From positions 1 to 51,845 of the forward strand of contig CAYHZE010000001.1 in assembly GCA_964361015.1 (NCBI GenBank): DNA of 51,845 bases, in the 5' to 3' direction. Source of the DNA: an uncultured Candidatus Saccharibacteria bacterium (GTDB taxonomy: Bacteria; Patescibacteriota; Minisyncoccia; Sungbacterales; HO2-52-23). The notes below the pieces were generated by a model. The model worked only from the letters and a program-made list of their open reading frames with translations, was not told the origin of the DNA and made no database searches. This document shows, piece by piece, positions 1-51,845 of this stretch. Made by a program: the position numbers and the translations under genes. Positions within the stretch are counted from its first letter, which is position 1. The number at the start of each line of letters is the position of its first letter.

Positions 1-162
1 AGAGCCTATTCATCATCTTTTTTCCAGAGCCATTTTGCGATATTTTGAGCGAAAAACCTGAAGACCGACGAGGCGTAGCGGTGCCTACGTCAAGGAGGTC
101 TGAAGGTTTTGCAGCCAAAATATCGCGAAATGGAGTCGGGAAAAAGATTATGAACAGGCTCT
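1..162 (+). repeat. Family C palindromic element, copy C1 (B/C superfamily)
   Basis: agagcctattcatcatctttttt...aaaaagattatgaacaggctct. The whole 162 bp folds as one long imperfect hairpin. It has about ten differences from the copy at 51191..51352. Confidence 0.9.
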
Positions 163-184
163 AAGCAGAAATACAAAAATTGTT

Positions 185-1156
185 ATGAACATTGTTTCTC
201 GTATATCAATAAGTTTGAGAATACGGTTTGCCTATTTATATTTCAAAATCCGGGCATGGTGGCTGATATGGTTTTATGTGGTGAATCGGAAAAACCGGCG
301 CATGTTTCGCGCGCATCGGTCAGTACTTTCTCCGGTACAAAAGCGGATCGCAAGAGACTTGCGGCAAGACGGCATTGCGGTTGCGCATTTGGATGAATTT
401 TTTGCGCGGCCTGATATGCGTGCGCGGTTTGATGCCTATGTGAGAGAACGAATGGCGCATGCGGAGGTTAAAACACACAAGAAATTTCTTAGAAATTTGC
501 TTGATGCGATACCGACGATTGATAATAAAAACCCTTTTATTTTCTTTGCGTTGAGTGATCATATTCTGGCGACAGTGAATGAATATATGCAGATGTGCGC
601 TTACTTTTACTATCTTACCCTCAACATTACATCTCCCGTCCCCGCGGGAACAGAAGCGGTGCAATCACAGCGTTGGCACAGTGACCCGGAAGATAAGAAA
701 ATGTGCAAGGTTTTTTTGTATTTAACGGATGTTGACGAAGGATCAGGACCGTTTACTTATGTTCGCGGCACTCATTATGGAGGACGCTGGCGGCATTTAT
801 TTCATGAGAATCTTCCCCACGGATGCTTGCCGCCGACGCGTCCCATTGAAGAGCTTGTTCCTGCGTCGGATATCATACGATTTACTGGCAAAGCAGGCAC
901 AATTATTTTTTGCGATACAAGCGGGTATCATCGCGGCGGCTATGCAACAACAAATGAGCGAATGATGCTTACATTGGGATACTGCTCTGCGGCAGGCCCT
1001 TATCCCGTGCGTTTTCGTCTGTCCCAAGGATTTGATCGCGAGCTTGATCGCATGGGTTTAAGTGCGGCCGCGCGTTATGCGCTTTCTTTTTCTCGCGGGC
1101 CAGTAACGAGATATATGTTCAAAATGATTAAGCCAAATTTTAAATATGGCGCATGA
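185..1156 (+). CDS. Fe(II)/2-oxoglutarate dioxygenase, PhyH (phytanoyl-CoA dioxygenase)-like
   Basis: 323 aa ORF; RWHSDPED ... GPFTYVRGTH resembles the PhyH-family HxD...H metal triad. Confidence 0.55.
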   Translation: MNIVSRISISLRIRFAYLYFKIRAWWLIWFYVVNRKNRRMFRAHRSVLSPVQKRIARDLRQDGIAVAHLDEFFARPDMRARFDAYVRERMAHAEVKTHKKFLRNLLDAIPTIDNKNPFIFFALSDHILATVNEYMQMCAYFYYLTLNITSPVPAGTEAVQSQRWHSDPEDKKMCKVFLYLTDVDEGSGPFTYVRGTHYGGRWRHLFHENLPHGCLPPTRPIEELVPASDIIRFTGKAGTIIFCDTSGYHRGGYATTNERMMLTLGYCSAAGPYPVRFRLSQGFDRELDRMGLSAAARYALSFSRGPVTRYMFKMIKPNFKYGA

Positions 1157-1170
1157 ATTAAGAATGTATG

Positions 1171-1330
1171 AGACCTGTCCCCTTATAACCTTATCTGTTG
1201 CAATTTTCAGATTGATGATATGGCTTTGTAAAAATTTTTTAACATATACGCCGTATATGCTCCAAAATTTTTCCTTCGCCATATCCTCAATTTGAAAATA
1301 ACGCTTACGAAAATTATAAGGGGACAGGTT
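1171..1330 (-). repeat. Family B palindromic element, copy B1 (degenerate)
   Basis: Arms agacctgtccccttataa / ttataaggggacaggt; central taacatatacgccgtatatgctccaaaattttt matches the other B cores. Confidence 0.85.
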
Positions 1331-1386
1331 CATTGACTGAGTCGGTCGTTTCCATGCCTTATGCGGATAAGCCATAAATAGTATCT

Positions 1387-2322
1387 ATGCTATGTGACGT
1401 AAAAGAGTTTCAAGATGCGAGGGTGTTAATAACGGGTGGATCAGGTTTTTTGGGAACGCATCTGATTAAAAAATTGCAAACACTTGGCACACGGGAGATT
1501 GTGAGCGTGCATCGGGGGAAGAAAGCGCATGATATACCGTCAGGCGTAATTGATTGTGTATGCGATATGTCCAAACCCGAATCTATTGACAGGGTACGGG
1601 CTATGGGCAATGTTGATTATATATTTAATCTTGCAGGTTTAAGCGACCAGCGTATGCCTGATCCCCATCTGCAGGATTTATGGAATGCGAATGTCATTTC
1701 TCTTATACATCTCTCTGGCGCGATTGATTGGAGTAAAGTAAAAGGAGCGGTACACATGGGGACAACTGCCGAATATGGCAATCAGGAGGTGCCGTTTCAA
1801 GAGAATCAGCGTCCACTGCCTACAAACGCCTATGGATGGTCAAAGGCGGCCGCAACGCAATATGCGGTGATGATGGTTCAAGGAGGATACGCAAAATGGT
1901 GTGTTGCGCGGCAATTTACCGGTTACGGTCCGGGACAAACAACCGGATTGATCGTTGATCTTACCCGCGCGCTTAAAAGAGGAGAGACGTTCATGGTTAG
2001 CTCCTCGCATGTGACACGCGATCCGATTTTTGTATCCGACACAATTGAAGGACTTATTCGCCTCGCATACTGCTCAAAAGCGTCTGGTGAAATTATCAAT
2101 CTTTGTTCGGGAAAAGAAATTTCCATTGGCGAAATTGCAGAAATGGTTCACTCAATTGCAGGTGTAGGCAGAATTGAATTGGCGCAAGAAGAGCCGCGCA
2201 AAGGAGATTTTTTAAGAAGTTGGGGAAGCACAGAAAAGATAGAACAGTTCCTTGGATGGAAACCCCATATTTCTCTTGAAGAAGGACTGCGAATAACTGT
2301 GCCGACGATTTTGGATATATAA
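1387..2322 (+). CDS. NAD-dependent NDP-sugar epimerase/dehydratase (extended SDR)
   Basis: N-terminal VLITGGSGFLGTHL Rossmann motif; YGWSK (YxxxK) catalytic motif. Confidence 0.8.
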   Translation: MLCDVKEFQDARVLITGGSGFLGTHLIKKLQTLGTREIVSVHRGKKAHDIPSGVIDCVCDMSKPESIDRVRAMGNVDYIFNLAGLSDQRMPDPHLQDLWNANVISLIHLSGAIDWSKVKGAVHMGTTAEYGNQEVPFQENQRPLPTNAYGWSKAAATQYAVMMVQGGYAKWCVARQFTGYGPGQTTGLIVDLTRALKRGETFMVSSSHVTRDPIFVSDTIEGLIRLAYCSKASGEIINLCSGKEISIGEIAEMVHSIAGVGRIELAQEEPRKGDFLRSWGSTEKIEQFLGWKPHISLEEGLRITVPTILDI

Positions 2323-2325
2323 ATA

Positions 2326-2478
2326 GGACTTACACACTTGGTTCCTCCCCTAAAATAGGGGAGGTTAGGAGGGGTATAGGTGAGGAATGAAACTTGCGGT
2401 CTTTAGTTTCTGCCCTCACTCCTACCACCCCTAACCCCTCCTGTGCCAGGAGGGGAAAACAGGAGGGGAAAAGGAGAT
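2326..2478 (+). repeat. Family A palindromic element, copy A1
   Basis: ggacttacaca + hairpin cctcccct-aaaat-aggggagg + ttaggaggggtataggtgagg ... ccctcactcctaccacccctaa + hairpin cccctcct-gtgcc-aggagggg. Confidence 0.9.
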
Positions 2479-2495
2479 ATAATAAATTGTGAATA

Positions 2496-3863
2496 ATGCC
2501 ATTACGATCATATACCATTCTTTTTGCAATACGCGATGCTGAATCTTTCCATTATAAGCACATACTTACCGAGCTCGCGTTTCGCGGTCATCGTGTGAGG
2601 GTTGTTTATGATACAAGATGGACTGATGAATCAGAACTTGAGAAATTAAAACAATGCACGGCTGAATATAGTCATGTTGAATATCGTGCCGCATTGCATC
2701 AAAAGGGATTGGGGAGAATTGCGCTTTTCTATGTCCGCGAGATTTTGAGTTATCGCCGATATCTTTTAATACCTCAACAATCTTCATTTTTCCGCGAGCG
2801 TTGGAAAGGATATTTGCCTGCGTTGGTTCGCAGGATTGTATCATATCAATTGGCGGAATATCTGCTTAAGAGCGGTATAACGGGAGAACTTGGGTGGATG
2901 ATTGAGCGTATGATACCTTCGAGCCGTCATGTGCGTCGTGACATTACGTTGTTTGCGCCGGATGTGATATTTGCTTCTCCTCTCACGTTGCGATTTTCTT
3001 CCACGGAAGTGGAATATGTGAAAGCCGGCATGGCACTAGGAATTCCATGCGTATCATCGGTGTTGACGTGGGACAATCTTAGCAGTAAAGGGCTTATTCA
3101 TGTGTGGCCAACATGGCTTCTGGTGTGGAATAAAGATCAGGTGCGTGAAGCCAATGAATGCCTTTTTTTTCCCCGTGAGCGCATGCGGATTGTGGGCGCC
3201 ACTATGTTTGACGATTGGTTTGAAAAATCACGAATTGCCACTGACCGAATAGTATTTTGCCGCCAGCATGGGCTTGATCCAGAGCATCCCATTGTTCTTT
3301 ATCTTGGATCGTCTCAAAGAACGGGTGATGAAACGTGGATTGTGGAACGTCTGTATCGGGCGCTTCGCAGTGCCAATGACCCCCGCCTTCAAAGAACGCA
3401 ACTTATGGTGAGGCCGCATCCCGCCAATTCCAGCCATTATAAAAAACTTAACCTTTCCGGCGTGCATGTTATTCCTCAAGAGGGCATGTTACCGATTGGC
3501 GCATCTGCATTTCAGCTTTTTTTTGACTCCATACATCATGCGGTTTGTTCTGTCATGGGGGTGGGTACAAGCGGGATACTTGATACGATGATTGCGGGGA
3601 AACCCGCTCTTGCAATTATCAGCGATGAATATAAAGAATATCAAGTACAGGCATATAATTTCCAGCATCTTCTCCGTGCCGATGCCCTTGAGACAGTTGG
3701 TACGCCGGAAGAATGTATGCCGATTATTCAAGCAATATACAATGGCAAAGATAGCAAACAGGCGAAGCGCGAAATGTTTATTCGTGATTTTGTGAGACCG
3801 CGGGGAATCGAAAAAAATGTCGGTGCTCTCATAGCAGATGAAATAGAATCTCTCGTGCGGTAA
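2496..3863 (+). CDS. Uncharacterised GT-B-like transferase, TagF/KpsS-like (paralog 1 of 3)
   Basis: 455 aa; shares the block SSVLTWDNLSSKG...IVGATMFDDW and a C-terminal layout with ORFs 39217..40647 and 40623..42002; RPHP motif; lies next to a cytidylyltransferase. Confidence 0.45.
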   Translation: MPLRSYTILFAIRDAESFHYKHILTELAFRGHRVRVVYDTRWTDESELEKLKQCTAEYSHVEYRAALHQKGLGRIALFYVREILSYRRYLLIPQQSSFFRERWKGYLPALVRRIVSYQLAEYLLKSGITGELGWMIERMIPSSRHVRRDITLFAPDVIFASPLTLRFSSTEVEYVKAGMALGIPCVSSVLTWDNLSSKGLIHVWPTWLLVWNKDQVREANECLFFPRERMRIVGATMFDDWFEKSRIATDRIVFCRQHGLDPEHPIVLYLGSSQRTGDETWIVERLYRALRSANDPRLQRTQLMVRPHPANSSHYKKLNLSGVHVIPQEGMLPIGASAFQLFFDSIHHAVCSVMGVGTSGILDTMIAGKPALAIISDEYKEYQVQAYNFQHLLRADALETVGTPEECMPIIQAIYNGKDSKQAKREMFIRDFVRPRGIEKNVGALIADEIESLVR

Positions 3864-3919
3864 TAGAGCGTGATCCATGCGCGCGATATTACCGCGTGTT
3901 CAACGTATACTAACCTTCC

Positions 3920-4426
3920 ATGAGTATTATTGAATTCAAAGATATCGCTTCTTTACGCAAAGAGCATAAAGATAAAAAAATTGTGTTTTGTTCAGGAACA
4001 TTTGATTTGACGCACGCGGGCCATGTGCTTTTTTTAGAGGACTGCAAAAAATACGGAGATCTTCTTGTGGTAGCTGTTGGCAGTGATTTTAATCAGCGGG
4101 TGCACGCAAAAGGTAAGGGGCGTCCAGTTCAAAATGAGCATCTTCGTCTGAAAATGGTCTCATCTCTCAAACCGGTTGATTACGCCCTTCTTGATATAAA
4201 TGCAAAAGATGGCGATATACTTGCTCTACTTCCGGATTTTCTTGATGCCCTCAAACCCGACGTGTATGTTGTTAATCAGGATGCATTTGATATTCCCCGA
4301 CGGCGTGAATTGATAGAAAAGTTCTCTACAGAGATGATTGTCTTGGAACGAGTATGTCCTCCTGAATTTGAAAGTATATCAACAAGCAATATGATTAAAA
4401 AAATAAAAACAGATGTGGAAAAATAA
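3920..4426 (+). CDS. Cytidylyltransferase-family protein (TagD / RfaE domain II-like)
   Basis: FCSGTFDLTHAGHVLFL carries the HxGH nucleotidyltransferase signature; 168 aa. Confidence 0.75.
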   Translation: MSIIEFKDIASLRKEHKDKKIVFCSGTFDLTHAGHVLFLEDCKKYGDLLVVAVGSDFNQRVHAKGKGRPVQNEHLRLKMVSSLKPVDYALLDINAKDGDILALLPDFLDALKPDVYVVNQDAFDIPRRRELIEKFSTEMIVLERVCPPEFESISTSNMIKKIKTDVEK

Positions 4427-4428
4427 AT

Positions 4429-4450
4429 AGACCTACTGCACAATAGGTCT
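4429..4450. repeat. 22-bp mini-palindrome resembling fused family-B termini
   Basis: agacctactgcacaataggtct. The first 11 nt equal the B5 terminus and ctgcacaata equals the B6 arm; flanked by TA on both sides if the ends are taken as gacct/aggtc. Confidence 0.5.
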
Positions 4451-4488
4451 AATAAATGAAAAAGATGAGAGGGAAGGCAGGACAATAT

Positions 4489-4524
4489 AAAAGCGCGTTT
4501 GATTTCAGAAACGCGCTTTTTTTA
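4489..4524. terminator. Bidirectional intrinsic terminator
   Basis: aaagcgcgttt-gatttcag-aaacgcgcttt, an 11-bp stem with an A-run before and a T-run after, between convergent genes. Confidence 0.8.
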
Positions 4525-4556
4525 TTTTCTCCTGTCTTCATACAGACATGTTAATG

Positions 4557-5147
4557 TTATATAAATTTAATTTTTTCTCTTAAGAGATACGGCAAGGCCA
4601 ACAGGGAATGCGCAATCGCGCAATTAGATACAATCTGTCCCGCAAACACCATCTCATACCATTTTTCAATGGGTATAAGCAGGGTTTCCATTATCTCGGT
4701 TTCGTCTCGCGTCGGCCGTGCAATAAATGTACAGTCAAATGCCAAGAAAGGATGGTAACGCAGATTCATAGATTGCGTCTCTATCCAGGGATCGCAGGCA
4801 AGTTTGATTATCCAGTTTGCCTTATATCCTGTTTCTTCAAGAAGTTCCCGCTTAGCCGTCTCTTCGGGAAGTTCCATTTGAGCGATGTCTGACGACCCTC
4901 CGGGGAATTCAAGTGAAAAGTCAGCCATACCATGACGAAATTCTCTTATCGCCACCACATTCCGGTCCGTGGTAAGCGGAAATACAATTGAGGAAGGCGG
5001 GCGTAGATGCCACCATAGGTGATGAGTATAGGCTGCACCTTTTGGCGGTTTAAATATCCGACGCACCATGCATCGTCCGTGTTCTGCGTGATAGATTATT
5101 TCAGTGTTCTCTATTGTCGGCGATTTGAGACCTCCATCTTTGTCCAT
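4557..5147 (-). CDS. NUDIX hydrolase (ADP-ribose / NDP-sugar pyrophosphatase-like)
   Basis: Nudix box GGSSDIAQMELPEETAKRELLEETGY (Gx5Ex7REUxEExGU). Confidence 0.85.
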   Translation of the reverse strand: MDKDGGLKSPTIENTEIIYHAEHGRCMVRRIFKPPKGAAYTHHLWWHLRPPSSIVFPLTTDRNVVAIREFRHGMADFSLEFPGGSSDIAQMELPEETAKRELLEETGYKANWIIKLACDPWIETQSMNLRYHPFLAFDCTFIARPTRDETEIMETLLIPIEKWYEMVFAGQIVSNCAIAHSLLALPYLLREKIKFI

Positions 5148-5223
5148 TCACTACCTCTCTTTTTGTATATAACATGTGGGAACTTTCTTCCTCAAGGCTT
5201 CTCTTCTCCTTTACAATAGACAG

Positions 5224-5252
5224 ATTGTATCATAGATTATTTATTTTTGCAA
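5224..5252 (-). promoter_or_regulatory. Candidate promoter for the NUDIX gene
   Basis: The minus strand reads TTGCAA - 17 nt - TACAAT. Confidence 0.35.
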
Positions 5253-5321
5253 CTTTTGATAAATTAGCGATATCGTGATAGATTTGCATAGCATACGCGA
5301 ATATCATACGAGGAGCAAAAA

Positions 5322-6836
5322 ATGCACCTTCACAAACATATCAGAAATCCCAGATTTTTGTTGATGTATTCTCCCCAATGGTTTGATGAACGTTTTGGCG
5401 CCATTAAGCCGGAGGGTTCGCTTGGCATCACCTATTTGGCAGGCGCGCTAAAGATCAATGGATATGAAGTTGAGATTCTTGACTGTTGCGTGGGGAATGC
5501 GCGGTATAGTTTGCAAGAAACATTTTACCGCCAGACGCCTATGAATAATGGAATGGTGCGTGTGGGCATGGATCTACATGACATTCTCAAAGAAGCCGAG
5601 CGTTTTGATGTCATTGGTATAAGCTCTCTGTTCACCGCGCAAACAAGAATGGTGGAGGAAACAGTATCTGCGCTTGTCCGCGCATATCCTGAAAAACGTA
5701 TCATTCTTGGCGGAGTCAATGCCCGTTCCCAACTTGGTAGATTTTTTGATGCCGGAGCGCATATTATATGTACGTCTGAAGCGGAAGCGACGATCATTCA
5801 AATAGCCGACGTTTTGCGGGAAGGAAACAATGATTTCTCAAAGGTGCGCGGTATAGCATTCAAGCAGAATGGACAGATACGCATGACTCCACCCGCGTTA
5901 ACGCTGAATCATTTAGACGATTTGGCGATACCGGCATGGGATATGTTGCCGCTTCAACGCTACTGGGATATTGCGCGTCCTCATGGCAGTGTTTTCTCAC
6001 AAGCCAATCCGTACCGGTATGCATCGGCAATGACATCCCGCGGATGCCCGTTTAGATGCACGTTTTGCCATATTTCTTGGGAAAAAGAACAGCGCGATAT
6101 ATTTGGTGCGATCGGCACATTGAGATTCAAAACGCCGGAACGCGTGTTGCAAGAAATGTTGATTCTCAAAGAGCTTGGAGTGGAGTATGTTCTCTTGGAA
6201 GATGATTCATTGCTGGGAAAAAAAGCAAGAGCCATACAGATTTTCACCCTCATGCGGGATTTACATTTAAGATTGGGCGATGTCAATGGGATTAACCTTG
6301 CGCATATGTTCGCCATGCGTCATGGAAAGCTTGTTGTTGACGAAGAGCTTTTGGAGACAATGGTGTCGGCTGGTTTTGAGGATCTCCAGTTTCCGGTAGA
6401 ATCCGGGTCGCAAAGGATTATTGATACCTATGCTACCGGCAAGCTCAATCTTGAGAAGCATGACATTATAGCCCTCATTAAAAAGGCAAAACAATTAGGG
6501 ATAAAAGTCGGAGGCAACTATACGTTTGGTTATCCGGACGAGACGTTGGATGAAATGAACGCAACCATAGATATAGCCAAAAGACATATTGAGGCGGGGC
6601 TTGATAAAGCAAACTTTGTTATTATCACTCCCTTTCCCGGTACCCAGTTTTATGATTATGTTATCACTCATGATCTTTTTCTTCCCGGAATAGATATAGG
6701 GATGCTCGATTGGATGAGGCCTTCAATCAAAACGCTCATTCCTTCATCCACCTTAGAGTATGTGATTACCGAAATTTGGAAAGATATAAATAATCAAGAA
6801 CGAATTGCCATACTCCGATCTATGGTTCCTCAATGA
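5322..6836 (+). CDS. B12-binding-domain radical SAM enzyme (class B, methylase-like)
   Basis: N-terminal cobalamin-binding-like Rossmann segment, then the SRGCPFRCTFC CxxxCxxC cluster motif; AGGAG Shine-Dalgarno about 9 nt upstream of the ATG. Confidence 0.85.
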   Translation: MHLHKHIRNPRFLLMYSPQWFDERFGAIKPEGSLGITYLAGALKINGYEVEILDCCVGNARYSLQETFYRQTPMNNGMVRVGMDLHDILKEAERFDVIGISSLFTAQTRMVEETVSALVRAYPEKRIILGGVNARSQLGRFFDAGAHIICTSEAEATIIQIADVLREGNNDFSKVRGIAFKQNGQIRMTPPALTLNHLDDLAIPAWDMLPLQRYWDIARPHGSVFSQANPYRYASAMTSRGCPFRCTFCHISWEKEQRDIFGAIGTLRFKTPERVLQEMLILKELGVEYVLLEDDSLLGKKARAIQIFTLMRDLHLRLGDVNGINLAHMFAMRHGKLVVDEELLETMVSAGFEDLQFPVESGSQRIIDTYATGKLNLEKHDIIALIKKAKQLGIKVGGNYTFGYPDETLDEMNATIDIAKRHIEAGLDKANFVIITPFPGTQFYDYVITHDLFLPGIDIGMLDWMRPSIKTLIPSSTLEYVITEIWKDINNQERIAILRSMVPQ

Positions 6837-6840
6837 TTAC

Positions 6841-6876
6841 AACTGGAACGCAATGCGTTCCAGTTTTTTCTTTTTT
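6841..6876 (+). terminator. Intrinsic terminator after the radical SAM gene
   Basis: aactggaacgc-aat-gcgttccagtt followed by ttttttctttttt. Confidence 0.8.
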
Positions 6877-6898
6877 ACATGTTTCGTAATTCAAAGCG

Positions 6899-6927
6899 TT
6901 GTACAATTTTTCTTTGTTGTGATAAAT
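6899..6927 (+). promoter_or_regulatory. Candidate promoter for the epimerase gene
   Basis: TTGTAC - 17 nt - ATAAAT, about 50 nt upstream of ATG 6980. Confidence 0.35.
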
Positions 6928-6979
6928 TAAATAAACTACTTATATAGTTAGTTTCCCACTTTTATATCAGGAAGAAAAA

Positions 6980-8017
6980 ATGCATCATAAGAATATGCAA
7001 GATTCTTATCCATCATCCATACATTCTTCTCGACGGCCAAAAAAGGCTCTTGTGTTGGGAGCAGGAGGGTTTATTGGGCATCATTTGGTCAGACGATTAA
7101 AAGACGAGGGGTATCAAGTGACAGGCGTAGATGTCAAAGAACCCGAATTTTCGTCCACCGTGGCCGATGATTTTATCATTGGTGATTTGCGTGATTATCA
7201 TATTTGCAATACCGTCATCACTCCGGACACAGATGAAATCTATCAACTTGCCGCAGATATGGGCGGGGCAGGTTATATTTTTACCGGCGAACATGATGCT
7301 GACGTGATGCACAATTCCGCCACCATTAATCTTAATGTGGCTCGCGTTGCCGTCAAAAAAGGAGTTCGTAATCTTTTTTATTCCTCATCTGCCTGCGTAT
7401 ATCCAAAATATAATCAAGAAGATTCTCGCAATCCAGTATGTTCGGAAGAAAGCGCGTATCCTGCCGCGCCTGATAGCGAATACGGCTGGGAAAAACTTTT
7501 CAGCGAGCGCATGTACCTTGCTTTCAACCGTAATTACGAATTCCACGCGCGCATTGCCCGTTTTCATAATATCTTTGGGCCAGAGGGGACGTGGCAGGGA
7601 GGACGGGAAAAAGCGCCGGCGGCGATATGCCGCAAAGTTGCCGAAGCTCATGACGGAGACGAATTGGAAATCTGGGGAGACGGCAAACAAACCCGTTCCT
7701 TCCTCTATGTGGATGAATGTTTGGAAGGAGTGCGCAGACTCATGCAGTCGGATGCCACCGGACCGCTCAATATCGGTTCCGAAGAGATGGTGAGTGTTAA
7801 TGAGCTTGTTGATATGGTTTGTAGAATTGCGGGAAAAAATCTGGTAAAAACATATAATTCAAATAAACCCCAGGGTGTGCGGGGCCGCAATTCAGATAAT
7901 AGATTGATTTACGAAAAACTCAACTGGAAGCCAAGTTCATCTCTCGAACAAGGCCTTGAGAAAACCTATCATTGGATTGAACAGCAAGTGAAGGCCAAAG
8001 ATCGCAATGAGAAATAA
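6980..8017 (+). CDS. NDP-sugar epimerase closely resembling GDP-mannose 3,5-epimerase
   Basis: GAGGFIGHHL Rossmann motif; the block RFHNIFGPEGTWQGGREKAPAAICRK ... IWGDGKQTRSF is characteristic of the GME family. Confidence 0.75.
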   Translation: MHHKNMQDSYPSSIHSSRRPKKALVLGAGGFIGHHLVRRLKDEGYQVTGVDVKEPEFSSTVADDFIIGDLRDYHICNTVITPDTDEIYQLAADMGGAGYIFTGEHDADVMHNSATINLNVARVAVKKGVRNLFYSSSACVYPKYNQEDSRNPVCSEESAYPAAPDSEYGWEKLFSERMYLAFNRNYEFHARIARFHNIFGPEGTWQGGREKAPAAICRKVAEAHDGDELEIWGDGKQTRSFLYVDECLEGVRRLMQSDATGPLNIGSEEMVSVNELVDMVCRIAGKNLVKTYNSNKPQGVRGRNSDNRLIYEKLNWKPSSSLEQGLEKTYHWIEQQVKAKDRNEK

Positions 8018-8042
8018 AAAAACCAAAGGTGGGGTTGCATAC

Positions 8043-8094
8043 GTTCACATACATATTGGACTCTATCACCGAGTCCAATATGTGATGGACTGAT
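8043..8094 (+). repeat. Left copy of an approximately 52-bp direct repeat flanking the AbiE islet
   Basis: gttcacatacatattggactctatcaccgagtccaatatgtgatggactgat; contains a perfect 13-bp stem hairpin (8051..8083). Confidence 0.75.
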
Positions 8095-8203
8095 ATAGCC
8101 TGAAAATATCGTAATATCGCCGGATGGGTCGAGGACGGCACCATTGAAAATTGACAAGAATATCGATATTTATTATCCTGTACATATAAGTACAGGTTTA
8201 TTT

Positions 8204-8776
8204 ATGCCTAAAAACGTAAAAATTCAAAATTTACACCGTTTTGCCGAGCTTGCGCGTCTTGGCGAGGTTGTTTTTCATACTGATGATTTGGCGAATTTGT
8301 GGCGCATTACGAACAAAAACACTCTCTATACCACGATCAAACGTTATGTAGAGCAGGGGCTTCTTTTTCGTATTCATAAAGGATTTTACGCCATCAAGCG
8401 ACCAAAAGACATTGATCCGATACTCCTTGGCGTGAAGGCATTGCATGGTTATGCCTATGTGAGCACCGAGACCATTTTACGAGGGCAGGGGATTATTCTG
8501 CAAGAGCTTCCGGCTACTACGCTTGTGAGTACTGAGACAAAGCGTTTTATGGTAGCAGGGAATGCCTTCTATTCGCGCAAACTCCCTGACACCTTTTTGT
8601 ATAACGCACAAGGTATTACCACCGATACCACCGGAGTACGGAGGGCAACGACAGAGCGTGCGGTTGCTGACCTACTCTACTTCAATAAGAGCGCGTATTT
8701 TGATATGTCCAAGGGTATTGATTGGAAAAAGGTACAGAGCATCCAAAAAGATATAGGGTATCCATTAACCAAATAA
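8204..8776 (+). CDS. abiEi: AbiEi-like antitoxin / transcriptional regulator (type IV TA)
   Basis: The N-terminal pattern VVFHTDDLANLW...TLYTTIKRYVEQGLLFRIHKGFYAI is typical of the AbiEi_4 wHTH domain. The gene lies immediately upstream of a DUF1814/AbiEii gene. The ORF track starts at TTG 8144; ATG 8204 is preferred. Confidence 0.7.
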   Translation: MPKNVKIQNLHRFAELARLGEVVFHTDDLANLWRITNKNTLYTTIKRYVEQGLLFRIHKGFYAIKRPKDIDPILLGVKALHGYAYVSTETILRGQGIILQELPATTLVSTETKRFMVAGNAFYSRKLPDTFLYNAQGITTDTTGVRRATTERAVADLLYFNKSAYFDMSKGIDWKKVQSIQKDIGYPLTK

Positions 8777-8780
8777 GACT

Positions 8781-9536
8781 ATGGCTGACATTATTTTACC
8801 CAAACCAAAAGATGCAGTGCATAAAGCATGGCTGTACCGTGTGCTCTCCGGCATCTATGATGATGCGACGCTTGCGCACGTTCTGTATTTCAAAGGCGGG
8901 ACGTGTGCCGCAATGCTCGGCTATCTTGACCGTTTTTCCGTTGACCTTGACTTTGATCTTGTGGGGGATCGTACGGTACTTTCTCATACACGAACCCGCC
9001 TTGAGGCAGTATTTCGTGATCTCGGACTTACGATACACGACCAAAGTAAAGTTGTGCCGCAGTACTTCCTGAAATATGACGCACCAGAGGGGGAACGCAA
9101 CACCATGAAAATTGACGTTTCCATATCGCCACCTCAAGCAAACATGTACGAGTCAAAACGCTTCCAAGAGATTGACCGCATCATTATGTGTCAAACAATT
9201 GAGACCATGATGGCAAATAAACTGGTCGCACTTATTGACCGATACGAGCATAGTGAGGCGATTGCAGGCCGCGACCTTTATGACATCCATCACTTTTTTA
9301 TGAAAGGGTATCGGTATAACGAGGAGGTCATACGCGAGCGTACAGGAAAAAATACGAAGCAGTTTTTAAATGACCTTATTATTTTTATCGAGAACCGCAT
9401 CACCGAGGAGATTATCAATCAAGACATCAATACACTTCTGCCTTACGAGCAGTTTTCCCGTATTCGTAAACTTCTCAAACAAGAGACGCTGATGTTTTTG
9501 CGTGATGAGCAGAAGCGGATAGAGAAAAGGAAATAA
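8781..9536 (+). CDS. abiEii: AbiEii/AbiGii-family nucleotidyltransferase toxin (DUF1814)
   Basis: FKGGTCAAMLGYLDRFSVDLDFD and GRDLYDIHHF motifs typical of the family; 4 nt after abiEi. Confidence 0.8.
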   Translation: MADIILPKPKDAVHKAWLYRVLSGIYDDATLAHVLYFKGGTCAAMLGYLDRFSVDLDFDLVGDRTVLSHTRTRLEAVFRDLGLTIHDQSKVVPQYFLKYDAPEGERNTMKIDVSISPPQANMYESKRFQEIDRIIMCQTIETMMANKLVALIDRYEHSEAIAGRDLYDIHHFFMKGYRYNEEVIRERTGKNTKQFLNDLIIFIENRITEEIINQDINTLLPYEQFSRIRKLLKQETLMFLRDEQKRIEKRK

Positions 9537-9551
9537 ACGTTATATTTAGCC

Positions 9552-9782
9552 ATGGAAGGCGAGCTATTGAAAAATGAATTTGCCCGAAAATATTCGAATA
9601 TTGCGAGTTGGGTGGATGGTGGCACGATTGAGATTGGCAGAGCAGAATGGGGCCACGCCTTTATCCGCGTGTACGATGAGGGCGGCACCGTGTGGGAAGG
9701 GAAGCGGAGCTACGGGACCATAGACGAAGCGTTACAGGATGCAGAGCGGGCGATAGGGGAATGGATGAAGAAAAATTTATAA
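9552..9782 (+). CDS. Hypothetical small protein (76 aa)
   Basis: ORF only; no recognisable motif; co-oriented, 15 nt after abiEii, inside the repeat-flanked islet. Confidence 0.45.
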   Translation: MEGELLKNEFARKYSNIASWVDGGTIEIGRAEWGHAFIRVYDEGGTVWEGKRSYGTIDEALQDAERAIGEWMKKNL

Positions 9783-9929
9783 AGAAACTATGCGAGAAAA
9801 ACTAATCAGAGAATGCGAAATAATACAAGAAAACTGCACATAATCAATAGGATATAAAAGTTTTAATAACTCACCTTAAACGTCGGGCTGTCCTCCGGCC
9901 GATACGCGCAGGTATTTTTCTATGCACAA

Positions 9930-9981
9930 GTTCACCTACATCTTAGACTCCATGGCCTGGTCCAATATGTGGTGGACTCAT
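9930..9981 (+). repeat. Right (degenerate) copy of the approximately 52-bp direct repeat flanking the AbiE islet
   Basis: gttcacctacatcttagactccatggcctggtccaatatgtggtggactcat; roughly 80 percent identical to the left copy by eye, with the hairpin disrupted. Confidence 0.7.
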
Positions 9982-10126
9982 GCACTGTCTTGATCAGGCA
10001 GTCCATTTTAGTTTATGATAATTATATGAGGATAGGTCTCATGAAGCATTCTCCAGGCAGGAGTATAGACCGCTCACAGAACAAAAAGGTCGAAACATTA
10101 ATCAAGTTAACAATACATAAAAAATC

Positions 10127-10852
10127 ATGACAAAAAAATTATTCATTACCTTTCTAATGGTATCTTGGCTGGCTGTTGGATCAATGGGCGTATCAGCACA
10201 AGCCATGACCGAAGTACAGCCTGTTGTTGCTCCCGCACCCCTTCTTCCTCTCATATCTTCTACTGATACCTCGACAATTGCCGAAGTAGACCTTCAACCG
10301 GGAACAAAAAGTCCCCATGTAAGGAAAATTCAGGAAACGCTTAAAGCCATGGGATACCTTCCTGCGGATCTTGAAACCACTGAATATCTTGGACCAAAAA
10401 CAAAAGACGCAATTATGAACTTTCAAAGGGCCCAAGGCATTTCTCCTACAGGATTTTTTGGACAAGCAACACGAGCCGCTTTAAGGAAAAACTTTCGAGG
10501 AAGCGGAGAAGTGATAGATAGAAATGTTGATATTGTTTGCATGAAAACGGAAGTAGAAAAAAGAGAGAATGCGCTTTTATCAGCCTATGATACGCATGCC
10601 GGCAAACTAAAAATAGCCCGCGAAACAAGAAAAACCGATTTCTTGGCCGCATGGTCCATCCAGGACCCCAAAGCAAGGCATACAGCCCTTAAAACAGCCT
10701 GGGAAAAATATCGCCAAAGTGTAAAAACGGCCGCAAATGAATGGAACATAAGCAGAAAAACAACATGGACCCAATTTGCTCAACAAGCAAAATCCTGCAA
10801 AGCCACAGCGGCCGAGACGCAAGACTTAGAAAAAGTTGAAGTGGCGGAATAA
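10127..10852 (+). CDS. Secreted protein with a peptidoglycan-binding (PG_binding_1) domain
   Basis: Signal peptide MTKKLFITFLMVSWLAVGSMGVSAQA; HVRKIQETLKAMGYLP...GPKTKDAIMNFQRAQGISPTG matches the PGBD pattern. Confidence 0.75.
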   Translation: MTKKLFITFLMVSWLAVGSMGVSAQAMTEVQPVVAPAPLLPLISSTDTSTIAEVDLQPGTKSPHVRKIQETLKAMGYLPADLETTEYLGPKTKDAIMNFQRAQGISPTGFFGQATRAALRKNFRGSGEVIDRNVDIVCMKTEVEKRENALLSAYDTHAGKLKIARETRKTDFLAAWSIQDPKARHTALKTAWEKYRQSVKTAANEWNISRKTTWTQFAQQAKSCKATAAETQDLEKVEVAE

Positions 10853-10912
10853 TCCAGAAAGAGGATCGCAATCCAAGGAATAGAAATCACGATTTATTGT
10901 TGTGTTCCCTGT

Positions 10913-10946
10913 ATAATAAAATCCAGTGACTACTGGATTTTATTAT
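10913..10946 (+). terminator. Hairpin/terminator after the PG-binding protein gene
   Basis: ataataaaatccagt-gact-actggattttattat, a perfect 15-bp stem. Confidence 0.55.
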
Positions 10947-11081
10947 AGACTCCATGAGGTGAACGTTTCAAATTTGGTCTTGTAAAGTTTTATCATTCAA
11001 TATATAATGACTTAACGATTTGTTCCTGCTATTATTTTTTTTCAAAAACCAACCGTTTCTTAGACATTTTTTGATTATCCT

Positions 11082-11957
11082 ATGCTAAAACCAATATGGA
11101 CATATAAATTACGGAGGGCAAGATTCTCAAATTTTGTTTCTATTTTCATTTCTATTTTTAGTGTCAAAAATATCAAAAAGTTTTTCAAAAAGTTCTTCAA
11201 AATTCCTATACAAGAAAGAACAATTAAAAAACAATTTGATTTAATTTATTCTCATTTTCGTCAACGATTTAATCTTGATTATGCCTTTGATGTCAATGTT
11301 ATTTATTATTTAAATAATAAGCCTGCGATATTGAATAAGTTTGAACTTTGGAAAATTGTTATCCAAGAATTTGGTGATATTTTACGTTCCTTACAACCAA
11401 AAAGTATATTAGAAATTGGCTCTGGCACCGGTAAGAACATTCTAAGTCTCGCGGCTATGCTGGATATTGACAAATGTGTAGGTTTGGACCTTGCCGAAAA
11501 TGGCGTTCGGCTTTCCAAAGAATTGACAAACGACCCTCCTTTGGATTTTCTCGGATACTTAACGATGATTGATAAAGAAAAAATAAGAGAAAAACTTAAA
11601 AATACGCAAATTGAATTTGTACAAGGAGACATGAGAGATTTATCCATGTTCCCGGATAATAGTTTTGATGTGGTTTTTTCTTATGCCGCCATTGAATTGA
11701 TATCTCAAGATTATGACCAAGTTTTTAAAGAAGTTTATCGGGTTACTAAAAAATACGCTGTTTTTTATGAAGGTTTTAATGAATATAACAGCATGATTCA
11801 GCAAATATACAGACGAAGGAAAAATTATTTTATGGGAGATTCAACGGATGTGTCAAAAGCAGGTTTCAAACTCATCAATTTTTATATGCCTCAAGTAAGC
11901 GGAATAAAAACTAATAATAGTTTTTTAATAGCTATGAAACGGCCTGCGGATTCCTAA
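11082..11957 (+). CDS. Class I SAM-dependent methyltransferase
   Basis: ILEIGSGTGKN motif I; visibly AT-rich and K/N/I/F-rich compared with neighbouring genes. Confidence 0.7.
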   Translation: MLKPIWTYKLRRARFSNFVSIFISIFSVKNIKKFFKKFFKIPIQERTIKKQFDLIYSHFRQRFNLDYAFDVNVIYYLNNKPAILNKFELWKIVIQEFGDILRSLQPKSILEIGSGTGKNILSLAAMLDIDKCVGLDLAENGVRLSKELTNDPPLDFLGYLTMIDKEKIREKLKNTQIEFVQGDMRDLSMFPDNSFDVVFSYAAIELISQDYDQVFKEVYRVTKKYAVFYEGFNEYNSMIQQIYRRRKNYFMGDSTDVSKAGFKLINFYMPQVSGIKTNNSFLIAMKRPADS

Positions 11958-11966
11958 ACGTCATTT

Positions 11967-12920
11967 TTAACTCAACCCTCCATCCCAGACAGGTGATGAA
12001 GGCGCTCCCTTTTTTACCCGCCTGTTCTTTGATCGTACAACGCAGTTTACGATTTGGCGGGTAAGCTTGCCTACTCCTTCCTTACGAATGATTTTTCTCG
12101 CCCCATAAATAAAATTTATGGCTTTGTTTAAACCCGACCTGCGGTAGAATACATTTTTTTTCAAGCGGTATGCTCTTATAAACGCGGGCGAACAGTATTG
12201 TTTCATAAATCGTATGCGTTGTGTGATCATTTTTTGTCGCATCTTGTATGAGATGCTATCCTCGCTTATGTAATGATCGAAAAGATTTATGCGCGCAAAT
12301 TTTACTACCCCGCCATTTGCTATGCATTGGGCAAACCAGATCACATCCCATTCGATTGCATCAGGAGGGAATAAACCAACTTTTGCAAATGTGCTTCGTT
12401 TAATGACAAACCCATTGCCGCATGTGCCATAGGTAAATGCATGCTCCGCGGTACTGCCGTAGTTTATGCCCGGACCATAATAAAATGGGCGGCTGGTATT
12501 GCGTACTAAAAAATGTTTTATGCCTCCGCATACCAGCACATCAATATCAGAATTTTTTTTCATCACCCCGACAGCCGCATCTATGCCGTCGGCATGCACT
12601 CTGTCATCATCGGGCAAGAGTATGATATATTTCCCGCGTGCGAGCATGATGGCTTTATTCAATCCATGTTGAGGTGACCGATCTTGTTCCGAAAGAAAAA
12701 TATGCACTGCGTCACGATGGCGCAATACTACTTCTTGCGTAGAATCGGTGGATGCGCCATCTGCAATAATAAGCTCATCCTCGCCGCTTATAAATTTTGC
12801 TAAATCCGCAATCGTATTCTCAAGCCGAGGGCCACGATTTTTTGTGAACACAAGATAAGAAATTCGCCGCGTATGCGCGTCATCAAAATGTTTATAGTAA
12901 AGGAATGTATTATCTGACAT
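11967..12920 (-). CDS. Glycosyltransferase family 2
   Basis: ISYLVFTKNRGPRLENTIADL...IIADGASTDST...LLPDDD (GT-A fold, DxD). Confidence 0.8.
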   Translation of the reverse strand: MSDNTFLYYKHFDDAHTRRISYLVFTKNRGPRLENTIADLAKFISGEDELIIADGASTDSTQEVVLRHRDAVHIFLSEQDRSPQHGLNKAIMLARGKYIILLPDDDRVHADGIDAAVGVMKKNSDIDVLVCGGIKHFLVRNTSRPFYYGPGINYGSTAEHAFTYGTCGNGFVIKRSTFAKVGLFPPDAIEWDVIWFAQCIANGGVVKFARINLFDHYISEDSISYKMRQKMITQRIRFMKQYCSPAFIRAYRLKKNVFYRRSGLNKAINFIYGARKIIRKEGVGKLTRQIVNCVVRSKNRRVKKGAPSSPVWDGGLS

Positions 12921-12944
12921 GATTATTTATATTTCAATTTCATG

Positions 12945-13886
12945 TCATGTGCGCGGTTTCCATACAGCAAATGAATAAAAATCATGGTACAATCCGCCAC
13001 AGGGAACATGCTGTGCTTTAAGAATATCTATAGCGCCGAGATGCTCAAGTTCGCGCAGGCGCGTCATATAGCCCGATAGATAATTTCGTTTGCGACTGTG
13101 CATGAGCGTGAGATAGTCCGGTAAATTATTTTCATCATAAAACTCCACAAACGAGTCCACATGCACGAAGACAGAGGGTTTTTGCGCTAGCGCGAATTGG
13201 AGAAACGGTTCGAATTTTTCGCCTATCTGCTCGAGGGAATTCACGGCTAAAATCGCAGATCTTTCTTTTAAGGAAAACGATTTTTCGGGAAAAAACATAT
13301 CAAATATATGTCCGGTTATGTTGTATCCTTTTTTCTCGGCAAGCAGATTAATTATTTTTTTTGGTACATCAATCCAGTCTGAACCGTGAAGTTCTTTTTC
13401 CGGATACATGTGGGCGAGTTCCACAAGGTTCGCACCCGTACCGCAGCCAAATTCATAAATGGGATTATGAGTCGAAAGATAAGTGGCAAAGAGCCATTGG
13501 CGAATGATAAAGAGAAAATCTCTCTCAAAATTTTCGTTAAGCGGCATAACATAATCGCCATAGAGACGGACTGGATGTTTTTGTTTAATATACTTAGGTA
13601 TAAGAGAACGCTCGTCGTATCCGGACTCAATGAACATATTGAGATTTTCATTCCATCCTCGTATCCAGCGCTCTTTTTGATCAATGCCCGATATGCCCAA
13701 GTCGGGAGATTCAAGCCGTTTAAGGATTGTCAGCATAGCTTGATCGCGTTCATGTTGTTCCATTTCTCGATAACGAAGATCAGTCTTTTGAATCAATATA
13801 CGGATTTTCTCCGAGAGATCACTGACGGCAACGTCAAAGAATCGCGCAATATCTTTTTCTGATAGTGAGTGGATAGTGATATTCAT
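12945..13886 (-). CDS. Class I SAM-dependent methyltransferase
   Basis: IYEFGCGTGANLVELA motif I. Confidence 0.7.
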   Translation of the reverse strand: MNITIHSLSEKDIARFFDVAVSDLSEKIRILIQKTDLRYREMEQHERDQAMLTILKRLESPDLGISGIDQKERWIRGWNENLNMFIESGYDERSLIPKYIKQKHPVRLYGDYVMPLNENFERDFLFIIRQWLFATYLSTHNPIYEFGCGTGANLVELAHMYPEKELHGSDWIDVPKKIINLLAEKKGYNITGHIFDMFFPEKSFSLKERSAILAVNSLEQIGEKFEPFLQFALAQKPSVFVHVDSFVEFYDENNLPDYLTLMHSRKRNYLSGYMTRLRELEHLGAIDILKAQHVPCGGLYHDFYSFAVWKPRT

Positions 13887-13946
13887 ATCCGTATACTACA
13901 TATAAAATTAAAATATATCAAGATTTTTGTATGTAACCCCTCACGC

Positions 13947-14029
13947 TGTCATTGCAATGAGTCGCTGGTGTTGCAATCTCTATCTCGGAATGTGAGATTG
14001 CCGCGTCATTGCTGTTCCTCGCAATGACA
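13947..14029. repeat. Family D core, copy D-a (outer arms degenerate)
   Basis: tgtcattgcaatgag...gcaatctctatctcgg...gagattgc...ctcgcaatgaca is collinear with the core at 49548..49632. Confidence 0.7.
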
Positions 14030-14130
14030 TATCTTTGGCTTAATTTTAAGAGGGTGTGAGCAGTTACTTTTGTATGGGATTGCATATGATGGAGGGAAAC
14101 ATATGATTCCCTTCTTTTGTTATATTATGT

Positions 14131-14898
14131 ATGAAAACTGTTATTCTATGCGGCGGAAAAGGCACACGTATGAAAGAGGAAACCGAGTATCGTCCCAAGC
14201 CCCTTGTGGAAATTGGCGGCCGCCCGATTTTGTGGCATATCATGAAAATCTATGCGCACTACGGTTTTAACGAATTTGTGGTGGCGCTTGGCTATAAGGG
14301 CGATATGATAAAGAATTATTTTCTCAATTTTCACGCGCATGCGGGCGATTTTACGCTTCATACGAATGAAAATAGGATTGAAGCGCATCACGCGCGGGAT
14401 GATAATTTTATTATTACGTTCGTGGATACCGGACGTGAGAGTATGACAGGGGAGAGGATACGGCGCATATCGCCCCATATAAAAGACGAAAATTTTATGA
14501 TTACGTATGGCGACGGCGTGGCAGATATTGATATTGGCGCATTGGTGGATTTTCACCGCGCGCACAGGACAATTGGGACAATTACCGGCGCCATACCCCA
14601 CTCTAAATATGGCTTTTTGAAAGTTGATGCAAACCGCAATCTCGTCACTGATTTTTATGAAAAGCCGCTCCTGCAAGATAATTATGTCAACAGCGGATTT
14701 ATGGTATTTAACCGCCGTATATTTGATTACCTTGACGACGAAATGCTGGAAACAAATACCTTGCCGCGTTTAGCACAAGAGCGCGCGTTGTCCATGTATC
14801 CCCATAAAGGATTTTGGAAGGGAATGGATACCTATAAAGAAGTGGAAGATTTGAATCGTATATGGGAAGCAGAGAAGCCGTGGAGGGTGTGGAATTGA
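14131..14898 (+). CDS. rfbF: Glucose-1-phosphate cytidylyltransferase
   Basis: MKTVILCGGKGTRMKEETEYRPKPLVEIGGRPILWHIMKIY is near-canonical RfbF. Confidence 0.9.
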   Translation: MKTVILCGGKGTRMKEETEYRPKPLVEIGGRPILWHIMKIYAHYGFNEFVVALGYKGDMIKNYFLNFHAHAGDFTLHTNENRIEAHHARDDNFIITFVDTGRESMTGERIRRISPHIKDENFMITYGDGVADIDIGALVDFHRAHRTIGTITGAIPHSKYGFLKVDANRNLVTDFYEKPLLQDNYVNSGFMVFNRRIFDYLDDEMLETNTLPRLAQERALSMYPHKGFWKGMDTYKEVEDLNRIWEAEKPWRVWN

Positions 14899-14902
14899 GA
14901 TT

Positions 14903-16006
14903 ATGGAAACAAACAATTTGCAGAAATTTTTTCAAAATAAACCGGTGCTTATTACCGGGCACACGGGTTTTAAGGGCGCGTGGCTCGCGCAAGTTTTGAT
15001 AAACTGGGGTGCCCGCGTGACGGGAATCGCGCTTGAGCCCCATGTATCGCCCAATCTTTATGATATGCTCGGACTTGCGCGCCGCATGAACACTTATATT
15101 CTTGATATTCGTAATTTTTCCGAATTGCAGGCGGTTTTTGAAAAAGAAAAACCGGAAATTGTCATTCATCTTGCCGCGCAGGCGATTGTGCGCGAGAGTT
15201 ATCGCGATCCTTTGCGCACGATTGCGGTTAACACATTGGGGACAGGTCATGTACTTGAAGCAATACGCCATTGCGCGTCAGTCAAGTCCGCAGTGTTAAT
15301 CACCACTGATAAAGTATATGAGAATAAAGAATGGTGGTATAGCTATCGCGAAAATGATAGACTCGGCGGACAGGATCCTTACAGCGCAAGCAAGTCTTCG
15401 GCTGATATCATCATCGCGTCTTACACAAAATCTTTTTTTCATCCGAAAAAATTTAAAAAAGATCACCATACATTAATTGCAACGGCTCGCGCCGGAAATG
15501 TGATCGGAGGAGGAGACTGGTCCAAAGATCGGCTTGTTCCGGACTTTGTACGCGCGGTATTTGAGGATAACATGTCTTTGCGCATGCGCAATCCTCACTC
15601 AATTCGACCATGGGAATATGTGCTTGAGCCTGTCAGCGGTTATCTTCTTCTTGCTAAGAAATTATATGAAGGCGATACGCGCTGTGTTGGCGCATGGAAT
15701 TTTGGGCCGCATGATGAAAGTTTTATTACCGCTGAGGAAATGATACAAAAAGCCATTGTGATTTCAGGTCGCGGGGAATATCGCGTTGAGTCGGATGACT
15801 TTGCGCATGAATCGGCATTGCTTAAGCTTGATATTGCAAAAGCAAAAACCGTGCTTGGATGGAAGCCAATTTTAAATGTGGAGCAAAATCTGCGTTTCAC
15901 CCTTGACTGGTATAAAACATACTATGACAAAAAAGAGGATATTGTCCGCTTTACCGATTCGCAGATTGATTTATTTTTTCGGGAGTTTTCGGCTCGTGTG
16001 GCATAA
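14903..16006 (+). CDS. rfbG: CDP-glucose 4,6-dehydratase
   Basis: FQNKPVLITGHTGFKGAWL N-terminus and overall RfbG-like layout; directly follows rfbF. Confidence 0.9.
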   Translation: METNNLQKFFQNKPVLITGHTGFKGAWLAQVLINWGARVTGIALEPHVSPNLYDMLGLARRMNTYILDIRNFSELQAVFEKEKPEIVIHLAAQAIVRESYRDPLRTIAVNTLGTGHVLEAIRHCASVKSAVLITTDKVYENKEWWYSYRENDRLGGQDPYSASKSSADIIIASYTKSFFHPKKFKKDHHTLIATARAGNVIGGGDWSKDRLVPDFVRAVFEDNMSLRMRNPHSIRPWEYVLEPVSGYLLLAKKLYEGDTRCVGAWNFGPHDESFITAEEMIQKAIVISGRGEYRVESDDFAHESALLKLDIAKAKTVLGWKPILNVEQNLRFTLDWYKTYYDKKEDIVRFTDSQIDLFFREFSARVA

Positions 16007-16015
16007 AAATATATT

Positions 16016-16175
16016 AGACCTGACTTTGTAATTATTTTTGTGCTGCAATTTCCAGATTTCGGCTGCAGCGAAGTAAAAATTTTTCAACATATACGCTGTA
16101 TATGCTTCAAAATTTTTTTAGCACCCGCTCGAAATCTGAAAATTTTGCTACAAAAATAATTACAAAGTCAGGTCT
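16016..16175 (-). repeat. Family B palindromic element, copy B2
   Basis: Perfect 26-bp arms agacctgactttgtaattatttttgt / acaaaaataattacaaagtcaggtct; conserved core; TA on both flanks. Confidence 0.92.
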
Positions 16176-16180
16176 ATTTT

Positions 16181-16618
16181 ATGATTAATGGTGTTGGCAT
16201 ATATCCGCGTCAGGTGTTTTGCAACGATCAAGGCTGTGTATATACAATGATGCAAAGGAGTGATGAATGTTTTGAACGCTTTGGCGAGGTTTATTTTTCT
16301 TATATAAAGTCGGATGTGATCAAGGGATGGAATCTTCATGCGCGCGCAGATATGAATATGGCATGCATAACAGGCACTATACAATTAGTCCTCTATGACC
16401 GAAGAGCTGATCATGCAAGCGCAGGCGCAATTCAGGAGATAATAATAGGCGAGCGCGACTATCGTCTTGTGCACATTCCTCACGGTGTCGCATTCTCATG
16501 GAAAGCGCTGGACGGACAGGGAGCGCTTATCGCAAATTGCGCAACGTTGCTCCATGACCCGAAAGAACTTACCAAGATAAGCATTACAAGTAGCGAGATA
16601 CCTTATCAATGGAAATAA
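16181..16618 (+). CDS. RmlC-like cupin (NDP-4-keto-6-deoxyhexose epimerase/isomerase-like)
   Basis: 145 aa; KGWNLHARADMNMACITGTIQLVLYDRR resembles the RmlC RGLHxQ...DVxVD region; sits among sugar-nucleotide genes. Confidence 0.55.
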   Translation: MINGVGIYPRQVFCNDQGCVYTMMQRSDECFERFGEVYFSYIKSDVIKGWNLHARADMNMACITGTIQLVLYDRRADHASAGAIQEIIIGERDYRLVHIPHGVAFSWKALDGQGALIANCATLLHDPKELTKISITSSEIPYQWK

Positions 16619-17499
16619 ACACAACGCACAAACTTGTGAGTATTGGCTTACCCACCTATTGCGGGGAAAAACGCATCGCGCGCGCGCTTGATTCATTGTG
16701 CGCGCAAACATATCCTCATATTGAAATTATTGTGTCGGATAACGCTTCAGATGACGAAACACCCACTGTATGTAAAGCATACGCAGACCGTGATTCCCGC
16801 ATTCGTTTTTTTCAACAAAAAGAGAACATAGGCAGAATGGATAATTTTCTTTTCGTGCTCTCTCGGTCCCGCGGCGATTATTTTATGTGGGCGGGCGATG
16901 ATGATACATGGGATGCGCGGTTTGTAGAAATCCTTGTTGCGGGTCTTGATTCCCATCCTGAACATGGAGTTGCGCTAAGCTCTTTTCGCCGTGAACGCGG
17001 CGATAATGCTCTATCGGAAATAATATCATTTGCCGGCATACATCAGATAACGGGTCTGTCCTATCAAGAGGTGTTTAAGAAAATGGTCATGCACGAGCCG
17101 ATTCATATTTTTTTTAGCGGCGTATGGCGGAGAGATATTGTTCAAAAACTTTTCAGCAGATCCCTTCCCGCAACAATCGCATGGGATCGGATCATGATGG
17201 CGGAAGCCGCGCTCATGACACATTTCTATTCGGCTGATCCTGTGTTATTTTATAAATATGCCAATCCCATTTCAATAAAATCGCGGCACGCAAAAGATCC
17301 GGAACACAATCGCAATAGAGCGCTGTTTGCATACGATAAGTATTTGATTGCGTTGCTTGCGCGCATAATCACCTCTCCCCTTATCCCTGCGAGGCGCAAG
17401 TTACTCGTGCCGATCCATTGGCTCGGAGCAATATGGATGCGGCGCAAAAGAATTATCGGCGTAACGCTTCGTGATATGAGGCGTCTGATGGCGGGGTAA
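16609..17499 (+). CDS. Glycosyltransferase family 2
   Basis: VSIGLPTYCGEKRIARALDSLCAQTYPHIEIIVSDNASDDET. Confidence 0.8.
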   Translation: MEINTTHKLVSIGLPTYCGEKRIARALDSLCAQTYPHIEIIVSDNASDDETPTVCKAYADRDSRIRFFQQKENIGRMDNFLFVLSRSRGDYFMWAGDDDTWDARFVEILVAGLDSHPEHGVALSSFRRERGDNALSEIISFAGIHQITGLSYQEVFKKMVMHEPIHIFFSGVWRRDIVQKLFSRSLPATIAWDRIMMAEAALMTHFYSADPVLFYKYANPISIKSRHAKDPEHNRNRALFAYDKYLIALLARIITSPLIPARRKLLVPIHWLGAIWMRRKRIIGVTLRDMRRLMAG

Positions 17500-17502
17500 A
17501 TG

Positions 17503-17516
17503 ATGCGCGTAAGTCC
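17503..17516 (+). repeat. Solo family-A right terminus
   Basis: atgcgcgtaagtcc followed by tatttga, compared with atacgtaagtcc tattga at the right end of A6; no remaining element body. Confidence 0.45.
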
Positions 17517-17572
17517 TATTTGAATTTTTTGCAGGGCACTGGTAGCATATTATGGTGACGGAATAAATATAT

Positions 17573-18619
17573 ATGAAGCAAAATATTCTCATAACCGGCG
17601 GGTCTGGATTTATCGGATCCAATTTTATCCGATGGATATATGACCGCTACCCCTTGTATCGGATTTTTAATCTTGATGCGCTGACGTATGCGGGAAATCC
17701 GGAAAATTTGCTTGATGTTGAGCAGGGAGAAATAACTAGAAATACACAAGATAAACGGTATCATTTTATCAATGGTGATGTATGTGACGGCACATTGCTT
17801 AACGCCATGTTTGATACGCATCGCTTTGAATTGGTGGTTCATTTTGCCGCTGAAACTCATGTGGATCGTTCGCTGATAAACGCGGCAAATTTTATCCGTA
17901 CCAATATAGAAGGCACGCGTTCGCTCATGGAATCCGTGCATCAATATCACACCCCGCGTTTTGTGCATATCTCGACTGACGAAGTATATGGTTCCGTGGA
18001 AAACGGATTTGCGGATGAGTCAGCGCCATTGCGTCCGTCCAATCCTTACTCCACATCAAAAGCCGGAGCCGACTTACTTGTGCAGTCATACATGAAAACA
18101 TATGCAATTCCCGCTATTATTGTGCGCGGATCCAATAACTATGGGCCGTACCAATATCCGGAAAAATTGATTCCCATGTCAGTATCAAATTTAATGGAAA
18201 ATAAAAAAATTCCGTTACATGGGAAAGGGGAGCATGTGCGCAGTTGGTTGCATGTAAAGGATTTTTGCTCCGCGATTGATGTAGTGTCCCATAAAGGACA
18301 AGAGCGCACGATTTATAATGTGTCAGGAGAGCAGATGAATAATCTTGAGATTCTCGGACTTGTTGCCAATTATTTGGGTAAAGATATTGCTTTGTATAAA
18401 GAGCATGTGAATGATCGGCCGGGCGCTGATTTGCGCTATGCACCCGATTCCGCGCGCTTGCAAAAAGAACTCGGCTGGTCGCGAGCGCATTCGGTGCAAT
18501 CAAGTCTGAAAGATGTGGTGGATTGGTACGGACAAAACCAGGCATGGTGGCGGAAAATAAAAGCAACAAAAGAATTTCAAGAATACTACGACAAGCAGGC
18601 AACAGCTCAATGGTATTAA
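17573..18619 (+). CDS. rfbB: dTDP-glucose 4,6-dehydratase
   Basis: ILITGGSGFIGSNFIRWI...NLDALTYAGNPENL...STDEVYG...YSTSKAGADLL, canonical RmlB/RfbB. Confidence 0.92.
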   Translation: MKQNILITGGSGFIGSNFIRWIYDRYPLYRIFNLDALTYAGNPENLLDVEQGEITRNTQDKRYHFINGDVCDGTLLNAMFDTHRFELVVHFAAETHVDRSLINAANFIRTNIEGTRSLMESVHQYHTPRFVHISTDEVYGSVENGFADESAPLRPSNPYSTSKAGADLLVQSYMKTYAIPAIIVRGSNNYGPYQYPEKLIPMSVSNLMENKKIPLHGKGEHVRSWLHVKDFCSAIDVVSHKGQERTIYNVSGEQMNNLEILGLVANYLGKDIALYKEHVNDRPGADLRYAPDSARLQKELGWSRAHSVQSSLKDVVDWYGQNQAWWRKIKATKEFQEYYDKQATAQWY

Positions 18620-18622
18620 AGA

Positions 18623-18782
18623 GGACTTACGCATGTGATTCCTATTCCCCTCCTGATGCAGGAGGGGTTAGGGGAGGTATAGGTGAGGGATAAAACTTGC
18701 AGTATGTCATTCTTGCCCTCACTCCTTACCACCCCTAACCCCTCCTATCCTAGGAGGGGAATAAGGAGTCAAATGTGTAACG
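18623..18782 (+). repeat. Family A palindromic element, copy A2
   Basis: Same architecture as A1, but both flanking hairpins are of the cccctcct/aggagggg type. Confidence 0.9.
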
Positions 18783-18785
18783 TTT

Positions 18786-20021
18786 ATGCAAGGAATGAAA
18801 ACACAAACCAAATGTCGGATGTGCCGCAGTGAAAAGCTGGTGGAGTTTTTGAATTTAGGCATGCAGCCGCTTGCTAATTCTTTTTTGTCAAATACTGCTG
18901 GGGCCGATAATGAGCTGATGTATCCGCTACGCGTGATGTATTGTACCGTATGCAATTTATGCCAACTTGGGGAAGTAGTTGATCCTGAAATTTTATTTCG
19001 CGATTATGTTTATTTTTCTTCCGGCATGCCAAGTTCCCCTCACTATACCGCTTATGCAGCCCAAGTAGTGGCTCGATTTACCACAAGTCCGAAGGATATG
19101 GTAGTGGAAATCGGAAGCAATGACGGCCATTTACTTATGGAAATTCAGAAAAGAGACGTCAACGTATTAGGCGTGGATCCGGCGCGCAACATTGCAATGC
19201 AGGCGTGTATGAGAGGAGTTGAAACTTTGCCGGAATTTTTTTCCGAACAGCTTGCTCGCAAAATCCGTGAACAGCGCGGAGCGGCGCAAGTGATCATTGG
19301 CAACAATGTAGTCGCCCATATTGATGATCACCATGATTTGATGCGCGGGATCAAAACTCTTTTATCTGATGATGGCATATTTGTTTTTGAAGCGCCCTAT
19401 CTCGCGGATATGTTTGAGAATTTGACGTTTGACACGGTGTATCATGAACATTTGTCATATTTTTCCTTGCGTCCATTGCAAAAACTTTTTAAACAATTCG
19501 GCATGGAAATTTTTGACACGCAGGTGTTTCCGGTGCAGGGAAATTCACTGCGCGTATATGCGTGTCACATGGGCACGCGCGCGATTAAACCCGCGGTTGC
19601 GGAATTGGCAGACAAAGAAATTGATTTGGGTTTTGACAGACTCTCCTCGTATCAGAATCTCGCTCAGCGAATCGTGGAATTAAAAAATAGCGTACGCAAA
19701 ACTGTTCTGGCATTCAAACAAGAGGGTAAAAAAATTGCTTGCTATGGCGCGCCGGCAAAAGGAAACACGCTTCTTAATTATTTCGGACTGGGGGCTGATG
19801 TGTTGTTTTTTGCCACGGAAGAGTTGCCATCAAAAATCGGGTTGCTCACGCCCGGCACGCACATTCCTGTTGTGCATATCAATGATGCCCGAAAAAATCC
19901 TCCGGACTATTATTTACTTCTGGCGTGGAATTATAAAGATGTTATTCTGGCGAAAGAAAGAGCATTTCGCGCAAACGGGGGCAAGTTTATCCTACCCATA
20001 GGAGGCGAGCGGATTGTTTAA
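18786..20021 (+). CDS. NDP-hexose C-methyltransferase (TylCIII-like, Zn-ribbon + SAM MTase + C-terminal domain)
   Basis: N-terminal CRMCRSEKL...CTVCNLCQL four-Cys motif, VVEIGSNDGHL SAM motif, 411 aa three-domain layout. Confidence 0.75.
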   Translation: MQGMKTQTKCRMCRSEKLVEFLNLGMQPLANSFLSNTAGADNELMYPLRVMYCTVCNLCQLGEVVDPEILFRDYVYFSSGMPSSPHYTAYAAQVVARFTTSPKDMVVEIGSNDGHLLMEIQKRDVNVLGVDPARNIAMQACMRGVETLPEFFSEQLARKIREQRGAAQVIIGNNVVAHIDDHHDLMRGIKTLLSDDGIFVFEAPYLADMFENLTFDTVYHEHLSYFSLRPLQKLFKQFGMEIFDTQVFPVQGNSLRVYACHMGTRAIKPAVAELADKEIDLGFDRLSSYQNLAQRIVELKNSVRKTVLAFKQEGKKIACYGAPAKGNTLLNYFGLGADVLFFATEELPSKIGLLTPGTHIPVVHINDARKNPPDYYLLLAWNYKDVILAKERAFRANGGKFILPIGGERIV

Positions 20022-20025
20022 CAGA

Positions 20026-20180
20026 GGACTTTTCCGTTTAATTCCTCCCCCTAGCATAGGGGGAGGTAAGGAGGGATATGGGTGAGGCGCATAAACTTTT
20101 TCTTTAGGTTCTTGCCCTCACCTATACCACCCCTAACCCCTCCTCCATAGGAGGGGAATAAGAGTGAAATGCGTAAGTCT
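20026..20180 (+). repeat. Family A palindromic element, copy A3
   Basis: ggacttttccg ... ccctcacctataccacccctaacccctcctccataggagggg ... aaatgcgtaagtct. Confidence 0.9.
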
Positions 20181-20198
20181 TAAATATATAACGTCAAT

Positions 20199-20936
20199 AT
20201 GGCTAGCTCTACTCATGATGCAAAACATAAATGGACGAATTGGCGCAAGGCGAATTTTAATTTTTTTAAAAAACGTCTTGATTGTCTTGATAATCATTTG
20301 ACACTTTTGGATATTGGATCCGGACCGGAACAGTTCAGGGAAATTACGTGGCGGTTTAAGGAAGTGATATCAGTTGATTTTAAACAATACGGCACTACCA
20401 AGATTGTTGCCGATATTACGAAGGGCATACCCATAGAAGATAAAACCGTTGATATTGTTTTCCTCTCAAATGCTCTTGAACATTTGCCGGACGGGCAATT
20501 TATATTGCGTGAGTGTTTTCGCGTATTGCGAGAGAGAGCGGGGGGAGGGCTTATTATCGGGACCGTTCCTTTCATAGCGCCGGAACATCAAGGTCCGTAT
20601 GACTATCATCGGTATACCCACTATATGCTTGAAATTCTTTTGAGAGATGCCGGATTTCAAGATGGGGAGGTCATTGCCATCGGCAAGCCGGTAAAAGTCT
20701 ATATTAATATGATAGATGAGTTTTTTAGACGGCTTAGAGGCCAAAAAGTTTCCGATAACCGCATGGTGCAGTGGATATTTTTTCAAAGCGTAAAACTGAT
20801 TAGGCTGATTAATCTCGCTTTCTTTGCCATTTTTCTCCCTATTTATAATCTTGCGGAAGAAAGGCATAATTTTTGCCAAGGATTTGGATTTATCGGATAT
20901 AAACGCAGTATCCAGGCAACGCAAGAGAGGCGTTAA
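20199..20936 (+). CDS. Class I SAM-dependent methyltransferase
   Basis: LLDIGSGPEQF motif I; VDIVFLSNALEHL. Confidence 0.7.
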   Translation: MASSTHDAKHKWTNWRKANFNFFKKRLDCLDNHLTLLDIGSGPEQFREITWRFKEVISVDFKQYGTTKIVADITKGIPIEDKTVDIVFLSNALEHLPDGQFILRECFRVLRERAGGGLIIGTVPFIAPEHQGPYDYHRYTHYMLEILLRDAGFQDGEVIAIGKPVKVYINMIDEFFRRLRGQKVSDNRMVQWIFFQSVKLIRLINLAFFAIFLPIYNLAEERHNFCQGFGFIGYKRSIQATQERR

Positions 20937-20938
20937 CT

Positions 20939-22744
20939 ATGTTTCTACGCACTATCAACATTCATTGGATGGCATTGATCTTGAGCGCCGCGGTTGGCGG
21001 CATCTATGCAAGCCATCATTTTTTTATTTCCCGCACGCTTGATGCAGGCCAGACATACTATCCCGTGACTCTTGCCGTCGATCCTGATGGTGCTTCATTT
21101 TATGCGCACCGCGCGCATGCCGCATATCTTGGACAATGGATCATCGGTGATATTCATACATCGGAGCACGAAGGAGGACCTGCAATTATGCCTATGTTGA
21201 ATCCGTTAATCCTTGGTTTTATGGGTCGGATTGGCGGTTCAATGAAAAACGGATTTATTGCATCTGATTTTGTGTTTCCGGCAATTATTTTTCTTTTGGT
21301 CTATGCAATCTGTTATGAATTAAGCAGGCGCCGTCTTCCCTCCATGCTTTTGAGCGCACTATTCATTTTTGTTCCCACATTAGGGACTGCGTTTCCTCCT
21401 GTTTCTTTAGTCCATATAAAAAAAATTGTACAGATGTTTCTTCCATTTAGATATGGGGAGTCAACGCTTTTTTTTAGTAATTTTGAAGAACCTAAAATAA
21501 CATTTATATTTTTTGCTTTTGCTGTCTGGTGTATTATGCGCGCTGTCAGTCAGAAAACGCCGTTGCGGACAGCTTGTGCCGGTATGAGCTTGGGTATTTT
21601 ATTTTACACATATCTTTTCGATTGGGTTACGATTCTCGTGGCATTAGTATTGCTTCTCTTCATGTTTGTCTTTTGGTTGAAAGATTATAATGGCGGGAAA
21701 CATATACTGCATATCTTAGTGATCGGATTTGCGGTTTCCATACCGTATTGGATTAATCTTTGGATGCTCTACCATGCGCCGTATGCGGGCGATATTATTG
21801 CGCGCGCCGGACGGGAAATTGGCCATGCATTTCGGATTGCTACGGCATGGAAATCATATATACGCATCGTAGCGTTGACTCTCCTTCTTCATTTTTTTGC
21901 GTTATCAGGAGACGGCATACGAAGACAAAAGCTGGCCATCATCATTGCATTTCTTTTTTCTTACGCCGTGGTTCTGAATGTTCAGGTGGTCACTGGATTC
22001 AATATCCATCCGGATCATTGGTATAGGGTGCAATTCCTTCCGATCATGCTCGCGGTATTTCTTCTCGCCCTGGTATTCTATGATCGCTTTATGCCACATC
22101 GTATGAGAGTTGCAGGAACATGGCTCGCAGGAATTTTCCTTGTTTATTTTTTGGGCGGGCAAATGTATTATCAATATATGATCAGTTCCGATATTGCCTA
22201 CGCGCAGAACTTTACTATCCCGCATGCCCGTCATGAAGCGTATCAATGGCTGACTCAACATACATCAAAAGGGTCGGTTGTTGCCGCGCTGTCATTTGAG
22301 ACGAATCGCGAAGTGCCACTCTATACGCATAATAAAATTTATGTTCCTCATGGTCTTCTTACGTTTGCATCAGATCAAGAGATATGGAATCGTTTTTTCT
22401 TTGTCAATGCGCTTTTTGGCATAACACCTGAAATGTTTCGTGATAGCCTTGAAAAAGGAGATGGCGTGTATTATCTTTTTGAAGAACGATACGGCTCGCA
22501 TGAATTTGATAGTTCATTTCTTGGATATGAAAGAAAGTTTCCAGAAGACATGATAAGGCATTCTACCCAAATGTATACCGAATACATCGCGACGAAACAT
22601 GCTCTAGCGCCTGCATATCGTCTTGACTATATTATGACAGATAGTCGTGACGGAACAGCAGGGAAAAACCTTGAGTTGGCTTTATACCTGAAAAAGGTGT
22701 ATGATATCGGAGGCGTGAAGATTTATACATTACAAGATCAGTAG
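20939..22744 (+). CDS. Polytopic membrane protein, GT-C-like (ArnT/PMT/Gtr-type candidate)
   Basis: 601 aa with at least 10 hydrophobic segments, an acidic DPD motif in the first loop and a soluble C-terminal region of about 170 aa; function inferred from context only. Confidence 0.45.
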   Translation: MFLRTINIHWMALILSAAVGGIYASHHFFISRTLDAGQTYYPVTLAVDPDGASFYAHRAHAAYLGQWIIGDIHTSEHEGGPAIMPMLNPLILGFMGRIGGSMKNGFIASDFVFPAIIFLLVYAICYELSRRRLPSMLLSALFIFVPTLGTAFPPVSLVHIKKIVQMFLPFRYGESTLFFSNFEEPKITFIFFAFAVWCIMRAVSQKTPLRTACAGMSLGILFYTYLFDWVTILVALVLLLFMFVFWLKDYNGGKHILHILVIGFAVSIPYWINLWMLYHAPYAGDIIARAGREIGHAFRIATAWKSYIRIVALTLLLHFFALSGDGIRRQKLAIIIAFLFSYAVVLNVQVVTGFNIHPDHWYRVQFLPIMLAVFLLALVFYDRFMPHRMRVAGTWLAGIFLVYFLGGQMYYQYMISSDIAYAQNFTIPHARHEAYQWLTQHTSKGSVVAALSFETNREVPLYTHNKIYVPHGLLTFASDQEIWNRFFFVNALFGITPEMFRDSLEKGDGVYYLFEERYGSHEFDSSFLGYERKFPEDMIRHSTQMYTEYIATKHALAPAYRLDYIMTDSRDGTAGKNLELALYLKKVYDIGGVKIYTLQDQ

Positions 22745-22757
22745 AGCTCTAGATAGT

Positions 22758-23408
22758 ATGACTATTTCGGAATCAGTTTATGCGGTACAGAAGAAATATG
22801 GCGGCCTCGGCTGGCCGTCGCTTTTTGTAAAACTCAAATTTTTCGCAGCTCCGTTTGTGCAGATTATTCCATTGGTGCCGGAAGAGGGAACGATTATTGA
22901 TCTTGGATGCGGGTATGGCATTCTTTCAAATATGCTGGGGATGCTCTCCCCGAAGCGGCGTGTTTTTGGTATTGATTGCGATGAGTCAAAAATCCGCACG
23001 GCTGATCGCGGGGTGACAAATGTATCATTTTATTGCGCAGATATCACCACAAGCGATATACCCCAGAGTGATTGCATAGTGATTATTCATGTCCTGCATC
23101 ATTTGCCAAGCTACGCGGCTCAAGAGGAGATGCTTCGTGCATGTGTGGGGCGACTGGAACCGGGCGGCAAGCTTATCATCACCGAAGTTGATAAGCTCCC
23201 AAGATGGAAATATGCGTTTTCATGGATTGCAGATCATCTATTATATCCAAAAGATACAATAACATTCCGATCGCAGTCAGATTGGCTTTCATTATTTTCT
23301 TTATTTCCTCTTGACGTTGAGTCAATCCCTATGCATCAGGGGGTTTTATTTCCTCATATCACGTTTGTTGCGAAGAAATCTATATTATTAAGACCTTCTG
23401 CACAATAA
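22758..23408 (+). CDS. Class I SAM-dependent methyltransferase
   Basis: IIDLGCGYGILS motif I. The last 6 codons and the stop codon lie inside repeat B6. Confidence 0.75.
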   Translation: MTISESVYAVQKKYGGLGWPSLFVKLKFFAAPFVQIIPLVPEEGTIIDLGCGYGILSNMLGMLSPKRRVFGIDCDESKIRTADRGVTNVSFYCADITTSDIPQSDCIVIIHVLHHLPSYAAQEEMLRACVGRLEPGGKLIITEVDKLPRWKYAFSWIADHLLYPKDTITFRSQSDWLSLFSLFPLDVESIPMHQGVLFPHITFVAKKSILLRPSAQ

Positions 23409-23552
23409 GCTTTTGAGATGATTTTTTCAAATTTCGAGCGAAAAAGGTGATGAGGGATGAAGGCGTACTGGTTTAAGTACGCCGAATCCCGAAGAACCTT
23501 TTGTAGCCGAAATTTGGAAAAATCAGCCAAAATGTTATTGTGCAAAAGGTCT
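23391..23552 (+). repeat. B/C-superfamily palindromic element, copy B6 (intermediate between B and C)
   Basis: Arms agaccttctgcacaataa / ttattgtgcaaaaggtct; boxes atttcgagcgaaaaa and ttttgtagccgaaatt are shared with B and C. Confidence 0.85.
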
Positions 23553-23560
23553 TTAGACTC

Positions 23561-23938
23561 ATGAAATTATTCCGTCAAATAAAACCCGAATTTATTGATG
23601 ATCGCGGGGGCATTACGCGGATTCTTGATAGTATGGCGCCTATTGTCAGCATTCTTTTTGTGACATCAAAACAAGGATCTATTCGTTCTAATCATTATCA
23701 TAAAAAAGATACGCATTACTGTTATCTCGTATCGGGAAAAATGGAATGGTTTGAAAAGCCCGTTGAGGGAGGGGAAATAGAATCCGCAATACTTGAATCC
23801 GGGGATATGATATTTACGCCGACAATGACAATTCACGCGGTTCGATTTCTCGAGGACTCGGTGTTTCTTACGTTTGCAACCGAGTCGCGCAATCAGGCGG
23901 ATTATGAAGCAGATACGGTGCGCGTTCAATTAATATGA
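23561..23938 (+). CDS. Cupin, WxcM/FdtA-like sugar ketoisomerase candidate
   Basis: FIDDRGGITRIL...SIRSNHYHKKDTHYCYLVSGK. The ORF-track GTG start at 23540 lies inside repeat B6; ATG 23561 is preferred. Confidence 0.55.
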   Translation: MKLFRQIKPEFIDDRGGITRILDSMAPIVSILFVTSKQGSIRSNHYHKKDTHYCYLVSGKMEWFEKPVEGGEIESAILESGDMIFTPTMTIHAVRFLEDSVFLTFATESRNQADYEADTVRVQLI

Positions 23939-24915
23939 CCATGCGTTTTGGCGTAATCGGAATCGGATATTTCGGCAGGCATTATGTGCGGTTACTGCAG
24001 GAAATGGAAGGAGTAGAACTGATTGGCGTTGCCGCGCGTTTCGTTGGAGAAATTCCCGAACTTCCAGGCACAATAAAAAAATACGAATCTGCCGATGCGT
24101 TGATTTGCGATTCAATGATTGATTGCGTGATTATTGCAACGCCTGCGTCAACACATGCGCAGTTTGCCATTGCCGCTCTTCAAAAGGGCAAGCATGTAGT
24201 GATTGAAAAACCAATGGCAGTTTCGGTTGCCGAGGCCGAAGCCATCGCCTATGCGGCACACATAAGCGAACGCGTATGCATGATTGGCCACCAGTATTGC
24301 TACAACGACTATATCCGACAGCTTAAAAAAGAAATTGAACAAAAAACAATCGGCGATATTAAATATATGTTTGTCGAGCATTTGTATCCGGGGCCCGTGC
24401 GGCTTGATATCGGGTGCTTATGGGAAACGGCAACGCACGAACTTGCGATTATTGATTATCTTTTTCCGAACGCGCGCGCAGTGAAAATAATCGGACAGAC
24501 GGTAGATATGACGGGTCACGGGCGCGATGATGCGGCAAGCGCTGCTATTACATTTGATAACGGCGTAGTGGTAAGTATTGTGACTTCATGGTTTGCCCCG
24601 CAAAAAGTGCGGCGCATGATAATGGGCGGCACAAAAGGAATGGCGATTTTTGATGAAAAAGAAACGCATCCGCTTGTGTTGTTCAGACATGCCTATCCGG
24701 AACAAGAATCGCCGGAACTCCATTCATCGCATTTTTTTGAAATTACGGAAAAAGAAATATATATTCCCCATGTTGATGCGCATGAGCCGCTGTATAATCA
24801 GTTATCGCATTTTATAGATTGTATTATTCAGAAAAAAACACCCGTCACCGATGTTCATCATGGACTTCGTGTCACAAGACTTTTGAATGAGATAACCGCG
24901 CGTATGCGCGCTTGA
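23935..24915 (+). CDS. Gfo/Idh/MocA-family NAD(P) oxidoreductase
   Basis: MRFGVIGIGYFGRHY Rossmann N-terminus; EKPMA motif. Confidence 0.8.
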   Translation: MTMRFGVIGIGYFGRHYVRLLQEMEGVELIGVAARFVGEIPELPGTIKKYESADALICDSMIDCVIIATPASTHAQFAIAALQKGKHVVIEKPMAVSVAEAEAIAYAAHISERVCMIGHQYCYNDYIRQLKKEIEQKTIGDIKYMFVEHLYPGPVRLDIGCLWETATHELAIIDYLFPNARAVKIIGQTVDMTGHGRDDAASAAITFDNGVVVSIVTSWFAPQKVRRMIMGGTKGMAIFDEKETHPLVLFRHAYPEQESPELHSSHFFEITEKEIYIPHVDAHEPLYNQLSHFIDCIIQKKTPVTDVHHGLRVTRLLNEITARMRA

Positions 24916-24921
24916 GAAAGA

Positions 24922-25665
24922 ATGGATCTTAGCATTATTATCCCCGCCTATAATGAAGAACATCGTTTGCCCCCGACTCTTGCGCGGGTACTTGATTTTT
25001 TGCACGCCCATTATCAAGGCACATTTGAAATTATCGTGATAGACGATGGAAGCAAAGATGGGACAGAGCAATCTGTCCGTGCATTTGTTATTCAATATCC
25101 TTCCGTGCATCTTATATCATTGGAACGAAATCAGGGAAGAGGGGTTGCGGTACGCCAAGGCGTTGATATGGCAAAGGGAGATTTAATCCTTGAGATGGAC
25201 GCGGATGGCAGTGTGGACATGGAGGCGGCTCAACGATTTGTTGCATATATGGATACGCACCCGGATATTGATATGCTCATTGGTAGCCGCAACATCAAGG
25301 GCGCGCGCATTGCCAAGCACCAACCCTTGTTGCGCGTTATTCTTGGTAATATATTTCTTGCGTTGGCGTGGCTGATGTTTGGATGGGATTTTCGGGATCG
25401 AGTAAATGGATTTAAAATGTTTCGTAAAAAAACGGCACATGATATGTTTGTCCATCAACATGAGACCGGATTTCTTGCAGAAGCGGAGCTTGTCGTTATT
25501 GCGGAACACAGAGGTTGGAAATATGAATTGCTTCCTGTCATATGGACCGATAACCGCGATTCGCGCATACGGCCGTTGAGAGAATCATGGCGTTCATTCT
25601 GGGGCATGTTTGCCATTCTCAAACGCGTAAGGCAAGGCGTATACAATAGACCTGTCCCCTTATAA
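24922..25665 (+). CDS. GT2 polyprenyl-phosphate glycosyltransferase (DPM1/GtrB/Alg5-like)
   Basis: LSIIIPAYNEEHRLPPTL...IIVIDDGSKDGT...EMDADGS. The last 6 codons and the stop codon lie inside repeat B3. Confidence 0.8.
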   Translation: MDLSIIIPAYNEEHRLPPTLARVLDFLHAHYQGTFEIIVIDDGSKDGTEQSVRAFVIQYPSVHLISLERNQGRGVAVRQGVDMAKGDLILEMDADGSVDMEAAQRFVAYMDTHPDIDMLIGSRNIKGARIAKHQPLLRVILGNIFLALAWLMFGWDFRDRVNGFKMFRKKTAHDMFVHQHETGFLAEAELVVIAEHRGWKYELLPVIWTDNRDSRIRPLRESWRSFWGMFAILKRVRQGVYNRPVPL

Positions 25666-25805
25666 TTTTCGTAGCGAAATTTTCAGATTTCGAGCGGGTG
25701 CTAGGAAAAATTTTGAAGCATATACAGCGTATATGTTGAAAAATTTTTACAAAGCCGTAGCCGAAATCTGGAAATTGTAGCAGAAAGGTTATAAGGGGAC
25801 AGGTG
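25648..25805 (+). repeat. Family B palindromic element, copy B3
   Basis: Arms agacctgtccccttataa / ttataaggggacaggtg; the core is nearly identical to B5. Confidence 0.92.
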
Positions 25806-25843
25806 TAATAAAACTTCCTCATCTTTGAAGATGTTCTAGTGAT

Positions 25844-26281
25844 ATGGATACCAATGACCGCGGATCGGCATTTTTATTAAAAAAAGAAGATGTTGACGTA
25901 ATCCGCGCCGCAACGCCAATTGGAGGTAAGAATCTTCTTGAACCGCTTAAATCAATGGCAATCAAGCATAGCTTGCCATTCAAAATTCTTGAAGATCATC
26001 AGATAGTTAATGATGCCGAAGTACATATACATCAAGGCGATCTTTGGTATTGCCTTGAAGGCGAGGTGAAATTTATATATGGCGGCGCGTTGGTGGAGCC
26101 GCGAGTAAAAGTGCGTAAAGACGGGACAGAGGACGCAAGCGAGCAATTTGGTAAAAAAATTTCCGGAGGCACAGAAACAGTATTGAAGCCGGGAGATTGG
26201 TTATGGATCCCCGCAGGTGAACCCCACCAACATTCATGCGCGGGTACGGCACGGTTGATGATTATAAAGGTTCCCGTATGA
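25844..26281 (+). CDS. Cupin-domain protein
   Basis: HIHQGDLWYCLEGEV ... GDWLWIPAGEPHQ two-motif cupin signature. Confidence 0.6.
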   Translation: MDTNDRGSAFLLKKEDVDVIRAATPIGGKNLLEPLKSMAIKHSLPFKILEDHQIVNDAEVHIHQGDLWYCLEGEVKFIYGGALVEPRVKVRKDGTEDASEQFGKKISGGTETVLKPGDWLWIPAGEPHQHSCAGTARLMIIKVPV

Positions 26282-26300
26282 TCCTATGTTATTCATTATT

Positions 26301-26460
26301 AGATCTGACTTTGTAAATATTTTCTACTGCAATTTCCAGATTTCGGCTGCGCCTTTGCAAAAATTATTCAACATATACTCCGTATATGCTTCATAATTTT
26401 TGCTTCGGCTCGCCAGAAATCTGAAAATTTCGCTACGAAAATATTTACAAAGTCAGGTCT
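26301..26460 (-). repeat. Family B palindromic element, copy B4
   Basis: Arms agatctgactttgtaaatattttc / gaaaatatttacaaagtcaggtct; conserved core; TA flanks. Confidence 0.92.
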
Positions 26461-26480
26461 ATTAAGAAAAGGGTCGGATT

Positions 26481-27020
26481 ATGCGATTTATTTCCACACT
26501 TCATTGTGAGACAGCTTGGAATCTTGAAGGGAGATTGCAAGGCCAAATTGACACTGACTTGCATGACATTGGCATTGCGCATGCACACAAAAAAGCTCTC
26601 GCATTTCAGCAGGGCCAATGGCGCATCGCAAGGATCATAAGTTCTGATTTGAAGCGGACGATTCAAACCGCGCACATTATCAATACCTATCTTAATGTGC
26701 CGCACGAAATGGATGTCCGGTTACGCGAGTGTTGTTATGGATCGTTGCAAGGATTATATAAATCTGAACTTACCGCCAAATATCCGAAGTGGAATGATTC
26801 ATTTTTATCCTATGATTACCGTAGTGTTGGCGGCGAATGCCGTGAAGACGTCATTAAGCGTCAGCATGAAGCTTTGATTGATCTTCAACATATATATCAC
26901 TCCGAGGATATTCTTATCGTAGGGCATGGGACAAGCATGAATACGCTTTTTTCCGCATTGGGTATGCCGAATTTACCGATACGCCGCGATGAGATCAGAG
27001 TGTTGACGTATGAGAAATAA
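26481..27020 (+). CDS. Histidine phosphatase superfamily (PGAM-like) protein with a variant catalytic motif
   Basis: LHCETAWNLEGRLQG occupies the place of RHGETxWN; later GHGTSMN. Confidence 0.65.
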   Translation: MRFISTLHCETAWNLEGRLQGQIDTDLHDIGIAHAHKKALAFQQGQWRIARIISSDLKRTIQTAHIINTYLNVPHEMDVRLRECCYGSLQGLYKSELTAKYPKWNDSFLSYDYRSVGGECREDVIKRQHEALIDLQHIYHSEDILIVGHGTSMNTLFSALGMPNLPIRRDEIRVLTYEK

Positions 27021-27100
27021 TTTATTTTGAATTGCCTACAATTTACCCACGATCGTGTATATTTTGTAGGCAATCTTTTATTTTTAATTTGTTATAAAAA

Positions 27101-27147
27101 ATCGCCTTAATAAAAAAAATGTTTGTGCATTTTTTTATTAAGGCGAT
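27101..27147. terminator. Long AT-rich hairpin between convergent genes
   Basis: atcgccttaataaaaaaa...atttttttattaaggcgat, stem of about 19 bp; lies between 26481..27020 (+) and 27153..28388 (-). Confidence 0.6.
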
Positions 27148-27152
27148 GCATG

Positions 27153-28388
27153 TTATGCTCGCCGCGGATATAGCCATCGGGCTACATATGCCGCGGGAGC
27201 TAAAGCAATTCCGGTAACTGTTTTTGCGGCCTTGCAGGCGCCGATAAGGGGCCACGCAAGAGCGTAGACAAGCGCCAGAGTAAGGAAGATTCCGAGGAAT
27301 GGCCCGAATAATTGGGCAATCCATTCCGGGAACATTCCTGACAAAAGCCATGTCCCGAATCCGCTTGCCGTATGGAGCGCTTGCCATGGATGCAGTATGG
27401 CATACATGCCGCCTCCAATAACGGCTGTAATCCGAATTAATTTTGTCACTTTTGCCGCTTTTGCGATTTTGCTCGCTTTGGCGGTAGTAGTAGGCGCAAC
27501 TACTGTTGCCGCTTTTGCCATTTTTCCGATTTTGGCAACTTTGTAGACCGGCGCGGCAAAGAAGGCAACATCCAGAAGCGCCCAACCAACATCGCTAGAA
27601 TTTACTTTTTCCCAGCGATATTTTTTTTCAAAATTTGTGAGGCCGTCAGTGAGAAACGATGCGGTAATATCAAGCCCGTGCTTGACATATTGGATCTCCA
27701 CTGTTTCCATTTCACCCTTGTCATTACGGACAAAGCGGAACTGATCCACAAATCTTCCTTGTCCTTTCTCTATGAGATAGAGCATGAGGATGACAGTTTC
27801 TTCGGGAGTATATCTCTTTTTTGCATGTTCGAGAGTGGCTTGCGTAACTCCCGAACTTTGCATGGCCGCTCGAGCAGCGTCGGAAAGAGTTCCTCCATTC
27901 TTGACTACTTCTTTCCCCGCATCCCAACGTTTTTTTATAGCTCGTATAGGGGCTCCGGCGACATCAAGCGCTTTACTTTCCGTGATAAAGAGTTTGAAGT
28001 CCTCCGGATGGGAAAGAACATCGCCAAGAATCGGGATCAACCTATTTGGCCCAAGGTCATCAAAAAGTTTTTTGAACTCATCTGATTCCTTGAGCATCAA
28101 TAGAATTCGTAATCCCCATTCCTTATATGTTTGCGCCACCCAACATCCTTGCGGACCAAATTCTTCCGTTGCCCATTCAAGAGCAGGGGTTTGTCTGCAA
28201 GGGTCGCCATGAAAGACCCCAGCGATCCTTCTTCCTTTTTCAAGAATAAAGGCGGTCCCATTTGCATTTCGAGTTTCAAGTTCATTGAAACTCAACGCCG
28301 GACCATATAATTTGACCAAACCCGCGAGCGTGATGCTCGCAATAATGAGAATAAAAGCGATCCTGTGGAAATGGCTCTTCCATTGCAT
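27153..28388 (-). CDS. Hypothetical membrane protein
   Basis: N-terminal TM anchor, soluble region of about 250 aa, Lys/Ala-rich linker, then 3-4 C-terminal TM segments; has its own consensus promoter and terminator. Confidence 0.55.
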   Translation of the reverse strand: MQWKSHFHRIAFILIIASITLAGLVKLYGPALSFNELETRNANGTAFILEKGRRIAGVFHGDPCRQTPALEWATEEFGPQGCWVAQTYKEWGLRILLMLKESDEFKKLFDDLGPNRLIPILGDVLSHPEDFKLFITESKALDVAGAPIRAIKKRWDAGKEVVKNGGTLSDAARAAMQSSGVTQATLEHAKKRYTPEETVILMLYLIEKGQGRFVDQFRFVRNDKGEMETVEIQYVKHGLDITASFLTDGLTNFEKKYRWEKVNSSDVGWALLDVAFFAAPVYKVAKIGKMAKAATVVAPTTTAKASKIAKAAKVTKLIRITAVIGGGMYAILHPWQALHTASGFGTWLLSGMFPEWIAQLFGPFLGIFLTLALVYALAWPLIGACKAAKTVTGIALAPAAYVARWLYPRRA

Positions 28389-28446
28389 AGCGTCTCCTGT
28401 TGTAAAAGAATCCCTCTCTACTCATTTTTTTCAGAAACATGTATAT

Positions 28447-28475
28447 ATTATACTCTATAAAATATGATATGTCAA
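28447..28475 (-). promoter_or_regulatory. Consensus sigma70-type promoter for the membrane-protein gene
   Basis: The minus strand reads TTGACA - 17 nt - TATAAT. The -35 box lies within the palindrome tgtcaat-ct-attgaca (28470..28485). Confidence 0.5.
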
Positions 28476-28559
28476 TCTATTGACAAAATATATAATATGG
28501 GCAACCAATGGATTTGGTTCCATTCTATCTATTTATAGAACCCACATAAGGGGAAAGAC

Positions 28560-29672
28560 ATGGAGAGCGCAGTCAAGGTTGGCGTCGTAGGCTATGGCAT
28601 GATGGGCCGCATACACGCTCGTGCATGGTGGTCGGGTATGTCGGGGGCAAAGATTGTTGCAATCGCAGAACCGGTCCAAGAACGGCAGGATGAGGTTAGG
28701 CGAATGTATACAGGTCCTGTTTTTCCCAACATTGTGGATATGCTTGGATCTGGTCTAAGGCCCGATATCATTATTGTTGCGACTCATGTATCGCGTCATT
28801 TGAGTGATACATTGATGGCGCTTCAATCCGGGTGCCATGTTGTTTGCGAAAAGCCAATGGCGCTTACACTGGGTGAATGCGATATAATGGTTGCAGAAGC
28901 AAAGCGGCGCAATCTGAAACTCGCAGTCAATCATCAAAGCATTTTTTCTCGCGCAGTTACGGTTGCCGAGCAAAAAATTACGGCAGGCGATATTGGCGAA
29001 CTGTATGCCATCAAGGCGTATGGCAAAGGCAGAATTGCCTGTAGTGATTTGATGGAAATTGCGGGGCATCTCTTGCATCTCATGCGGTATTTTGCCAAAG
29101 GTGACGCGACGGAAATCTTTGGGGATGTCACCTATAAAGGCAAGCCCGTCACCATTGATGACGTGGTTCGTATTCAAGATTTATATTCCGAAGGCAGGGA
29201 CTCTGGATATGGCGCAGGTGATCGCATGTTTGCGTATTACAAATTCTCAAGTGGCGTGCGCGGTGAGCTGAATCTGGCGGCACTGAAAGGCGCGCCTGAT
29301 ACATTTACCGAGAAATTGGGGAACAGCAGAAATTACGGTTATTTCATTGAATTATGCGGAACTGCGGGGCGCATGCAACTCTATCTTCCTCGGGTACTTT
29401 TTTTCAATTCGTCTCCCTATGACGATTTGGCAAAAAACGCAACGCCTTGGGTTGAAGTTGATTCAAGGTTGAGAGAGGAGACGGATCCAATACTCATCAG
29501 GCGTCTCAATGAGCAGTTTCTTACTGCCATCAAGGAGGATAATGACCCCGTGGTGTCGGGAAATATTGGACGCATGGTGATGGAGATGACACTTGGAGTA
29601 TATGCCTCTCATTTGAGCAGGCGACCAGTAGCCCTTCCATTGGTAGATCGCGGGCATCCATTTAGCCGTTAG
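28560..29672 (+). CDS. Gfo/Idh/MocA-family NAD(P) oxidoreductase
   Basis: VKVGVVGYGMMGRIHARAW; CEKPMALT. Confidence 0.8.
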   Translation: MESAVKVGVVGYGMMGRIHARAWWSGMSGAKIVAIAEPVQERQDEVRRMYTGPVFPNIVDMLGSGLRPDIIIVATHVSRHLSDTLMALQSGCHVVCEKPMALTLGECDIMVAEAKRRNLKLAVNHQSIFSRAVTVAEQKITAGDIGELYAIKAYGKGRIACSDLMEIAGHLLHLMRYFAKGDATEIFGDVTYKGKPVTIDDVVRIQDLYSEGRDSGYGAGDRMFAYYKFSSGVRGELNLAALKGAPDTFTEKLGNSRNYGYFIELCGTAGRMQLYLPRVLFFNSSPYDDLAKNATPWVEVDSRLREETDPILIRRLNEQFLTAIKEDNDPVVSGNIGRMVMEMTLGVYASHLSRRPVALPLVDRGHPFSR

Positions 29673-29690
29673 ACAAATTGGTACGAGTAG

Positions 29691-29721
29691 ACCGGTAACT
29701 ATACGTTGCCGGTATTTTTTT
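29691..29721 (+). terminator. Intrinsic terminator
   Basis: accggtaac-tatac-gttgccggt (one G-U pair) followed by attttttt. Confidence 0.7.
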
Positions 29722-29749
29722 GACAGTGTCCGTTTACATAAGATATAGT
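29720..29749 (+). promoter_or_regulatory. Candidate promoter (would give a near-leaderless mRNA) for the methyltransferase at 29757
   Basis: TTGACA - 18 nt - TATAGT, ending 7 nt before the ATG. Confidence 0.3.
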
Positions 29750-29756
29750 TTACCAT

Positions 29757-30542
29757 ATGCGCAATAAAGACCTCACCTCGTTTTATAATCGCGTCTACAA
29801 AAAAGGAGAACGCGGCCATTATACCTCTATGCTGCTTTCCGGAGATAACATACCGCCGGCAAAAGCTGAAGTTCTCAAAGAGATTTTATGGAAGGGGAAA
29901 ATAGTTTTGGATGCCGGGTGCGGAACCGGGGAGTTGGCATATTTGATTGCAAAAAAAGGAGCCCAACGCGTGATTGGGGTGGATTACTCGCAAGAGGCGA
30001 TCGCGGCGGCAAAAAAAACATACCAGTTGCCGAATGTGGAGTTTATCTGCGATGATATTGCCGGTATCAAAGGCAAGTTTGATGTTATCGCTACGCTTGG
30101 CACCATTGAGCACACCGATGACCCTTTAAGCGCTTTGAAGCATTTGAAGAGTATGCTTACACAGAAAGGGTCTCTGATTGTGACATGTCCGAATTGGGTC
30201 AATCCATGGGGATACATGCTCCTTACACTCAAACATCTTTTTGATGCCAAAATTACGTTAGCGGATATTCATTTTTTAACGCCGCTTGAATTTCAGGCGT
30301 GGGCGAAAAAATTGGGCATGAAATTACAATGGAAAACAGTTGAGCATGAATGGGCGCATGGGGAAAAATGTATCAGTGATTTTGAGCGGCGTCTGCCCAA
30401 TGTGGCGCGCGACTCAAGCCTTCCGACTGATATCAAGAAAATTCTTAAGCACATCAATTGGCTTGAAACTCACATGGTAACCATTGAACAAAACACGAAG
30501 TACGGAGGAGCGGTGGGACTTTATCATTTTAAGCGGGTGTGA
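29757..30542 (+). CDS. Class I SAM-dependent methyltransferase
   Basis: VLDAGCGTGELAYLIA motif I. Confidence 0.8.
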   Translation: MRNKDLTSFYNRVYKKGERGHYTSMLLSGDNIPPAKAEVLKEILWKGKIVLDAGCGTGELAYLIAKKGAQRVIGVDYSQEAIAAAKKTYQLPNVEFICDDIAGIKGKFDVIATLGTIEHTDDPLSALKHLKSMLTQKGSLIVTCPNWVNPWGYMLLTLKHLFDAKITLADIHFLTPLEFQAWAKKLGMKLQWKTVEHEWAHGEKCISDFERRLPNVARDSSLPTDIKKILKHINWLETHMVTIEQNTKYGGAVGLYHFKRV

Positions 30543-30593
30543 TATATTTTTTTGCGACCCTTGAAAGAGAAAAAGATACGTGTATGTTAAGGT

Positions 30594-30618
30594 AAAAGGC
30601 TCTTTGGAGCCTTTTTTC
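30594..30618 (+). terminator. Intrinsic terminator
   Basis: aaaggctc-tttg-gagccttt followed by a T-run. Confidence 0.7.
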
Positions 30619-30656
30619 TTTGAAACATTAGATACTGTTTTTATGTTATAATACGC

Positions 30657-31325
30657 ATGAAAACAGTGATTTTGGCGGGTGGATTTGGCACACGACTTGC
30701 GCATATTTCCGGTGGTAAGCCAAAGCCTCTTATGGAAGTTGCGGGCAAGCCGATTCTTGAGCGGCAAGTTAATTTTCTTTTATCTCACGGCATGGACGAT
30801 ATCCGTTTGAGTCTGCATCATAAAGCGGATCATATTATCGCGTTTTGCGAATCAAAGTGGCCGAAACAATTTGAATATGTCGTGGAGCCAACTGCCTTGG
30901 GAACCGGCGGCGGCATACGTTTTGCAAGCAAAGATTTACACGATCCTTTTTTAGTGGTCAACGGGGATATTTTAAGCGATATTAATGTGACTGAATTTGT
31001 GTCTGCAATACCCAATGCGATTGTAGGCGCATATCAAAAAGATGCCAGGGCCTACGGACTACTTGATATAAGAAACGGAAAAATTGCCGCGTTTCGGGAA
31101 AAGCCAATAGAGGAATGCAGTGGATATATTAATGCAGGTTTTTATTTTTTGTATCCGGATGCGTTTTCGCATATACGCACGGCTTCGTTTATGATAGAAA
31201 AAGAAATTTTTCCGCAGCTTGCCGAATCAGGAAAACTTAATGTATTTACGCATGACGGTTATTGGATTGATTGTGGCACGGAAGAACGGCTTAAACAGGC
31301 GCATGAGGATCATAAAGAAAAATAA
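30657..31325 (+). CDS. Sugar-1-phosphate nucleotidyltransferase (HddC/ManC/RmlA-like)
   Basis: MKTVILAGGFGTRLAHISGGKPKPLMEVAGKPILERQV. Confidence 0.85.
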   Translation: MKTVILAGGFGTRLAHISGGKPKPLMEVAGKPILERQVNFLLSHGMDDIRLSLHHKADHIIAFCESKWPKQFEYVVEPTALGTGGGIRFASKDLHDPFLVVNGDILSDINVTEFVSAIPNAIVGAYQKDARAYGLLDIRNGKIAAFREKPIEECSGYINAGFYFLYPDAFSHIRTASFMIEKEIFPQLAESGKLNVFTHDGYWIDCGTEERLKQAHEDHKEK

Positions 31326-31332
31326 GTATTAT

Positions 31333-31606
31333 TTTTTGCATTTAATTCCTCCCCTAGCATAGGGGAGGCGAGGTGTGGGTATAAAGTGATGGATAAAACT
31401 TGCGGTCTGTGGTTCCTGCCCTCACCCATACCACCCCTAACCCCTCCTGCATCAGGAGGGGAAAGATGAACTATCCTGTTCCTCCCCTAGCATAGGGGAG
31501 GTTAGGAGGGGTATAGGTGAGGATTGGAACATGGAGTTTGTGCCCTCACCCATACCACCCCTAATCACTCCTTTATCAGGAGGGGAATAAGAGATGCAGA
31601 CGTAAA
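31333..31606 (+). repeat. Family A palindromic elements, tandem dimer (A4a + A4b)
   Basis: Two complete hairpin1 / long-stem / hairpin2 units head to tail, with unit 2 starting near 31478; the outer termini are degenerate. Confidence 0.85.
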
Positions 31607-31616
31607 GATTCTCAAT

Positions 31617-32345
31617 ATGATTAAACCCCGCCATGTTCTCGAAAAAGAATTTTTTACCCATGTGCCAAAAGCGCGGAAAATAAATCCGATTTATCGAGGA
31701 TTTTTTGATATAAATTATAAAGCGCATGAGGCGGCGCGCCCGGGGAAAAAACTTTTGAATATCTACGCCTCATGGGATTTGTCGGGCGAGCGCGAAGATT
31801 TTTATCGTGAAAAATTCTATAACGAATGCGATTATACGGCGATTGATTACAAAGATGACGGTTTTATTGATCTAAAAAATCTCCACAAGCCGCGTCATCA
31901 ACTGCCATTTCAGGATGCGTCATTTGATATTATTGTGACCACCAAGTATATTATGGAACATATCTCCGAACCTGAAGCAGTGGTGAGAGAATTTCGGCGC
32001 GTGTTAAAATCCGGAGGGCAAGTGTTTGCCATCGTCCCGCACATCAGGCGCCAACATCAGCCGCCGTGGGATTTTTACCGTTATACCGAGTATGCGTTGC
32101 GTTATTTATTTACCAAAGCGGGATTCGGCGAGATAGAACTTATCCCGACAAACGGATTTATGGGAGTGGTGGGATATTACGCTTATTTTTTTCAACGGGG
32201 ACTTGGCGCGCCCAAATGGATTGAGCGATGTTTTGACTTCCTGCATTATTGGATGATTGAACCGATTTGTTATGCGTTAGATAGATTAGATAACGGATAT
32301 GGCCGCGACATGACGCTTTATTTTTTAATTAGGGCAAAGGTATAA
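31617..32345 (+). CDS. SAM-dependent methyltransferase (Methyltransf_11-like)
   Basis: FDIIVTTKYIMEHISEPEAVVREFRRVLKSGGQVF. The ORF-track start at 31524 lies inside repeat A4; in-frame ATG 31617 is preferred. Confidence 0.7.
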   Translation: MIKPRHVLEKEFFTHVPKARKINPIYRGFFDINYKAHEAARPGKKLLNIYASWDLSGEREDFYREKFYNECDYTAIDYKDDGFIDLKNLHKPRHQLPFQDASFDIIVTTKYIMEHISEPEAVVREFRRVLKSGGQVFAIVPHIRRQHQPPWDFYRYTEYALRYLFTKAGFGEIELIPTNGFMGVVGYYAYFFQRGLGAPKWIERCFDFLHYWMIEPICYALDRLDNGYGRDMTLYFLIRAKV

Positions 32346-32349
32346 ATTC

Positions 32350-34068
32350 ATGCCTCACAAACTCTCCAATCTTTTTATAGGTCCCAATGACAAAATTAAA
32401 ACCGTGCTTGAACGGATTTCTTCGCTTAAATCAACAAGTCCGCATCTTCCGCCCGGCGTTGTTTTGGTAGTGGGCGCGGACCACAAACTTTTAGGGATCG
32501 TCACCAATGGTGATATCCGGCGCGCGTTTGCCGCGGGAATAACGGTGGATCAACCGATTTCCAAAGCAATGAATAAAAATCCTTCTGTCATTGAACAGAT
32601 AGATCAGGGTGGCGATCTTCTCCCGTTGATTTTTAATAAAATGAAAGAGGGCAAGTGGCCCAAGGATCGCATGGAAAGGATTCTTGTAGTGGATAATAAG
32701 CGCCGCGTGGTGGACATGGTTTCGTTCTATGACTTGGTCCGGCATAGCGATGCGCGCTTCAAACATATTGCAGTCGTAGGTCTCGGATATGTCGGGCTTA
32801 CGCTCGGACTCACACTCGCGGATCTCGGATTTAAGGTAAAAGCATTTGATGTCAATAAGGCGGTCATGGATTCCGTCAAGCGCGCAAAACCGCATTTTTA
32901 TGAGCAAGGTTTGGATCGTTTGCTCAACGACCATCTTAATAAAAATTTTTTGCTTGTAAATAATTTTGAGGGCGAGAATAATGCCGATGTTTATTTTGTT
33001 GCCGTAGGCACACCGCTTGATGCCAACTCCAAGCCAAGCCTTCATTATCTTGAAAAAGCGGTTGCTCATATTGGCGGCGTTCTCAAGCACGGCGATACGG
33101 TAGTTTTGCGTTCCACCGTACCGCTTGGCACCACGCGTAATTGCGTGATTCCGATCTTAGAAAAAGAATCCGGCATGAGGGCCGGGGATGATTTTTTGGT
33201 TGCATTCGCCCCGGAGCGCACAATTGAAGGAAAAGCGCTTGAAGAACTGCGCAAGTTGCCGCAAGTGATTGGAGGCATCAGCCATGCAAGCTGTGATTTA
33301 GTGGCAAGCATTTTTAATTTTATGTCAAACTCTACTATTCTAGTGGATTCTCTTGAAGCGGCAGAAATGGTAAAGCTTGTGAATAATACTTATCGCGACG
33401 TGACATTTGCATTTGCCAATGAAGTTGCGTTGATATCGCGACAGTGGGGAATTGACACCAAGCAGGTGATTGAGGCGGCAAACTATGGCTATGAGCGCGG
33501 CCGCGTGCCGATGCCAAGCCCCGGCGTGGGCGGTTACTGTCTTGAGAAAGACCCGTTTATTTTTATTGAGAGCGCCAAGCTTAAAGGATATGAGCCTTTG
33601 CTTGCCCGTGACGCAAGGCAGGTGAGTAACGCGATGGTTGATTTTGTCGCAGATGATATTATTTCTTTTTTGAAACAAGAGAAAGCGAGCGTAAAAAATC
33701 CGAAAATCGCTCTGTTGGGTTTTGCGTTCAAAGGCAAGCCGGTGACATCTGATGTACGTGGTTCTACTACGGTGATACTGACGAAGAAATTACAGCAGTC
33801 AGGGTATACAAATATCCACGGATATGACGCGGCGGCGCGGCGCGAAGATATTGTGATACACAAGGTGAAGCATACGCCAAAAGTGGAGCAAGGATTTAAG
33901 GATGCCGATGCGGTGGTAGTAATGAATAATCATTTGGATTTTGAAACGCTTGACATTCGCGGACTTCTCGCAAAAGCGAAAAATCCCGTACTTTTTTTTG
34001 ATACATGGTCGCTCTACGATGCCGATGAAGTCAAGAAGGTAAAGGGAGTGCAATATCGGAGGATATAA
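32350..34068 (+). CDS. CBS-pair domain fused to a UDP-glucose/GDP-mannose dehydrogenase-family NDP-sugar dehydrogenase
   Basis: N-terminal LLGIVTNGDIRRAF and RVVDMVSFYDL CBS-like repeats; then IAVVGLGYVGLTLG Rossmann motif and the GGYCLEKD catalytic-Cys motif. Confidence 0.85.
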   Translation: MPHKLSNLFIGPNDKIKTVLERISSLKSTSPHLPPGVVLVVGADHKLLGIVTNGDIRRAFAAGITVDQPISKAMNKNPSVIEQIDQGGDLLPLIFNKMKEGKWPKDRMERILVVDNKRRVVDMVSFYDLVRHSDARFKHIAVVGLGYVGLTLGLTLADLGFKVKAFDVNKAVMDSVKRAKPHFYEQGLDRLLNDHLNKNFLLVNNFEGENNADVYFVAVGTPLDANSKPSLHYLEKAVAHIGGVLKHGDTVVLRSTVPLGTTRNCVIPILEKESGMRAGDDFLVAFAPERTIEGKALEELRKLPQVIGGISHASCDLVASIFNFMSNSTILVDSLEAAEMVKLVNNTYRDVTFAFANEVALISRQWGIDTKQVIEAANYGYERGRVPMPSPGVGGYCLEKDPFIFIESAKLKGYEPLLARDARQVSNAMVDFVADDIISFLKQEKASVKNPKIALLGFAFKGKPVTSDVRGSTTVILTKKLQQSGYTNIHGYDAAARREDIVIHKVKHTPKVEQGFKDADAVVVMNNHLDFETLDIRGLLAKAKNPVLFFDTWSLYDADEVKKVKGVQYRRI

Positions 34069-34166
34069 AACCATGTATAATTGAGCTTGCATGCCGATAT
34101 GCAGGCGCAGCAAAATAGCATATACAAATTTTTATGGACAACAAATTATATACGATCGTATAAAAA

Positions 34167-34928
34167 ATGTTGTCCAAGAGAGTTATGTACAAACATTCAA
34201 TTATTCTTGCTTTAATTCCCGCCCGTGGTGGCTCAAAAGGAATTCCGAAAAAAAATATAACATTATTGGGCGGCAAACCATTGATTGTGTGGAGCATTGA
34301 GGCGGCAAAAAAATCGCGGTTTATTGATCGCATAATTGTCTCGACTGACAGCGAAGAAATTGCCGAAGTTGCGCGAGCGGTAGGAACAGAAGTGCCATTT
34401 TTGCGTCCCGCGGAAATTGCCCAAGACCTGACGCCAGATACCCCTGTATTTGAACATGCGCTTGCGTGGCTTAAAGAGCATGATGGTTTTGTTCCCGAAT
34501 TAATCGTACACTTGCGTCCGACCGGACCGCTTCGTACAGTGGAGGAAATTGATGAAGCAATAGAAATGCTTGCCGCCGATCCAAATGCGGACAGCGTGCG
34601 CTCCGTGGAAGAACCGCCCAAGCCCCCGTTTAAGATGTGGCAACCGGCGGGAAATTATATAAAACCATTTGCCGAGCTCCATGGTATGAAAGACTTTCAT
34701 ACCATGCCGCGTCAAATGTTGCCGAAAGTTTATCAGACTACGGCGGATATCGGTATTATGCGTTACCGCACGGTCATGGAAAAAAAGTCAGTGATTGGTG
34801 ACTGTGTAATTCCGTATTTTTTGAAACGTTCGACTATTGATATAGATCATTTGATTGATTTTGAGATTGGAGAATTGTTGTTGAAAAACTTGATATCAGA
34901 AAAAAATAAGAGTAGTATTATAACATGA
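34167..34928 (+). CDS. neuA: CMP-nonulosonate (N-acylneuraminate) cytidylyltransferase
   Basis: LALIPARGGSKGIPKKNI..LGGKPLIVWSIEAA is canonical for the CMP-NeuAc/Pse/Leg synthetase family. Confidence 0.8.
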   Translation: MLSKRVMYKHSIILALIPARGGSKGIPKKNITLLGGKPLIVWSIEAAKKSRFIDRIIVSTDSEEIAEVARAVGTEVPFLRPAEIAQDLTPDTPVFEHALAWLKEHDGFVPELIVHLRPTGPLRTVEEIDEAIEMLAADPNADSVRSVEEPPKPPFKMWQPAGNYIKPFAELHGMKDFHTMPRQMLPKVYQTTADIGIMRYRTVMEKKSVIGDCVIPYFLKRSTIDIDHLIDFEIGELLLKNLISEKNKSSIIT

Positions 34929-35146
34929 TACATAGAGAATTTACTGCAATTTATCAACAACGCGGCAAATGGATCATCGCATGGATTGAGGAAATCCCCG
35001 GAGTGAATACTCAAGGGAGAACTCTTAAAGAAGTAAAAGAAAATCTAAGAGAAGCGTTGCGATTGATTGTGGAAACAAATCGAAAATTTTCTCAAAAAGA
35101 CGGAAATGTACGCCGTGAGCCATTTGAGGTGATGTTGCCTGCCTAA
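34925..35146 (+). CDS. hicB: HicB-family antitoxin (UPF0150-like)
   Basis: 73 aa; WIIAWIEEIPGVNTQGRTLKEVKENLREALRLIVE matches the HicB N-domain pattern; its ATG overlaps the neuA stop (ATGA). Confidence 0.7.
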   Translation: MIHREFTAIYQQRGKWIIAWIEEIPGVNTQGRTLKEVKENLREALRLIVETNRKFSQKDGNVRREPFEVMLPA

Positions 35147-35150
35147 GTTT

Positions 35151-35348
35151 ATGAAACGGGCAGTATTATTGAGATATTTGCATGAACAAGGATGTCTCCT
35201 GATCCGTGAAGGAAGGAGGCATTCTGTGTTTATACATCAGAAAACCGAACGTACTTCTACAATCCCTCGCCACAATGAAATCAATGATTTTCTTGCAGAA
35301 AAAATTTGTAAAGACCTCGGAATTATATCTCTACGAAAGAAGAAATAG
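35151..35348 (+). CDS. hicA: HicA-family mRNA interferase toxin
   Basis: 65 aa; LLRYLHEQGCLLIREGRRHSVF...STIPRHNEINDFLAEKICKDLGI. Confidence 0.8.
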   Translation: MKRAVLLRYLHEQGCLLIREGRRHSVFIHQKTERTSTIPRHNEINDFLAEKICKDLGIISLRKKK

Positions 35349-35358
35349 CAAAAAATAA

Positions 35359-35384
35359 AAGCCCTTCTCTTGTGGGAAGGGCTT
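35359..35384. terminator. Hairpin between hicA and the convergent GC-rich gene
   Basis: aagcccttc-tcttgtgg-gaagggctt preceded by an A-run. Confidence 0.55.
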
Positions 35385-35402
35385 AGGATAAGCCGTGAAG
35401 CA

Positions 35403-36074
35403 TTACCATGGGAAATTGCGTTTTGCCTCGCGGGAGAGGTATCTCCGTTCTTGGTAAGCAAGGCGCAAACGTGCAAGGCGGGGGTCAGCTTCTGAAGTAC
35501 AGGGCAGACCTGTCCTCACGAGGTTCGCGTAATTTAAAAGTGGAGTAAGGGTAAGGGGTTCCACGGACAATGTGCCGCTCCCGCATCCGATGGCCTGTTC
35601 CATGCTGATGCGGGTTATGCACGCCGTAGCCATGCGGTTGATGATGTACATGAGCGTCTCGTCGAGTTCTCCTATACACCTAAGCAAATAATCAGGGGTG
35701 GTGGGGAACAGATTGCTTGTGCGTACCATACATCGAAATGGAAGGTCAGTGAGTTGTCGTTCAAGGATGAGATCTTCATCCAAGGCTCCTGTAAAGAAAG
35801 CAAGCAGACCGGGGTCAACGACTGGCTCTGGCATGGAGTCGTCGAGGACAAGCGTCGTGTCTGCCCGCACGACTTCTACGACCGACAGAACGGTAATGTC
35901 TGGTCGTTCGGATCGGCTACGGATGAGCACCATGGGACCTTCCAACCGCCCCGTCCGGGAGTCAGGTTTTGTACTCCATACCGTTGCCGGCATAGGACCA
36001 AGAAGGGTATTTAACTTCTGAATTTCCCAACACTTTTTTGTGCGTTCTGCCATGCGTTCTTCAAGAGTACTCAT
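35403..36074 (-). CDS. Hypothetical protein in a GC-rich patch
   Basis: ATG at 36074 is preceded by AAGGAG at 5 nt spacing on the minus strand (the ORF track starts at 36101); no motif recognised; composition is visibly more GC-rich than the flanks. Confidence 0.5.
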   Translation of the reverse strand: MSTLEERMAERTKKCWEIQKLNTLLGPMPATVWSTKPDSRTGRLEGPMVLIRSRSERPDITVLSVVEVVRADTTLVLDDSMPEPVVDPGLLAFFTGALDEDLILERQLTDLPFRCMVRTSNLFPTTPDYLLRCIGELDETLMYIINRMATACITRISMEQAIGCGSGTLSVEPLTLTPLLNYANLVRTGLPCTSEADPRLARLRLAYQERRYLSREAKRNFPW

Positions 36075-36143
36075 ATAGGCTCCTTCAACCCAATTCCCCA
36101 TCTGAAGTAGGACATTTGGTAATTATAGATTATTATCTATATA

Positions 36144-37436
36144 ATGTCAAGTTTTTCAAGTAATCATTTTATCGTCACCAATTTCGCCTATGGCACAGGT
36201 CCTTATTTGCGTACCACGGATTTGGCAATTGCGTTTAATGATGAGCTAGAAATTGCGGGATACAAACGCATGGGGATTATTGTGCCATGGGTGTATGGGG
36301 AGAAACAAAAGCGCGTGATGCTTGAAGAATTTAGCGAGCATGAAAAAAAATATCCGGGCGAAATTATGCTTGATAAAAAATTGGGAGAATTACTGTGCAG
36401 TATTTTTTATGCGGATTCAACATATGAAGAAGCGCTTAGCGCGTGGGTGAAGAATTATCGCGAGGTGTCACTGCACGCATATCAGCATCTTTCGTTTGAT
36501 GTTGAAGTGGAGACGTTTGGCGGCGAAAAGAGAATAATAGACGGGACAAAAATTGCGGTTGAATTAAGCCGATCGCCGAGATTGCGGTATAATGTTGCGC
36601 CGTCGTATGTTACGTCATTTGCCAATGTTGCCGATATTTTAGAACGCGCACAAGCAATCCCGGAAATCGCGGTTGATCATGAGCTTCTTAAACAGGGAGT
36701 AAAGGCGGCGGAGTGGGTGGAGAGAAATCAGAAAATGCGTTGCGTGGCATGGCCTGCGACATTTGGGTACTTATGTCCGAATTTCTCCGACTCTTGTCAT
36801 TCCCGCGAAAGCGGGAATCCAGACTATAACAAAGAAAAATTTGGATTCTCGCGACCTAAGTCGGGAATGACAGAAATGATAGGTGATATGAGTTGCGTTG
36901 ATAAAGGACGCTACTATGATGAAATTTTTGTTCCGCCGATCGCGCCCCCGCCGCAACCAAATAATGCAGAAATCGAAAAAGGAATTTTTGTAACCATCAC
37001 CGGTATTCCGGGATTAGAGCGATTGTATCAAGACGCTAAGCGGCTTGGGTTGAAATTATATAGTAATGATACGGATGCCGTGCCAGAAAGTATATACATG
37101 TCGCCGCATGTAATTCCAAATAAAAATATCATATGCCAGTTTGCCCGCGCGGGTTGGAGTTCAATTTGGATTTCAATGATAAGCGGGACGCCGCTTGTGG
37201 TGCCGGATTTTGATTCTCACGATGATCCAGAAATTTATTTTAATAACCGATCGGTAGAAGAGTTAGGTCTTGGCATTGTCTATCGCGGCCAACCGTTTGA
37301 AAAAATTCTTGAGCAAGTGCCGCGCATTAAAAAATCATCTGAGAATGTAAAAAAACAGATTCTTGATAAGTGGGGCACGATTGATGGAAATCGGCATTGC
37401 GCGAAGATGTTTGTTGATGATTTTTTAAAAAAATAA
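36144..37436 (+). CDS. GT-B-fold protein with a GT28/PseG-like C-terminal domain, carrying an in-frame repeat insertion
   Basis: C-terminal FARAGWSSIWISMISGTPLVVPDFDSHDDPEIYFNNRSVEELGLG resembles the MurG/PseG donor-binding region; residues CHSRESGNPDYNKEKFGFSRPKSGMT are encoded by a family-D palindrome. Confidence 0.5.
   Translation: MSSFSSNHFIVTNFAYGTGPYLRTTDLAIAFNDELEIAGYKRMGIIVPWVYGEKQKRVMLEEFSEHEKKYPGEIMLDKKLGELLCSIFYADSTYEEALSAWVKNYREVSLHAYQHLSFDVEVETFGGEKRIIDGTKIAVELSRSPRLRYNVAPSYVTSFANVADILERAQAIPEIAVDHELLKQGVKAAEWVERNQKMRCVAWPATFGYLCPNFSDSCHSRESGNPDYNKEKFGFSRPKSGMTEMIGDMSCVDKGRYYDEIFVPPIAPPPQPNNAEIEKGIFVTITGIPGLERLYQDAKRLGLKLYSNDTDAVPESIYMSPHVIPNKNIICQFARAGWSSIWISMISGTPLVVPDFDSHDDPEIYFNNRSVEELGLGIVYRGQPFEKILEQVPRIKKSSENVKKQILDKWGTIDGNRHCAKMFVDDFLKK
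36795..36872. repeat. Family D core inserted in frame within a CDS
   Basis: tgtcattcccgcgaaagcgggaatccag...ttggattctcgcgacctaagtcgggaatgaca; 78 bp = 26 codons; collinear with the core of D-b (46317..46396). Confidence 0.8.
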
Positions 37437-37549
37437 TGTAGCTGCTCGACAAGCTCGGGGACTAATTTTTTATAGAAGTTGGGAGTAACTTTTGCATATA
37501 TAAAGGAGTTATATTACATTGAAGCATATATTTCGTAGTCATACTTTTT

Positions 37550-38521
37550 ATGCCAAAAATCATTGTAGAAGTCTGTCAAAATCATAACGGCGACCGTTCT
37601 GTCTTAAAAGAAATGATTCATGCCGCGAAAGAAAACGGGGCGGATATTATCAAAGGGCAAATTATTTTTTCCGAAGATCTCACGCCACGCGAACGGTTTG
37701 ACGAGGGGCATGAGGAAACAAACGGCGTGCGCAAGACCATCAAGCGTCCGTATAGAGCGGAGCGCGAACGGCTCGCGAGTTTGGATTTGATGGAAGACGA
37801 TTATCGTTTTTTTGTTGATGAGGTGAATCGTGTCGGTGCGATTCCCATGATGACAGTATTTTCGCGCAATCGCGTACCATTGGCGGCAGGACTTCCATGG
37901 CAGGGCAAGACATTTGTAAAAGTCGCAAGTTATGATTGCGCGAGCGTGCCGCTTGTGTCTGACTTGGCACATCATTTTGACACATTGATTGTTTCTACCG
38001 GCGCTACATTTGACGAGGAGATTAAAAAAACTGCCGCTATGCTGAAAGAAAAAAATAAAAAGTTTGCGCTCCTGCATTGTGTCACGAGTTATCCCAACAC
38101 ACTTAGCATGGCAAACTTGAATCGCATGAATTGGTTGCGTCAGTTTACGCAAGAAGTGGGGTGGTCAGATCACACGCTCGTTGTTCGTGACGGCATTAAG
38201 GCGGCAAAAGTTGCCCTTATGCTTGGCGCAGATTATATTGAGCGGCACTTTACGATTCTTACTGCCGACAAAACCAAGGACGGACCCATATCAATTACTC
38301 CTGCATTACTTCGCGAGCTTGCTGATTTTGCAAAATTGCCGAAAGAAGAACAGAAAGTGATCGTGGCAAAAGAAATTCCGGAATGGGAAATCATGCTCGG
38401 TTCTTCACAGCGCGAGATGACGCATACGGAAATGCTTAACCGCGATTATTATCGCGGACGGTTTGCAAGTTTGGTGAACAATAATGCATGGGTGTATAAT
38501 TGGGAAGAAAAACAAATATAG
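37550..38521 (+). CDS. neuB: NeuB-family nonulosonic acid (sialic/pseudaminic/legionaminic) synthase
   Basis: IIVEVCQNHNGDRSVLKEMIHAAKENGADIIKGQ ... LLHCVTSYPN ... VGWSDHT ... ADYIERHFT. Confidence 0.8.
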   Translation: MPKIIVEVCQNHNGDRSVLKEMIHAAKENGADIIKGQIIFSEDLTPRERFDEGHEETNGVRKTIKRPYRAERERLASLDLMEDDYRFFVDEVNRVGAIPMMTVFSRNRVPLAAGLPWQGKTFVKVASYDCASVPLVSDLAHHFDTLIVSTGATFDEEIKKTAAMLKEKNKKFALLHCVTSYPNTLSMANLNRMNWLRQFTQEVGWSDHTLVVRDGIKAAKVALMLGADYIERHFTILTADKTKDGPISITPALLRELADFAKLPKEEQKVIVAKEIPEWEIMLGSSQREMTHTEMLNRDYYRGRFASLVNNNAWVYNWEEKQI

Positions 38522-38547
38522 GGGGGGGTTAGTTGTTTTTTAAAAGT

Positions 38548-38697
38548 GACTTACGCATTTTGGTTCCTCCCCTATTCTAGGGGAGGTTAGGAGGGGTATA
38601 GGTGAGGGATAGAACCTACGCTATATTGTTTTTTTCCTCACCCATACCTCCCCTAACCCCTCCTATACTAGGAGGGGAAAAGGAGATGCGTAAGTCC
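38548..38697 (+). repeat. Family A palindromic element, copy A5 (best preserved)
   Basis: Perfect termini gacttacgcat / atgcgtaagtc enclosing hairpin1, the long stem and hairpin2; 150 bp. Confidence 0.92.
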
Positions 38698-38742
38698 TCA
38701 AAAGGTCTTAAAGATTTTTTTGTATCACTTATCATATATATT

Positions 38743-39204
38743 ATGGATAAAAACGAGATACATAATCCTCATGTGAATGTCAGATTTTTTAAAGCCGAAG
38801 ATGTCGGTCCGCGCATTTGGGGCCGCGAGATTTTGGTGGCGCATGTTCCGGGTCTCTACACGGGAAAATTATTGTTAAGAAAAGCCGGTGATGTCAATTA
38901 TAGAAAAAGAAGCATGCAGTACCATCGCATCAAAAATGAATGTTCCTACCTTTATTCAGGCGAACTTTTGTTTTACTATGATTCCGGTGACGGGAAGGTC
39001 TCGGAGAAAAAATTGGTAGCTGGTGATTGCGTCCATATTCCGCCGGGCGCGGTGCACGGCGAAGAGGCGATAACTGATTGCGTGATTTTTGAGACCTCCA
39101 ATCCGGTGTTTAACGATCGGATGCGCGTGAACGAAACATATGGCTTGCCAAGTCCCGTAAACAGTCTCCCTTCGACAACGCTTGACGAGATAGAGATTAG
39201 ATAG
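38743..39204 (+). CDS. Cupin-domain protein
   Basis: GDCVHIPPGAVHGEEA. The ORF-track start at 38602 lies inside repeat A5; in-frame ATG 38743 is preferred. Confidence 0.6.
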   Translation: MDKNEIHNPHVNVRFFKAEDVGPRIWGREILVAHVPGLYTGKLLLRKAGDVNYRKRSMQYHRIKNECSYLYSGELLFYYDSGDGKVSEKKLVAGDCVHIPPGAVHGEEAITDCVIFETSNPVFNDRMRVNETYGLPSPVNSLPSTTLDEIEIR

Positions 39205-39216
39205 GATTTAGGATTA

Positions 39217-40647
39217 ATGAAAACGATCGTTATTCCCATAAGCACCAGTTTTACGATACGCAATGTGTTATATACGGACACATTGCGGATTTTATTAGCG
39301 GAACCGGATATACGAATCGTTTTTCTTGCCCCTCGCGAAAAAATTGATCACTATCGGAATCAATTTAAGCATGCGCATATCATATTTGAGGTAATGCCTG
39401 AACTCAAAAAGCTTCGTCAGGAGAGATTTTTTAGAGTTCTTGAAAGTTCAAGTATTCACAGTCGAACAGTATCCATGATTCATTGGTTTGATTTAAAAAG
39501 AAAAGGATCACGCATGAATATCATGAAGCGATTCCCTCTTTTTTTATTACGGAGATGCGCGTGGTGGGTCGGTCAATTTAAGGGGTGGCGTACGGCCATA
39601 AGGATGATATTTTATTCCATACCAAGTCGGATATTTCGTGAGATATTTGATACATATCATCCTGATCTCGTGTTCTGTCCAGCAATGGTTTACGGCGAGC
39701 CTGTTCTTTCCCGCGAAGCAAAAAAATACGGCATTACCACGGTAGGCATGATTTTGAGTTGGGATAATTTTTACAGTAAGACATTTTTAAGAGCTCCTCC
39801 GGATTGCTTGCTTGTTCATACCAATAGTATTAGAGATCAGGCAATAACATTTGCCGACTATCCAAGAGATCGCATTATAGTGATAGGCATCCCGCAGTAT
39901 GACAGTCATTTCCAAAGAACGCGCCTCAAATCCCGTAATGATTTTATTGGCAAAGAATTAGGCGGCAATCCGTCAAAAAAACTTTTGCTTTATGCAATGT
40001 CGGGGAAGAACGGATTATCTATTGAATTTGACATCCTTGATATTATTTATCAGGCAATACGGAATAAAGAGATTAAGGAAGACATTGATGTATTGGTCCG
40101 TCCTTATCCCCGTTATGACCTTCCCCAAAAAAAATTAGATATATTGAAGAAAGAATACGGCTTTTTGGCAAAGCAATCAATGATACATGTGGGAACAGGA
40201 GCTGATAATTGGGAATTCAATGAAGACTCTCTTGCGCTTCTTGAGAATAGTCTTATGCATGCTGATGTTGTGATAACCATGTTCTCCACATTTTTTATTG
40301 AAGCGGCTGTATACGATAAGCCGCTTATTGCGGTGGCGTTTGACGGGTACAAAACATATGATTATTATAATTCGGCCAGGCGTTTTTTTGATTGGGATCA
40401 CCTTGCGGAAATCAAGCCGCTCGGAGGCATACAAATCACAAGAAATAAAGAAGAATTGGTGCAGGCCATTAATACCTATATGGCCCATCCTCTTTTGCTT
40501 AAAGACGGCAGGCAACGTATTGTTCGGCAACAATGCGAATATATGGATGGGCGCGCGGGAGAAAGAGTTGCAAAGGCATTGCTTGATTCAATTTCTCGGT
40601 CTACCGACGAGAGGCAATCATTATGGAAAAGAACACGAAGAAAATAA
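39217..40647 (+). CDS. Uncharacterised GT-B-like transferase, TagF/KpsS-like (paralog 2 of 3)
   Basis: TTVGMILSWDNFYSKTF...IVIGIPQYDSHF; C-terminal ADVVITMFSTFFIEAAVYDKPLIAVAFDGY resembles the TagF donor domain. Confidence 0.45.
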   Translation: MKTIVIPISTSFTIRNVLYTDTLRILLAEPDIRIVFLAPREKIDHYRNQFKHAHIIFEVMPELKKLRQERFFRVLESSSIHSRTVSMIHWFDLKRKGSRMNIMKRFPLFLLRRCAWWVGQFKGWRTAIRMIFYSIPSRIFREIFDTYHPDLVFCPAMVYGEPVLSREAKKYGITTVGMILSWDNFYSKTFLRAPPDCLLVHTNSIRDQAITFADYPRDRIIVIGIPQYDSHFQRTRLKSRNDFIGKELGGNPSKKLLLYAMSGKNGLSIEFDILDIIYQAIRNKEIKEDIDVLVRPYPRYDLPQKKLDILKKEYGFLAKQSMIHVGTGADNWEFNEDSLALLENSLMHADVVITMFSTFFIEAAVYDKPLIAVAFDGYKTYDYYNSARRFFDWDHLAEIKPLGGIQITRNKEELVQAINTYMAHPLLLKDGRQRIVRQQCEYMDGRAGERVAKALLDSISRSTDERQSLWKRTRRK

Positions 40648-42002
40648 TAACAATTTTTCTCACCATTTTTGAGGGAATAGAATCAAAAAATATTCTCCGT
40701 ACTTCGATTTTGCCTACCCTCTTGTCATTGCCAAACAGCCGCCTTGTACTTCTTGTAAAAAATCAAGAAAGGTCTGATTATCTTATGCGTGAGTTCAATG
40801 ATCCTCGTCTCGCTTATGAGTGCGTGGATTTGTTGCAAGCCCGCGGACTTGATAAGTTTCTTGCTCGTTTGAAATTCATATTACTGCGCACGGAAACAAC
40901 TGATTTTCGCCGCAGAATGATGCGTCAGTTGAAACAGCAAGGGAAGGTGGCGTATTTTGCGGGAGTGGTTCTCAATTGGTTCATTGCGAGATCTCTCATA
41001 CGCCGCGTAGTTCGGTTTATAGATTTTACCTGTATAAGAAACTTCGCGTATGATTCTCTGTTTGATGCGTATCATCCCGATCTTGTTGTCATGGCAAATC
41101 TTTTTGATGAGCAGGAAATCCATCTTCTCCGCGGAGCAAAAAAACGAGGCATATCAACAGTCGGATTTATCAACTCATGGGATCGTTTAACGGCGCGTTG
41201 CATAATCCGTCTCCTTCCGGATACGTTCATTGTGTTTAATGATTTTTTAAAAAATGATCTTGTAAAATTTCATGATGCAGATCCGTCTCGCATTTTTGTT
41301 TCCGGCATTCCGCAATATGACGGCTATATCACAGATCCCCCATCCCGCAGAGAGGCATTCTTTTCATCAATTGGAGAACATGCGCGCAATCATCTCATTA
41401 TCTATTCGCCTCTGGGCGGCGGATTTCAAGATCTTGATTGGAGCATGATTGATTTGCTTTATGAATTGCGGCAAAAGGGAAGATTTGGAGATCATGCGGT
41501 ATTGCGCGTGCGCTTCCCTCCAAATGATTATTTTGATTATGAAGAAATCAATAAGCGTCCATTTCTCCGTTATGATTATCCCGGCGTCCGTTTTTCAAAG
41601 AAAAGAGGCGTTGATTGGGATATGTCGCCGCGTGAGCTCTCGCACTTGACAGATACCTTGCGCCATATGTCGCTTCTCATTTGTTACGGATCAAGTATGA
41701 GCGTGGATGCCGCACTGCTTGATAAGCCCGTCATCAATATAAATTTTGAACCGGTTACCTGTAAATCAACCGACCTTTCCGCGGTAAAGTTTTATGGAAT
41801 GACGCATTATAAAAAAGCGCTTGAGACGGGCGGAATTCGGCTTGTGAACAGTGAGAGAGAACTTATCAAGTGGGTTACCGCTTATTTGGAAAATCCCTCG
41901 CTTGATCACGACGGAAGGGCGCGGCTTGCGCGTGAACAATGCCAATTTTTAGATGGAAGATCCGGGGAAAGGATAGGGAAGTTTATTTTGAAACAATTAT
42001 AG
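40623..42002 (+). CDS. Uncharacterised GT-B-like transferase, TagF/KpsS-like (paralog 3 of 3)
   Basis: STVGFINSWDRLTARCI...FVSGIPQYDGYI; the C-terminus ...REQCQFLDGRSGERIGKF parallels ...RQQCEYMDGRAGERVAKA of paralog 2; 25 nt overlap with the upstream paralog. Confidence 0.45.
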   Translation: MEKNTKKIITIFLTIFEGIESKNILRTSILPTLLSLPNSRLVLLVKNQERSDYLMREFNDPRLAYECVDLLQARGLDKFLARLKFILLRTETTDFRRRMMRQLKQQGKVAYFAGVVLNWFIARSLIRRVVRFIDFTCIRNFAYDSLFDAYHPDLVVMANLFDEQEIHLLRGAKKRGISTVGFINSWDRLTARCIIRLLPDTFIVFNDFLKNDLVKFHDADPSRIFVSGIPQYDGYITDPPSRREAFFSSIGEHARNHLIIYSPLGGGFQDLDWSMIDLLYELRQKGRFGDHAVLRVRFPPNDYFDYEEINKRPFLRYDYPGVRFSKKRGVDWDMSPRELSHLTDTLRHMSLLICYGSSMSVDAALLDKPVININFEPVTCKSTDLSAVKFYGMTHYKKALETGGIRLVNSERELIKWVTAYLENPSLDHDGRARLAREQCQFLDGRSGERIGKFILKQL

Positions 42003-42003
42003 C

Positions 42004-42930
42004 ATGGCATTCTCAATTCAAGACAATTTTATAATCGCGAATTACCACTATGTGGAAAATTCTCGCCCCGATTTTTCCGGTATTCATCCTTGTTCAGTAC
42101 AGGAGTTTGAACGCCAAATTTCATTTTTTGCGGAGCATTTTAGTTTTGTTTCCGTACCTGAACTTTTTGCCGCCGCGCAACATAATGAGAATAAGAAATG
42201 CTGTGCCATTACGTTCGATGATGGTTTGAAAGATCAGTACGATAATGCGGCGCCTGTTCTTAAAAAATATAACGCAAGCGCGACATTTTTTATCATTACC
42301 GCAACGCTTCAAGGGCGCGTTCCTTTGGCGCATAAGATTCATACGGTTACGTCCCGTATCCCAATGAATGATCTACGGGAGAAATTCAATTTATTTTTGG
42401 CATCGGATTTCCCTGATTTCACAGAATATCTTATTCCAAAAGATCGTCGTCTGACGGATAAGCGCCGTTATGACGATATTATTTCGGCCAACGTAAAGGA
42501 GGCATTTACCATTATACCCCGTAAGGTATCAGATGCTTTTCTTGCCAAATGTTTAGGTGAACTTAAGTTTGATGAGTGGGAATTAGCAAAAAAACTTTTT
42601 ATGAGCTTACAAGAAATACAAACGTTGGATAAGGACGGATTTTTCATTGAGAGCCATACGCATAATCATTATGACTTAAGCGGCGCGAATTTGAATGTCC
42701 AGCGTGATGATTTTGATGCGGCAGAAAAAGTATTTAAAAAAATGGTAGGCAGATCTCCGAAGATAATGGCATATCCGTATGGACGCCCGCCGGAGACAGA
42801 TGAGGTTCTGCATGAATATGGTTTTAGGCATGCGGTGACTGTTGAGTCGCGAGTTGTCAGCGACGCCGATAATCCTTTGCGCATTCCTCGTTTTGATACG
42901 AACGATATAAAAATATTTTTGGATACCTAA
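42004..42930 (+). CDS. Polysaccharide deacetylase (NodB homology domain)
   Basis: CAITFDDGLKDQYDNAAPVLKKYNASATFFI; ESHTHNH. Confidence 0.8.
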   Translation: MAFSIQDNFIIANYHYVENSRPDFSGIHPCSVQEFERQISFFAEHFSFVSVPELFAAAQHNENKKCCAITFDDGLKDQYDNAAPVLKKYNASATFFIITATLQGRVPLAHKIHTVTSRIPMNDLREKFNLFLASDFPDFTEYLIPKDRRLTDKRRYDDIISANVKEAFTIIPRKVSDAFLAKCLGELKFDEWELAKKLFMSLQEIQTLDKDGFFIESHTHNHYDLSGANLNVQRDDFDAAEKVFKKMVGRSPKIMAYPYGRPPETDEVLHEYGFRHAVTVESRVVSDADNPLRIPRFDTNDIKIFLDT

Positions 42931-42934
42931 TGCT

Positions 42935-43345
42935 ATGAATATATCTCATGATGTTAGCGGAGGGGCGAAGTATAATGAAAAAAATCAGACTGCGTTGAGT
43001 ATAAAAGGCGTAGGAATTGATATAGAAGAAGTTGCCCGTTTTCGGGCATATAGTCCAGCCGCAAAAAAAAGTTTTTATAGCGCCATATTCACCCAAAAAG
43101 AAATGCAGTACTGTATGTCAAAAAAGGATCCATATCCGCACTTCACGGCTCGCTTTTGCGCGAAGGAGGCTGTCACAAAAGCTCTTCATGGGACACATGT
43201 TGATTTGAAACATATAGAAATCACCAATGATGCGCAAGGCCGCCCCAAAGTGAGTTTCAAAGAAAAAAATAATAATTATATGATTGAAATTTCCTTGTCC
43301 CATACGAAGCAACACGCAATAGCAATCGCATTATGGCTACGTTAG
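42935..43345 (+). CDS. acpS: Holo-ACP synthase (AcpS-type 4'-phosphopantetheinyl transferase)
   Basis: GVGIDIEEVARF ... FTQKEMQYC ... FCAKEAVTKAL ... ISLSHTKQHAIAIAL; the true start may lie downstream of 42935. Confidence 0.8.
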   Translation: MNISHDVSGGAKYNEKNQTALSIKGVGIDIEEVARFRAYSPAAKKSFYSAIFTQKEMQYCMSKKDPYPHFTARFCAKEAVTKALHGTHVDLKHIEITNDAQGRPKVSFKEKNNNYMIEISLSHTKQHAIAIALWLR

Positions 43346-43373
43346 ACAGTTTCTCAAAAATTTGATATAACCT

Positions 43374-44138
43374 ATGTATATGAAAAAATATCATACAGCA
43401 TTTAGCGGACTTCATTCGGATATTGAAAAGAATTTACAGCAGGGTTTGCTTAGTCTTTTAAAAGAATCTCCAATCCCTGATACGGAATTCATTGCCAATC
43501 TGCCTCTTTTTTTGCGGCGCCAGGATATAGCGCGGATTTTATTTATGGATTACTTATATAGGGAAATGATCGGAGTCCATGGGGTGATCGCCGAATTCGG
43601 TATTAGGTGGGGGAGAAATCTTCCCCTTTTGGAATCACTGCGCGGTATTTACGAGCCTTACAATTATAATCGTAAAATTTTAGGATTTGATACATTTCAA
43701 GGATTTCCCAATACTTCGGAAAAAGACGGAAAAGCAAAAATTATCGCTACCGGGACGCTTGCGGTGAGTGACGGGTATGATGCTTATTTAGGGCGCATTA
43801 TGGATCATCATGAAAGCGGGAATCCGGTTTCTCATATTAAAAAATATGAGCTGGTAAAAGGAGACGCAAGTATAAGCATAAAAAAATATCTTAAGGATCA
43901 CCCGGAGACCATCTTTGCGTTCGCATATTTTGATTTTGATTTATATGAACCGACAAAAAACGTGCTGAAAGCAATTAAGGGACATCTGACCAAAGGGAGC
44001 GTGATTGCATTTGACGAAGTAAATCATAAAGATTTTCCCGGCGAGACGCTCGCATTAAAAGAAGTCTTGGGCCTTGATACTTATCATTTGTGCCATAATC
44101 CTTATGGATCGGCGCAATCATATTTGGTTATTGAATAG
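43374..44138 (+). CDS. TylF/MycF-like (macrocin-O-methyltransferase family) methyltransferase
   Basis: VIAEFGIRWGRNL...GFDTFQGFP...FAYFDFDLYEPTK...GSVIAFDE; the stop TAG overlaps the first bases of repeat B5. Confidence 0.6.
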   Translation: MYMKKYHTAFSGLHSDIEKNLQQGLLSLLKESPIPDTEFIANLPLFLRRQDIARILFMDYLYREMIGVHGVIAEFGIRWGRNLPLLESLRGIYEPYNYNRKILGFDTFQGFPNTSEKDGKAKIIATGTLAVSDGYDAYLGRIMDHHESGNPVSHIKKYELVKGDASISIKKYLKDHPETIFAFAYFDFDLYEPTKNVLKAIKGHLTKGSVIAFDEVNHKDFPGETLALKEVLGLDTYHLCHNPYGSAQSYLVIE

Positions 44139-44295
44139 ACCTACTGCGTAATTATTTTTGTAGCGAAATTTTCAGATTTCGAGCGAGGCGCAGGAAAAAT
44201 TTTGAAGCATATACAGCGTATATGTTGAAAAATTTTTACAAAGCCGTAGCCGAAATCTGGAAATTGCAGCACAAAAATAATTACGCAGTAGGTCT
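44137..44295 (+). repeat. Family B palindromic element, copy B5
   Basis: Perfect 25-bp arms agacctactgcgtaattatttttgt / acaaaaataattacgcagtaggtct; TA flanks. Confidence 0.92.
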
Positions 44296-44306
44296 ATTAA
44301 CATCAA

Positions 44307-45056
44307 ATGAGAAAAGGGGATTTAGTGCAGGATGTATCTTTTTTTGGTTGTACATACGCGCGGATTTTATCCAGATGCGTAACCCGTGAGGAGGCGGAAG
44401 GTTTGAAGAAAAAATATCATTATATTCATCTTTATTCCTTTGAAAAGGAAAACCTGCCTCTTGATTTTGACGTTCTAATACAAAGAACGCTTATTTTTGA
44501 TTTGTCGAAGGATTTAGAAGAGATTTTTAAAAATTTTAATGATACATGTAAAAAACACATACGACGCGGAGAAAGAGATGCCGATGTAACATTGGTTGCG
44601 CTAGATGATAATTTTACTGCGTCGTACGCGCTGTACGCAAAAGTCAAACGTCAGGAAGGGGCGCGTCCGGATATCAAAAAAGAATTCAAAAATTGCATTT
44701 TTTTTAACGCTTATTTCAAGGGTGAAATGATCGTGACCATGTCTTTTTATGATAACGGTGAAATCATAAGAGCAAAGCATATCGCATCGTTAAGAAAAGA
44801 AAAAGGGGAATATGCAAAAATTATCGCTCATGCTTCACGGCGCCTTAATTGGGAAGTTATGAAGTGGGGGAAGGCGCAGGGAAGAAAAGTGTTTGATATC
44901 GGCGGTATTACGGATGATCCGTCAAAAAAAGGCATCAGAGAATTCAAACAATCTTTCGGCGGCGCTGACGCGGATGTTTATATATATCGTTATACCACTT
45001 TTACTTTTGTTTTCTTAAAAAAGATATTACATCTGTTTGGAAAAAATATAAATTGA
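44307..45056 (+). CDS. FemAB-like / GNAT-fold acyl- or aminoacyl-transferase
   Basis: KKHIRRGERD...; ...IIAHASRRLNWEVMKWGKAQGRKVFDIGGI...GIREFKQSFGG resembles the C-terminal half of the FemAB family. Confidence 0.45.
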   Translation: MRKGDLVQDVSFFGCTYARILSRCVTREEAEGLKKKYHYIHLYSFEKENLPLDFDVLIQRTLIFDLSKDLEEIFKNFNDTCKKHIRRGERDADVTLVALDDNFTASYALYAKVKRQEGARPDIKKEFKNCIFFNAYFKGEMIVTMSFYDNGEIIRAKHIASLRKEKGEYAKIIAHASRRLNWEVMKWGKAQGRKVFDIGGITDDPSKKGIREFKQSFGGADADVYIYRYTTFTFVFLKKILHLFGKNIN

Positions 45057-45060
45057 TGGA

Positions 45061-45210
45061 GAACTTTCGTGTTTGATACCTCTCCTATTCTAGGGGAGGT
45101 TGGGAGGGGTATGAGTGAGGGATATCAACTTTTTCTTTAGGTTCTATCCCTGACCCATACCACCCCTAACCCCTCCTAAGATAGGAGGGGAAAGGGAAAT
45201 ACGTAAGTCC
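45061..45210 (+). repeat. Family A palindromic element, copy A6
   Basis: Degenerate left terminus gaactttcgtg; right terminus atacgtaagtcc; conserved internal stems. Confidence 0.88.
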
Positions 45211-45219
45211 TATTGATTC

Positions 45220-46239
45220 ATGCATCTCACTGACATATATCCTTACAATTCATTGTCTATTCGTTCAGGCATGACTGCTCAAAGCGAAGCGGCGCTTGAC
45301 GCGCTTGTGACAGAGTATTTTGGCGTTGAGTCGGCCGTGGTAAGTTCGGCGCGAGCGGGCCTCTATCTTATACTTAAAACTCTCGGTTTTTCCCGGACCG
45401 ATCATATTCTTGTTCCCGATTTTTTGTGCCGGTCAGTGCTCTATATTCTTAATCTCCAGGGATTTGCCGTACAGGAAGCAAACGCACGCACCAAGGCGGT
45501 ATTTGTATTTCATCAATGGGGATATCCTCAACGGATGGATATTATTATGAGTGAGGCAAAAAAACGCGGATGGTATGTGATTGAAGATTGCGCGCACGCG
45601 TTTGGCAGTACATATCGCGGAGAAATGGTCGGTAGTTTCGGCGATGCGTCAATTGTCAGTTTTCCAAAAATTTTTCCCACCTATGTGGGCGGTGCGGTAC
45701 TTTCAAAACATAAAGATCTCATTGCGCGGGTGCATGATACGCGCGAAGAGCCGCGATCACTTGGTCATCACTTGTTTGATCGCATATCCGTATATGCGGC
45801 GAGACAAAATTATTTATTGCGCAAGCCTCCTTTTCTGGCAACTGCCATTTATATTAAAAGCATTCATTTCCCGCGCATTGCACGGACCGCGCTTCGATGG
45901 TTTCCTCGGACGCTTGAGGACATTACATCCTCCCTTGCGCGAAGAAAATATATTTTTCAGACACTCAAAAAAAAGGCAGGTCCGGCATATCATCCCTTTG
46001 AGCTTGATGACGACAGTGATGTTATTCCGCTTTGCGTACCCATCTTTTTTCCCGAAGAAAAACTTCGCGCGGCGCAAGATATGCTTAAAGAAAAAAACAT
46101 TATTGCCGACATCCTGCATTTTGACGTAAATCGCAACATTCTCAATCCGCATTATAAGAAATGTCTCGCATTTCCTTGTCATCAATATGTGACCGATGAA
46201 GAGTTGAATTATATGTGCGATGTGATACGTCGTGTATAA
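45220..46239 (+). CDS. DegT/DnrJ/EryC1-family PLP-dependent sugar aminotransferase (divergent)
   Basis: VSSARAGLYLILKTLG...VIEDCAHAFGSTYRGEMVGSFGDASIVSFPKIFP (Lys in the expected position). Confidence 0.65.
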   Translation: MHLTDIYPYNSLSIRSGMTAQSEAALDALVTEYFGVESAVVSSARAGLYLILKTLGFSRTDHILVPDFLCRSVLYILNLQGFAVQEANARTKAVFVFHQWGYPQRMDIIMSEAKKRGWYVIEDCAHAFGSTYRGEMVGSFGDASIVSFPKIFPTYVGGAVLSKHKDLIARVHDTREEPRSLGHHLFDRISVYAARQNYLLRKPPFLATAIYIKSIHFPRIARTALRWFPRTLEDITSSLARRKYIFQTLKKKAGPAYHPFELDDDSDVIPLCVPIFFPEEKLRAAQDMLKEKNIIADILHFDVNRNILNPHYKKCLAFPCHQYVTDEELNYMCDVIRRV

Positions 46240-46281
46240 ATTCGTGAATTGGTTTCCTCTTTTCTTCAATCGGCAGTTTTA

Positions 46282-46415
46282 AGAGACCATTACAAAACTC
46301 TTTTTCATCTCCCGTTTGTCATTCCAAGCACTTGCGGGAATCTAGGTTCTCTCCTGAATTTAACGGGTCTGGATTCCCGCTTACGCGGGAATGACAGAGT
46401 TTTGTAATGGTCTCT
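46282..46415. mobile_element. Family D MITE-like element, copy D-b
   Basis: 20-bp TIR agagaccattacaaaactct / agagttttgtaatggtctct enclosing a gtcattcc...gggaatgac double-hairpin core. Confidence 0.85.
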
Positions 46416-46478
46416 AAGTACATCTCATAAACGAAGCGTCCCCAGTTACCATTCTATTTGAAATATGGTTCTATATAT

Positions 46479-48161
46479 ATGGAGTTTGGTGAAATTCAGA
46501 AGAAGATAAGCGACTTATATCAGGACACCCGCGTATCGGTGGCCGAATATATATCTCTTGCACATGCGCTTGGTGATGGGTCAGCAGGCAATGTTCCTTC
46601 GTATATTCGCACCCTTAAGGCGGCTTTTTTGGGCAGTTTTACGATTCAGGGATTGCCGGAAGTATGCAAAGCGCGGGGAATTTTTCATAATTTGCGGATT
46701 GAAATTTATCTGGCGGCGTATAATCAATTCACGCAAGAAGCAATTAATGCGGAAAGCGAACTTGCGCGATTTAATCCTGATATCGTATATGCGGCGGTGG
46801 ATGCGCCGGAAATAATGGACAGGCATCATTTGGAAATCGTGTGCCGTGGACTGTTGGAATACACAAAAGCAAAAATCATTTTTTTTAATTTTGCCTCGAG
46901 TCCGCAGATCAGTCCGGAACGCGCGCGGGAGTTGAACAGGGCGCTTGTGGATTTGGAAAAAAAAGAAGAAAGGATTATAGTTTTTAATTTTGCAAAATTT
47001 TTGCAACGTATTGGTAAAGATGGCCATTGGTATACGAAATACAAACAATTAGGAGATATGCGGTTGGCGCCAAGCGGATTTGCGCCATTGTCTGAAGAAT
47101 TGATCGGGTATGGAGTTGCGCGCGCGGGCAATACAAAAAAATGTTTGGTGCTTGATCTTGATAATACCTTATGGAAAGGTATTATTGGCGAAGATGGTAT
47201 GAGAGGAATTGTGCCGAATCGCAAATTTCAGCGCCATATTCTTGGATTGCATGAAAAGGGCGTCATTCTCGCAATCAACAGTAAAAACAATATGAGAGAC
47301 GCGCAGGAAGTTTTTGAACACCATCCTGACATGGTACTTAAAGAAAATCATATTGCCGCATGGAGGGTAAATTGGCAAGATAAGGATCGTAATATGGCGG
47401 AGATCGCGCAGGATTTGGATTTGGGAACTGACAGTTTTGTGTTTGTTGATGACAGCGGTTTTGAACAAGAGCGGGTGAAAACGGCGTTTCCCGAAATAGC
47501 GGTTTTGTCGCCGGATGCGCTCGCGGATTTTCGGGGATTTTTTTCGTTTAAGGTGACAAAGGAAGATATGCGCAGAGGGGCAATGTATGTGGAGGAGCGC
47601 AAGAGAAAAGAATTGCGGACTTCCCTGCCGAGTGAAGATGAGTTTCTCTCTACACTCGGATTGTCGCTTATCATACGTCATGCGTTAGAAAGTGATGTTG
47701 CGCGTGTAAGCCAACTTACGCAAAAGACTAATCAATTCAATCTCACCACTCGGCGGTATACGGAGGATGAAATTCGTTCGCGCATACAAGACAATGCGTG
47801 GAATATACGGGTTGCCGAAGCCAAAGATCGTTTCGGCGATTATGGCGCTATTGGGATTGCGATTATAGAGCACGGCCGCGATGCGTGGCGCATTGATAAT
47901 TTTTTATTGAGCTGCAGGATTCTTGGCAGAAAGGTGGAGAAAGTATTTTTGCATGCTCTTTTGGACAGCGCGTGCCAACAAGGCATTGAACGTGTAATCG
48001 GTGAATTTATTCCTTCGGCGAAAAATAAACTATGTGAATCGTTTCTTGAAGATAACAAATTCGTATTTGAATCTTGTGAAGAAAAAAAGTTTATCTATCA
48101 TTGGACTTCCGAAAATAAATCATACACGTACCCTCATTTCATCAAGCTTACTCTTGCATAA
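46479..48161 (+). CDS. FkbH-like HAD-IIIC phosphatase / ACP-loading enzyme
   Basis: CLVLDLDNTLWKGIIGEDG (DxDxT HAD motif), INSKN, VFVDDS, GNAT-like C-terminal tail; the ORF track starts at TTG 46458. Confidence 0.8.
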   Translation: MEFGEIQKKISDLYQDTRVSVAEYISLAHALGDGSAGNVPSYIRTLKAAFLGSFTIQGLPEVCKARGIFHNLRIEIYLAAYNQFTQEAINAESELARFNPDIVYAAVDAPEIMDRHHLEIVCRGLLEYTKAKIIFFNFASSPQISPERARELNRALVDLEKKEERIIVFNFAKFLQRIGKDGHWYTKYKQLGDMRLAPSGFAPLSEELIGYGVARAGNTKKCLVLDLDNTLWKGIIGEDGMRGIVPNRKFQRHILGLHEKGVILAINSKNNMRDAQEVFEHHPDMVLKENHIAAWRVNWQDKDRNMAEIAQDLDLGTDSFVFVDDSGFEQERVKTAFPEIAVLSPDALADFRGFFSFKVTKEDMRRGAMYVEERKRKELRTSLPSEDEFLSTLGLSLIIRHALESDVARVSQLTQKTNQFNLTTRRYTEDEIRSRIQDNAWNIRVAEAKDRFGDYGAIGIAIIEHGRDAWRIDNFLLSCRILGRKVEKVFLHALLDSACQQGIERVIGEFIPSAKNKLCESFLEDNKFVFESCEEKKFIYHWTSENKSYTYPHFIKLTLA

Positions 48162-48163
48162 CT

Positions 48164-48397
48164 ATGAAAACAGTTGAAGAAGTAATTGCTCATGTCCTTC
48201 ACATTGATCCTTCCGGTATCACTGACGCGAGCAGTCCGAACGACATAGAGAACTGGGATTCGTTTAACGGACTTCTTTTGGTTACTGAACTTGAAAAGAC
48301 ATTTAACGTATCTTTTAGTCTTGATGAGATCGTGGTGGTAAAAAATGTCGGCGATATTAAATCAGCTTTGAAAAAACATGGCATCAAAATCCCCTAA
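48164..48397 (+). CDS. Acyl carrier protein
   Basis: 77 aa; NWDSFNGLLLVTELE contains the DS(L/F) phosphopantetheine attachment motif. Confidence 0.8.
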   Translation: MKTVEEVIAHVLHIDPSGITDASSPNDIENWDSFNGLLLVTELEKTFNVSFSLDEIVVVKNVGDIKSALKKHGIKIP

Positions 48398-48821
48398 TCT
48401 TCCGCTTCATTCTTTTTCGTTCAAAGATATTCAGATAGGGGATACCTATTCTTTTGAGCGTTTTATTGATGATGAATTGGTCAAATCTTTTGCAGACATG
48501 AGCGGTGATTACAATCCGCTTCATATGGACGAGATATATGCGGCCCGTACCCAATTTGGCGGGCGCGTAGCTCATGGTATGCTTTCAGCAAGTTTTTTTT
48601 CAGCGCTTGTCGGCATGTTGTGTCCCGGTTCTCACTGTCTTTATCTTTCGCAAGACGTGCGCTTTAAGAAGCCGATCTTTCTTAATACGCGAGTGGTAGT
48701 CAAAGGAACGGTTACTGAAAAATCGGATGCAGTCAACATAATTTTTTTGCGGACCCTCGTATTGGATAAAGACGGTGTTGTTGTGGTTGAAGGCGAGGCA
48801 AAGGTAACCGTAATGACATAG
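48378..48821 (+). CDS. MaoC-like (R)-specific hydratase/dehydratase (hot-dog fold)
   Basis: SGDYNPLHMDEIYAARTQFGGRVAHGML. Confidence 0.8.
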   Translation: MASKSPNLPLHSFSFKDIQIGDTYSFERFIDDELVKSFADMSGDYNPLHMDEIYAARTQFGGRVAHGMLSASFFSALVGMLCPGSHCLYLSQDVRFKKPIFLNTRVVVKGTVTEKSDAVNIIFLRTLVLDKDGVVVVEGEAKVTVMT

Positions 48822-48825
48822 GAAT

Positions 48826-49524
48826 ATGAATAGATTTGACAAAAAAGTTATTTTAATACTCGGAGGCACCGGTGCAATCGGATCTTCTATTGCCGACCAT
48901 CTTGAACAAGAGGGCGGTATTGCCATTCGGCATGGAAGAAGTGGAGCATACGCATGGGATATTGAGAAAGGGGAAGATGCGGGCGTGTTTGTGGAAAAAA
49001 TAATCAAAGATTTTGGAAAAATAGACGGGGTGGTAAATTCACTTTCTTGCCCCATACGGATCGGCAATTTTGAAAAGAAAAGTTGGCAGGATTTTCTAGG
49101 GCATCTCAATGTGCAGTTGAAGGCCGCAGTTGAAATCGAAGGGAGTGTTATTGTTCATATGAAAAAACAGGGAAAGGGAAAGATCGTGCATGTGATAACC
49201 TCATACGCGATTGCCCTACCTCCTCCGGGCATTTCCGAATATATAACGGCAAAGTACGCGATGTGGGGGTTGACCAAGGCATTGGCAAGAGAGCTGGGGC
49301 GTCATCATATTACCGTCAATGCGGTATCGCCCGGGTTTATAAAAAATAAATTCAGTTCCATTGCTCCCGAAAAACTCATTGATATCATCACTGCCGAAAC
49401 TCCGCTTGGGCGCTTGACTACCGAAAAAGATGTGGCGCATGCGGTATTATTTCTTCTATCTGAAGACGCGGATCATATCACAGGAGAAAATATAAACATT
49501 TCCGGGGGGCAGACGATGGAATAA
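48826..49524 (+). CDS. Short-chain dehydrogenase/reductase (FabG-like)
   Basis: VILILGGTGAIGSSIA; YITAKYAMWGLTKALA (YxxxK); NAVSPGFI. Confidence 0.8.
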   Translation: MNRFDKKVILILGGTGAIGSSIADHLEQEGGIAIRHGRSGAYAWDIEKGEDAGVFVEKIIKDFGKIDGVVNSLSCPIRIGNFEKKSWQDFLGHLNVQLKAAVEIEGSVIVHMKKQGKGKIVHVITSYAIALPPPGISEYITAKYAMWGLTKALARELGRHHITVNAVSPGFIKNKFSSIAPEKLIDIITAETPLGRLTTEKDVAHAVLFLLSEDADHITGENINISGGQTME

Positions 49525-49527
49525 TAT

Positions 49528-49658
49528 GAGACTGTAGAAGAATGCCCAGAAGTTGTCATTGCGAGGAGCAGTAGTGACGAAGCAATCTCTCTCTCGGCGT
49601 TATAGATTGCTTCGCTACGCTCGCAATGACACCGTGGGAGATATTCTTCTACAGTCTC
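49528..49658. mobile_element. Family D MITE-like element, copy D-c
   Basis: TIR gagactgtagaagaat / attcttctacagtctc; core gtcattgcgagg...gcaatctctctctcgg...agattgcttcg...ctcgcaatgac; flanked by AATAT on both sides. Confidence 0.88.
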
Positions 49659-49665
49659 AATATGA

Positions 49666-49830
49666 GGACTTACGCATTTAGTTTTAGTTTTAGTTCCTCC
49701 CCTAGAATAGGGGAGGGTAGGAGGGGTATGTGTGTGGGGGATATCAATTTTTTCTTTAGGTTTTGCCCTCACCTTCTATCACCCCTAACCTCGCTCCTAT
49801 TTTATGAAGAGAAAAAGAAGTCAAGCGCAT
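49666..49830 (+). repeat. Family A palindromic element, copy A7 (right half degenerate)
   Basis: ggacttacgcat + hairpin1 + long stem; hairpin2 and the right terminus are eroded; starts 8 bp after D-c. Confidence 0.8.
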
Positions 49831-49843
49831 AAATTCTATATAT

Positions 49844-50308
49844 ATGCCAAGCATAAAAATAAAAATTTTAAAAAGAACCACGCTGAAAATTCTGCATCAA
49901 GTCAATCATCTCCTCTCGCAGTTAAGTTTAACCGCCACTGCTCCCGCTCCGCTCACCCCTAGACAATTCAAGTCCCTTCTCGGCCAACCGCGGGTATTTT
50001 TTTTAACCGCCATGTCTTCCATGGATGCGGAGGCGGTTATGATTGGTTTTCTCGCCATCTATTTAGTAAGAATTCCAAGCGGACTTTTAGCTGTGGTAGA
50101 AGATTTAATTGTTGATGAACCGTACCGCAAGCGGGGGGTGGGACGGCTTTTAATGGAATACGCGATTGACTTGGCGGAGAAAAAAGGCGCGCGCCATATA
50201 AGTCTCCGCACAAATCCTCAACGAATCGCAGCGAATAAGCTTTATGAACAAATGGGGTTTCGTCTCATGACGACAAATTTTTTTCGGATCAATTTGCCGA
50301 GGAAATAA
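49844..50308 (+). CDS. GNAT-family N-acetyltransferase
   Basis: VDEPYRKRGVGRLLMEYAIDLAEKKGARHISL...ANKLYEQMGF (motif A Q/RxxGxG/A). Confidence 0.85.
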   Translation: MPSIKIKILKRTTLKILHQVNHLLSQLSLTATAPAPLTPRQFKSLLGQPRVFFLTAMSSMDAEAVMIGFLAIYLVRIPSGLLAVVEDLIVDEPYRKRGVGRLLMEYAIDLAEKKGARHISLRTNPQRIAANKLYEQMGFRLMTTNFFRINLPRK

Positions 50309-50311
50309 ATT

Positions 50312-50443
50312 AGGACCGTAGAAAAATATCTCCCATGATGTCATTGCGAAGCGTTGCGCAAGTAATCTATAGCCTTAAGATAGAGATTGCTTCGTCGGAA
50401 GCCTTCTCGCAATGACAGTGTTCGGGTATTGTTCTACGGTCTC
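50312..50443. mobile_element. Family D MITE-like element, copy D-d
   Basis: TIR aggaccgtagaaaaata / ggtattgttctacggtctc; core gtcattgcgaag...agattgcttcg...ctcgcaatgac; flanked by AAATT on both sides. Confidence 0.85.
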
Positions 50444-50464
50444 AAATTATAATTTTTTTCATTC

Positions 50465-51184
50465 ATGTCATATTTAACAGTAGAAGAAATGCGAAATAAT
50501 CGGGAGTTCATGGCAGGTGATAAGAATCTTGACGAGGGCGGGACGCGATTTTTGGGAAGCACGGAAGCTGATCTTGCGCTGAAACTTTTTCCCAAAGAGG
50601 GAAGGATTTTAGATTGCGGTCCGGCATCAGGCATGTTTATTAAAGTTCTGCAGGATCATGGATTTAAACATATTCACGCGCTTGATGTCATTGATACGAT
50701 GATATACGGAGATCGCGCGCAATTTCCATTTCAAGAAATTGATTTTAATAAGGATATATTTCCGTATACGGATCAGTATTTTGACGGCGTGGCGGCCTGG
50801 GGCATTATGGAGCATATGGAAAATCCCTATCACTTTATGCGTGAAATACATCGGGTGCTGAAAAACGATCATTATTTTCTCATGGCAGTTCCCAGTATGT
50901 TTCACTGGTGGAGCCGGCTTATTTTTTTGAAAGCCGGACTTTTCCCGCGATGGAGCCATCGCAATAATCATATTGCATTATTTCCACGCGGCGTGTTTGA
51001 AAATACTTTTTTACGTTACTTTACGCTTGAAAAAACACTCTACACAAAGCCAAGTTTCCGGCTGAACGTATTTGACTGGACAAGCAAATATGTTCCGTCA
51101 AACGAGTGGTTCGGCAACTATGTGGTGTACATGCTGAAGCGCAAGGAGTTTGTGCCGTTTGTTGCCAATAAAAAGAAGAGATAA
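50465..51184 (+). CDS. Class I SAM-dependent methyltransferase
   Basis: ILDCGPASGMFIKVL motif I; FDGVAAWGIMEHMENP. Confidence 0.7.
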   Translation: MSYLTVEEMRNNREFMAGDKNLDEGGTRFLGSTEADLALKLFPKEGRILDCGPASGMFIKVLQDHGFKHIHALDVIDTMIYGDRAQFPFQEIDFNKDIFPYTDQYFDGVAAWGIMEHMENPYHFMREIHRVLKNDHYFLMAVPSMFHWWSRLIFLKAGLFPRWSHRNNHIALFPRGVFENTFLRYFTLEKTLYTKPSFRLNVFDWTSKYVPSNEWFGNYVVYMLKRKEFVPFVANKKKR

Positions 51185-51190
51185 TTTTTA

Positions 51191-51352
51191 AGAGCCTGTT
51201 CATAATCTTTTTTCCAGAGCCATTTTGTGATATTTTGAGCGAAAAACCTGAAGACCGACGAAACGTAGCGGTGCCTACGTTGAGGAGGTCTGAAGGTTTT
51301 GCAGCCAAAATAGCACAAAATGGAGTCGGGAAAAAGATTATGAACAGGCTCT
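51191..51352 (+). repeat. Family C palindromic element, copy C2
   Basis: Same orientation and length as 1..162; perfect outer arms agagcctgttcataatctttttt / aaaaagattatgaacaggctct. Confidence 0.92.
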
Positions 51353-51365
51353 AAGAATAAAAAAG

Positions 51366-51413
51366 GCCCTGAACACTAGATTAAACTCTATAAGAGTTTG
51401 CTAGTATCAGGGC
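51366..51413. terminator. Nested hairpin between convergent genes
   Basis: gccctgaacactag ... ctagtatcagggc with an inner aaactct-ata-agagttt hairpin; no clear U-tract. Confidence 0.35.
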
Positions 51414-51432
51414 AGTTAAAAGAAAAAAGAAA

Positions 51433-51705
51433 TTAGGCTTCGAGCGGGGTAGGCGAACTCTCCTCGTCCCACCACATCCACATCATCTCATCATGGAGGT
51501 ATTTCTCGAAAAGTTCGCCAATTTTCTTTGGGTCAAGGGATGCTGACATAATGGCAATGGTGCACTGGTCCCAATTCGCAGTTGGGACCTCGTTAACAAT
51601 CCGTGGTGCATGACTGCCGTCAAAAACAGCGTCTAATGCCCGTTGGATTGGTTCTGTCTGGGGCTGTTCTGTCCAGTCCCAATGATAGAAGAGTAATTTG
51701 ATCAT
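51433..51705 (-). CDS. Hypothetical protein (90 aa, Trp-rich)
   Basis: ORF only; lies outside the repeat-bracketed locus, on the opposite strand. Confidence 0.4.
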   Translation of the reverse strand: MIKLLFYHWDWTEQPQTEPIQRALDAVFDGSHAPRIVNEVPTANWDQCTIAIMSASLDPKKIGELFEKYLHDEMMWMWWDEESSPTPLEA

Positions 51706-51845
51706 TTTACCGACTCTCCTTTCAATCGAGTTTGTTCCTTATTCCTTAGAGTATATTGTACTATTTTTATAAATAAAAGTCAATGTTTCTAGGGTGAATT
51801 CGCACTCTAAAAACAACAAAGTTTGCAGGCTAATTGCAACACCCT

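Follow-up and report, generated by a model that had tools for sequence, protein, structure and literature searches.

The window analysed here, a stretch of 51,845 nucleotides from an uncultured Candidatus Saccharibacteria bacterium, carries several hairpins of about 160 bp whose arms complement each other within a copy and vary from one copy to the next. It raises the question of what such an element is: a mobile repeat, a recombination substrate folded from a single DNA strand, or a resident RNA gene.

Eight copies of one hairpin family

A covariance model (CM) run with the filters off returned exactly eight strong matches of about 160 bp (Table 1), the same eight that the original prediction had placed in the window, and the strands that it assigned confirm that both orientations occur. 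Their grouping into one hairpin family is likewise supported. The eight copies, 159-162 nt long after refinement, are all intergenic and lie within a sugar/glycan biosynthesis cluster. No ORF is fully contained in an element; ORFs overlap the ends or run through from the flanking DNA, and the glycosyltransferase ORF at 24922-25665 takes its last codons and its stop from B3. C1 and C2 are 93% identical.

Table 1. Hairpin elements of the window, with their flanking trinucleotides
Element	Position	Strand	CM score (bits)	Flanks (left/right)	Features
C1	2-161	+	123.7	truncated by window start/TAA (162-164)	GAGCC-type termini
B1	1171-1331	-	82.8	ATG/ATT	most decayed copy; degenerate inner boxes; right terminus AGGTTC
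B2	16016-16175	-	138.6	ATT/ATT	CDP-glucose 4,6-dehydratase gene on one side, dTDP-sugar isomerase gene on the other
B6	23391-23552	+	136.2	TTA/TTA	type I core with tandem G.A loops
B3	25648-25806	+	144.8	AAT/AAT	
B4	26301-26460	-	139.6	ATT/ATT	left inner box mutated (ATTTCTGGCG)
B5	44137-44295	+	163.9	AAT/ATT	no exact duplication; arms perfectly complementary; RNA fold -85.3 kcal/mol, z = -16
C2	51192-51351	+	137.8	TAA (51189-51191)/TAA (51352-51354)	

The termini are complementary in all copies (AGACCT...AGGTCT or GAGCC...GGCTC, for example), and the terminal inverted repeats in the window read 5'-RRRCCTGTY... Of the two conserved starts first proposed, AGACCT stands and AGAGCC has to be shortened: family C begins with GAGCC, because the leading A belongs to the flanking TAA duplication. 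The arms behind the termini had been sorted into at least five unrelated sequence classes; these are in fact homologous, alignable variants of one arm (AGACCT-nnnGCnnAATAA...), and such variants are also present in other genomes.

The two-box pattern ATTTYGAGCG N50-80 GYAGCCRAAAT was recovered in 6 of the 8 window copies and in none of 100 shuffles, the two copies missed, B1 and B4, having degenerate boxes. The supposed invariance of the boxes was not supported. When elements were collected via the outer loop, only 21 of 114 kept both boxes exactly, and the apparent invariance is partly an ascertainment artefact of the search. What did hold is the fixed asymmetric internal loop, left by boxes that are not complementary to each other, with AGCG opposite GYAGC. 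A second, similar asymmetric loop lies farther out (CGTAGCGAAAT on the left, TTGCAGCAGAAA on the right). It is plausible that the internal loop is a recognition site for a protein or an RNA. A K-turn was rejected because the loop does not match its consensus, and so was a link to plasmid single-strand origins, the TAGCGA box being apparently coincidental.

Conservation of the fold on one strand

What compensating mutations maintain is the rod-like fold of the whole element rather than its sequence. Double changes were found in 41 of the 48 consensus pairs, and 88.9% of the cells were paired, versus 63.7% in shuffled data (0 of 500 shuffles as high); sliding the partner brought this proportion down to 33-50%. 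Covariation extends over the whole length, arms and core alike. The proposal that each right arm complements its own left arm, while the arms differ between copies, is backed by a clear excess of compensatory changes. Neither outcome that had been named as a possible refutation was observed: the arms are not just subfamily-specific terminal repeats lacking such an excess, and copies are not restricted to this locus.

The two strands are not equivalent. Folding the elements both as RNA and as single-stranded DNA, as the original prediction had suggested, gave one stabler strand with either parameter set: the top strand was favoured in 111 of 114 elements with RNA parameters and in 109 of 114 with DNA parameters, an asymmetry that may be somewhat inflated by the definition of the sense strand from the boxes and a structure-aware model. 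Mismatched pairs are G·T in 179 cases versus A·C in 76, the unpaired internal columns are 65% purine, and at some positions, such as columns 94/117, G.U pairs outnumber all others. Scans for promoters and terminators within the elements gave nothing above shuffles, and there were no T-tract terminators.

Mobility and target-site duplication

The elements are mobile. Exact 3-bp direct repeats occur at the hairpin boundary in 27 of 106 elements, versus a mean of 6.8 in permuted controls (maximum 13), and in an independently ascertained metagenome set they occur in 36 of 103, versus 9.1 in controls (maximum 17). The duplication is exactly 3 bp long, and 4-bp repeats show no excess. A TA target of the IS630 type was rejected, 2-bp repeats, unlike 3-bp repeats, being in little excess. 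Six of the window copies could be scored, B1 being too decayed and C1 having its left flank cut by the window edge; five of them carry an exact duplication and B5 does not. A single element type (TGGGTCTGTCGCC...) was found with three different duplications, CTA, TGA and AGA. The site of B2 is empty in an ortholog (L123/L124), which reads GGCATAATTTTATG where the window reads GGCATAAAAATATATT, the element and ATTTTATG; in L122, the stop codon is the insertion site of another member of the family. Within single genomes, identical cores were found in Kaiserbacteria (L029/L057/L074) and Moraniibacteriota (L054/L109), and near-identical ones in Kerfeldbacteria (L035/L039).

The contrast that had been drawn with classical MITEs is therefore not supported. 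At 159-162 bp, well within the MITE size range of up to about 400 bp, and dispersed, with terminal inverted repeats, exact 3-bp duplications of fixed length, both filled and empty orthologous sites, no coding capacity and no transposase ORF, these elements are MITEs; because some 1.6 Mb of sequence around the copies holds no transposase, they count as MITEs rather than as a new kind of element.

Distribution and search for a parent transposase

The family is found well beyond this locus: over 200 relatives were collected, mostly from Patescibacteria with a few from Bacteroidota and Elusimicrobia, and 116 non-overlapping matches were spread across 100 sources. The window repeats are copies of a non-autonomous MITE that is widespread in Patescibacteria/CPR. 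The neighbouring genes fall into 141 Pfam families, with only housekeeping clusters and no recurrent gene, and orientation is random relative to co-directional flanking genes (30 sense, 32 antisense). Rfam gave no match at the gathering threshold over the whole window, and in a permissive scan (E<=10) of 23300-26600 the elements matched only generic plant miRNA precursor hairpins, far below thresholds. The tRNA/tmRNA search and a blastn search of a plasmid collection were negative. Three box-pattern matches in viral contigs, none of them supported by the covariance model (E<=0.01), were taken as chance. Our literature search found no published description of the element, and searching by the terminal repeat strings returned primers only.

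A transposase gene bounded by matching termini, which had been thought worth seeking, was not found in the approximately 1.6 Mb of flanks around more than 200 elements. The same flanks held no IS-sized inverted repeat pairs and, in six-frame translation, no IS5-type C-terminal motif. A Pfam scan of 148 neighbouring ORFs revealed no parent transposase, all-against-all clustering of 1936 ORFs no repeated transposase-like ORF, and no integrase, TnpA, RAYT or other HUH/Y1 gene recurs near the elements. Within these flanks the MITEs thus lack their defining tie to an autonomous element.

Relation to known repeats

MITEs classically form long stem-loops, and in bcr1 of the Bacillus cereus group (~155 bp) compensatory base changes preserve the structure at the RNA level (PMC3184786). 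Our elements resemble bcr1 as small, dispersed, non-coding mobile repeats with short terminal direct repeats (PMC3184786), and in them too the fold is kept by compensatory changes. However, bcr1 has 5-bp direct repeats, a two-hairpin cruciform-like fold and a range of one species group, whereas the present element has 3-bp duplications, a single rod with two similar asymmetric loops, and a host range that takes in many classes of CPR plus a small number of further phyla. Such preservation of the fold is uncommon but not unprecedented. ERIC/IRU, Correia (NEMIS), YPAL and Nezha are also 100-170-bp intergenic imperfect palindromes with terminal inverted repeats, and their duplications are short and A/T-rich; transcribed together with neighbouring genes, they fold as long hairpins, and Nezha was validated, as here, through empty and filled sites (PMC3184786, PMC2229807). 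All of these are conserved in sequence within a genus or family, whereas our element combines low identity and several terminus classes with a fold and a loop geometry conserved across very distant hosts. The target of Correia and ERIC is TA.

The IS1031 group has a 3-nt insertion site (PMC2516522). A 3-nt target duplication, as in the present element, is shared by the IS5 family/IS1031 group and by the eukaryotic PIF/Harbinger-Tourist pair. These have TNA/TWA targets and ends that start with GAG or G(G)GCCnGTTT, and such ends resemble those of family C (TAA followed by GAGCCTGTT...). The differences are that no such transposase lies near any copy in the ~1.6 Mb of flanks, and that only some subfamilies have GAG ends, several others starting with AGACC, GAAAC, TGGGTC or TACCATC. 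Roughly half of the duplications in set 1, and roughly a quarter of those in set 2, are of the TNA type (TTA, TAA, TGA). The triplets AAT, ATT and ATA are frequent as well, and this frequency of non-TNA triplets counts against an IS1031-group origin.

Origin and possible role of the fold

We consider it probable that these are 160-bp non-coding transposons moved in trans, in which a one-strand fold has been selected, most likely as RNA. A transposase encoded elsewhere would recognise the terminal inverted repeats, integrate the element in trans at A/T-rich trinucleotides and duplicate exactly 3 bp. Such exact 3-bp duplication at A/T-rich trinucleotides points to a DDE-type enzyme, and our best guess for the parent is an IS5-family, IS1031-group-like enzyme. 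IS3- or IS30-type enzymes likewise duplicate 3 bp. Unusually, the hairpin is kept over the entire element, well beyond its termini; it forms a single rod whose purine-rich, asymmetric internal loops are fixed, and the fold is optimised on one strand only. The lineages that later spread would have been those selected for their single-strand fold. The selected form would most likely be an RNA, produced by co-transcription in the tightly packed operons that hold the element, and the fold would act in that RNA; snap-back single-stranded DNA is less likely. We infer co-transcription because the intergenic gaps are only a few nucleotides long. Given the random orientation, transcription of half of the copies would yield the less stable antisense hairpin, and this makes a role of the RNA in cis less likely.

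It is rather unlikely that we are dealing with ordinary MITEs, whose hairpin would be a by-product of long inverted repeats and have no single-stranded function. The arms would then be alike through shared transposase binding, or through gene conversion or repair homogenisation within the palindrome, and this is consistent with the generic long stem-loops of MITEs (PMC3184786), with the random orientation relative to genes, with the lack of a partner gene or Rfam match and with the partly ascertained invariance of the boxes. Yet the covariation runs through all 160 nt, well past any plausible transposase site, the mismatches are strand-biased towards G.T, and the purines of the conserved loops share one strand across the two arms, a pattern expected neither from a double-stranded model nor from one of symmetric repair; homogenisation, moreover, would remove the asymmetric loops, and these persist.

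A strand-specific fold, conserved in structure and variable in sequence, might also be expected of an element of single-stranded DNA that, once folded into a hairpin, is itself the recombination substrate of a tyrosine or HUH enzyme, such as an integron attC site or an IS200/IS605-type PATE/REP. With attC the elements share an imperfect palindrome, conservation of structure over sequence and fixed unpaired bases, the asymmetric loops resembling the strand-marking extrahelical bases of attC sites. This explanation is nonetheless very unlikely. The elements have no R''/R' core sites (RYYYAAC/GTTRRRY), no integrase nearby and no cassette array in one orientation, and they occur in both orientations, without bias relative to gene direction, and with target duplications, so that attC was rejected. 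IS200/IS605-type PATE and REP/RAYT are flanked by a fixed tetranucleotide, make no target duplication and go with an HUH/Y1 enzyme; they too were rejected, as single-strand systems do not produce exact 3-bp duplications of variable sequence and no TnpA or RAYT gene is found nearby. Least credible of all are non-mobile chromosomal genes for structured non-coding RNAs, or cis-regulatory hairpins acting as terminators or stabilisers. The strong covariation, the purine-rich loops and the G.U-dominant positions would suit such a family, but it is already contradicted by insertion polymorphism, and the target-site duplications, the empty orthologous site, identical copies at unrelated loci, both orientations in one operon and the lack of T-tract terminators, promoters and an Rfam family all speak against it.

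More speculatively, the rod, together with the tandem G.A pairs and the two asymmetric loops that resemble each other, might work in single-stranded form, as RNA or snap-back DNA, and be a module that a dedicated protein recognises across CPR, an idea that we hold to be possible though doubtful. The module could then be a structure-specific substrate or cofactor of a DDE transposase, and this would account for the inheritance of complementarity rather than of sequence; alternatively, it could be a domesticated RNA element in the operon expression of minimal genomes.

The genomes of CPR/Patescibacteria are small and streamlined and, to our knowledge, carry few mobile elements. Here a MITE superfamily is common to dozens of CPR lineages, and recent identical copies within genomes show ongoing transposition. 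The element provides a marker for horizontal exchange between these lineages, it flags variable glycan-synthesis islands as insertion-rich, and it probably causes assembly breaks and spurious ORFs when genomes are assembled from metagenomes. A selfish repeat rarely shows strand-specific conservation of structure between hosts so far apart, and this one makes a clean natural data set for covariation. A binding protein, if one exists, could provide a genetic handle in organisms that have none.

Hairpin elements of the glycan gene cluster

Eight elements of about 160 bp lie where the original prediction had placed them, according both to a check of the sequence and to a covariance model built from relatives, which, with filters off, gave exactly eight matches in the window, the remainder scoring 29 bits or less. 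Both orientations occur, as claimed: by conserved-box orientation, five elements are on the plus strand and three on the minus strand. All eight occupy short intergenic spacers in a sugar-nucleotide/glycan gene cluster (epimerases/dehydratases, glycosyltransferases, methyltransferases, cupins and an aminotransferase) that is nearly unidirectional, in a window of 43% G+C without tRNA genes; a window scan gave no Rfam match. Two predicted ORFs terminate within B3 and B5, the element giving the last codons and/or the stop. Insertions at ORF ends will make protein C-termini variable and cause spuriously extended ORFs in annotations.

On folding, every copy forms a single long hairpin (for B5, -85.3 kcal/mol versus -29 in shuffles, z = -16). 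The asymmetric internal loop expected between the two boxes (ATTTYGAGCG and GYAGCCRAAAT, left and right of the apex) is present, with AGCG facing GYAGC, and a second loop resembling it is found about 25 bp farther out (CGTAGCGAAAT facing TTGCAGCAGAAA).

Features of the window and of related loci
Feature	Location	Strand (conserved-box orientation)	Flanks
C1	window	plus	
B1	window	minus	
B2	window	minus	ATT/ATT, exact duplication
B6	window	plus	TTA/TTA, exact duplication
B3	window	plus	AAT/AAT, exact duplication
B4	window	minus	ATT/ATT, exact duplication
B5	window	plus	AAT/ATT, inexact
C2	window	plus	TAA/TAA, exact duplication
ORF ending within B3	window 24922-25665		
ORF ending within B5	window 43374-44138		
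Region partly syntenic with L123	window 2496-18619		
~125-nt repeat family	window 2338-2467, 18641-18771, 20040-20169, 31344-31473, 31478-31597, 38560-38689, 45073-45202, 49693-49790		
MITE-like hairpins	window 46281-46417, 49524-49661, 50309-50447		TAA, ATA (3-bp duplications at 2 of 3)
59-nt sequence, two copies	window 8036-8094, 9923-9981		
Member at site orthologous to B2	L122 4043-4254		
Short form	L065 1769-1837		AAT/AAT
Two partial copies	L107 about 690-900		

Relatives in other genomes

The two-box pattern (both boxes, 50-80 nt apart) has six matches in the window and none in shuffles. A search of GTDB with one genome per species (596 Gb) returned at least 118 loci, a few dozen being expected by chance from a back-of-envelope estimate. 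Among the matches listed, 106 of 125 are clear hairpins of about 160 nt, so that copies do exist beyond this locus; the 19 that are not hairpins are consistent with the chance expectation. Record titles assign 69 of the 99 true loci among the matches listed to named CPR/Patescibacteria lineages (including Saccharibacteria, Parcubacteria/Paceibacterota, Moranbacteria, Uhrbacteria, Kaiserbacteria, Peregrinibacteria and Berkelbacteria), 11 to an unclassified 'bacterium', 9 to putative proteobacteria (labels from automated third-party assemblies), 5 to Bacteroidota, including the isolate Emticicia soli ZZ-4, 4 to Elusimicrobia and 1 to Acidobacteriaceae. The window subfamilies also recur among these matches, the B apex CATATACAGCGTATATG in Saccharibacteria, Uhrbacteria, Sungiibacteriota and Paceibacterota loci and the C core in one Uhrbacteria locus, and several genomes contain identical-core copies.

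Box invariance in this first set is circular, because the boxes were required for collection. Elements collected through the outer loop have both exact inner boxes in only 21 of 114 cases, with at most one mismatch in 40 (left box) and 54 (right box); invariance of the boxes, as predicted, is not supported, variants retaining their general form (left ...nCGARA, right YAGnnRAAA). The outer loop, in turn, is shared by only some of the first-set elements. Large subfamilies conserve the loops, but they are not universal signatures.

Mobility

Exact 3-bp direct repeats flank 27 of the 106 first-set elements under strict boundaries, against a mean of 6.8 (maximum 13) when flanks of different elements are paired, and 36 of the 103 elements of a second set, from metagenomes and collected through the outer loop, against 9.1 (maximum 17). 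As this second set shows no excess of 4-bp repeats and little of 2-bp repeats, the duplication length is 3 bp. The duplicated triplets are A/T-rich (AAT, ATT, ATA, TAA, TTA; some TGA, TAG, CTA), and related contigs carry three different duplications around one element type. Orthologous loci are direct proof that the elements are mobile: the gene pair bracketing B2 is four bases apart in a 75%-identical ortholog (GCA_030697905.1; GGCATAA-TTTT-ATG), and an 88%-identical ortholog has a different family member at the stop codon.

No recurrent neighbour gene was identified: 148 neighbouring ORFs hit 141 Pfam families, and clustering of 1936 ORFs from all loci brought out only housekeeping proteins (SecA, RpoB, ClpP, UvrB and others). 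The contrast with MITEs drawn originally is not supported in view of the 3-bp duplications, the filled and empty orthologous sites, the dispersed copies and the lack of a partner gene, properties that define MITEs (PMC3184786).

The partly syntenic locus L123 (GCA_030697905.1, JAUYPA010000035.1), a glycan cluster in an unclassified 'bacterium' MAG, shares radical SAM, NUDIX, cytidylyltransferase, NTP-transferase, CDP-glucose dehydratase, isomerase and GT2 genes; the closest protein match to the window has 88% identity. The L122 member has an extra G/C-rich hairpin of about 42 nt inside its right inner box.

Covariation and strand asymmetry

The claim that the arms change while remaining self-complementary was borne out. 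In a structure-free MAFFT alignment of 67 diverse elements, RNAalifold predicted 48 pairs, 41 of them with pair-preserving changes on both sides, spanning the terminal arms, middle helix and apical helix. Standard pairs fill 88.9% of cells versus 63.7% with shuffled partners (equalled in 0 of 500 shuffles), sliding the partner column by 1-3 lowers pairing to 33-50%, and double-change cells number 860 against 279 expected. B2 and B5, 93% identical across a 95-nt arm-plus-core stretch, diverge over 6-7 nt of the arm (GACTTTG versus ACTGCG), with changes on both arms, and both hairpins stay perfect. The arms are not ordinary decaying TIRs; the inherited feature is complementarity itself.

The fold, moreover, belongs to one strand. 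On the reference strand (written ATTTYGAGCG...), the MAFFT alignment has 179 G.T against 76 A.C and 90 G.A against 54 C.T, unpaired internal columns being 65% purine; a model-based alignment of 114 elements has 283 G.T against 107 A.C. In the common core type, tandem G.A/A.G mismatches occupy fixed positions (GAA facing UGA, GAGGA facing GACGA). The reference strand folds more stably than its complement in 111 of 114 elements when RNA parameters are used (mean difference 13 kcal/mol) and in 109 of 114 when DNA parameters are used. Where the flanking genes run in the same direction, 30 elements are sense to them and 32 antisense, and a scan found no promoter or terminator consensus within the elements; the asymmetry therefore resides in the element itself and not in a host transcription unit.

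Probable mode of transposition and possible role of the fold

The best explanation is a MITE superfamily that would be mobilised in trans by a DDE-type transposase making 3-bp staggered cuts; no transposase with matching ends was found in about 1.6 Mb of flanking DNA. Three base pairs are also produced by IS3- and IS30-type enzymes. In the IS1031 group the target is TNA and the ends are GAG, a pattern that family C fits (TAA next to GAGCCTGTT), whereas family B differs in its AAT/ATT targets. A 3-nt site is used by this group of the IS5 family (PMC2516522).

The one-strand fold could be explained by snap-back DNA serving as the substrate, or the hairpin might simply result from long inverted repeats and have no function. 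Same-strand purines in both arms are not predicted by a purely double-stranded explanation. We lean weakly towards preservation of the fold as RNA, since the elements lie within operons whose genes are a few bases apart, the loops are rich in purines like those of structured RNAs and one position has G.U as its commonest pair; the preference stays weak because orientation is random.

Long-hairpin MITEs are classical, and the fold of bcr1 is likewise maintained by compensatory changes (PMC3184786). Targeted literature searches found no description of these elements, and a 2024 MITE review does not mention CPR. The family is unusual in its breadth across CPR and in the depth of its strand-specific, structure-level conservation.

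Variant forms and other repeats

L065, a locus outside the window, has a 69-nt short form with terminal arms and outer loop only (CGTAGCGAAAT TGTAGTAGAAA), which either arose by internal deletion or is the basic unit whose apex once received the core of about 95 nt; the resemblance between inner and outer loops is consistent with a nested origin. Another locus, L107, holds two partial copies that appear fused or nested and in which a TTTCTACTGCAAGGTAAGA segment is repeated. One subfamily (L001, L018, L019, L026, L031, L051, L079, L104, L109; Saccharibacteria, Moranbacteria, others) has about 30 nt inserted asymmetrically, in the right arm alone (...CAAGC-N25-GCGGTGAGAT...), and its minimum-energy hairpin therefore ends short of the true termini.

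Three more MITE-like hairpins in the window have same-style termini (GAGACC..., TGAGACTGTAG...) and a core unlike that of B/C (TGTCATTGCGAGG...CTCGCAATGACA). At L013, also outside the window, a TGAGACTGTAG-type arm is joined to a B/C-type core, a combination suggesting that termini and cores are swapped between families. A second intergenic repeat family, of about 125 nt and made up of G/C-rich palindromes (TTCCTCCCCTnnnnAGGGGAGG TTAGGAGGGGTATAGGTGAGGG ... CCCTCACCnnTACCACCCCTAA CCCCTCCTnnnnAGGAGGGGAA), folds into one long hairpin or into three and matches no Rfam family at gathering. The two 59-nt copies, 80% identical and unrelated to the B/C family, both hold the palindrome ATATTGGACTC...GAGTCCAATAT.

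Follow-up and report, generated by a model that had tools for sequence, protein, structure and literature searches.

Does a structured repeat that recurs just upstream of gene starts serve the operons in which it lies, or is it mobile DNA that those operons tolerate? The question arises from a 51,845-nucleotide stretch of DNA (the window) from an uncultured groundwater bacterium, where a non-coding repeat of ~150 bases, family A, occupies short intergenic gaps. The original prediction described a structured, asymmetric family with a constrained fold and the polarity of its neighbouring genes, and read its purine and pyrimidine strings as paired Shine-Dalgarno and anti-Shine-Dalgarno sequences. 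The observation of the repeat is confirmed; its interpretation is supported in part, and the Shine-Dalgarno reading is not supported. The prediction had also allowed that the element might match a described family or be scattered at random; this applies in part, in that its building block belongs to the described BoxC/PIT/TMECO class and the whole is mobile, with presence/absence polymorphism.

Family A in the window

Eight copies were recovered with nhmmer where they had been predicted, all on the + strand, and the one solo end also lies at its predicted place. The terminal motif GGACTTACGCAT has 6 matches at ≤1 mismatch against 0.2 expected, a number reached by 0 of 100 shuffles, and a general repeat search of the window also recovers the family (as repeat families D1-D4). 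Mean column identity among the eight copies is 68%, and family A occupies 2.3% of the window. Each copy is flanked by two + strand ORFs, starting 2-25 nt past the upstream stop, or 140 nt in the case of A7, and ending 2-44 nt before the next start. The features are as follows (H1 and H2, hairpins 1 and 2; Y and R, pyrimidine and purine arms).

2326-2471, +, copy A1 (nhmmer 2325-2471), between ORFs 1387-2322 (epimerase/dehydratase family) and 2496-3863; right terminal repeat absent
2326-2337, +, A1 left terminal repeat GGACTTACACAC, TA directly before
2344-2351, +, A1 H1 Y arm; R arm 2357-2364, TTA, tail GGAGGGG 2368-2374
2425-2431, +, A1 H2 tail CCACCCC; TAA, Y arm 2435-2442, R arm 2448-2455
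17503-17517, +, solo right terminus ATGCGCGTAAGTCC, TA next; repeat family D13
18621-18785, +, copy A2 (nhmmer 18622-18783); right terminal repeat decayed
18621-18634, +, A2 left terminal repeat GAGGACTTACGCAT, perfect
18647-18667, +, A2 H1, switched arms CCCCTCCT/AGGAGGGG, tail switched to GGGGAGG
18729-18735, +, A2 H2 tail; Y arm 18739-18746, R arm 18752-18759
20024-20181, +, copy A3 (nhmmer 20025-20181); left terminal repeat decayed
From 20044, +, A3 H1 CCTCCCCCT/AGGGGGAGG
20127-20133, +, A3 H2 tail; Y arm 20137-20144, R arm 20149-20156
20169-20180, +, A3 right terminal repeat ATGCGTAAGTCT, TA next
31333-31469, +, copy A4a (nhmmer 31333-31469), unit 1 of a tandem dimer; H1 31348-31368, H2 31431-31461
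31372-31379, +, A4a H1 tail variant GGTGTGGG
31473-31603, +, copy A4b (nhmmer 31473-31603), unit 2 of the dimer; H1 31481-31501, tail 31505-31511
31555-31585, +, A4b H2, Y arm mutated to TCACTCCT
38546-38699, +, copy A5 (nhmmer 38547-38698), the most complete
38547-38558 and 38686-38697, +, A5 left and right terminal repeats
38566-38573, +, A5 H1 Y arm; loop, R arm 38579-38586, TTA, tail 38590-38596
38597-38646, +, A5 central stem-loop
38647-38653, +, A5 H2 tail CCTCCCC; TAA, Y arm 38657-38664, R arm 38670-38677
45059-45212, +, copy A6 (nhmmer 45060-45211); left terminal repeat decayed
45079-45099, +, A6 H1; tail 45103-45109
45160-45166, +, A6 H2 tail; Y arm 45170-45177, R arm 45183-45190
45199-45210, +, A6 right terminal repeat ATACGTAAGTCC, TA next
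49664-49838, +, copy A7 (nhmmer 49665-49835); right terminal repeat decayed
49664-49677, +, A7 left terminal repeat, perfect, with an extra (TTTAG)n spacer behind
49696-49716, +, A7 H1; tail 49720-49726
49789-49798, +, A7 decayed H2, Y arm CCTCGCTCCT; R arm ATGAAGAG 49804-49811

The sequence just before the solo terminus, GGCGGGGTAAATG, is similar to the terminal part of hairpin 2 and holds the stop codon of a glycosyltransferase-2 gene (16609-17499). The two units of the dimer are joined by a ~19-nt linker without terminal repeat, and A4a has a 99.9% identical counterpart in a Hainich groundwater contig (L168). Terminal inverted repeats, predicted for every copy, are kept by only some: within the window the left repeat (≤2 mismatches) in A1, A2, A5 and A7 and the right in A3, A5 and A6, and among family A copies at large only ~20-25% retain recognisable ones. 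An Rfam search of family A returned no matching family. A scan of A2, A3 and A5 found no promoter- or terminator-like signals inside the elements, promoter-like matches lying only outside them.

Whether computed as RNA or as DNA, the minimum-free-energy structure shows the nested architecture, in which a terminal-repeat stem encloses hairpin 1, a long stem and hairpin 2. RNA fold z-scores against shuffles are -9.4 (A5), -6.9 (A6) and -3.7 (A1), and the DNA fold gives z = -7.9. As predicted, conservation lies in the stems and variation in the loops and centres: the hairpins are 92-97% paired, and loop-closing pairs covary. The long stem is present but imperfect, its outer part (GGAGGGG vs CC[A/T]CCCC) carrying fixed mismatches in all copies.

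A triplex module as the building block

Judged by sequence, the flanking hairpins are intrastrand purine-motif triplex modules of the BoxC/PIT/TMECO class, and the element does not represent a novel RNA type. Each module has a pyrimidine/purine hairpin with a stem of 8-9 bp, followed after a 3-nt linker (TTA) by a G-rich tail of 7-8 nt mirroring the purine arm, with G opposite G and A or T opposite A. Among 135 pyrimidine/purine hairpins of the fetched loci that lay outside search-pattern selection, 67% have a perfect 7/7 mirror tail, against 8.5% for permuted pairings (maximum 18% in 1000 permutations). Where the arms are asymmetric, 63% fit the mirror rule and 12% a direct repeat. The triads comprise 582 G:G, 87 A:A and 64 A:T, with only 5 A:C or A:G, and the H2 tails of family A read GGGG[T/A]GG in 67 of 70 cases. 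Copy A2, whose two hairpins are of one type as originally noted, keeps the mirror rule, since its tail is switched likewise with its arms. We infer that family A modules form triplexes; purine-motif triplexes are formed by DNA, not RNA (Holder 2015, PMC4666352), and in E. coli the triplex has been observed in vitro, not in vivo.

The core of family A is a pair of inverted modules with tails inward. The tails, together with a family-specific extension (GGTATAGGTGAGGG / CCCTCACCCATACC), pair to give the central stem, and some copies are bounded by TA-flanked, 12-18-nt terminal inverted repeats, GGACTTACGC...GCGTAAGTCC. Family A is a lineage-specific composite of two inverted modules and a central stem, with terminal repeats in some copies. 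The module itself occurs in at least 118 loci of Bacteroidota, Pseudomonadota, Patescibacteria, Nitrospirota, Poribacteria, Acidobacteriota and others; the terminal repeat and stem extension are absent from these loci. Some single modules of other phyla lie in frame within coding sequences, for example in a tRNA 2-thiouridylase-like ORF (L043).

Mobility, orientation and competing explanations

On Hainich groundwater contigs of a Patescibacteria lineage, chosen for carrying family A and with genes called as simple longest ORFs, we found 126 copies or fragments in 55 sequences, with dimers or trimers at 28 of 94 loci. Insertion sites are very short AT-rich spacers between genes, often filled by tandem dimers; full copies lie a median of 12 nt past a stop codon and 20 nt ahead of the next start, and 84 of 86 are not spanned by an open frame (two are inside genes). 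The element at L131:2186-2347 occupies a spacer whose orthologues in L155, L174 and L176 are empty. At 93% GroEL identity, 15.8 kb of one relative carries 2 copies, of which one occupies a site empty in L131; relatives at 90% have none in 21 kb each. Close relatives without family A and empty orthologous sites together show that it is mobile. Of 61 termini, 30 adjoin TA, for which the background is 6%; being palindromic, TA may belong to the repeat itself, not to a target duplication. No transposase gene bounded by family A terminal repeats was seen in ~270 kb of sampled contigs.

The predicted agreement with gene polarity extends well beyond the window. Between co-directional genes we counted 42 sense and 7 antisense loci (p = 3.6e-7; 34 vs 7 with the window excluded). 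Tight operon junctions (<60 nt of residual spacer) gave 22 sense and 0 antisense, antisense copies being confined to long spacers. At 12 loci where GC skew opposes gene direction, the element follows the genes at 10 and the skew at 2. A sense bias that persists outside the window and follows genes over skew makes a constraint linked to co-transcription likely.

Family A is, in our judgement, probably a high-copy, lineage-specific, non-coding MITE-like mobile element of ~125-155 bp in an uncultured groundwater patescibacterium, built on a core of BoxC/PIT/TMECO triplex modules and tolerated as selfish DNA. We postulate that its conserved shape is a single-stranded-DNA structure serving mobilisation by an enzyme working in trans, which could be a DDE transposase acting on the terminal repeats or a DUF559-type nuclease acting on the modules. 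Selection would then filter the insertions, such that only the sense orientation survives in tightly packed operons. We favour selfish DNA that the operons tolerate, with an orientation relevant to co-transcription, over a dedicated Shine-Dalgarno-based regulator.

The nuclease deserves separate attention as a new lead: in many phyla, DUF559 genes, E. coli ycjD among them, appear to be bracketed by triplex modules. By analogy with REP/REPIN and RAYT, a DUF559 protein (Vsr-like PD-(D/E)XK) might recognise the hairpin plus tail and move modules including the family A core; family A would then be a gene-less derivative of a cassette of DUF559 and inverted modules, with the GGACTTACGC repeats as a secondary shell. 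We regard this as possible, though doubtful. All 9 of 9 DUF559 ORFs (Pfam PF04480, E ≤1e-30) in module-fished loci have perfect-mirror-tail modules on both sides, mostly with tails inward as in family A. In the reverse test (tblastn, plasmid records), modules lay within ~150 nt of 8 of 12 DUF559 genes; 5 of these are enclosed by an inverted pair whose loops are reverse-complementary, and the arm sequences differ from taxon to taxon. Several of these genes are inserted in conserved operons (sufB-sufC, paaD-paaZ), a TMECO lies 168 nt downstream of E. coli K-12 ycjD (chance ~0.002), and terminal repeats are missing from the majority of family A copies and from every internal dimer junction. However, neither the window nor the Hainich contigs (~270 kb sampled) nor the relatives' loci showed a DUF559 gene, and the Deinococcus tails point outward. 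The family has no known biochemical activity, its sole solved structure (3HRL) being an 'endonuclease-like protein', and the association may instead reflect homing of the gene into modules, or modules used as regulatory or terminator elements. Family A links the BoxC-type module, itself puzzling, with mobile DNA and also, in many phyla, with this uncharacterised nuclease gene.

The strong sense bias would also fit a beneficial RNA role, in which the four-way fold stabilises the mRNA, marks a processing site or insulates translation between cistrons, and the benefit to operon expression preserves the copies. The sense orientation at 42/49 co-directional junctions and 22/22 tight ones, the 10:2 preference for genes over skew, the very stable predicted RNA fold, and the conserved stems with variable loops and covarying closing pairs all speak for it. 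We nevertheless consider it unlikely. First, sense and antisense RNA are equally stable when folded (mean difference -0.8 kcal/mol, p = 0.21, n = 86), leaving no G-U trace of selection for an RNA fold. Second, the mirror tails obey a DNA-only purine-motif triplex code that overrides Watson-Crick pairing in the long stem. Third, the host makes no use of Shine-Dalgarno sequences: among 240 gene starts, 13.8% carry an SD-like 4-mer in the region -20..-4, and random 17-mers contain one in 11.7% of cases. The strings once read as SD/anti-SD pairs are explained instead by the mirror-repeat (triplex) rule, valid across phyla. Lastly, close relatives and orthologous junctions lack the element, so these operons function in its absence; single modules of other phyla are oriented without bias (25 vs 21), and E. 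coli PIT elements have no promoter or terminator effect.

Replication could in principle set the orientation, through single-strand transposition of the IS200/IS605 or REP/RAYT type with genes merely co-oriented with the fork. The hairpin stack resembles substrates of single-strand transposases, and in the window all genes are + and GC skew is positive throughout, so the two directions are inseparable there. Elsewhere genes win over contig skew at the 10 of 12 discordant loci, single contigs (L122, L126, L130, L131, L150) carry both orientations among genes that run the same way, antisense copies differ by spacer length, which replication does not predict, and neither a GTAG-type REP head nor a Y1 transposase was seen; we give this reading little credence. 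That family A is an ordinary REP/BIME or Correia/ERIC palindrome, with mirror symmetry a by-product of low-complexity G/A and C/T runs, is scarcely credible: small size, intergenic site, palindromic fold, high copy number and pairing are common to those families, but here the mirror covaries over at least 25 arm sequences, far above permutations or direct repeats, the linker is almost always 3 nt, only A or T stands opposite A, and the Watson-Crick long stem tolerates fixed mismatches while keeping the mirror.

Comparison with known systems

MITEs are, by general definition (partly from the introduction of Holder 2015), non-autonomous derivatives of insertion sequences. Like bacterial MITEs, family A is short (<200 bp) and non-coding, with terminal inverted repeats, AT-rich intergenic targets, a stable fold, many diverged copies, presence/absence polymorphism among relatives and insertion into operons without splitting genes. 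It differs in having no partner insertion sequence found, in the scarcity of terminal repeats and their absence from dimer junctions, and in an interior that is not a deleted transposase gene but a module pair, free-standing in many phyla. The 12 nt with which it starts (AGGACTTACGCA) exactly match the end of ISPlag1 (IS701-group, Planktothrix), a sequence match that may serve as a lead to a relationship.

REP sequences are short structured units, found singly or as long-hairpin inverted pairs (REPINs) and associated with RAYT transposases. Family A likewise has ~35-nt structured units, single or in inverted pairs, and its putative autonomous form would be a small nuclease gene between inverted units, as seen for DUF559. 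Unlike REP/REPIN it has no GTAG head and no Y1 (HUH) transposase, its module bears a mirror tail, and, where REP families are species-specific, the module keeps almost the same sequence in different phyla. The in-frame single modules of other phyla are reminiscent of Rickettsia palindromic elements, but family A is almost never within genes (2/86).

The nearest kin are the class II purine-motif intrastrand triplex motifs BoxC/PIT/TMECO (Bachellier 1990s; Hoyne and Maher 2000; Holder et al. 2015, PMC4666352), likewise intergenic, multi-copy and better conserved in stems than in loops. With TMECO, family A shares the one-strand block order (pyrimidine arm, 3-7-nt loop, purine arm, 3-nt second loop, G-rich mirror block), the TTA second loop of type A, and the triads G.G-C, A.A-T and T.A-T. 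Inverted pairs of slightly different types are frequent in both, five of type A plus type B in E. coli and H1 plus H2 in family A. The sequences differ (CCCCTCCT/AGGAGGGG/GGGGTGG in family A, CCCTCNCCC/GGGNGAGGG in TMECO), as do the triads (7-8 vs 9), and the family A pair sits in a longer unit that adds a stem extension and a variable centre, with TA-flanked terminal inverted repeats in a subset of copies. Holder et al. (2015, PMC4666352) reported TMECO to be unassociated with transposons. It has no strand bias and numbers 23 per 4.6 Mb, whereas family A is strongly sense-biased and reaches a density of ~1 per 6 kb.

Family A in the window and its groundwater relatives

The window (51.8 kb, 42-46% G+C) is almost entirely coding on the + strand, with a GC skew that is positive throughout. 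Its genes form a large sugar-nucleotide and glycan biosynthesis cluster (epimerases/dehydratases, glycosyltransferases, C- and O-methyltransferases, nucleotidyltransferases, NeuB), in which family A elements occupy most of the intercistronic space. A search with an HMM trained on these copies found exactly eight units, all on the + strand, and these, together with a solo right end (an isolated terminus), lie where the original prediction had placed the repeat:

Family A in the window (unit starts from the HMM search)
2325, + strand, unit A1
18622, + strand, unit A2
20025, + strand, unit A3
31333, + strand, unit A4a, first of a tandem dimer
31473, + strand, unit A4b, second of the tandem dimer
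38547, + strand, unit A5
45060, + strand, unit A6
49665, + strand, unit A7
17503, solo right end

The sequence GGACTTACGCAT occurs 6 times in the window at <=1 mismatch against 0.2 expected, and a repeat search covers the element with families of 6-7 members. All copies lie between + strand ORFs, 2-25 nt past the stop codon (140 nt for A7) and 2-44 nt ahead of the next start. In both the RNA and the DNA fold of A5, the best copy, a terminal-repeat stem encloses hairpin 1, a long stem and hairpin 2 (z = -9.4 and -7.9, respectively, against dinucleotide shuffles). The family also stood up to the search for a known counterpart in Rfam, which gave 0 matches at gathering threshold over the whole window and, for A5, only the sub-threshold microRNA-precursor hits of a generic long hairpin. 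Annotated plasmids and phages contained no BLAST match to A5.

A family-A-specific pattern scan of metagenome contigs returned 54 contigs, and the HMM counted 126 copies or fragments across 55 sequences; 89 of these measure 110 nt or more. Nearly all of the contigs are named Hain-H14, Hain-H41 or Hain-H51, with 01um or 02um, which we take to denote groundwater wells at Hainich and filter fractions of 0.1 or 0.2 um. Window positions 29507-33314 recur at 99.9% identity in one contig, L168, and the window's organism therefore lives in that Hainich sample. The host was placed through the GroEL of another family-A-bearing contig, L131 (which also encodes UvrA), and not of the window, which is tied to the same sample solely through L168; this GroEL shares 98% identity with a 'Patescibacteria group bacterium' protein and ~78% with Candidatus Sungbacteria proteins. 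The sole copies outside the Hainich data, at 155-298 of two identical contigs (L132 and L146; JGI Ga0105164 and Ga0209824), lie immediately upstream of a tRNA gene.

Family A elements are 125-175 nt long, multi-copy and devoid of an ORF, most frames being interrupted by stop codons. The best-preserved copies read TA-GGACTTACGC[A/G]TTT...AAA[C/T]GCGTAAGTCC-TA, and the best of these (A5 and a copy on contig L169) have perfect terminal inverted repeats of 12-18 nt. Among the 126 copies, 23 left and 26 right ends are recognisable, both of them in 10 copies, and many others have decayed. TA, itself palindromic and possibly part of the repeat, stands next to the terminus in 30 of 61 cases, the background frequency being 6%. 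At 28 of the 94 insertion loci the copies form tandem dimers or trimers, and the 15-20-nt linker between units carries no terminal repeat.

Family A is lineage-specific, and presence or absence at orthologous spacers shows it to be mobile. The copy at L131:2186-2347 is missing from the orthologous spacer in L155 (85-88% identical flanks), L174 and L176; L177 carries a copy between uvrA and the next gene, a junction without a copy in L131. A relative at 93% GroEL identity contains two copies within 15.8 kb, of which one occupies a junction where L131 has none, and the unbiased 21-kb stretches around GroEL from relatives at 90% GroEL identity contain neither a family A copy nor a module. One empty site was compared for a target-site duplication and is too diverged for reading. 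The TA-flanked terminal repeats point to a DDE transposase. Their terminal 12 nt, AGGACTTACGCA, are also the end of ISPlag1, an IS701-group element of Planktothrix, an identity that is only a lead. No transposase gene lies between the same ends in 270 kb of sampled contigs, where only chance or composite terminus pairs enclosed ORFs.

Several rearranged or additional repeats accompany these copies. Within window 18621-20181, a C-methyltransferase gene (18786-20021) is bracketed by the left terminal repeat of A2, which is perfect, and the right one of A3, which is good, the inner ends of both copies being decayed; the arrangement is composite-transposon-like and may be a coincidence. An apparent remnant of the element's right end (GGCGGGGTAAATGATGCGCGTAAGTCC-TA, 17486-17520) contains the last codons and stop of the glycosyltransferase gene at 16609-17499. 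A 61-nt mini element at L169:142-202 consists of TA, an 18-nt terminal repeat, a tail-less hairpin 1, the inverted 18-nt repeat and TA; it is a perfect palindrome derived from the left end only, which suggests a hairpin-mediated rearrangement. A 171-nt direct repeat (D6, 93% identical) lies at both window ends (1-171 and 51191-51361), with a shorter third copy (D10) at 23421-23461, all in intergenic spacers. The window also holds a second intergenic repeat family (D5/D7/D9) of ~150-170 nt:

Second repeat family in the window
1171-1334
16036-16179
25640-25811
26320-26463
44129-44300
23503-23552, an additional match

Positions 25647-25807 are 88.8% identical to L176:5307-5467, from a relative without family A, and match L176 in both orientations; the repeat is therefore palindromic.

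A mirror-tailed module of the BoxC class

The most conserved part of family A, CCCCTAACCCCTCCT N5-7 AGGAGGGG, was scanned against one genome per GTDB species and fished out at least 118 loci from very different phyla, including Pontibacter, Hymenobacter, Prevotella, Acinetobacter, Methylococcaceae, Thiomargarita, Nitrospirota, Poribacteria, Acidobacteriota, Abditibacteriota and many Patescibacteria. Common to these loci is a ~36-nt module, not the whole 150-nt element, and the terminal repeat and stem extension of family A (GGTATAGGTGAGGG / CCCTCACCCATACC) are absent from all of them. Read on its G-rich strand, the module comprises a pyrimidine arm, a loop, a purine arm, a 3-nt linker (mostly TTA or TTG) and a G-rich tail that mirrors the purine arm instead of complementing it:

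Purine arms and their tails
GGAGGGG, tail GGGG[T/A]GG
GGGGAGG, tail GG[A/T]GGGG
GGGGGAG, tail GAGGGGG
GAGAGGG, tail GGGTGAG

A perfect 7/7 mirror tail is present in 67% of 135 hairpins from the cross-phylum loci that fall outside the fishing pattern, compared to 8.5% (maximum 18%) after permuting tails among hairpins; where the arm is asymmetric, the mirror rule is satisfied in 63% and a direct repeat in 12%. Tail bases facing an arm A are A (87), T (64) or, in 5 cases, C or G, and those facing an arm G are G in 582 of 593. This correspondence is the code of an antiparallel purine-motif triple helix. The G/C tracts could also fold into a G-quadruplex or i-motif, a reading that leaves the single A/T position of the tail, which tracks the A of the arm, unaccounted for.

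Family A contains two such modules in inverted orientation, H1 and H2, and the order pyrimidine arm-loop-purine arm is found in both of them in every window copy. H1 is a + strand module, CCTCCCCT-loop-AGGGGAGG-TTA-GGAGGGG, and H2 a - strand module, CC[A/T]CCCC-TAA-CCCCTCCT-loop-AGGAGGGG. Tails that mirror the arm at 7/7 positions were counted in 38+2+1 H1 modules and in 67 of 70 H2 modules; in A2, whose first hairpin has H2-type arms, the tail is switched to match (GGGGAGG). The H1 and H2 tails face each other as the outer part of what had been described as a long stem, and they are not complementary because each follows its own mirror rule. Fixed mismatches occur in this outer stem in all copies, and the mirror rule therefore overrides Watson-Crick pairing.

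In some copies a variant block, GGAGCGAGG, stands at the H1 tail position, and in others its complement, CCTCGCTCC, stands at the H2 pyrimidine arm (for example L126:5316-5472, L131:1169-1323 and window 49789-49798), which suggests exchange or template switching between modules. By crude ORF calls, 23 of 127 generic modules lie inside ORFs. One, around 1452-1479 of L043 (Candidatus Uhrbacteria), is in frame within a tRNA 2-thiouridylase-like ORF, and single generic modules on L007, L020 and L022 likewise lie in frame within coding sequence.

Judged by its sequence, the module of family A has the design of the E. coli BoxC repeat, a building block that is already known. BoxC has been known since the 1990s, and its origin, spread and role remained open questions. 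Hoyne and Maher came upon it again as 'potential intrastrand triplex (PIT) elements', and it was characterised as TMECO, CCCTCNCCC N3-6 GGGNGAGGG N3 GGGNGAGGG, with TTA or CCG as second loop (Holder et al. 2015, PMC4666352). TMECOs are always intergenic and without strand bias, five occurrences being inverted pairs of two types; they showed no association with transposons, lack promoter and terminator activity and are linked to local genome instability (PMC4666352). As single-stranded DNA they form a stable triplex in vitro, which was not detected in vivo, and purine-motif triplexes are not formed by RNA (PMC4666352). The window modules CCTCCCCT/AGGGGAGG/GGAGGGG and CCCCTCCT/AGGAGGGG/GGGGTGG do not fit the TMECO consensus; they are members of the same intrastrand-triplex class (class II purine motif) outside the strict TMECO sequence family, and their triplex is predicted from sequence symmetry. 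A triplex in vitro is known for TMECO only, and the folding tools consider Watson-Crick pairs only. Family A is a new composite mobile variant of a known repeat class.

Gene polarity and constraint on the fold

Family A mostly has the same polarity as its flanking genes, as originally predicted, and has it beyond the window too. Genes on the contigs were called as longest ORFs with the elements masked, and, of the 86 full copies, 84 have no open frame running across them. At co-directional junctions, where the median distance is 12 nt from stop codon to element and 20 nt from element to next start, 42 copies are sense and 7 antisense (binomial p = 3.6e-7); the ratio is 34 to 7 (p = 2.5e-5) once the window and its duplicate are removed, and 72 to 17 when loci with one flanking gene are included. 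Convergent junctions number 6 and divergent ones 1. The 7 antisense loci have a median residual spacer of 317 nt (minimum 64), compared to 53 nt for sense loci (Mann-Whitney p = 0.0013), and at the 22 junctions where the residual spacer is below 60 nt the orientation is sense without exception. A replication-strand explanation is not favoured, as the element follows the genes in 10 of the 12 loci where GC skew opposes gene direction, skew on such 2-14-kb contigs being noisy. The polarity is real and general, and on this noisy skew and on contigs chosen for carrying family A it is linked to genes rather than to the replication strand.

The pairing of Shine-Dalgarno (SD) and anti-SD strings, to which the original prediction had pointed, finds no counterpart in the gene starts of the host. 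Leaders in the window and in the metagenome contigs (L120-L173) are A/T-rich, and GGAG, GAGG or AGGA occurs at -20 to -4 of 13.8% of their 240 gene starts, compared to 11.7% of random 17-mers. At this near-random level, the organism does not initiate through SD pairing, and supply or sequestration of SD sequences by family A was rejected on this usage. The strict sense orientation inside operons of such a host is, with the cross-phylum DUF559 association described below, among the most interesting aspects of family A.

Scans of A2, A3 and A5 revealed no promoter-like or terminator-like motif, and an intrinsic terminator or outward promoter was rejected. Across 86 copies, sense and antisense transcripts differ in folding by a mean of -0.8 kcal/mol (Wilcoxon p = 0.21), that is, without G-U asymmetry. 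RNAalifold on a MAFFT alignment of 80 copies, a gappy one, recovered hairpin 2 only. With the A5 fold projected onto these copies, the hairpin stems are near invariant (92-97% of cells paired) and compensatory change is confined to the loop-closing pairs (H1: AU 44, GC 13; H2: AU 37, GC 15, CG 9); covariation over the fold as a whole is modest, at 0.099 compared to 0.087 for shuffles and 0.055-0.064 for slid controls. The structure of family A is clearly under constraint, which fits a DNA-level fold of hairpins and mirror tails at least as well as an RNA fold. What stands of the original interpretation is the structure and the polarity, and what falls is the SD logic and the novelty of the building block.

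DUF559 genes and comparison with known systems

Small ORFs ending exactly in a module were noticed in the cross-phylum loci. Nine of the at least 118 loci (L001, L006, L025, L059, L069, L071, L078, L087 and L108) carry a DUF559 ORF (Pfam PF04480, E <=1e-30) of ~370-520 nt, and all nine ORFs have perfect-mirror modules on both sides within a few tens of nucleotides, most of them with tails inward, the topology of H1...H2 in family A. In a test free of fishing bias, a DUF559 protein was searched by tblastn against plasmid records and 12 diverse matches were taken (L180-L191): 8 of the 12 genes have perfect-mirror modules within ~150 nt, and 5 have inverted modules on both sides with reverse-complementary loops. 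Arm sequences vary by taxon and the mirror rule is always kept. Several of the genes are wedged into conserved operons, such as sufB-sufC in Sphingomonas and paaD-paaZ in Deinococcus. In E. coli K-12, a TMECO lies 168 nt downstream of the DUF559 gene ycjD, with a chance of ~0.002 given 23 TMECOs in 4.6 Mb:

E. coli locus L179 (NC_000913.3:1349000-1353500), positions in the locus
2206-2240, TMECO
2408-2761, ycjD

Holder et al. 2015 (PMC4666352) mention neither ycjD, DUF559 nor an endonuclease, and, among the titles listed for papers on DUF559 or YcjD, none connects them with these repeats. DUF559/YcjD proteins are predicted to be Vsr-like PD-(D/E)XK nucleases, the sole solved DUF559 structure being that of an unannotated 'endonuclease-like protein'. 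In the ~350 kb of host-lineage sequence that was sampled, the window and related contigs included, no DUF559 gene was found.

The association suggests a REP/RAYT-like relation between DUF559 and the modules. We tentatively propose, as a possibility that we hold to be somewhat on the improbable side, that the modules (BoxC/PIT/TMECO and H1/H2) are the ends of unrecognised small mobile elements found across phyla. In this scheme, the autonomous unit would be a DUF559 gene of 110-150 codons between two inverted modules, inverted pairs without a gene, such as the family A cores and the TMECO pairs of E. coli, would derive from it as non-autonomous forms, and the triplex-capable single-stranded fold would be what the nuclease recognises. 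Through the association, the questions of what moves BoxC-type repeats and what DUF559 does become directly testable; if this reading is true, it would give DUF559 a function and explain a repeat that has been enigmatic for decades.

Three aspects are new: a BoxC-class module packaged into an element that is clearly mobile, high in copy number and bounded by terminal repeats, in a groundwater bacterium with a tiny genome; a strict within-operon orientation rule in an organism not using SD sequences; and a reproducible association of the module with a DUF559 nuclease gene, from cyanobacteria to E. coli. In genomes of candidate phyla, elements like family A will mislead gene callers, assemblers and screens for RNA motifs.

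Family A resembles several known systems in part. REP/REPIN elements with RAYT have a conserved GTAG head and a Y1 transposase gene; the family A alignments contain no GTAG head, and no Y1 transposase gene was noticed in the sampled loci of this incomplete genome. Like a MITE, family A is small, non-coding, multi-copy and polymorphic in insertion between relatives; a full-length transposase-encoding partner with the same ends was not found in the 270 kb. The in-frame modules within coding sequence, as on L043, are reminiscent of Rickettsia palindromic elements. With the DUF559 cassette, a grouping proposed here, family A shares the bracketing architecture with tails inward, but it has no ORF. 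Single generic modules, 25 in one orientation and 21 in the other, agree with the lack of gene-orientation bias reported for TMECO/PIT, in contrast to family A, which is strongly sense-biased.

Follow-up and report, generated by a model that had tools for sequence, protein, structure and literature searches.

The Question Raised by the Islet

Between an epimerase gene and a gene for a PG-binding protein, the window (the whole stretch of DNA that was analysed, 51,845 nt) carries a small islet in which an abiEi-abiEii toxin-antitoxin pair and a third, much smaller gene are enclosed by two similar sequences in the same orientation. Where such an islet comes from, what the enclosing repeats are and whether the third gene belongs to the toxin-antitoxin system are the questions addressed here. 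A sequence-only reading took the repeats for a target duplicated by a small insertion, or for two hairpin sites that had recombined, and the third gene for a possible accessory of an AbiE variant. The comparisons below point elsewhere: the region 8036-9985 is probably what decay has left of a plasmid-like integrative mobilizable element (one copy or two) that circulates in Parcubacteria. The identity of each part of the islet, and that of its relatives, could be demonstrated (Table 1).

Table 1. Features recognised in and next to the islet, with coordinates in the window.
Feature	Position	Strand	Basis or remark
Left insertion sequence (IS) stump	8036..8097	+	62-bp fusion of left and right terminal inverted repeats, IS481-like
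Second 76-aa gene, fragment (about codons 11-27)	8098..8147	+	In-frame stop; abuts the IS stump
abiE promoter-like site (TTGACA, 17 nt, TATCCT), then palindrome	8151..8196	+	Promoter scan 10/12
abiEi, antitoxin/transcriptional repressor, 190 aa	8204..8776	+	PADLOC AbiEi 5.5e-23
abiEii, DUF1814 nucleotidyltransferase toxin, 251 aa	8781..9536	+	PF08843 85.1 bits, cutoff 22.5
76-aa gene, uncharacterised domain family	9552..9782	+	Homologue clusters, genomic contexts
Tyrosine integrase remnant, last 13 codons and stop	9863..9904	-	C-terminus match to the L015 integrase
Right IS stump	9923..9985	+	Same inverted-repeat fusion, same junction, different IS variant
Promoter-like site of the PG-binding protein gene	9990..10019	+	Promoter scan 9/12

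The AbiE Cassette

Judged by family profiles and motifs, the pair is an ordinary, canonical AbiE toxin-antitoxin. The suggestion that it is a genuine cassette was confirmed by the Pfam match of the toxin and by PADLOC matches to both genes, which for AbiEii reach 2.2e-29 and for AbiEi span residues 22-180. The profile check proposed for the pair came out well for the toxin, with PF08843 above its cutoff, but not for AbiEi_4, which scores 21.5 bits against a Pfam cutoff of 25; the NCBIfam profile TAA_AbiEi likewise matches AbiEi over its full length (6.5e-14) with 52 bits, below its cutoff of 150. All four catalytic motifs of AbiEii are intact, with motifs I and II in residues 38-59 (including R51, D55 and D57), motif III as KLVALIDR at 147-154 and motif IV as RDLYD at 164-168, following the published definitions of motifs I/II (hG[G/S]...DhD with Arg), III (KLxAaxxR-like) and IV (+DxxD) (PMC3985639). 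The abiEi start at 8204 is backed by the L057 orthologue, and the upstream ATG used by other relatives is ATA here (8186-8188).

The promoter-like site in front of abiEi is conserved in four related AbiE cassettes, which carry the same abiEi-abiEii gene pair. A 7-6-7 palindrome at 8177-8196 overlaps its -10 region; L057 has the whole of it, and the other three cassettes have its first arm only in the stretch examined. This palindrome is a candidate AbiEi operator, and autoregulation by AbiEi at inverted repeats is known in S. agalactiae (PMC3985639). At the DNA level, the islet pair is 71-76% identical over about 1.36 kb to AbiE cassettes in four unrelated contexts. Since this homology runs from the -35 box (8150) to the vicinity of the AbiEii stop, abiE is a discrete cassette.

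With the AbiE type IV toxin-antitoxin and abortive infection system of Lactococcus lactis and Streptococcus agalactiae (Dy et al. 2014, PMC3985639) and the related MenAT systems of Mycobacterium tuberculosis (PMC7450476), the islet pair has in common a bicistronic abiEi-abiEii operon, a DUF1814 nucleotidyltransferase toxin with motifs I-IV, a two-domain AbiEi-type antitoxin, a promoter followed by a palindrome, and carriage on mobile DNA. It differs from them in that the two genes lie 4 nt apart instead of overlapping, the spacing of motifs I and II in AbiEii is one residue shorter, AbiEi stays under the curated Pfam and NCBIfam cutoffs, and the host is a Parcubacteria (CPR) genome. As described for the family, AbiEi would repress the operon and neutralise the toxin, and the AbiEii nucleotidyltransferase would arrest growth, which may stabilise the element and possibly provide abortive phage defence.

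The 76-aa Gene and Its Neighbours

The third co-oriented ORF lies 15 nt past abiEii, with no predicted terminator between the two, and is a real gene with conserved homologues. These comprise 19 close clusters, and 627 clusters at 50% identity were collected by profile search; the protein is conserved at 59-83% in most relatives and at 49-52% in two. Neither it nor its distant homologues match a family in Pfam, NCBIfam, PADLOC or PHROGs, and a profile search of the PDB returned a single spurious designer-repeat match. The AlphaFold model (pLDDT 83) has the topology alpha-alpha-beta-beta-beta-alpha. A Foldseek comparison of this model with the PDB gave nothing significant (E of 1 or more, TM 0.43-0.49), the top, non-significant matches being dsRNA-binding domains. 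The predicted arrangement of helix, three strands and helix is shared with dsRBD-like small proteins such as HicA toxins, but in sequence the 76-aa protein matches neither HicA nor a Pfam family, and the modelled resemblance may serve as a lead, not as a classification. Domain fusions within the family (a SWIM finger, DUF6398 and a probable TPP-enzyme read-through) are uninformative on function.

The short gap without a terminator would also suit a three-gene AbiE variant, in which the 76-aa protein is co-transcribed with abiEi-abiEii as a second antitoxin, regulator or sensor, and homologues of the gene do occur near AbiE pairs at two other loci. The arrangement is different each time: in G019 the homologue adjoins the AbiE pair directly upstream, in L016 it lies one gene away with NYN between, and in the window it is downstream. 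Across these loci, the AbiE pairs are only 26-33% identical to one another, whereas the small protein is 65-74% identical. At three other loci, the 76-aa gene stands beside ParDE with no AbiE pairing, and the neighbours are AbiE sometimes and ParDE as often. Conversely, none of the four contexts examined for the closest AbiEii homologues (75-80% identity) contains a homologue of the 76-aa gene, the AbiEii subfamily counts 3449 clusters against the 19 close clusters of the small protein, and no AbiE was found near the distant 76-aa homologues in cyanobacteria, Acidobacteria and Firmicutes. Because the 76-aa gene is conserved while the AbiE pairs diverge, ParDE is equally frequent and the side varies, the gene is not an AbiE accessory; the three-gene variant is a very improbable account of the locus.

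Traces of a Probable Integrative Mobilizable Element

In Parcubacteria, the 76-aa gene belongs to the backbone of integrative mobilizable elements. Its close homologues in L015/L068 and L016 adjoin genes for relaxase, coupling protein, NYN, ParE and integrase. Intact relatives show the gene order ParA, RepO, Replic_Relax relaxase, TraG/TrwB coupling protein, NYN nuclease and 76-aa gene, followed by variable toxin-antitoxin or defence cargo and then a convergent tyrosine integrase. The same genome as the window also has a paralogous locus (C34 joined to C36), where the 76-aa gene occurs with ParD, ParE and the C-terminal part of an integrase; over 85 aa, this fragment and the L015 integrase are 89% identical. 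In the islet, the integrase tail keeps the relative position and orientation seen in related elements; 12 of its 13 residues match the L015 C-terminus, and at the nucleotide level it shows 95% identity to L015:6925-6962 over 38 nt and 89% to C36:975-1012.

A further trace is the fragment of a second 76-aa gene next to the left stump. It forms a direct repeat (D2, 72%) with 9575-9631 inside the intact gene and matches its counterparts in L015 and L016 at 81-83% identity; a tblastn search against its own genome gave 48% over aa 5-29, with stops present. Its derivation from another copy of the element is suggested by no more than a few differing matches across about 50 nt. An alternative genetic code was considered for the fragment and rejected, as the stops align with three different residues. 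The count of only three genes between the repeats holds for the complete genes, but it had missed this fragment and the integrase tail.

Neither genes for a relaxase, a coupling protein or NYN nor att sites are present in 8036-9985, and only the 13 integrase codons are left; the islet does not qualify as a functional integrative mobilizable element and is a remnant. Because the transfer genes and att sites are gone, the element origin rests on the 76-aa gene, the 13-codon tail and the paralogous locus. The earlier idea that the islet is foreign and derived from a mobile element is backed by the relatives of the 76-aa gene in such elements and by the two pseudogene pieces, the 76-aa fragment and the integrase tail.

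Like integrative mobilizable elements (PMC5704250) and the relaxase/coupling-protein loci of Patescibacteria (PMC12102498), the relatives form modules of about 9 kb that hold a relaxase, a coupling protein, a tyrosine integrase and toxin-antitoxin cargo. The islet itself differs in having neither transfer nor integration functions. The intact relatives also differ, in that they add ParA, RepO and an iteron-like repeat array and resemble integrated plasmids, and in that their att sites were not found; a search for att repeats in L068 turned up an iteron-like array but neither flanking direct repeats nor a tRNA. Relaxases have been reported to be rare in Parcubacteria (PMC12102498). As a tentative suggestion, the 76-aa protein might represent an undescribed domain family and, in Parcubacteria, a core gene of an undescribed family of plasmid-like mobilizable elements, where it would sit directly before an exchange slot for toxin-antitoxin and defence genes and might act with the upstream NYN nuclease as an RNA-binding regulator or immunity factor.

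The Repeats as Insertion Sequence Stumps

The repeat pair described as 52 bp at roughly 80% identity is real and slightly longer: 8036-8094 and 9923-9981 are 59 nt each, 80% identical and in the same orientation. A 19-nt core that they share is found at exactly two places in the window, where chance would give 0.01, and the pair has an E value of 5.9e-9 in a whole-genome BLAST. The left copy folds end to end with -27.9 kcal/mol (z -5.05) and the right copy with -22.1 kcal/mol (z -2.83), which agrees with the degraded hairpin that had been noticed on the right. The left hairpin had also been taken for the terminator of the epimerase gene, a role that is unsupported, as no T-run follows it and a terminator scan gave no call there.

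In each repeat, the left terminal inverted repeat of an insertion sequence is fused to the right one. This IS481-like insertion sequence is present as full-length copies of 1087-1096 bp in two related genomes (G023 and G029), where it encodes 349-352-aa proteins that contain an rve_3 domain (43.8-45.1 bits against a cutoff of 26.5) along with rve and HTH_32. The left stump lacks the entire IS interior, deleted between two GTCCAA microhomologies, and is 87-89% identical to the virtual left-end/right-end junction of full-length copies (L035, L034). The nearest match of the right stump is the virtual junction of the copy at C8:16284-16728 (83%), and the two stumps are 76% (global) to 80% (local) identical; they derive from different variants of one insertion sequence. 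At 62-63 bp, the stumps have no coding capacity, and the window holds IS remnants but no functional IS. Pieces of the repeat recur in the same genome at C8, C108, C15 and C45, several of them with the C-terminal coding end of a transposase just before. The possibility that the repeat is a dispersed one found at many terminators is correct to the extent that IS fragments are dispersed in the genome, but the copies do not lie at terminators.

The insertion of a small element with duplication of a 52-bp target that included the epimerase terminator, or a recombination of two pre-existing hairpin sites, would account for repeats that are direct and for a left copy that begins 18 nt past the epimerase stop. 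Against both, the sequence is an IS inverted-repeat pair of which transposase-bearing copies are known, partial copies lie at unrelated loci, and the left copy shows no sign of a terminator. Moreover, a 52-62-bp duplication already 20% diverged, with its copies matching different IS variants, would be unexpected, and an origin of this kind is highly improbable.

With IS481-family elements and MITE-like derivatives, the sequences share a full length of some 1.1 kb, one DDE transposase of the rve type that has an HTH at its N-terminus, terminal inverted repeats whose first letters are TG, and stumps in which nothing but the two inverted repeats is left. They differ in that no target-site duplication was recognised around either stump and that the genome has only two fused copies, both at the islet. 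A pattern scan of 401 class genomes found no fused form outside the window; its matches in G012 and G025 are ordinary IS left ends on the other strand. An amplified MITE family was rejected on these grounds, and the stumps look like in-place microhomology deletions instead.

Two same-orientation remnants of one IS family around a cargo, fused in the window alone among the genomes scanned, also bring to mind a composite transposon, in which two IS copies moved AbiE and the 76-aa gene between the epimerase and PG-binding genes and later collapsed to stumps. This history is unlikely, as the outer ends have no matching target duplication (on direct reading, the outer flanks of the two stumps differ), neither IS copy retains a transposase, and the stumps come from different IS variants. 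Furthermore, the truncated genes at both inner edges fit deletions after insertion better than a clean capture. The right stump ends a few bases before the promoter-like site of the PG-binding protein gene, which forms the right-hand boundary of the islet. Most of the other IS right ends that were read likewise lie just upstream of a promoter-like site, which suggests independent insertion. Homology to the orthologous PG-binding gene region of G051 begins at about 10085.

History of the Locus

An orthologous site with a single repeat copy and no islet, the comparison suggested earlier, was found neither among 60 relatives searched with the epimerase and the PG-binding protein nor in a metagenome collection searched with the PG-binding protein. 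Homologues of the two flanking genes occur in G012 (67%), in G051 (68%) and on metagenome contigs (53-62%), never adjacent to each other; in G051, tRNA-Thr and tRNA-Tyr lie upstream instead. Because no such empty site was found, insertion at this position is not demonstrated. The GC content of the islet is not distinctive, and no known RNA family was detected within 7800-10300.

Under the preferred reading of the islet as a decayed mobilizable element, IS insertion would have been followed by IS-adjacent or IS-to-IS deletions in which the transfer genes and the greater part of the integrase were lost, and each stump would have formed by a deletion between short GTCCAA repeats that fused the left and right inverted repeats. 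The surviving pieces would then be the 76-aa gene fragment, the complete abiEi/abiEii cassette from promoter to stop, the intact 76-aa gene and the 13 integrase codons. The AbiE pair may have been kept because selection acts against the loss of an addiction module. As no target-site duplications were recognised at the stumps, the sequence of events and the part that the IS played in the deletions are conjecture.

The islet is an ordinary kind of genomic wreckage. It is a reminder that, where short direct repeats with hairpins surround a gene islet, they can be insertion sequences that have collapsed and not insertion scars. Of modest side value are the evidence that Parcubacteria harbour a family of plasmid-like, mobilizable elements with an integrase, and a widespread small protein domain that lies outside every curated library. 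In a very small CPR genome, the islet is an example of toxin-antitoxin modules lasting longer than the mobile elements that carried them.

Two collapsed insertion sequences bracket the islet

The direct repeats on either side of the AbiE islet are real. A repeat search of the window recovered a 59-nt pair (8036-8094 and 9923-9981) at 80% identity; its 19-nt core has just two exact occurrences in the window, where chance would give 0.01. The sequence-only reading was correct in its observation and largely incorrect in its mechanism, which took the copies for a duplicated target or for a recombination between hairpin sites, the hairpin itself being assigned to the epimerase terminator. The left copy has no T-run after it and was not called by the terminator scan, which speaks against the latter assignment. 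Dispersal of the repeat was also considered, and a search of all 146 contigs (1.14 Mb) of the window's own genome (G000) found parts of it at contigs C8, C108, C15 and C45.

At C8, C45 and C108, the repeat's right half follows coding sequence for a transposase C-terminus, and C8:16284-16728 is an internally deleted copy of 445 bp with both ends present. With the transposase C-terminal peptide as query, full-length copies were found in G023 (locus L035, 1087 bp) and G029 (locus L034, 1096 bp), both of them genomes from the family of G000; their proteins of 349-352 aa match rve_3 above threshold, as well as rve and HTH_32, and we take the element to be IS481-like. The left end of these copies consists of an inverted repeat of ~28 nt, then a loop of 7 nt and a short back-fold that closes with GAGTCCAA just ahead of the transposase ATG, while the right end starts AAGTCCAA and runs into the right inverted repeat. 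In silico removal of everything between the two GTCCAA motifs yields a 62-mer with 87-89% identity to window 8036-8097; this junction is also present in the right copy (9923-9985), which is nearest to the C8 variant (83%). Moreover, both window copies, which are alike at only 76-80%, fold over their whole length, as expected of terminal inverted repeats. The full-copy ends, the matching GTCCAA junction and the end-to-end folds thus show that the window's repeats are two collapsed insertion sequences (IS) from different variants rather than a duplicated target, and no target duplications were recognised at the stumps. Among 401 genomes of the class, a pattern scan found no other fused forms, two matches being rejected as IS left ends on the opposite strand. 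At C20:9826-9921 of G000, part of a 516-aa open frame matches the C-terminal end of the transposase, and here an IS end may be fused to a host gene or provide the end of that gene.

Right ends of the IS and the PG-binding gene flank

The promoter scan placed a promoter-like site of the PG-binding gene a few bases past the right stump. Most copies read have a TTGAC-like -35 box 4-8 nt past the right IS end and a -10-like hexamer ~17 nt beyond it (window 9986-10019; C15, C45 and C108; L034 and L035), with spacers unrelated in sequence among copies; the C8 copy and the left window stump have no promoter-like sequence after the right end. The IS may prefer insertion sites directly 5' of promoters, or it may help to form hybrid promoters, and the promoter-less flank of the left stump is consistent with a deletion adjoining it.

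A conserved AAAGGTCGAAA motif at ~10077-10100, 25-45 nt 5' of the PG-binding gene start, is present in all four homologous loci (window, L069, L071 and G051), the upstream sequence being otherwise unrelated; no Rfam match was found in window 7800-10300. From ~10958 on, the window shares a conserved flank with the orthologous locus of G051 (19 nt, 95%). The segment 10946-10964 is probably not IS-derived, as what remains of it is an exact 11-mer, no more than chance would give when 62 nt are searched against 52 kb.

The AbiE cassette and remnants inside the islet

HMM searches bore out the AbiEi/AbiEii pair, and three genes do lie between the repeats, although two pseudogene remnants had been overlooked (see table).

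Features of the islet and gene contexts of the 76-aa gene in related loci
Feature	Position	Strand	Description
76-aa gene fragment	8098-8147		~codons 11-27, in-frame stop, decayed; abuts left IS stump
AbiEi	8204-8776		PADLOC AbiEi 5.5e-23; NCBIfam and Pfam matches full-length but sub-threshold
AbiEii	8781-9536		PF08843 85.1 bits (cutoff 22.5)
76-aa ORF	9552-9782		Conserved gene directly after AbiE pair
Integrase 3' tail	9863-9904	minus	Last 13 residues and stop
L015/L068 (Candidatus Sungbacteria contig)			Chromosomal genes, ~eleven 62-64-bp repeats, ParA, unknown gene, Phage_rep_O, Replic_Relax, unknown gene, TrwB/TraG coupling protein, NYN, 76-aa gene, 87-aa gene, ParE, convergent tyrosine integrase
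L016			Replic_Relax, coupling protein, AbiEi/AbiEii, NYN, 76-aa gene, Hypoth_Ymh, DUF3800
L017			76-aa gene, ParD-like gene, ParE
L018			NYN, 76-aa gene, unknown gene
G019 (same family)			76-aa gene, AbiEi, AbiEii
G000 C34 + C36	C34:1-420; C36:1-1231	C34 minus	76-aa paralogue (76% identical), ParD-like, ParE, 80-aa C-terminal integrase ORF

The predicted AbiEii keeps all four motifs required for toxicity (Dy et al., PMC3985639). It belongs to a very large subfamily in Parcubacteria (3449 clusters at E <=1e-20, >100 of them at >=62% identity). DNA homology to related cassettes extends from the -35 box at 8150 to near the abiEii stop, and by these limits the cassette is a discrete promoter-to-stop module between the 76-aa gene fragment and the intact 76-aa gene. 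In three related cassettes the abiEi ATG lies six bases past the -10 box, a spacing that points to a leaderless transcript; the window (8186-8188) and L057 have ATA in its place, the window abiEi starting ~18 nt downstream at 8204.

The 76-aa gene fragment shares 81-83% identity with the genes of L015 and L016 but only 72-74% with the intact gene 1.5 kb away, a weak hint that it arose separately and not by local duplication. The integrase tail, which ends 18 nt short of the right stump, matches L015 in 12/13 residues (DNA 95% over 38 nt) and in its convergent position.

A backbone gene of a mobilizable element

The 76-aa ORF is a genuine conserved and widespread gene, with 19 clusters of close relatives (most 59-83% identical) and, by profile search, 627 clusters at 50% identity, the distant members occurring in cyanobacteria, Acidobacteria, Firmicutes and others. 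No curated family was found in Pfam, NCBIfam, PADLOC or PHROGs. Its fairly confident AlphaFold model (pLDDT 83; helix-helix-three strands-long helix) has no significant structural neighbours, the best, non-significant matches being dsRNA-binding domains. Some members are longer, with the 76-aa domain at one end fused to a SWIM zinc finger (n=1), DUF6398 (n=1) or, mostly, regions without a Pfam match.

The suggestion that this gene is an AbiE accessory was contradicted by its contexts. AbiE pairs adjoining 76-aa genes elsewhere share only 26-33% identity with that of the window and differ in side from locus to locus, and ParDE stands beside the gene as often as AbiE. As well, among four contexts of the closest AbiEii homologues, none has a 76-aa homologue (0/4), and the AbiE pair stands by itself there among unrelated genes. 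Instead, the contexts with relaxase, coupling protein, NYN and integrase identify the 76-aa gene as part of the backbone of a plasmid-like integrative mobilizable element, directly before a variable cargo slot. The L015/L068 87-aa gene, similar to the 88-aa ORF of C36, is read as a putative ParD. C34/C36 is a second remnant of the islet's element type in G000: the assembly breaks inside the 76-aa paralogue, where both contig ends overlap, and the C36 integrase ORF is 89% identical to that of L015 over 85 aa (tblastn).

Immediately 5' of ParA and RepO in the intact relative, ~eleven direct repeats spaced 62-64 bp (L068:2639-3340) resemble the iterons or the partition site of a plasmid, a sign that the element may be an integrated plasmid. 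At C15:7960-8721 of G000, tRNA-Ala precedes an NYN gene of 175 aa, 43-44% identical to those of L016 and L018; next comes a lone right inverted repeat of the islet's IS, where the 76-aa gene would be expected.

Probable history of the locus

One or two copies of the element would once have lain between the epimerase and PG-binding genes, and IS copies would then have inserted into this region. Deletions beside or between them may have taken out almost the entire integrase along with the transfer genes, while the IS copies themselves probably collapsed at microhomology. No orthologous locus with a single repeat copy and no islet was found in the relatives' genomes and metagenome collection searched, no att sites were recognised, and the GC content of the islet is not distinctive. 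The AbiE module would have outlived the loss of the element, which would fit the reported ability of AbiE to stabilise its carrier DNA (PMC3985639). The locus is made up of three known things, namely a canonical AbiE cassette, IS481-like remnants and what is left of an integrative mobilizable element, together with an uncharacterised small gene that is widespread and is part of the element backbone, not of AbiE.

Follow-up and report, generated by a model that had tools for sequence, protein, structure and literature searches.

What kind of sequence is the 78-bp palindrome that lies in frame within a glycosyltransferase-like gene of a groundwater Patescibacterium, and has the gene been damaged by it, put it to use, or simply endured it? 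Rickettsia is the classic case of palindromic repeats lying in frame within genes ("selfish DNA in proteins"). The locus analysed here is contained in a 51.8-kb stretch of DNA, referred to below as the window, whose initial annotation had drawn attention to the palindrome and had considered an exapted protein linker, a recently disrupted pseudogene and a hairpin that modulates translation.

The palindrome and its intergenic relative

The core palindrome occupies positions 36795..36872 (+ strand) and, as had been annotated, consists of 26 in-frame codons with no stop, translated as CHSRESGNPDYNKEKFGFSRPKSGMT (residues 218-243 of the 430-aa product). By sequence and folding, it comprises two CGTC-1 REP / NTS units arranged as an inverted doublet. 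The left arm is an intact hairpin unit, TGTC-ATTCCCGC-GAAA-GCGGGAAT-CCAG (36795..36822, + strand), recognized by the NTS consensus, the SRM pattern and the CGTC-1 definition, and is built of a TGTC tag, an 8-bp stem, a 4-nt loop and a CCA tail. A 19-nt centre (36823-36841) separates it from a variant second unit on the minus strand (36842..36872; reverse complement TGTCATTCCCGACTTAGGTCGCGAGAATCCA), delimited by DNA folding and by alignment to an intergenic copy, which extends 4 nt beyond the canonical length and pairs with the left unit to give one long hairpin. The core folds as RNA into a single long hairpin of -37.2 kcal/mol (z = -6.0, with 0/200 shuffles equal), and as DNA at -17.8 kcal/mol (z = -5.1). 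Absence of stops in the gene copy is unremarkable because the canonical unit is open in 5/6 frames; the gene copy itself is open in 2/6. Predicted peptides spanning the insert of the window protein include ESGNPDYNK and SGMTEMIGDMSCVDK.

Lengthening of the right arm by a frame-restoring indel was considered, a canonical arm being one that would give an in-frame TGA, and was rejected. The identical 31-nt right arm is found in an intergenic element of an unrelated contig (L131) and in the gene of a diverged relative (P0074), and the long variant therefore pre-exists in the family, with no repair after insertion. No target-site duplication was recognizable at the window copy, at the distant orthologue P0022 or at inserts of other families, nor was another insertion scar found at the element. 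Searched as a whole, the window contained no Rfam family reaching its gathering score (best FtrB, 25.7 bits versus a cut-off of 66), and no Rfam match of any significance fell on the element.

A second doublet copy, identified by alignment, SRM pattern and DNA fold, is intergenic (46317..46396, no strand assigned) and has its intact unit at 46369-46396 on the minus strand. The two copies had been described as collinear; their relationship is borne out, but not this orientation, since the best match is inverted (29/30 nt) with unrelated centres. The gene copy has its intact unit on the left side of the doublet, the intergenic copy on the right. An outer 19-bp inverted repeat revealed by DNA folding (46282..46415, with arms at 46282-46300 and 46397-46415; no strand assigned) encloses the intergenic copy, and the two together make a hairpin of about 130 nt (DNA fold -33.8 kcal/mol, z = -9.4). 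The degenerate SRM pattern has exactly two matches in the window, at 36795-36822 (+) and 46369-46396 (-), where about 0.02 would be expected by chance, and no further copy of the doublet family lies within the 51.8 kb, a count of two that covers this window alone. Other apparent "family D" seeds, at 16790, 32533, 43812 and 47262, were rejected as chance partial matches rather than elements.

Assignment to the CGTC-1/NTS family

CGTC-1 repeats are defined by a terminal CGTC, often TGTC or CCTC, an 8-bp stem starting A,T, a 4-nt loop and a CCA-like tail (PMC3733652), and were equated with dRS3 and RPE-6 by Di Nocera et al. 2013 (PMC3733652). The gene copy carries TGTC at 36795-36798, followed at 36799-36821 by ATTCCCGC / GAAA / GCGGGAAT / CCA, and both window copies are inverted dimers, that is, doublets folding into a larger hairpin. 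The intact unit agrees with the NTS consensus CGTCATTCCCGCGMAVGCGGGAATCYRG at 27/28 positions, the sole mismatch being the first base (T for C), and one mismatch was allowed by the original authors (PMC11893778). As judged from these sequence matches, the palindrome unit is a canonical CGTC-1 REP of the same class as the Neisseria dRS3/NTS, the Ssn-related motif and RPE-6 of Rickettsia conorii, and the element is an already known one rather than new. The initial annotation had missed both this named, published family and the repeated hits at the insertion site described below. An exact 27-mer of the intact unit was found in more than 120 species spread across many phyla, and its copies elsewhere are typically 58-120-bp inverted doublets with variable centres (most of 140 copies).

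In Neisseria, SsnA, the cognate GIY-YIG single-stranded-DNA nuclease of NTS, binds and cleaves at this motif, which restricts recombination tracts; the unit is now known as a target of Ssn single-stranded-DNA nucleases, and in host genomes the cognate small GIY-YIG gene (cd10448, Ssn) is often flanked by the motif (PMC11893778). Neither a motif scan of the window nor tblastn against it, using as query the NTS-adjacent GIY-YIG protein of L058, found a GIY-YIG/Ssn gene, which sets the window element apart from CGTC-1/NTS with ssn nearby; among the CPR loci examined there was likewise none, and two non-CPR loci had one. It is the sequence identity of the motif that suggests a link of the window element to Ssn.

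The element resembles the CGTC-1, dRS3, NTS and Ssn-related motifs (Di Nocera et al. 2013, PMC3733652; Chenal et al. 2025, PMC11893778) in having a near-identical unit arranged as inverted doublets, and its intergenic copy, like the Halothiobacillus CGTC-1 dimers (PMC3733652), is nested in an outer palindrome. It differs in that one arm of each window doublet is the longer variant, and in copy number, with hundreds of NTS per Neisseria genome as against two copies in the 51.8 kb examined here. Patescibacteria (CPR), to which the window host belongs, were not among the hosts in the 2013 survey of CGTC-1 (PMC3733652).

The host gene and its locus

The palindrome resides in a gene at 36144..37436 (+ strand) for a 430-aa protein that, from its ORF, AlphaFold2 model, Foldseek matches and 370 homologues, was assigned a GT-B fold. 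The named homologues are from Patescibacteria/CPR, and by this distribution the protein belongs to a Patescibacteria-specific family. AlphaFold2 gave a pLDDT of 90.1 and pTM of 0.88, and Foldseek against the PDB returned 185 matches at E<=0.001, the top ones being GT1-type GT-B glycosyltransferases (E 5e-10, TM 0.5-0.59). The predicted model thus supports a GT-B fold, and the earlier GT-B call stands on structure prediction and Foldseek but not on Pfam, where no match exceeded threshold (Glyco_tran_28_C at 15 bits, E 0.027, versus a cut-off of 22). No NCBIfam model matches the protein, and the family profile, searched against PDB sequences, found nothing at E<=0.1. The missing Pfam match is a property of the whole family, including members that have no insert. 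In common with GT-B enzymes such as UrdGT2, OleD, CalG3 and plant UGTs, the host protein is predicted to have two Rossmann domains, a connector, and a C-terminal helix that crosses back; it differs from GT1-type GT-B enzymes in showing no significant sequence similarity to them and a TM of only about 0.5-0.59.

Immediately downstream lies a gene for a NeuB-family nonulosonic-acid synthase (37550..38521, + strand; Pfam NeuB, E 1.5e-42), and upstream a CTP_transf_3 gene, CMP-sugar synthetase-like (34167..34928, + strand; PF02348 on the identical gene in L133-L135). Synteny around the host gene is conserved among relatives, and this gene content places the host enzyme in a conserved sugar locus for nonulosonic acid (NeuB / CMP-synthetase). 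The context suggests a putative nucleotide-sugar enzyme of the nonulosonic-acid pathway, which may be either a transferase or a PseG/NeuC-like hydrolase.

The interdomain connector as a repeatedly occupied site

Alignment and predicted structure place the interdomain connector at residues 208-255 (36765..36908, + strand), between the last N-domain strand (198-202) and the first C-domain strand (260-263) in the AlphaFold2 model. The connector has 48 residues in the window protein and 7-10 residues in 104/117 aligned homologues. The core length of 26 codons noted in the initial annotation is right, but the extra length relative to orthologues is 40 codons, because of this difference between connectors. 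Codon-level comparison with two orthologues having an 8-residue connector and an empty site, L001 (P0009) and L009 (P0035), both read in DNA, places the additional approximately 120 bp at 36774..36893 (+ strand; boundaries approximate). These 40 codons are made up of a pyrimidine-rich left flank of about 21 nt, the 78-nt core, and a purine-rich right flank of about 21 nt. A CTCC(C)G motif is located 2-6 nt upstream of TGTCAT in the gene copy, the intergenic copy and L131 alike. Considered as possible remnants of the element type of sister orthologues, the 14 flanking codons align to it weakly (z <= 2.3 against shuffles), and in the same shuffle test their top match (z 2.6) was the empty-site connector of P0009.

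Since 104 of the 117 aligned homologues have the short connector, the 26 residues are not a shared property of the orthologues that could have made the resemblance to the repeat coincidental; the exception is P0074, which inherited the insertion. Predicted structures of the window protein and of insert-less P0009 uphold the proposal that the insertion falls in the linker between two Rossmann domains. Residues 219-252 of the window protein are the only ones with pLDDT <50, and only the insert is predicted to be disordered; P0009 has an equal order of secondary structure and the same predicted fold, with pLDDT 94.9 and a confident short connector.

The same connector holds other elements in other lineages. 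Nine close orthologues have a different palindrome, CGTC/GTCAT-tagged, at the identical codon, and the distant P0022 has an NTS-type doublet in another frame (VIPAKAGIH...LDPHLRGDD), its sister P0035 being empty (85% bootstrap). By these comparisons the connector codon has been occupied repeatedly, by at least two element families, in two reading frames and in different lineages. P0074 has the window's own insert, with frame, flanks and odd right arm all alike, in a lineage about 20% diverged from the window in DNA; on this evidence the insertion is older than the split of the window and P0074 lineages. The window allele was identical in three further independent assemblies, and is therefore real.

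Selection and competing explanations

The N and C domains give dN/dS of 0.10-0.11 against the nearest relatives (pairwise values, which are compatible with very recent loss of function), and all family-invariant residues are kept in the window protein. Between the window and P0074, the centre of the insert is identical at only 11/21 nt (pN 0.54) and pN in its flanks is about 0.27, where the background value is 0.064. The hairpin arms are identical at 54/57 nt, with 1 synonymous difference versus about 6 expected (Poisson p about 0.016), a measure taken from one sequence pair whose divergence is heterogeneous along the gene. The arm-encoded peptides HSRESGN and GFSRPKSGMT are conserved in the pair; conservation of the arms beyond that of synonymous sites indicates some constraint at the nucleic-acid level. 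The comparison thus describes an insert whose centre appears to drift freely and whose arms are conserved as nucleotides.

Inactivation of the gene, with the open frame a short-lived accident, would be in keeping with a 120-bp insertion in mid-gene and with the lack of a Pfam domain above threshold. However, that lack is family-wide and includes insert-less members, dN/dS is about 0.1 on either side of the insert, the invariant residues are complete, the two-domain model is confident, and the insert is in frame both here and in diverged P0074. Low dN/dS, an insert common to a diverged relative, and an allele present in three assemblies together argue against a fresh pseudogene, and the recently disrupted pseudogene of the initial annotation is extremely improbable. 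Recruitment of the peptide as a longer functional linker, under protein-level selection for domain closure, partner binding or localization, gains something from the in-frame insert on both sides of the lineage split, from the arm peptides common to window and P0074, and from the persistence of long inserts in about 11 orthologues at dS 0.7-1.2. It is nevertheless quite unlikely, given an insert that is predicted disordered, that differs among orthologues in element type and in length (19 to 40 residues), that is absent from the near relatives P0007 and P0009, and whose centre and flanks diverge well above background. Conservation in the arms extends to synonymous positions, which implicates DNA or RNA, not the peptide. 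What remains of the exapted-linker proposal is weak support, the insert being apparently tolerated rather than recruited.

A function of the nucleic acid itself was also weighed, either as a recombination or ssDNA-cleavage site for module exchange or as an mRNA hairpin at which ribosomes would pause between domains. Arms conserved above the synonymous background around a drifting centre would accord with it, as would the strength of the RNA hairpin (-37 kcal/mol) and the cleavage and binding of NTS by SsnA, which limits recombination tracts in Neisseria (PMC11893778). Arm conservation is, on the other hand, family-wide, extending to intergenic copies and across phyla, so that a role in this gene is not required; no ssn gene lies within the window, and neither a terminator-like tail nor a strong promoter-like site was found at the element. 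Such a function is unlikely. In its most specific form, NTS doublets at the connector would act as recombination or ssDNA-cleavage points via an Ssn-like nuclease, with GT-B halves swapped between co-occurring Patescibacteria strains. This proposal derives from arm conservation and from one direct hint, an abrupt mosaic boundary at the insert between L130 (P0074) and L006 (P0002), which have different insert types and differ at 6/869 nt downstream of it (about 99.3% identity) while upstream 53/64 nt are identical (about 83%). The two are short metagenome contigs of 4-5x coverage, and their mosaic may be a chimeric assembly at the repeat; a separate search for domain shuffling with N-domain and C-domain trees gave no well-supported discordance. 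Domain swapping is accordingly quite improbable, but if true it would make the repeat a natural joint for domain shuffling instead of mere junk.

The explanation that probably accounts for the locus is that a small, non-autonomous NTS-type doublet landed in the GT-B connector and is tolerated there as an RPE-like coding repeat in a functional gene. The doublet inserted into DNA encoding the short connector between two Rossmann-like domains, and the enzyme would have kept working with a disordered spacer of about 40 residues. Persistence of the insert would be due to a length that is a multiple of three, a frame without stops, and a connector that tolerates extra length. From the near-free evolution of centre and flanks the peptide is likely without a role, while the arms may be held constant by a force acting on the nucleic acid, most likely recognition by the family's cognate machinery. 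Repeated hits at one codon could mean that the connector is the sole structurally permissive place, or that resident palindromes draw further elements.

Relation to other in-frame and palindromic repeats

In Rickettsia, RPE-1, RPE-4 and RPE-6 occur in frame in genes, RPE-4 and RPE-6 being of CGTC type (Ogata et al. 2000/2002, as related in PMC3733652). As far as that account describes them, RPEs and the window insert are alike in being in-frame palindromes that add 20-40 residues missing from orthologues, at a permissive surface or loop position in a host gene under purifying selection. The window insert is likewise in frame and stop-free, orthologues without the segment exist, its host gene is under purifying selection, and in the predicted structure its loop position preserves the fold. 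Within the limits of the same account, the two differ in host, RPEs being in an obligate intracellular alphaproteobacterium and the present insert in a groundwater CPR bacterium that is free-living or episymbiotic, and in that one codon position is here held by at least two element families, in two frames and in different lineages. The phenomenon is therefore a known one in a new host, at a site that has been hit repeatedly.

The finding reveals no new kind of system. It carries the phenomenon into the ultra-small Patescibacteria, where one connector of one enzyme family has been colonized again and again, and it offers a natural experiment in how much disordered extra sequence the GT-B interdomain linker tolerates.

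REPINs, with their GTAG-tagged REPs, resemble the window element in forming inverted hairpin doublets, in being non-autonomous, and in having some intragenic copies. The tag here is TGTC, however, not GTAG, and REPINs are mobilized by RAYT, whereas the partner proposed for CGTC repeats is a GIY-YIG ssDNA nuclease, with transposition undemonstrated; the literature gives CGTC repeats no RAYT partner (PMC3733652). In-frame CGTC-1 dimers encoding 20-30 aa were reported by Di Nocera et al. 2013 (PMC3733652). Further in-frame NTS doublets were found here in a Parcubacteria tgt gene and a Nitrospirota radical-SAM gene, and strings such as HSRESGNP, VIPAKAGIQ, LDSRLRGND and AFAGMT within proteins can be read as translated repeat units, not domain features.

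Identity of the palindrome

The palindrome at 36795-36872 has the sequence TGTCATTCCCGCGAAAGCGGGAATCCAGACTATAACAAAGAAAAATTTGGATTCTCGCGACCTAAGTCGGGAATGACA and encodes the peptide CHSRESGNPDYNKEKFGFSRPKSGMT, residues 218-243 of the 430-aa ORF 36144..37436 (+), so that the in-frame, stop-free 78-bp palindrome of 26 codons recognized in the initial annotation is borne out by sequence, ORF and translation. It folds into one long hairpin both as RNA (-37.2 kcal/mol, z = -6.0) and as DNA (-17.8 kcal/mol, z = -5.1). A full-text literature search with the arm sequence led to the Neisseria Transformation Sequence (NTS; consensus CGTCATTCCCGCGMAVGCGGGAATCYRG), which contains the dRS3 repeat and which a small GIY-YIG nuclease, SsnA, binds and cuts solely as single-stranded DNA; NTS-like sequences, termed "Ssn-related motifs" (SRM), are spread over bacteria (Chenal et al. 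2025, PMC11893778). The left arm agrees with this consensus at 27 of 28 positions, and the degenerate SRM pattern of the same paper has exactly two matches in the window, 36795-36822 (+) and 46369-46396 (-), for a chance expectation of ~0.02 in second-order Markov simulations.

Di Nocera et al. 2013 (PMC3733652) classed this unit as CGTC-1, defined by a CGTC (often TGTC) tag, an 8-bp stem beginning AT, a 4-nt loop and a CCA tail, and corresponding to dRS3 in Neisseria and to RPE-6, a Rickettsia palindromic element, in Rickettsia conorii. The window unit, TGTC-ATTCCCGC-GAAA-GCGGGAAT-CCA, has all of these features. CGTC-1 units were reported there chiefly as dimers, with intragenic in-frame dimers coding 20-30 residues known in several species (PMC3733652). 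When one genome was scanned for each species, the exact 27-mer turned up in at least 120 contigs; its hosts among the matches listed include Proteobacteria, Chloroflexi, Nitrospirae, Planctomycetes, Bacteroidetes, Rickettsia and several CPR groups. The copies are typically inverted doublets that span 58-120 bp and vary in their centres. Rfam holds no model for the NTS-type element. The window case is thus a real in-frame CGTC-1 REP / NTS doublet, RPE-like and an instance of a known phenomenon; new here are the host clade and the repeatedly colonised interdomain connector. In-frame NTS insertion is general, because such doublets also lie in a Candidatus Parcubacteria tgt gene (L017 6522-7505 (-), queuine tRNA-ribosyltransferase, read VIPAKAGIQ...LDSRLRGND; Pfam TGT E 1.5e-54, the match broken into two segments) and in a Nitrospirota radical-SAM gene (L089 3-1217 (+), with an NTS unit read LDSRFRGND). 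The absence of stops is unsurprising, since five of the six frames of the canonical unit can be read through (CHSRESGNP, VIPAKAGIQ, SFPRKRES, LDSRFRGND, WIPAFAGMT); in the 36795-36872 copy, two of six can.

The intergenic element at 46317-46396, initially described as collinear, is indeed related (29/30 matches over 30 nt), but the best match is inverted and the two centres are unrelated. Further seed matches to this "family D" within the window were rejected as chance, and the family therefore has only two copies there. The intergenic doublet, which lies between two ORFs on the same strand, is enclosed by a 19-bp outer inverted repeat (46282-46300 / 46397-46415), and the two together fold into a hairpin of ~130 nt (z = -9.4 as DNA), an arrangement (46282-46415) like the CGTC-1 dimers enclosed by outer palindromes in Halothiobacillus (PMC3733652).

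The host protein and its connector

The host protein had no match in NCBIfam or, by sequence, in the PDB, and its 370 homologues, where named, are all Patescibacteria (Sungbacteria, Paceibacterota, Taylorbacteria and Giovannonibacteria among them). An AlphaFold2 model from a 117-sequence alignment (pLDDT 90.1, pTM 0.88) and Foldseek matches in the PDB to GT1-type GT-B glycosyltransferases (E down to 5e-10, TM 0.5-0.59) uphold the GT-B fold first proposed; the suggested C-terminal GT28/PseG assignment fared less well, Glyco_tran_28_C (Pfam) scoring 15 bits against a cut-off of 22. In a conserved locus, the gene follows those for a nucleotidyltransferase, a methyltransferase, a UDP-glucose/GDP-mannose dehydrogenase and a CMP-sugar synthetase-like protein, and precedes NeuB, a HAD hydrolase, a glycerophosphotransferase-like gene and a polysaccharide deacetylase. 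The predicted fold and the conserved NeuB / CMP-sugar synthetase-like locus place the protein as a putative GT-B-fold nucleotide-sugar enzyme of a nonulosonic-acid pathway. The family (36144-37436 and homologues P0002-P0120) is ~385-390 aa long, uncharacterised, lineage-specific and without matches in Pfam, NCBIfam or PDB sequences. A promoter-like site at 36116-36145 (TTGGTA-18-TATAAT, 10/12) ends just within the annotated start codon (ATG, 36144); the gene may in fact begin elsewhere, or its transcript be organised otherwise, than the automatic ORF prediction indicates.

Residues 219-252, the sole low-confidence stretch of the model, lie between the last N-domain strand (198-202) and the first C-domain strand (260-263), in agreement with the early placement of the insertion at the linker between the two Rossmann domains. 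The model of an orthologue without the insert (P0009, pLDDT 94.9) has the same order of secondary structure and a short, confident connector. Measured from ATF to RY in 117 homologues, the connector has 7-10 residues in 104, 13 or 18 in two and 27-48 in 11; that of the window protein has 48, and the gene is therefore ~40 codons longer here (roughly 36774-36893), the 26 originally taken as the whole insertion being those of the 78-bp core. To the left of the core the flank is rich in pyrimidines, to the right in purines, and part of this flanking sequence probably belongs to the element, because the window gene copy, the intergenic copy and an element on an unrelated contig, L131, all have the motif CTCC(C)G 2-6 nt before TGTCAT.

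The same site has been occupied repeatedly. A second palindrome family (CGTCATGCTGAGCGAAGCGAAGCATC...GATTCTTCGCTATCGCTCAGGATGAC; peptide signature RHAERSEAS...AQDD), whose arms are present also in an unrelated Nitrospirae contig, follows the third connector residue in nine close orthologues (P0002-6, 8, 10, 12, 16) and in the partial P0080. P0022, only 60% identical to the window protein, carries at this position an NTS-type doublet read in a different frame (VIPAKAGIH...LDPHLRGDD), and the site is empty in its sister P0035 (bootstrap 85%, rising to 100% for the clade that takes in P0033); the P0022 insertion is an independent one. In the clade of P0001, P0002 and P0003 (80% bootstrap) the window protein bears an NTS-type insert, its sisters an insert of the other type. 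The second type could reflect one old insertion with losses or several insertions, which the tree, weakly supported at its deeper nodes, does not separate. The P0002 insert holds an additional partial arm, ATCCTTCGATATTGCTCAGG, within its left arm (L006 1180-1290), suggesting nested insertion or internal duplication; together with the nested intergenic copy in the window, this suggests that palindromes attract further elements, as reported for CGTC-type palindromes (PMC3733652).

Selection, age and maintenance of the insert

The proposal that the gene is a recently disrupted pseudogene, still open, is contradicted by several observations. Compared with its nearest relatives (dS ~0.75-0.8) the gene is under purifying selection, with dN/dS of 0.10-0.11 (Nei-Gojobori; 0.10-0.12 in the N-domain, 0.09-0.10 in the C-domain), and all 37 family-invariant positions are retained. 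A partial protein, P0074 on contig L130, has the same insert, frame, flanks and unusual right arm, in DNA that outside the insert is 75-95% identical to the window; the insertion is therefore older than the split of the two and has been kept in frame in both since. The same 26 residues in orthologues from genomes without family D elements would have spoken against an acquired repeat; the one orthologue found to share them, the close relative P0074, inherited the same insertion. Assembly artefact was rejected as the source: the identical 430-aa allele recurs in three other, independent assemblies from Hainich groundwater, which show 2-4 SNPs per 4.3 kb and none within the element.

The idea that the element was exapted as a protein linker finds weak support: the insert lies in the connector, but it is predicted to be disordered and its peptide shows little constraint. 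In the single pair available for comparison, window and P0074, the insert centre is 11/21 nt identical (pN 0.54) and the flanks 20/30 (left) and 25/36 (right) nt identical (pN ~0.27), against a C-domain background of pS 0.44 and pN 0.064; the peptide appears essentially unconstrained, as a disordered spacer with a passive role would be. Across the 19 codons of the two hairpin units 54/57 nt are identical, with 1.0 synonymous difference over 13.7 synonymous sites where ~6 are expected at background pS (Poisson p ~0.016), which suggests conservation of the arms at the nucleotide level. This conservation is family-wide: the intergenic L131 element has the variant right arm unchanged through all 31 nt, and the canonical arm recurs without differences in other phyla among the matches listed. 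The same 31-nt L131 arm led to rejection of the 4-nt-longer right arm as a frame-restoring repair.

The element is accordingly best regarded as a probable tolerated passenger, which would have survived because its length is 3n, the frame in use has no stop and it sits in the one permissive connector; its arms are probably kept by recognition or processing at the nucleic-acid level. By analogy with Neisseria (PMC11893778), an Ssn-type nuclease is a candidate for such recognition. No ssn gene was found within the window, no target-site duplication was recognisable at the window copy, P0022 or the other-family inserts, and no terminator- or promoter-like feature was found at the element. On a Gammaproteobacteria contig, a 109-aa GIY-YIG protein (L058 833-1187 (-); Pfam E 8.5e-14) begins directly after an exact NTS unit, the NTS-ssn layout described in the literature.

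Contigs L130 (P0074) and L006 (P0002), from two wells of one aquifer, carry different element types; downstream of the insert they differ at 6 of 869 nt (~99.3% identical, first 24 nt excluded), and upstream 53 of 64 nt are identical. Real recombination at the repeat could account for this mosaic boundary and, given the NTS/Ssn role in Neisseria transformation, would be intriguing; so could chimeric assembly, at a repeat, of low-coverage contigs. N-domain and C-domain trees showed no supported discordance.

Other repeats in the window

The window is unusually repeat-rich for a small genome. A separate ~125-nt palindromic family (motifs GGGGAGG...CCCCTAACCCCTCC) has ~8 copies, at 2338-2467, 18641-18771, 20040-20169, 31344-31473, 31478-31597, 38560-38689, 45073-45202 and 49693-49790, and apparently fills intergenic gaps. 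Another, of ~145-170 nt, has ~7, at 1-171, 1191-1334, 16004-16187, 25640-25811, 26296-26464, 44129-44300 and 51186-51361. One copy lies at each window end (1-171, 51191-51361); at 93% identity these are not identical, and a circular overlap of the ends was rejected. Two intergenic palindromes of 78-79 bp, at 49554-49631 and 50339-50417, have a related tag and different stems (TGTCATTGCGAG...CTCGCAATGACA) and appear to form a third GTCAT-tagged family in the window.
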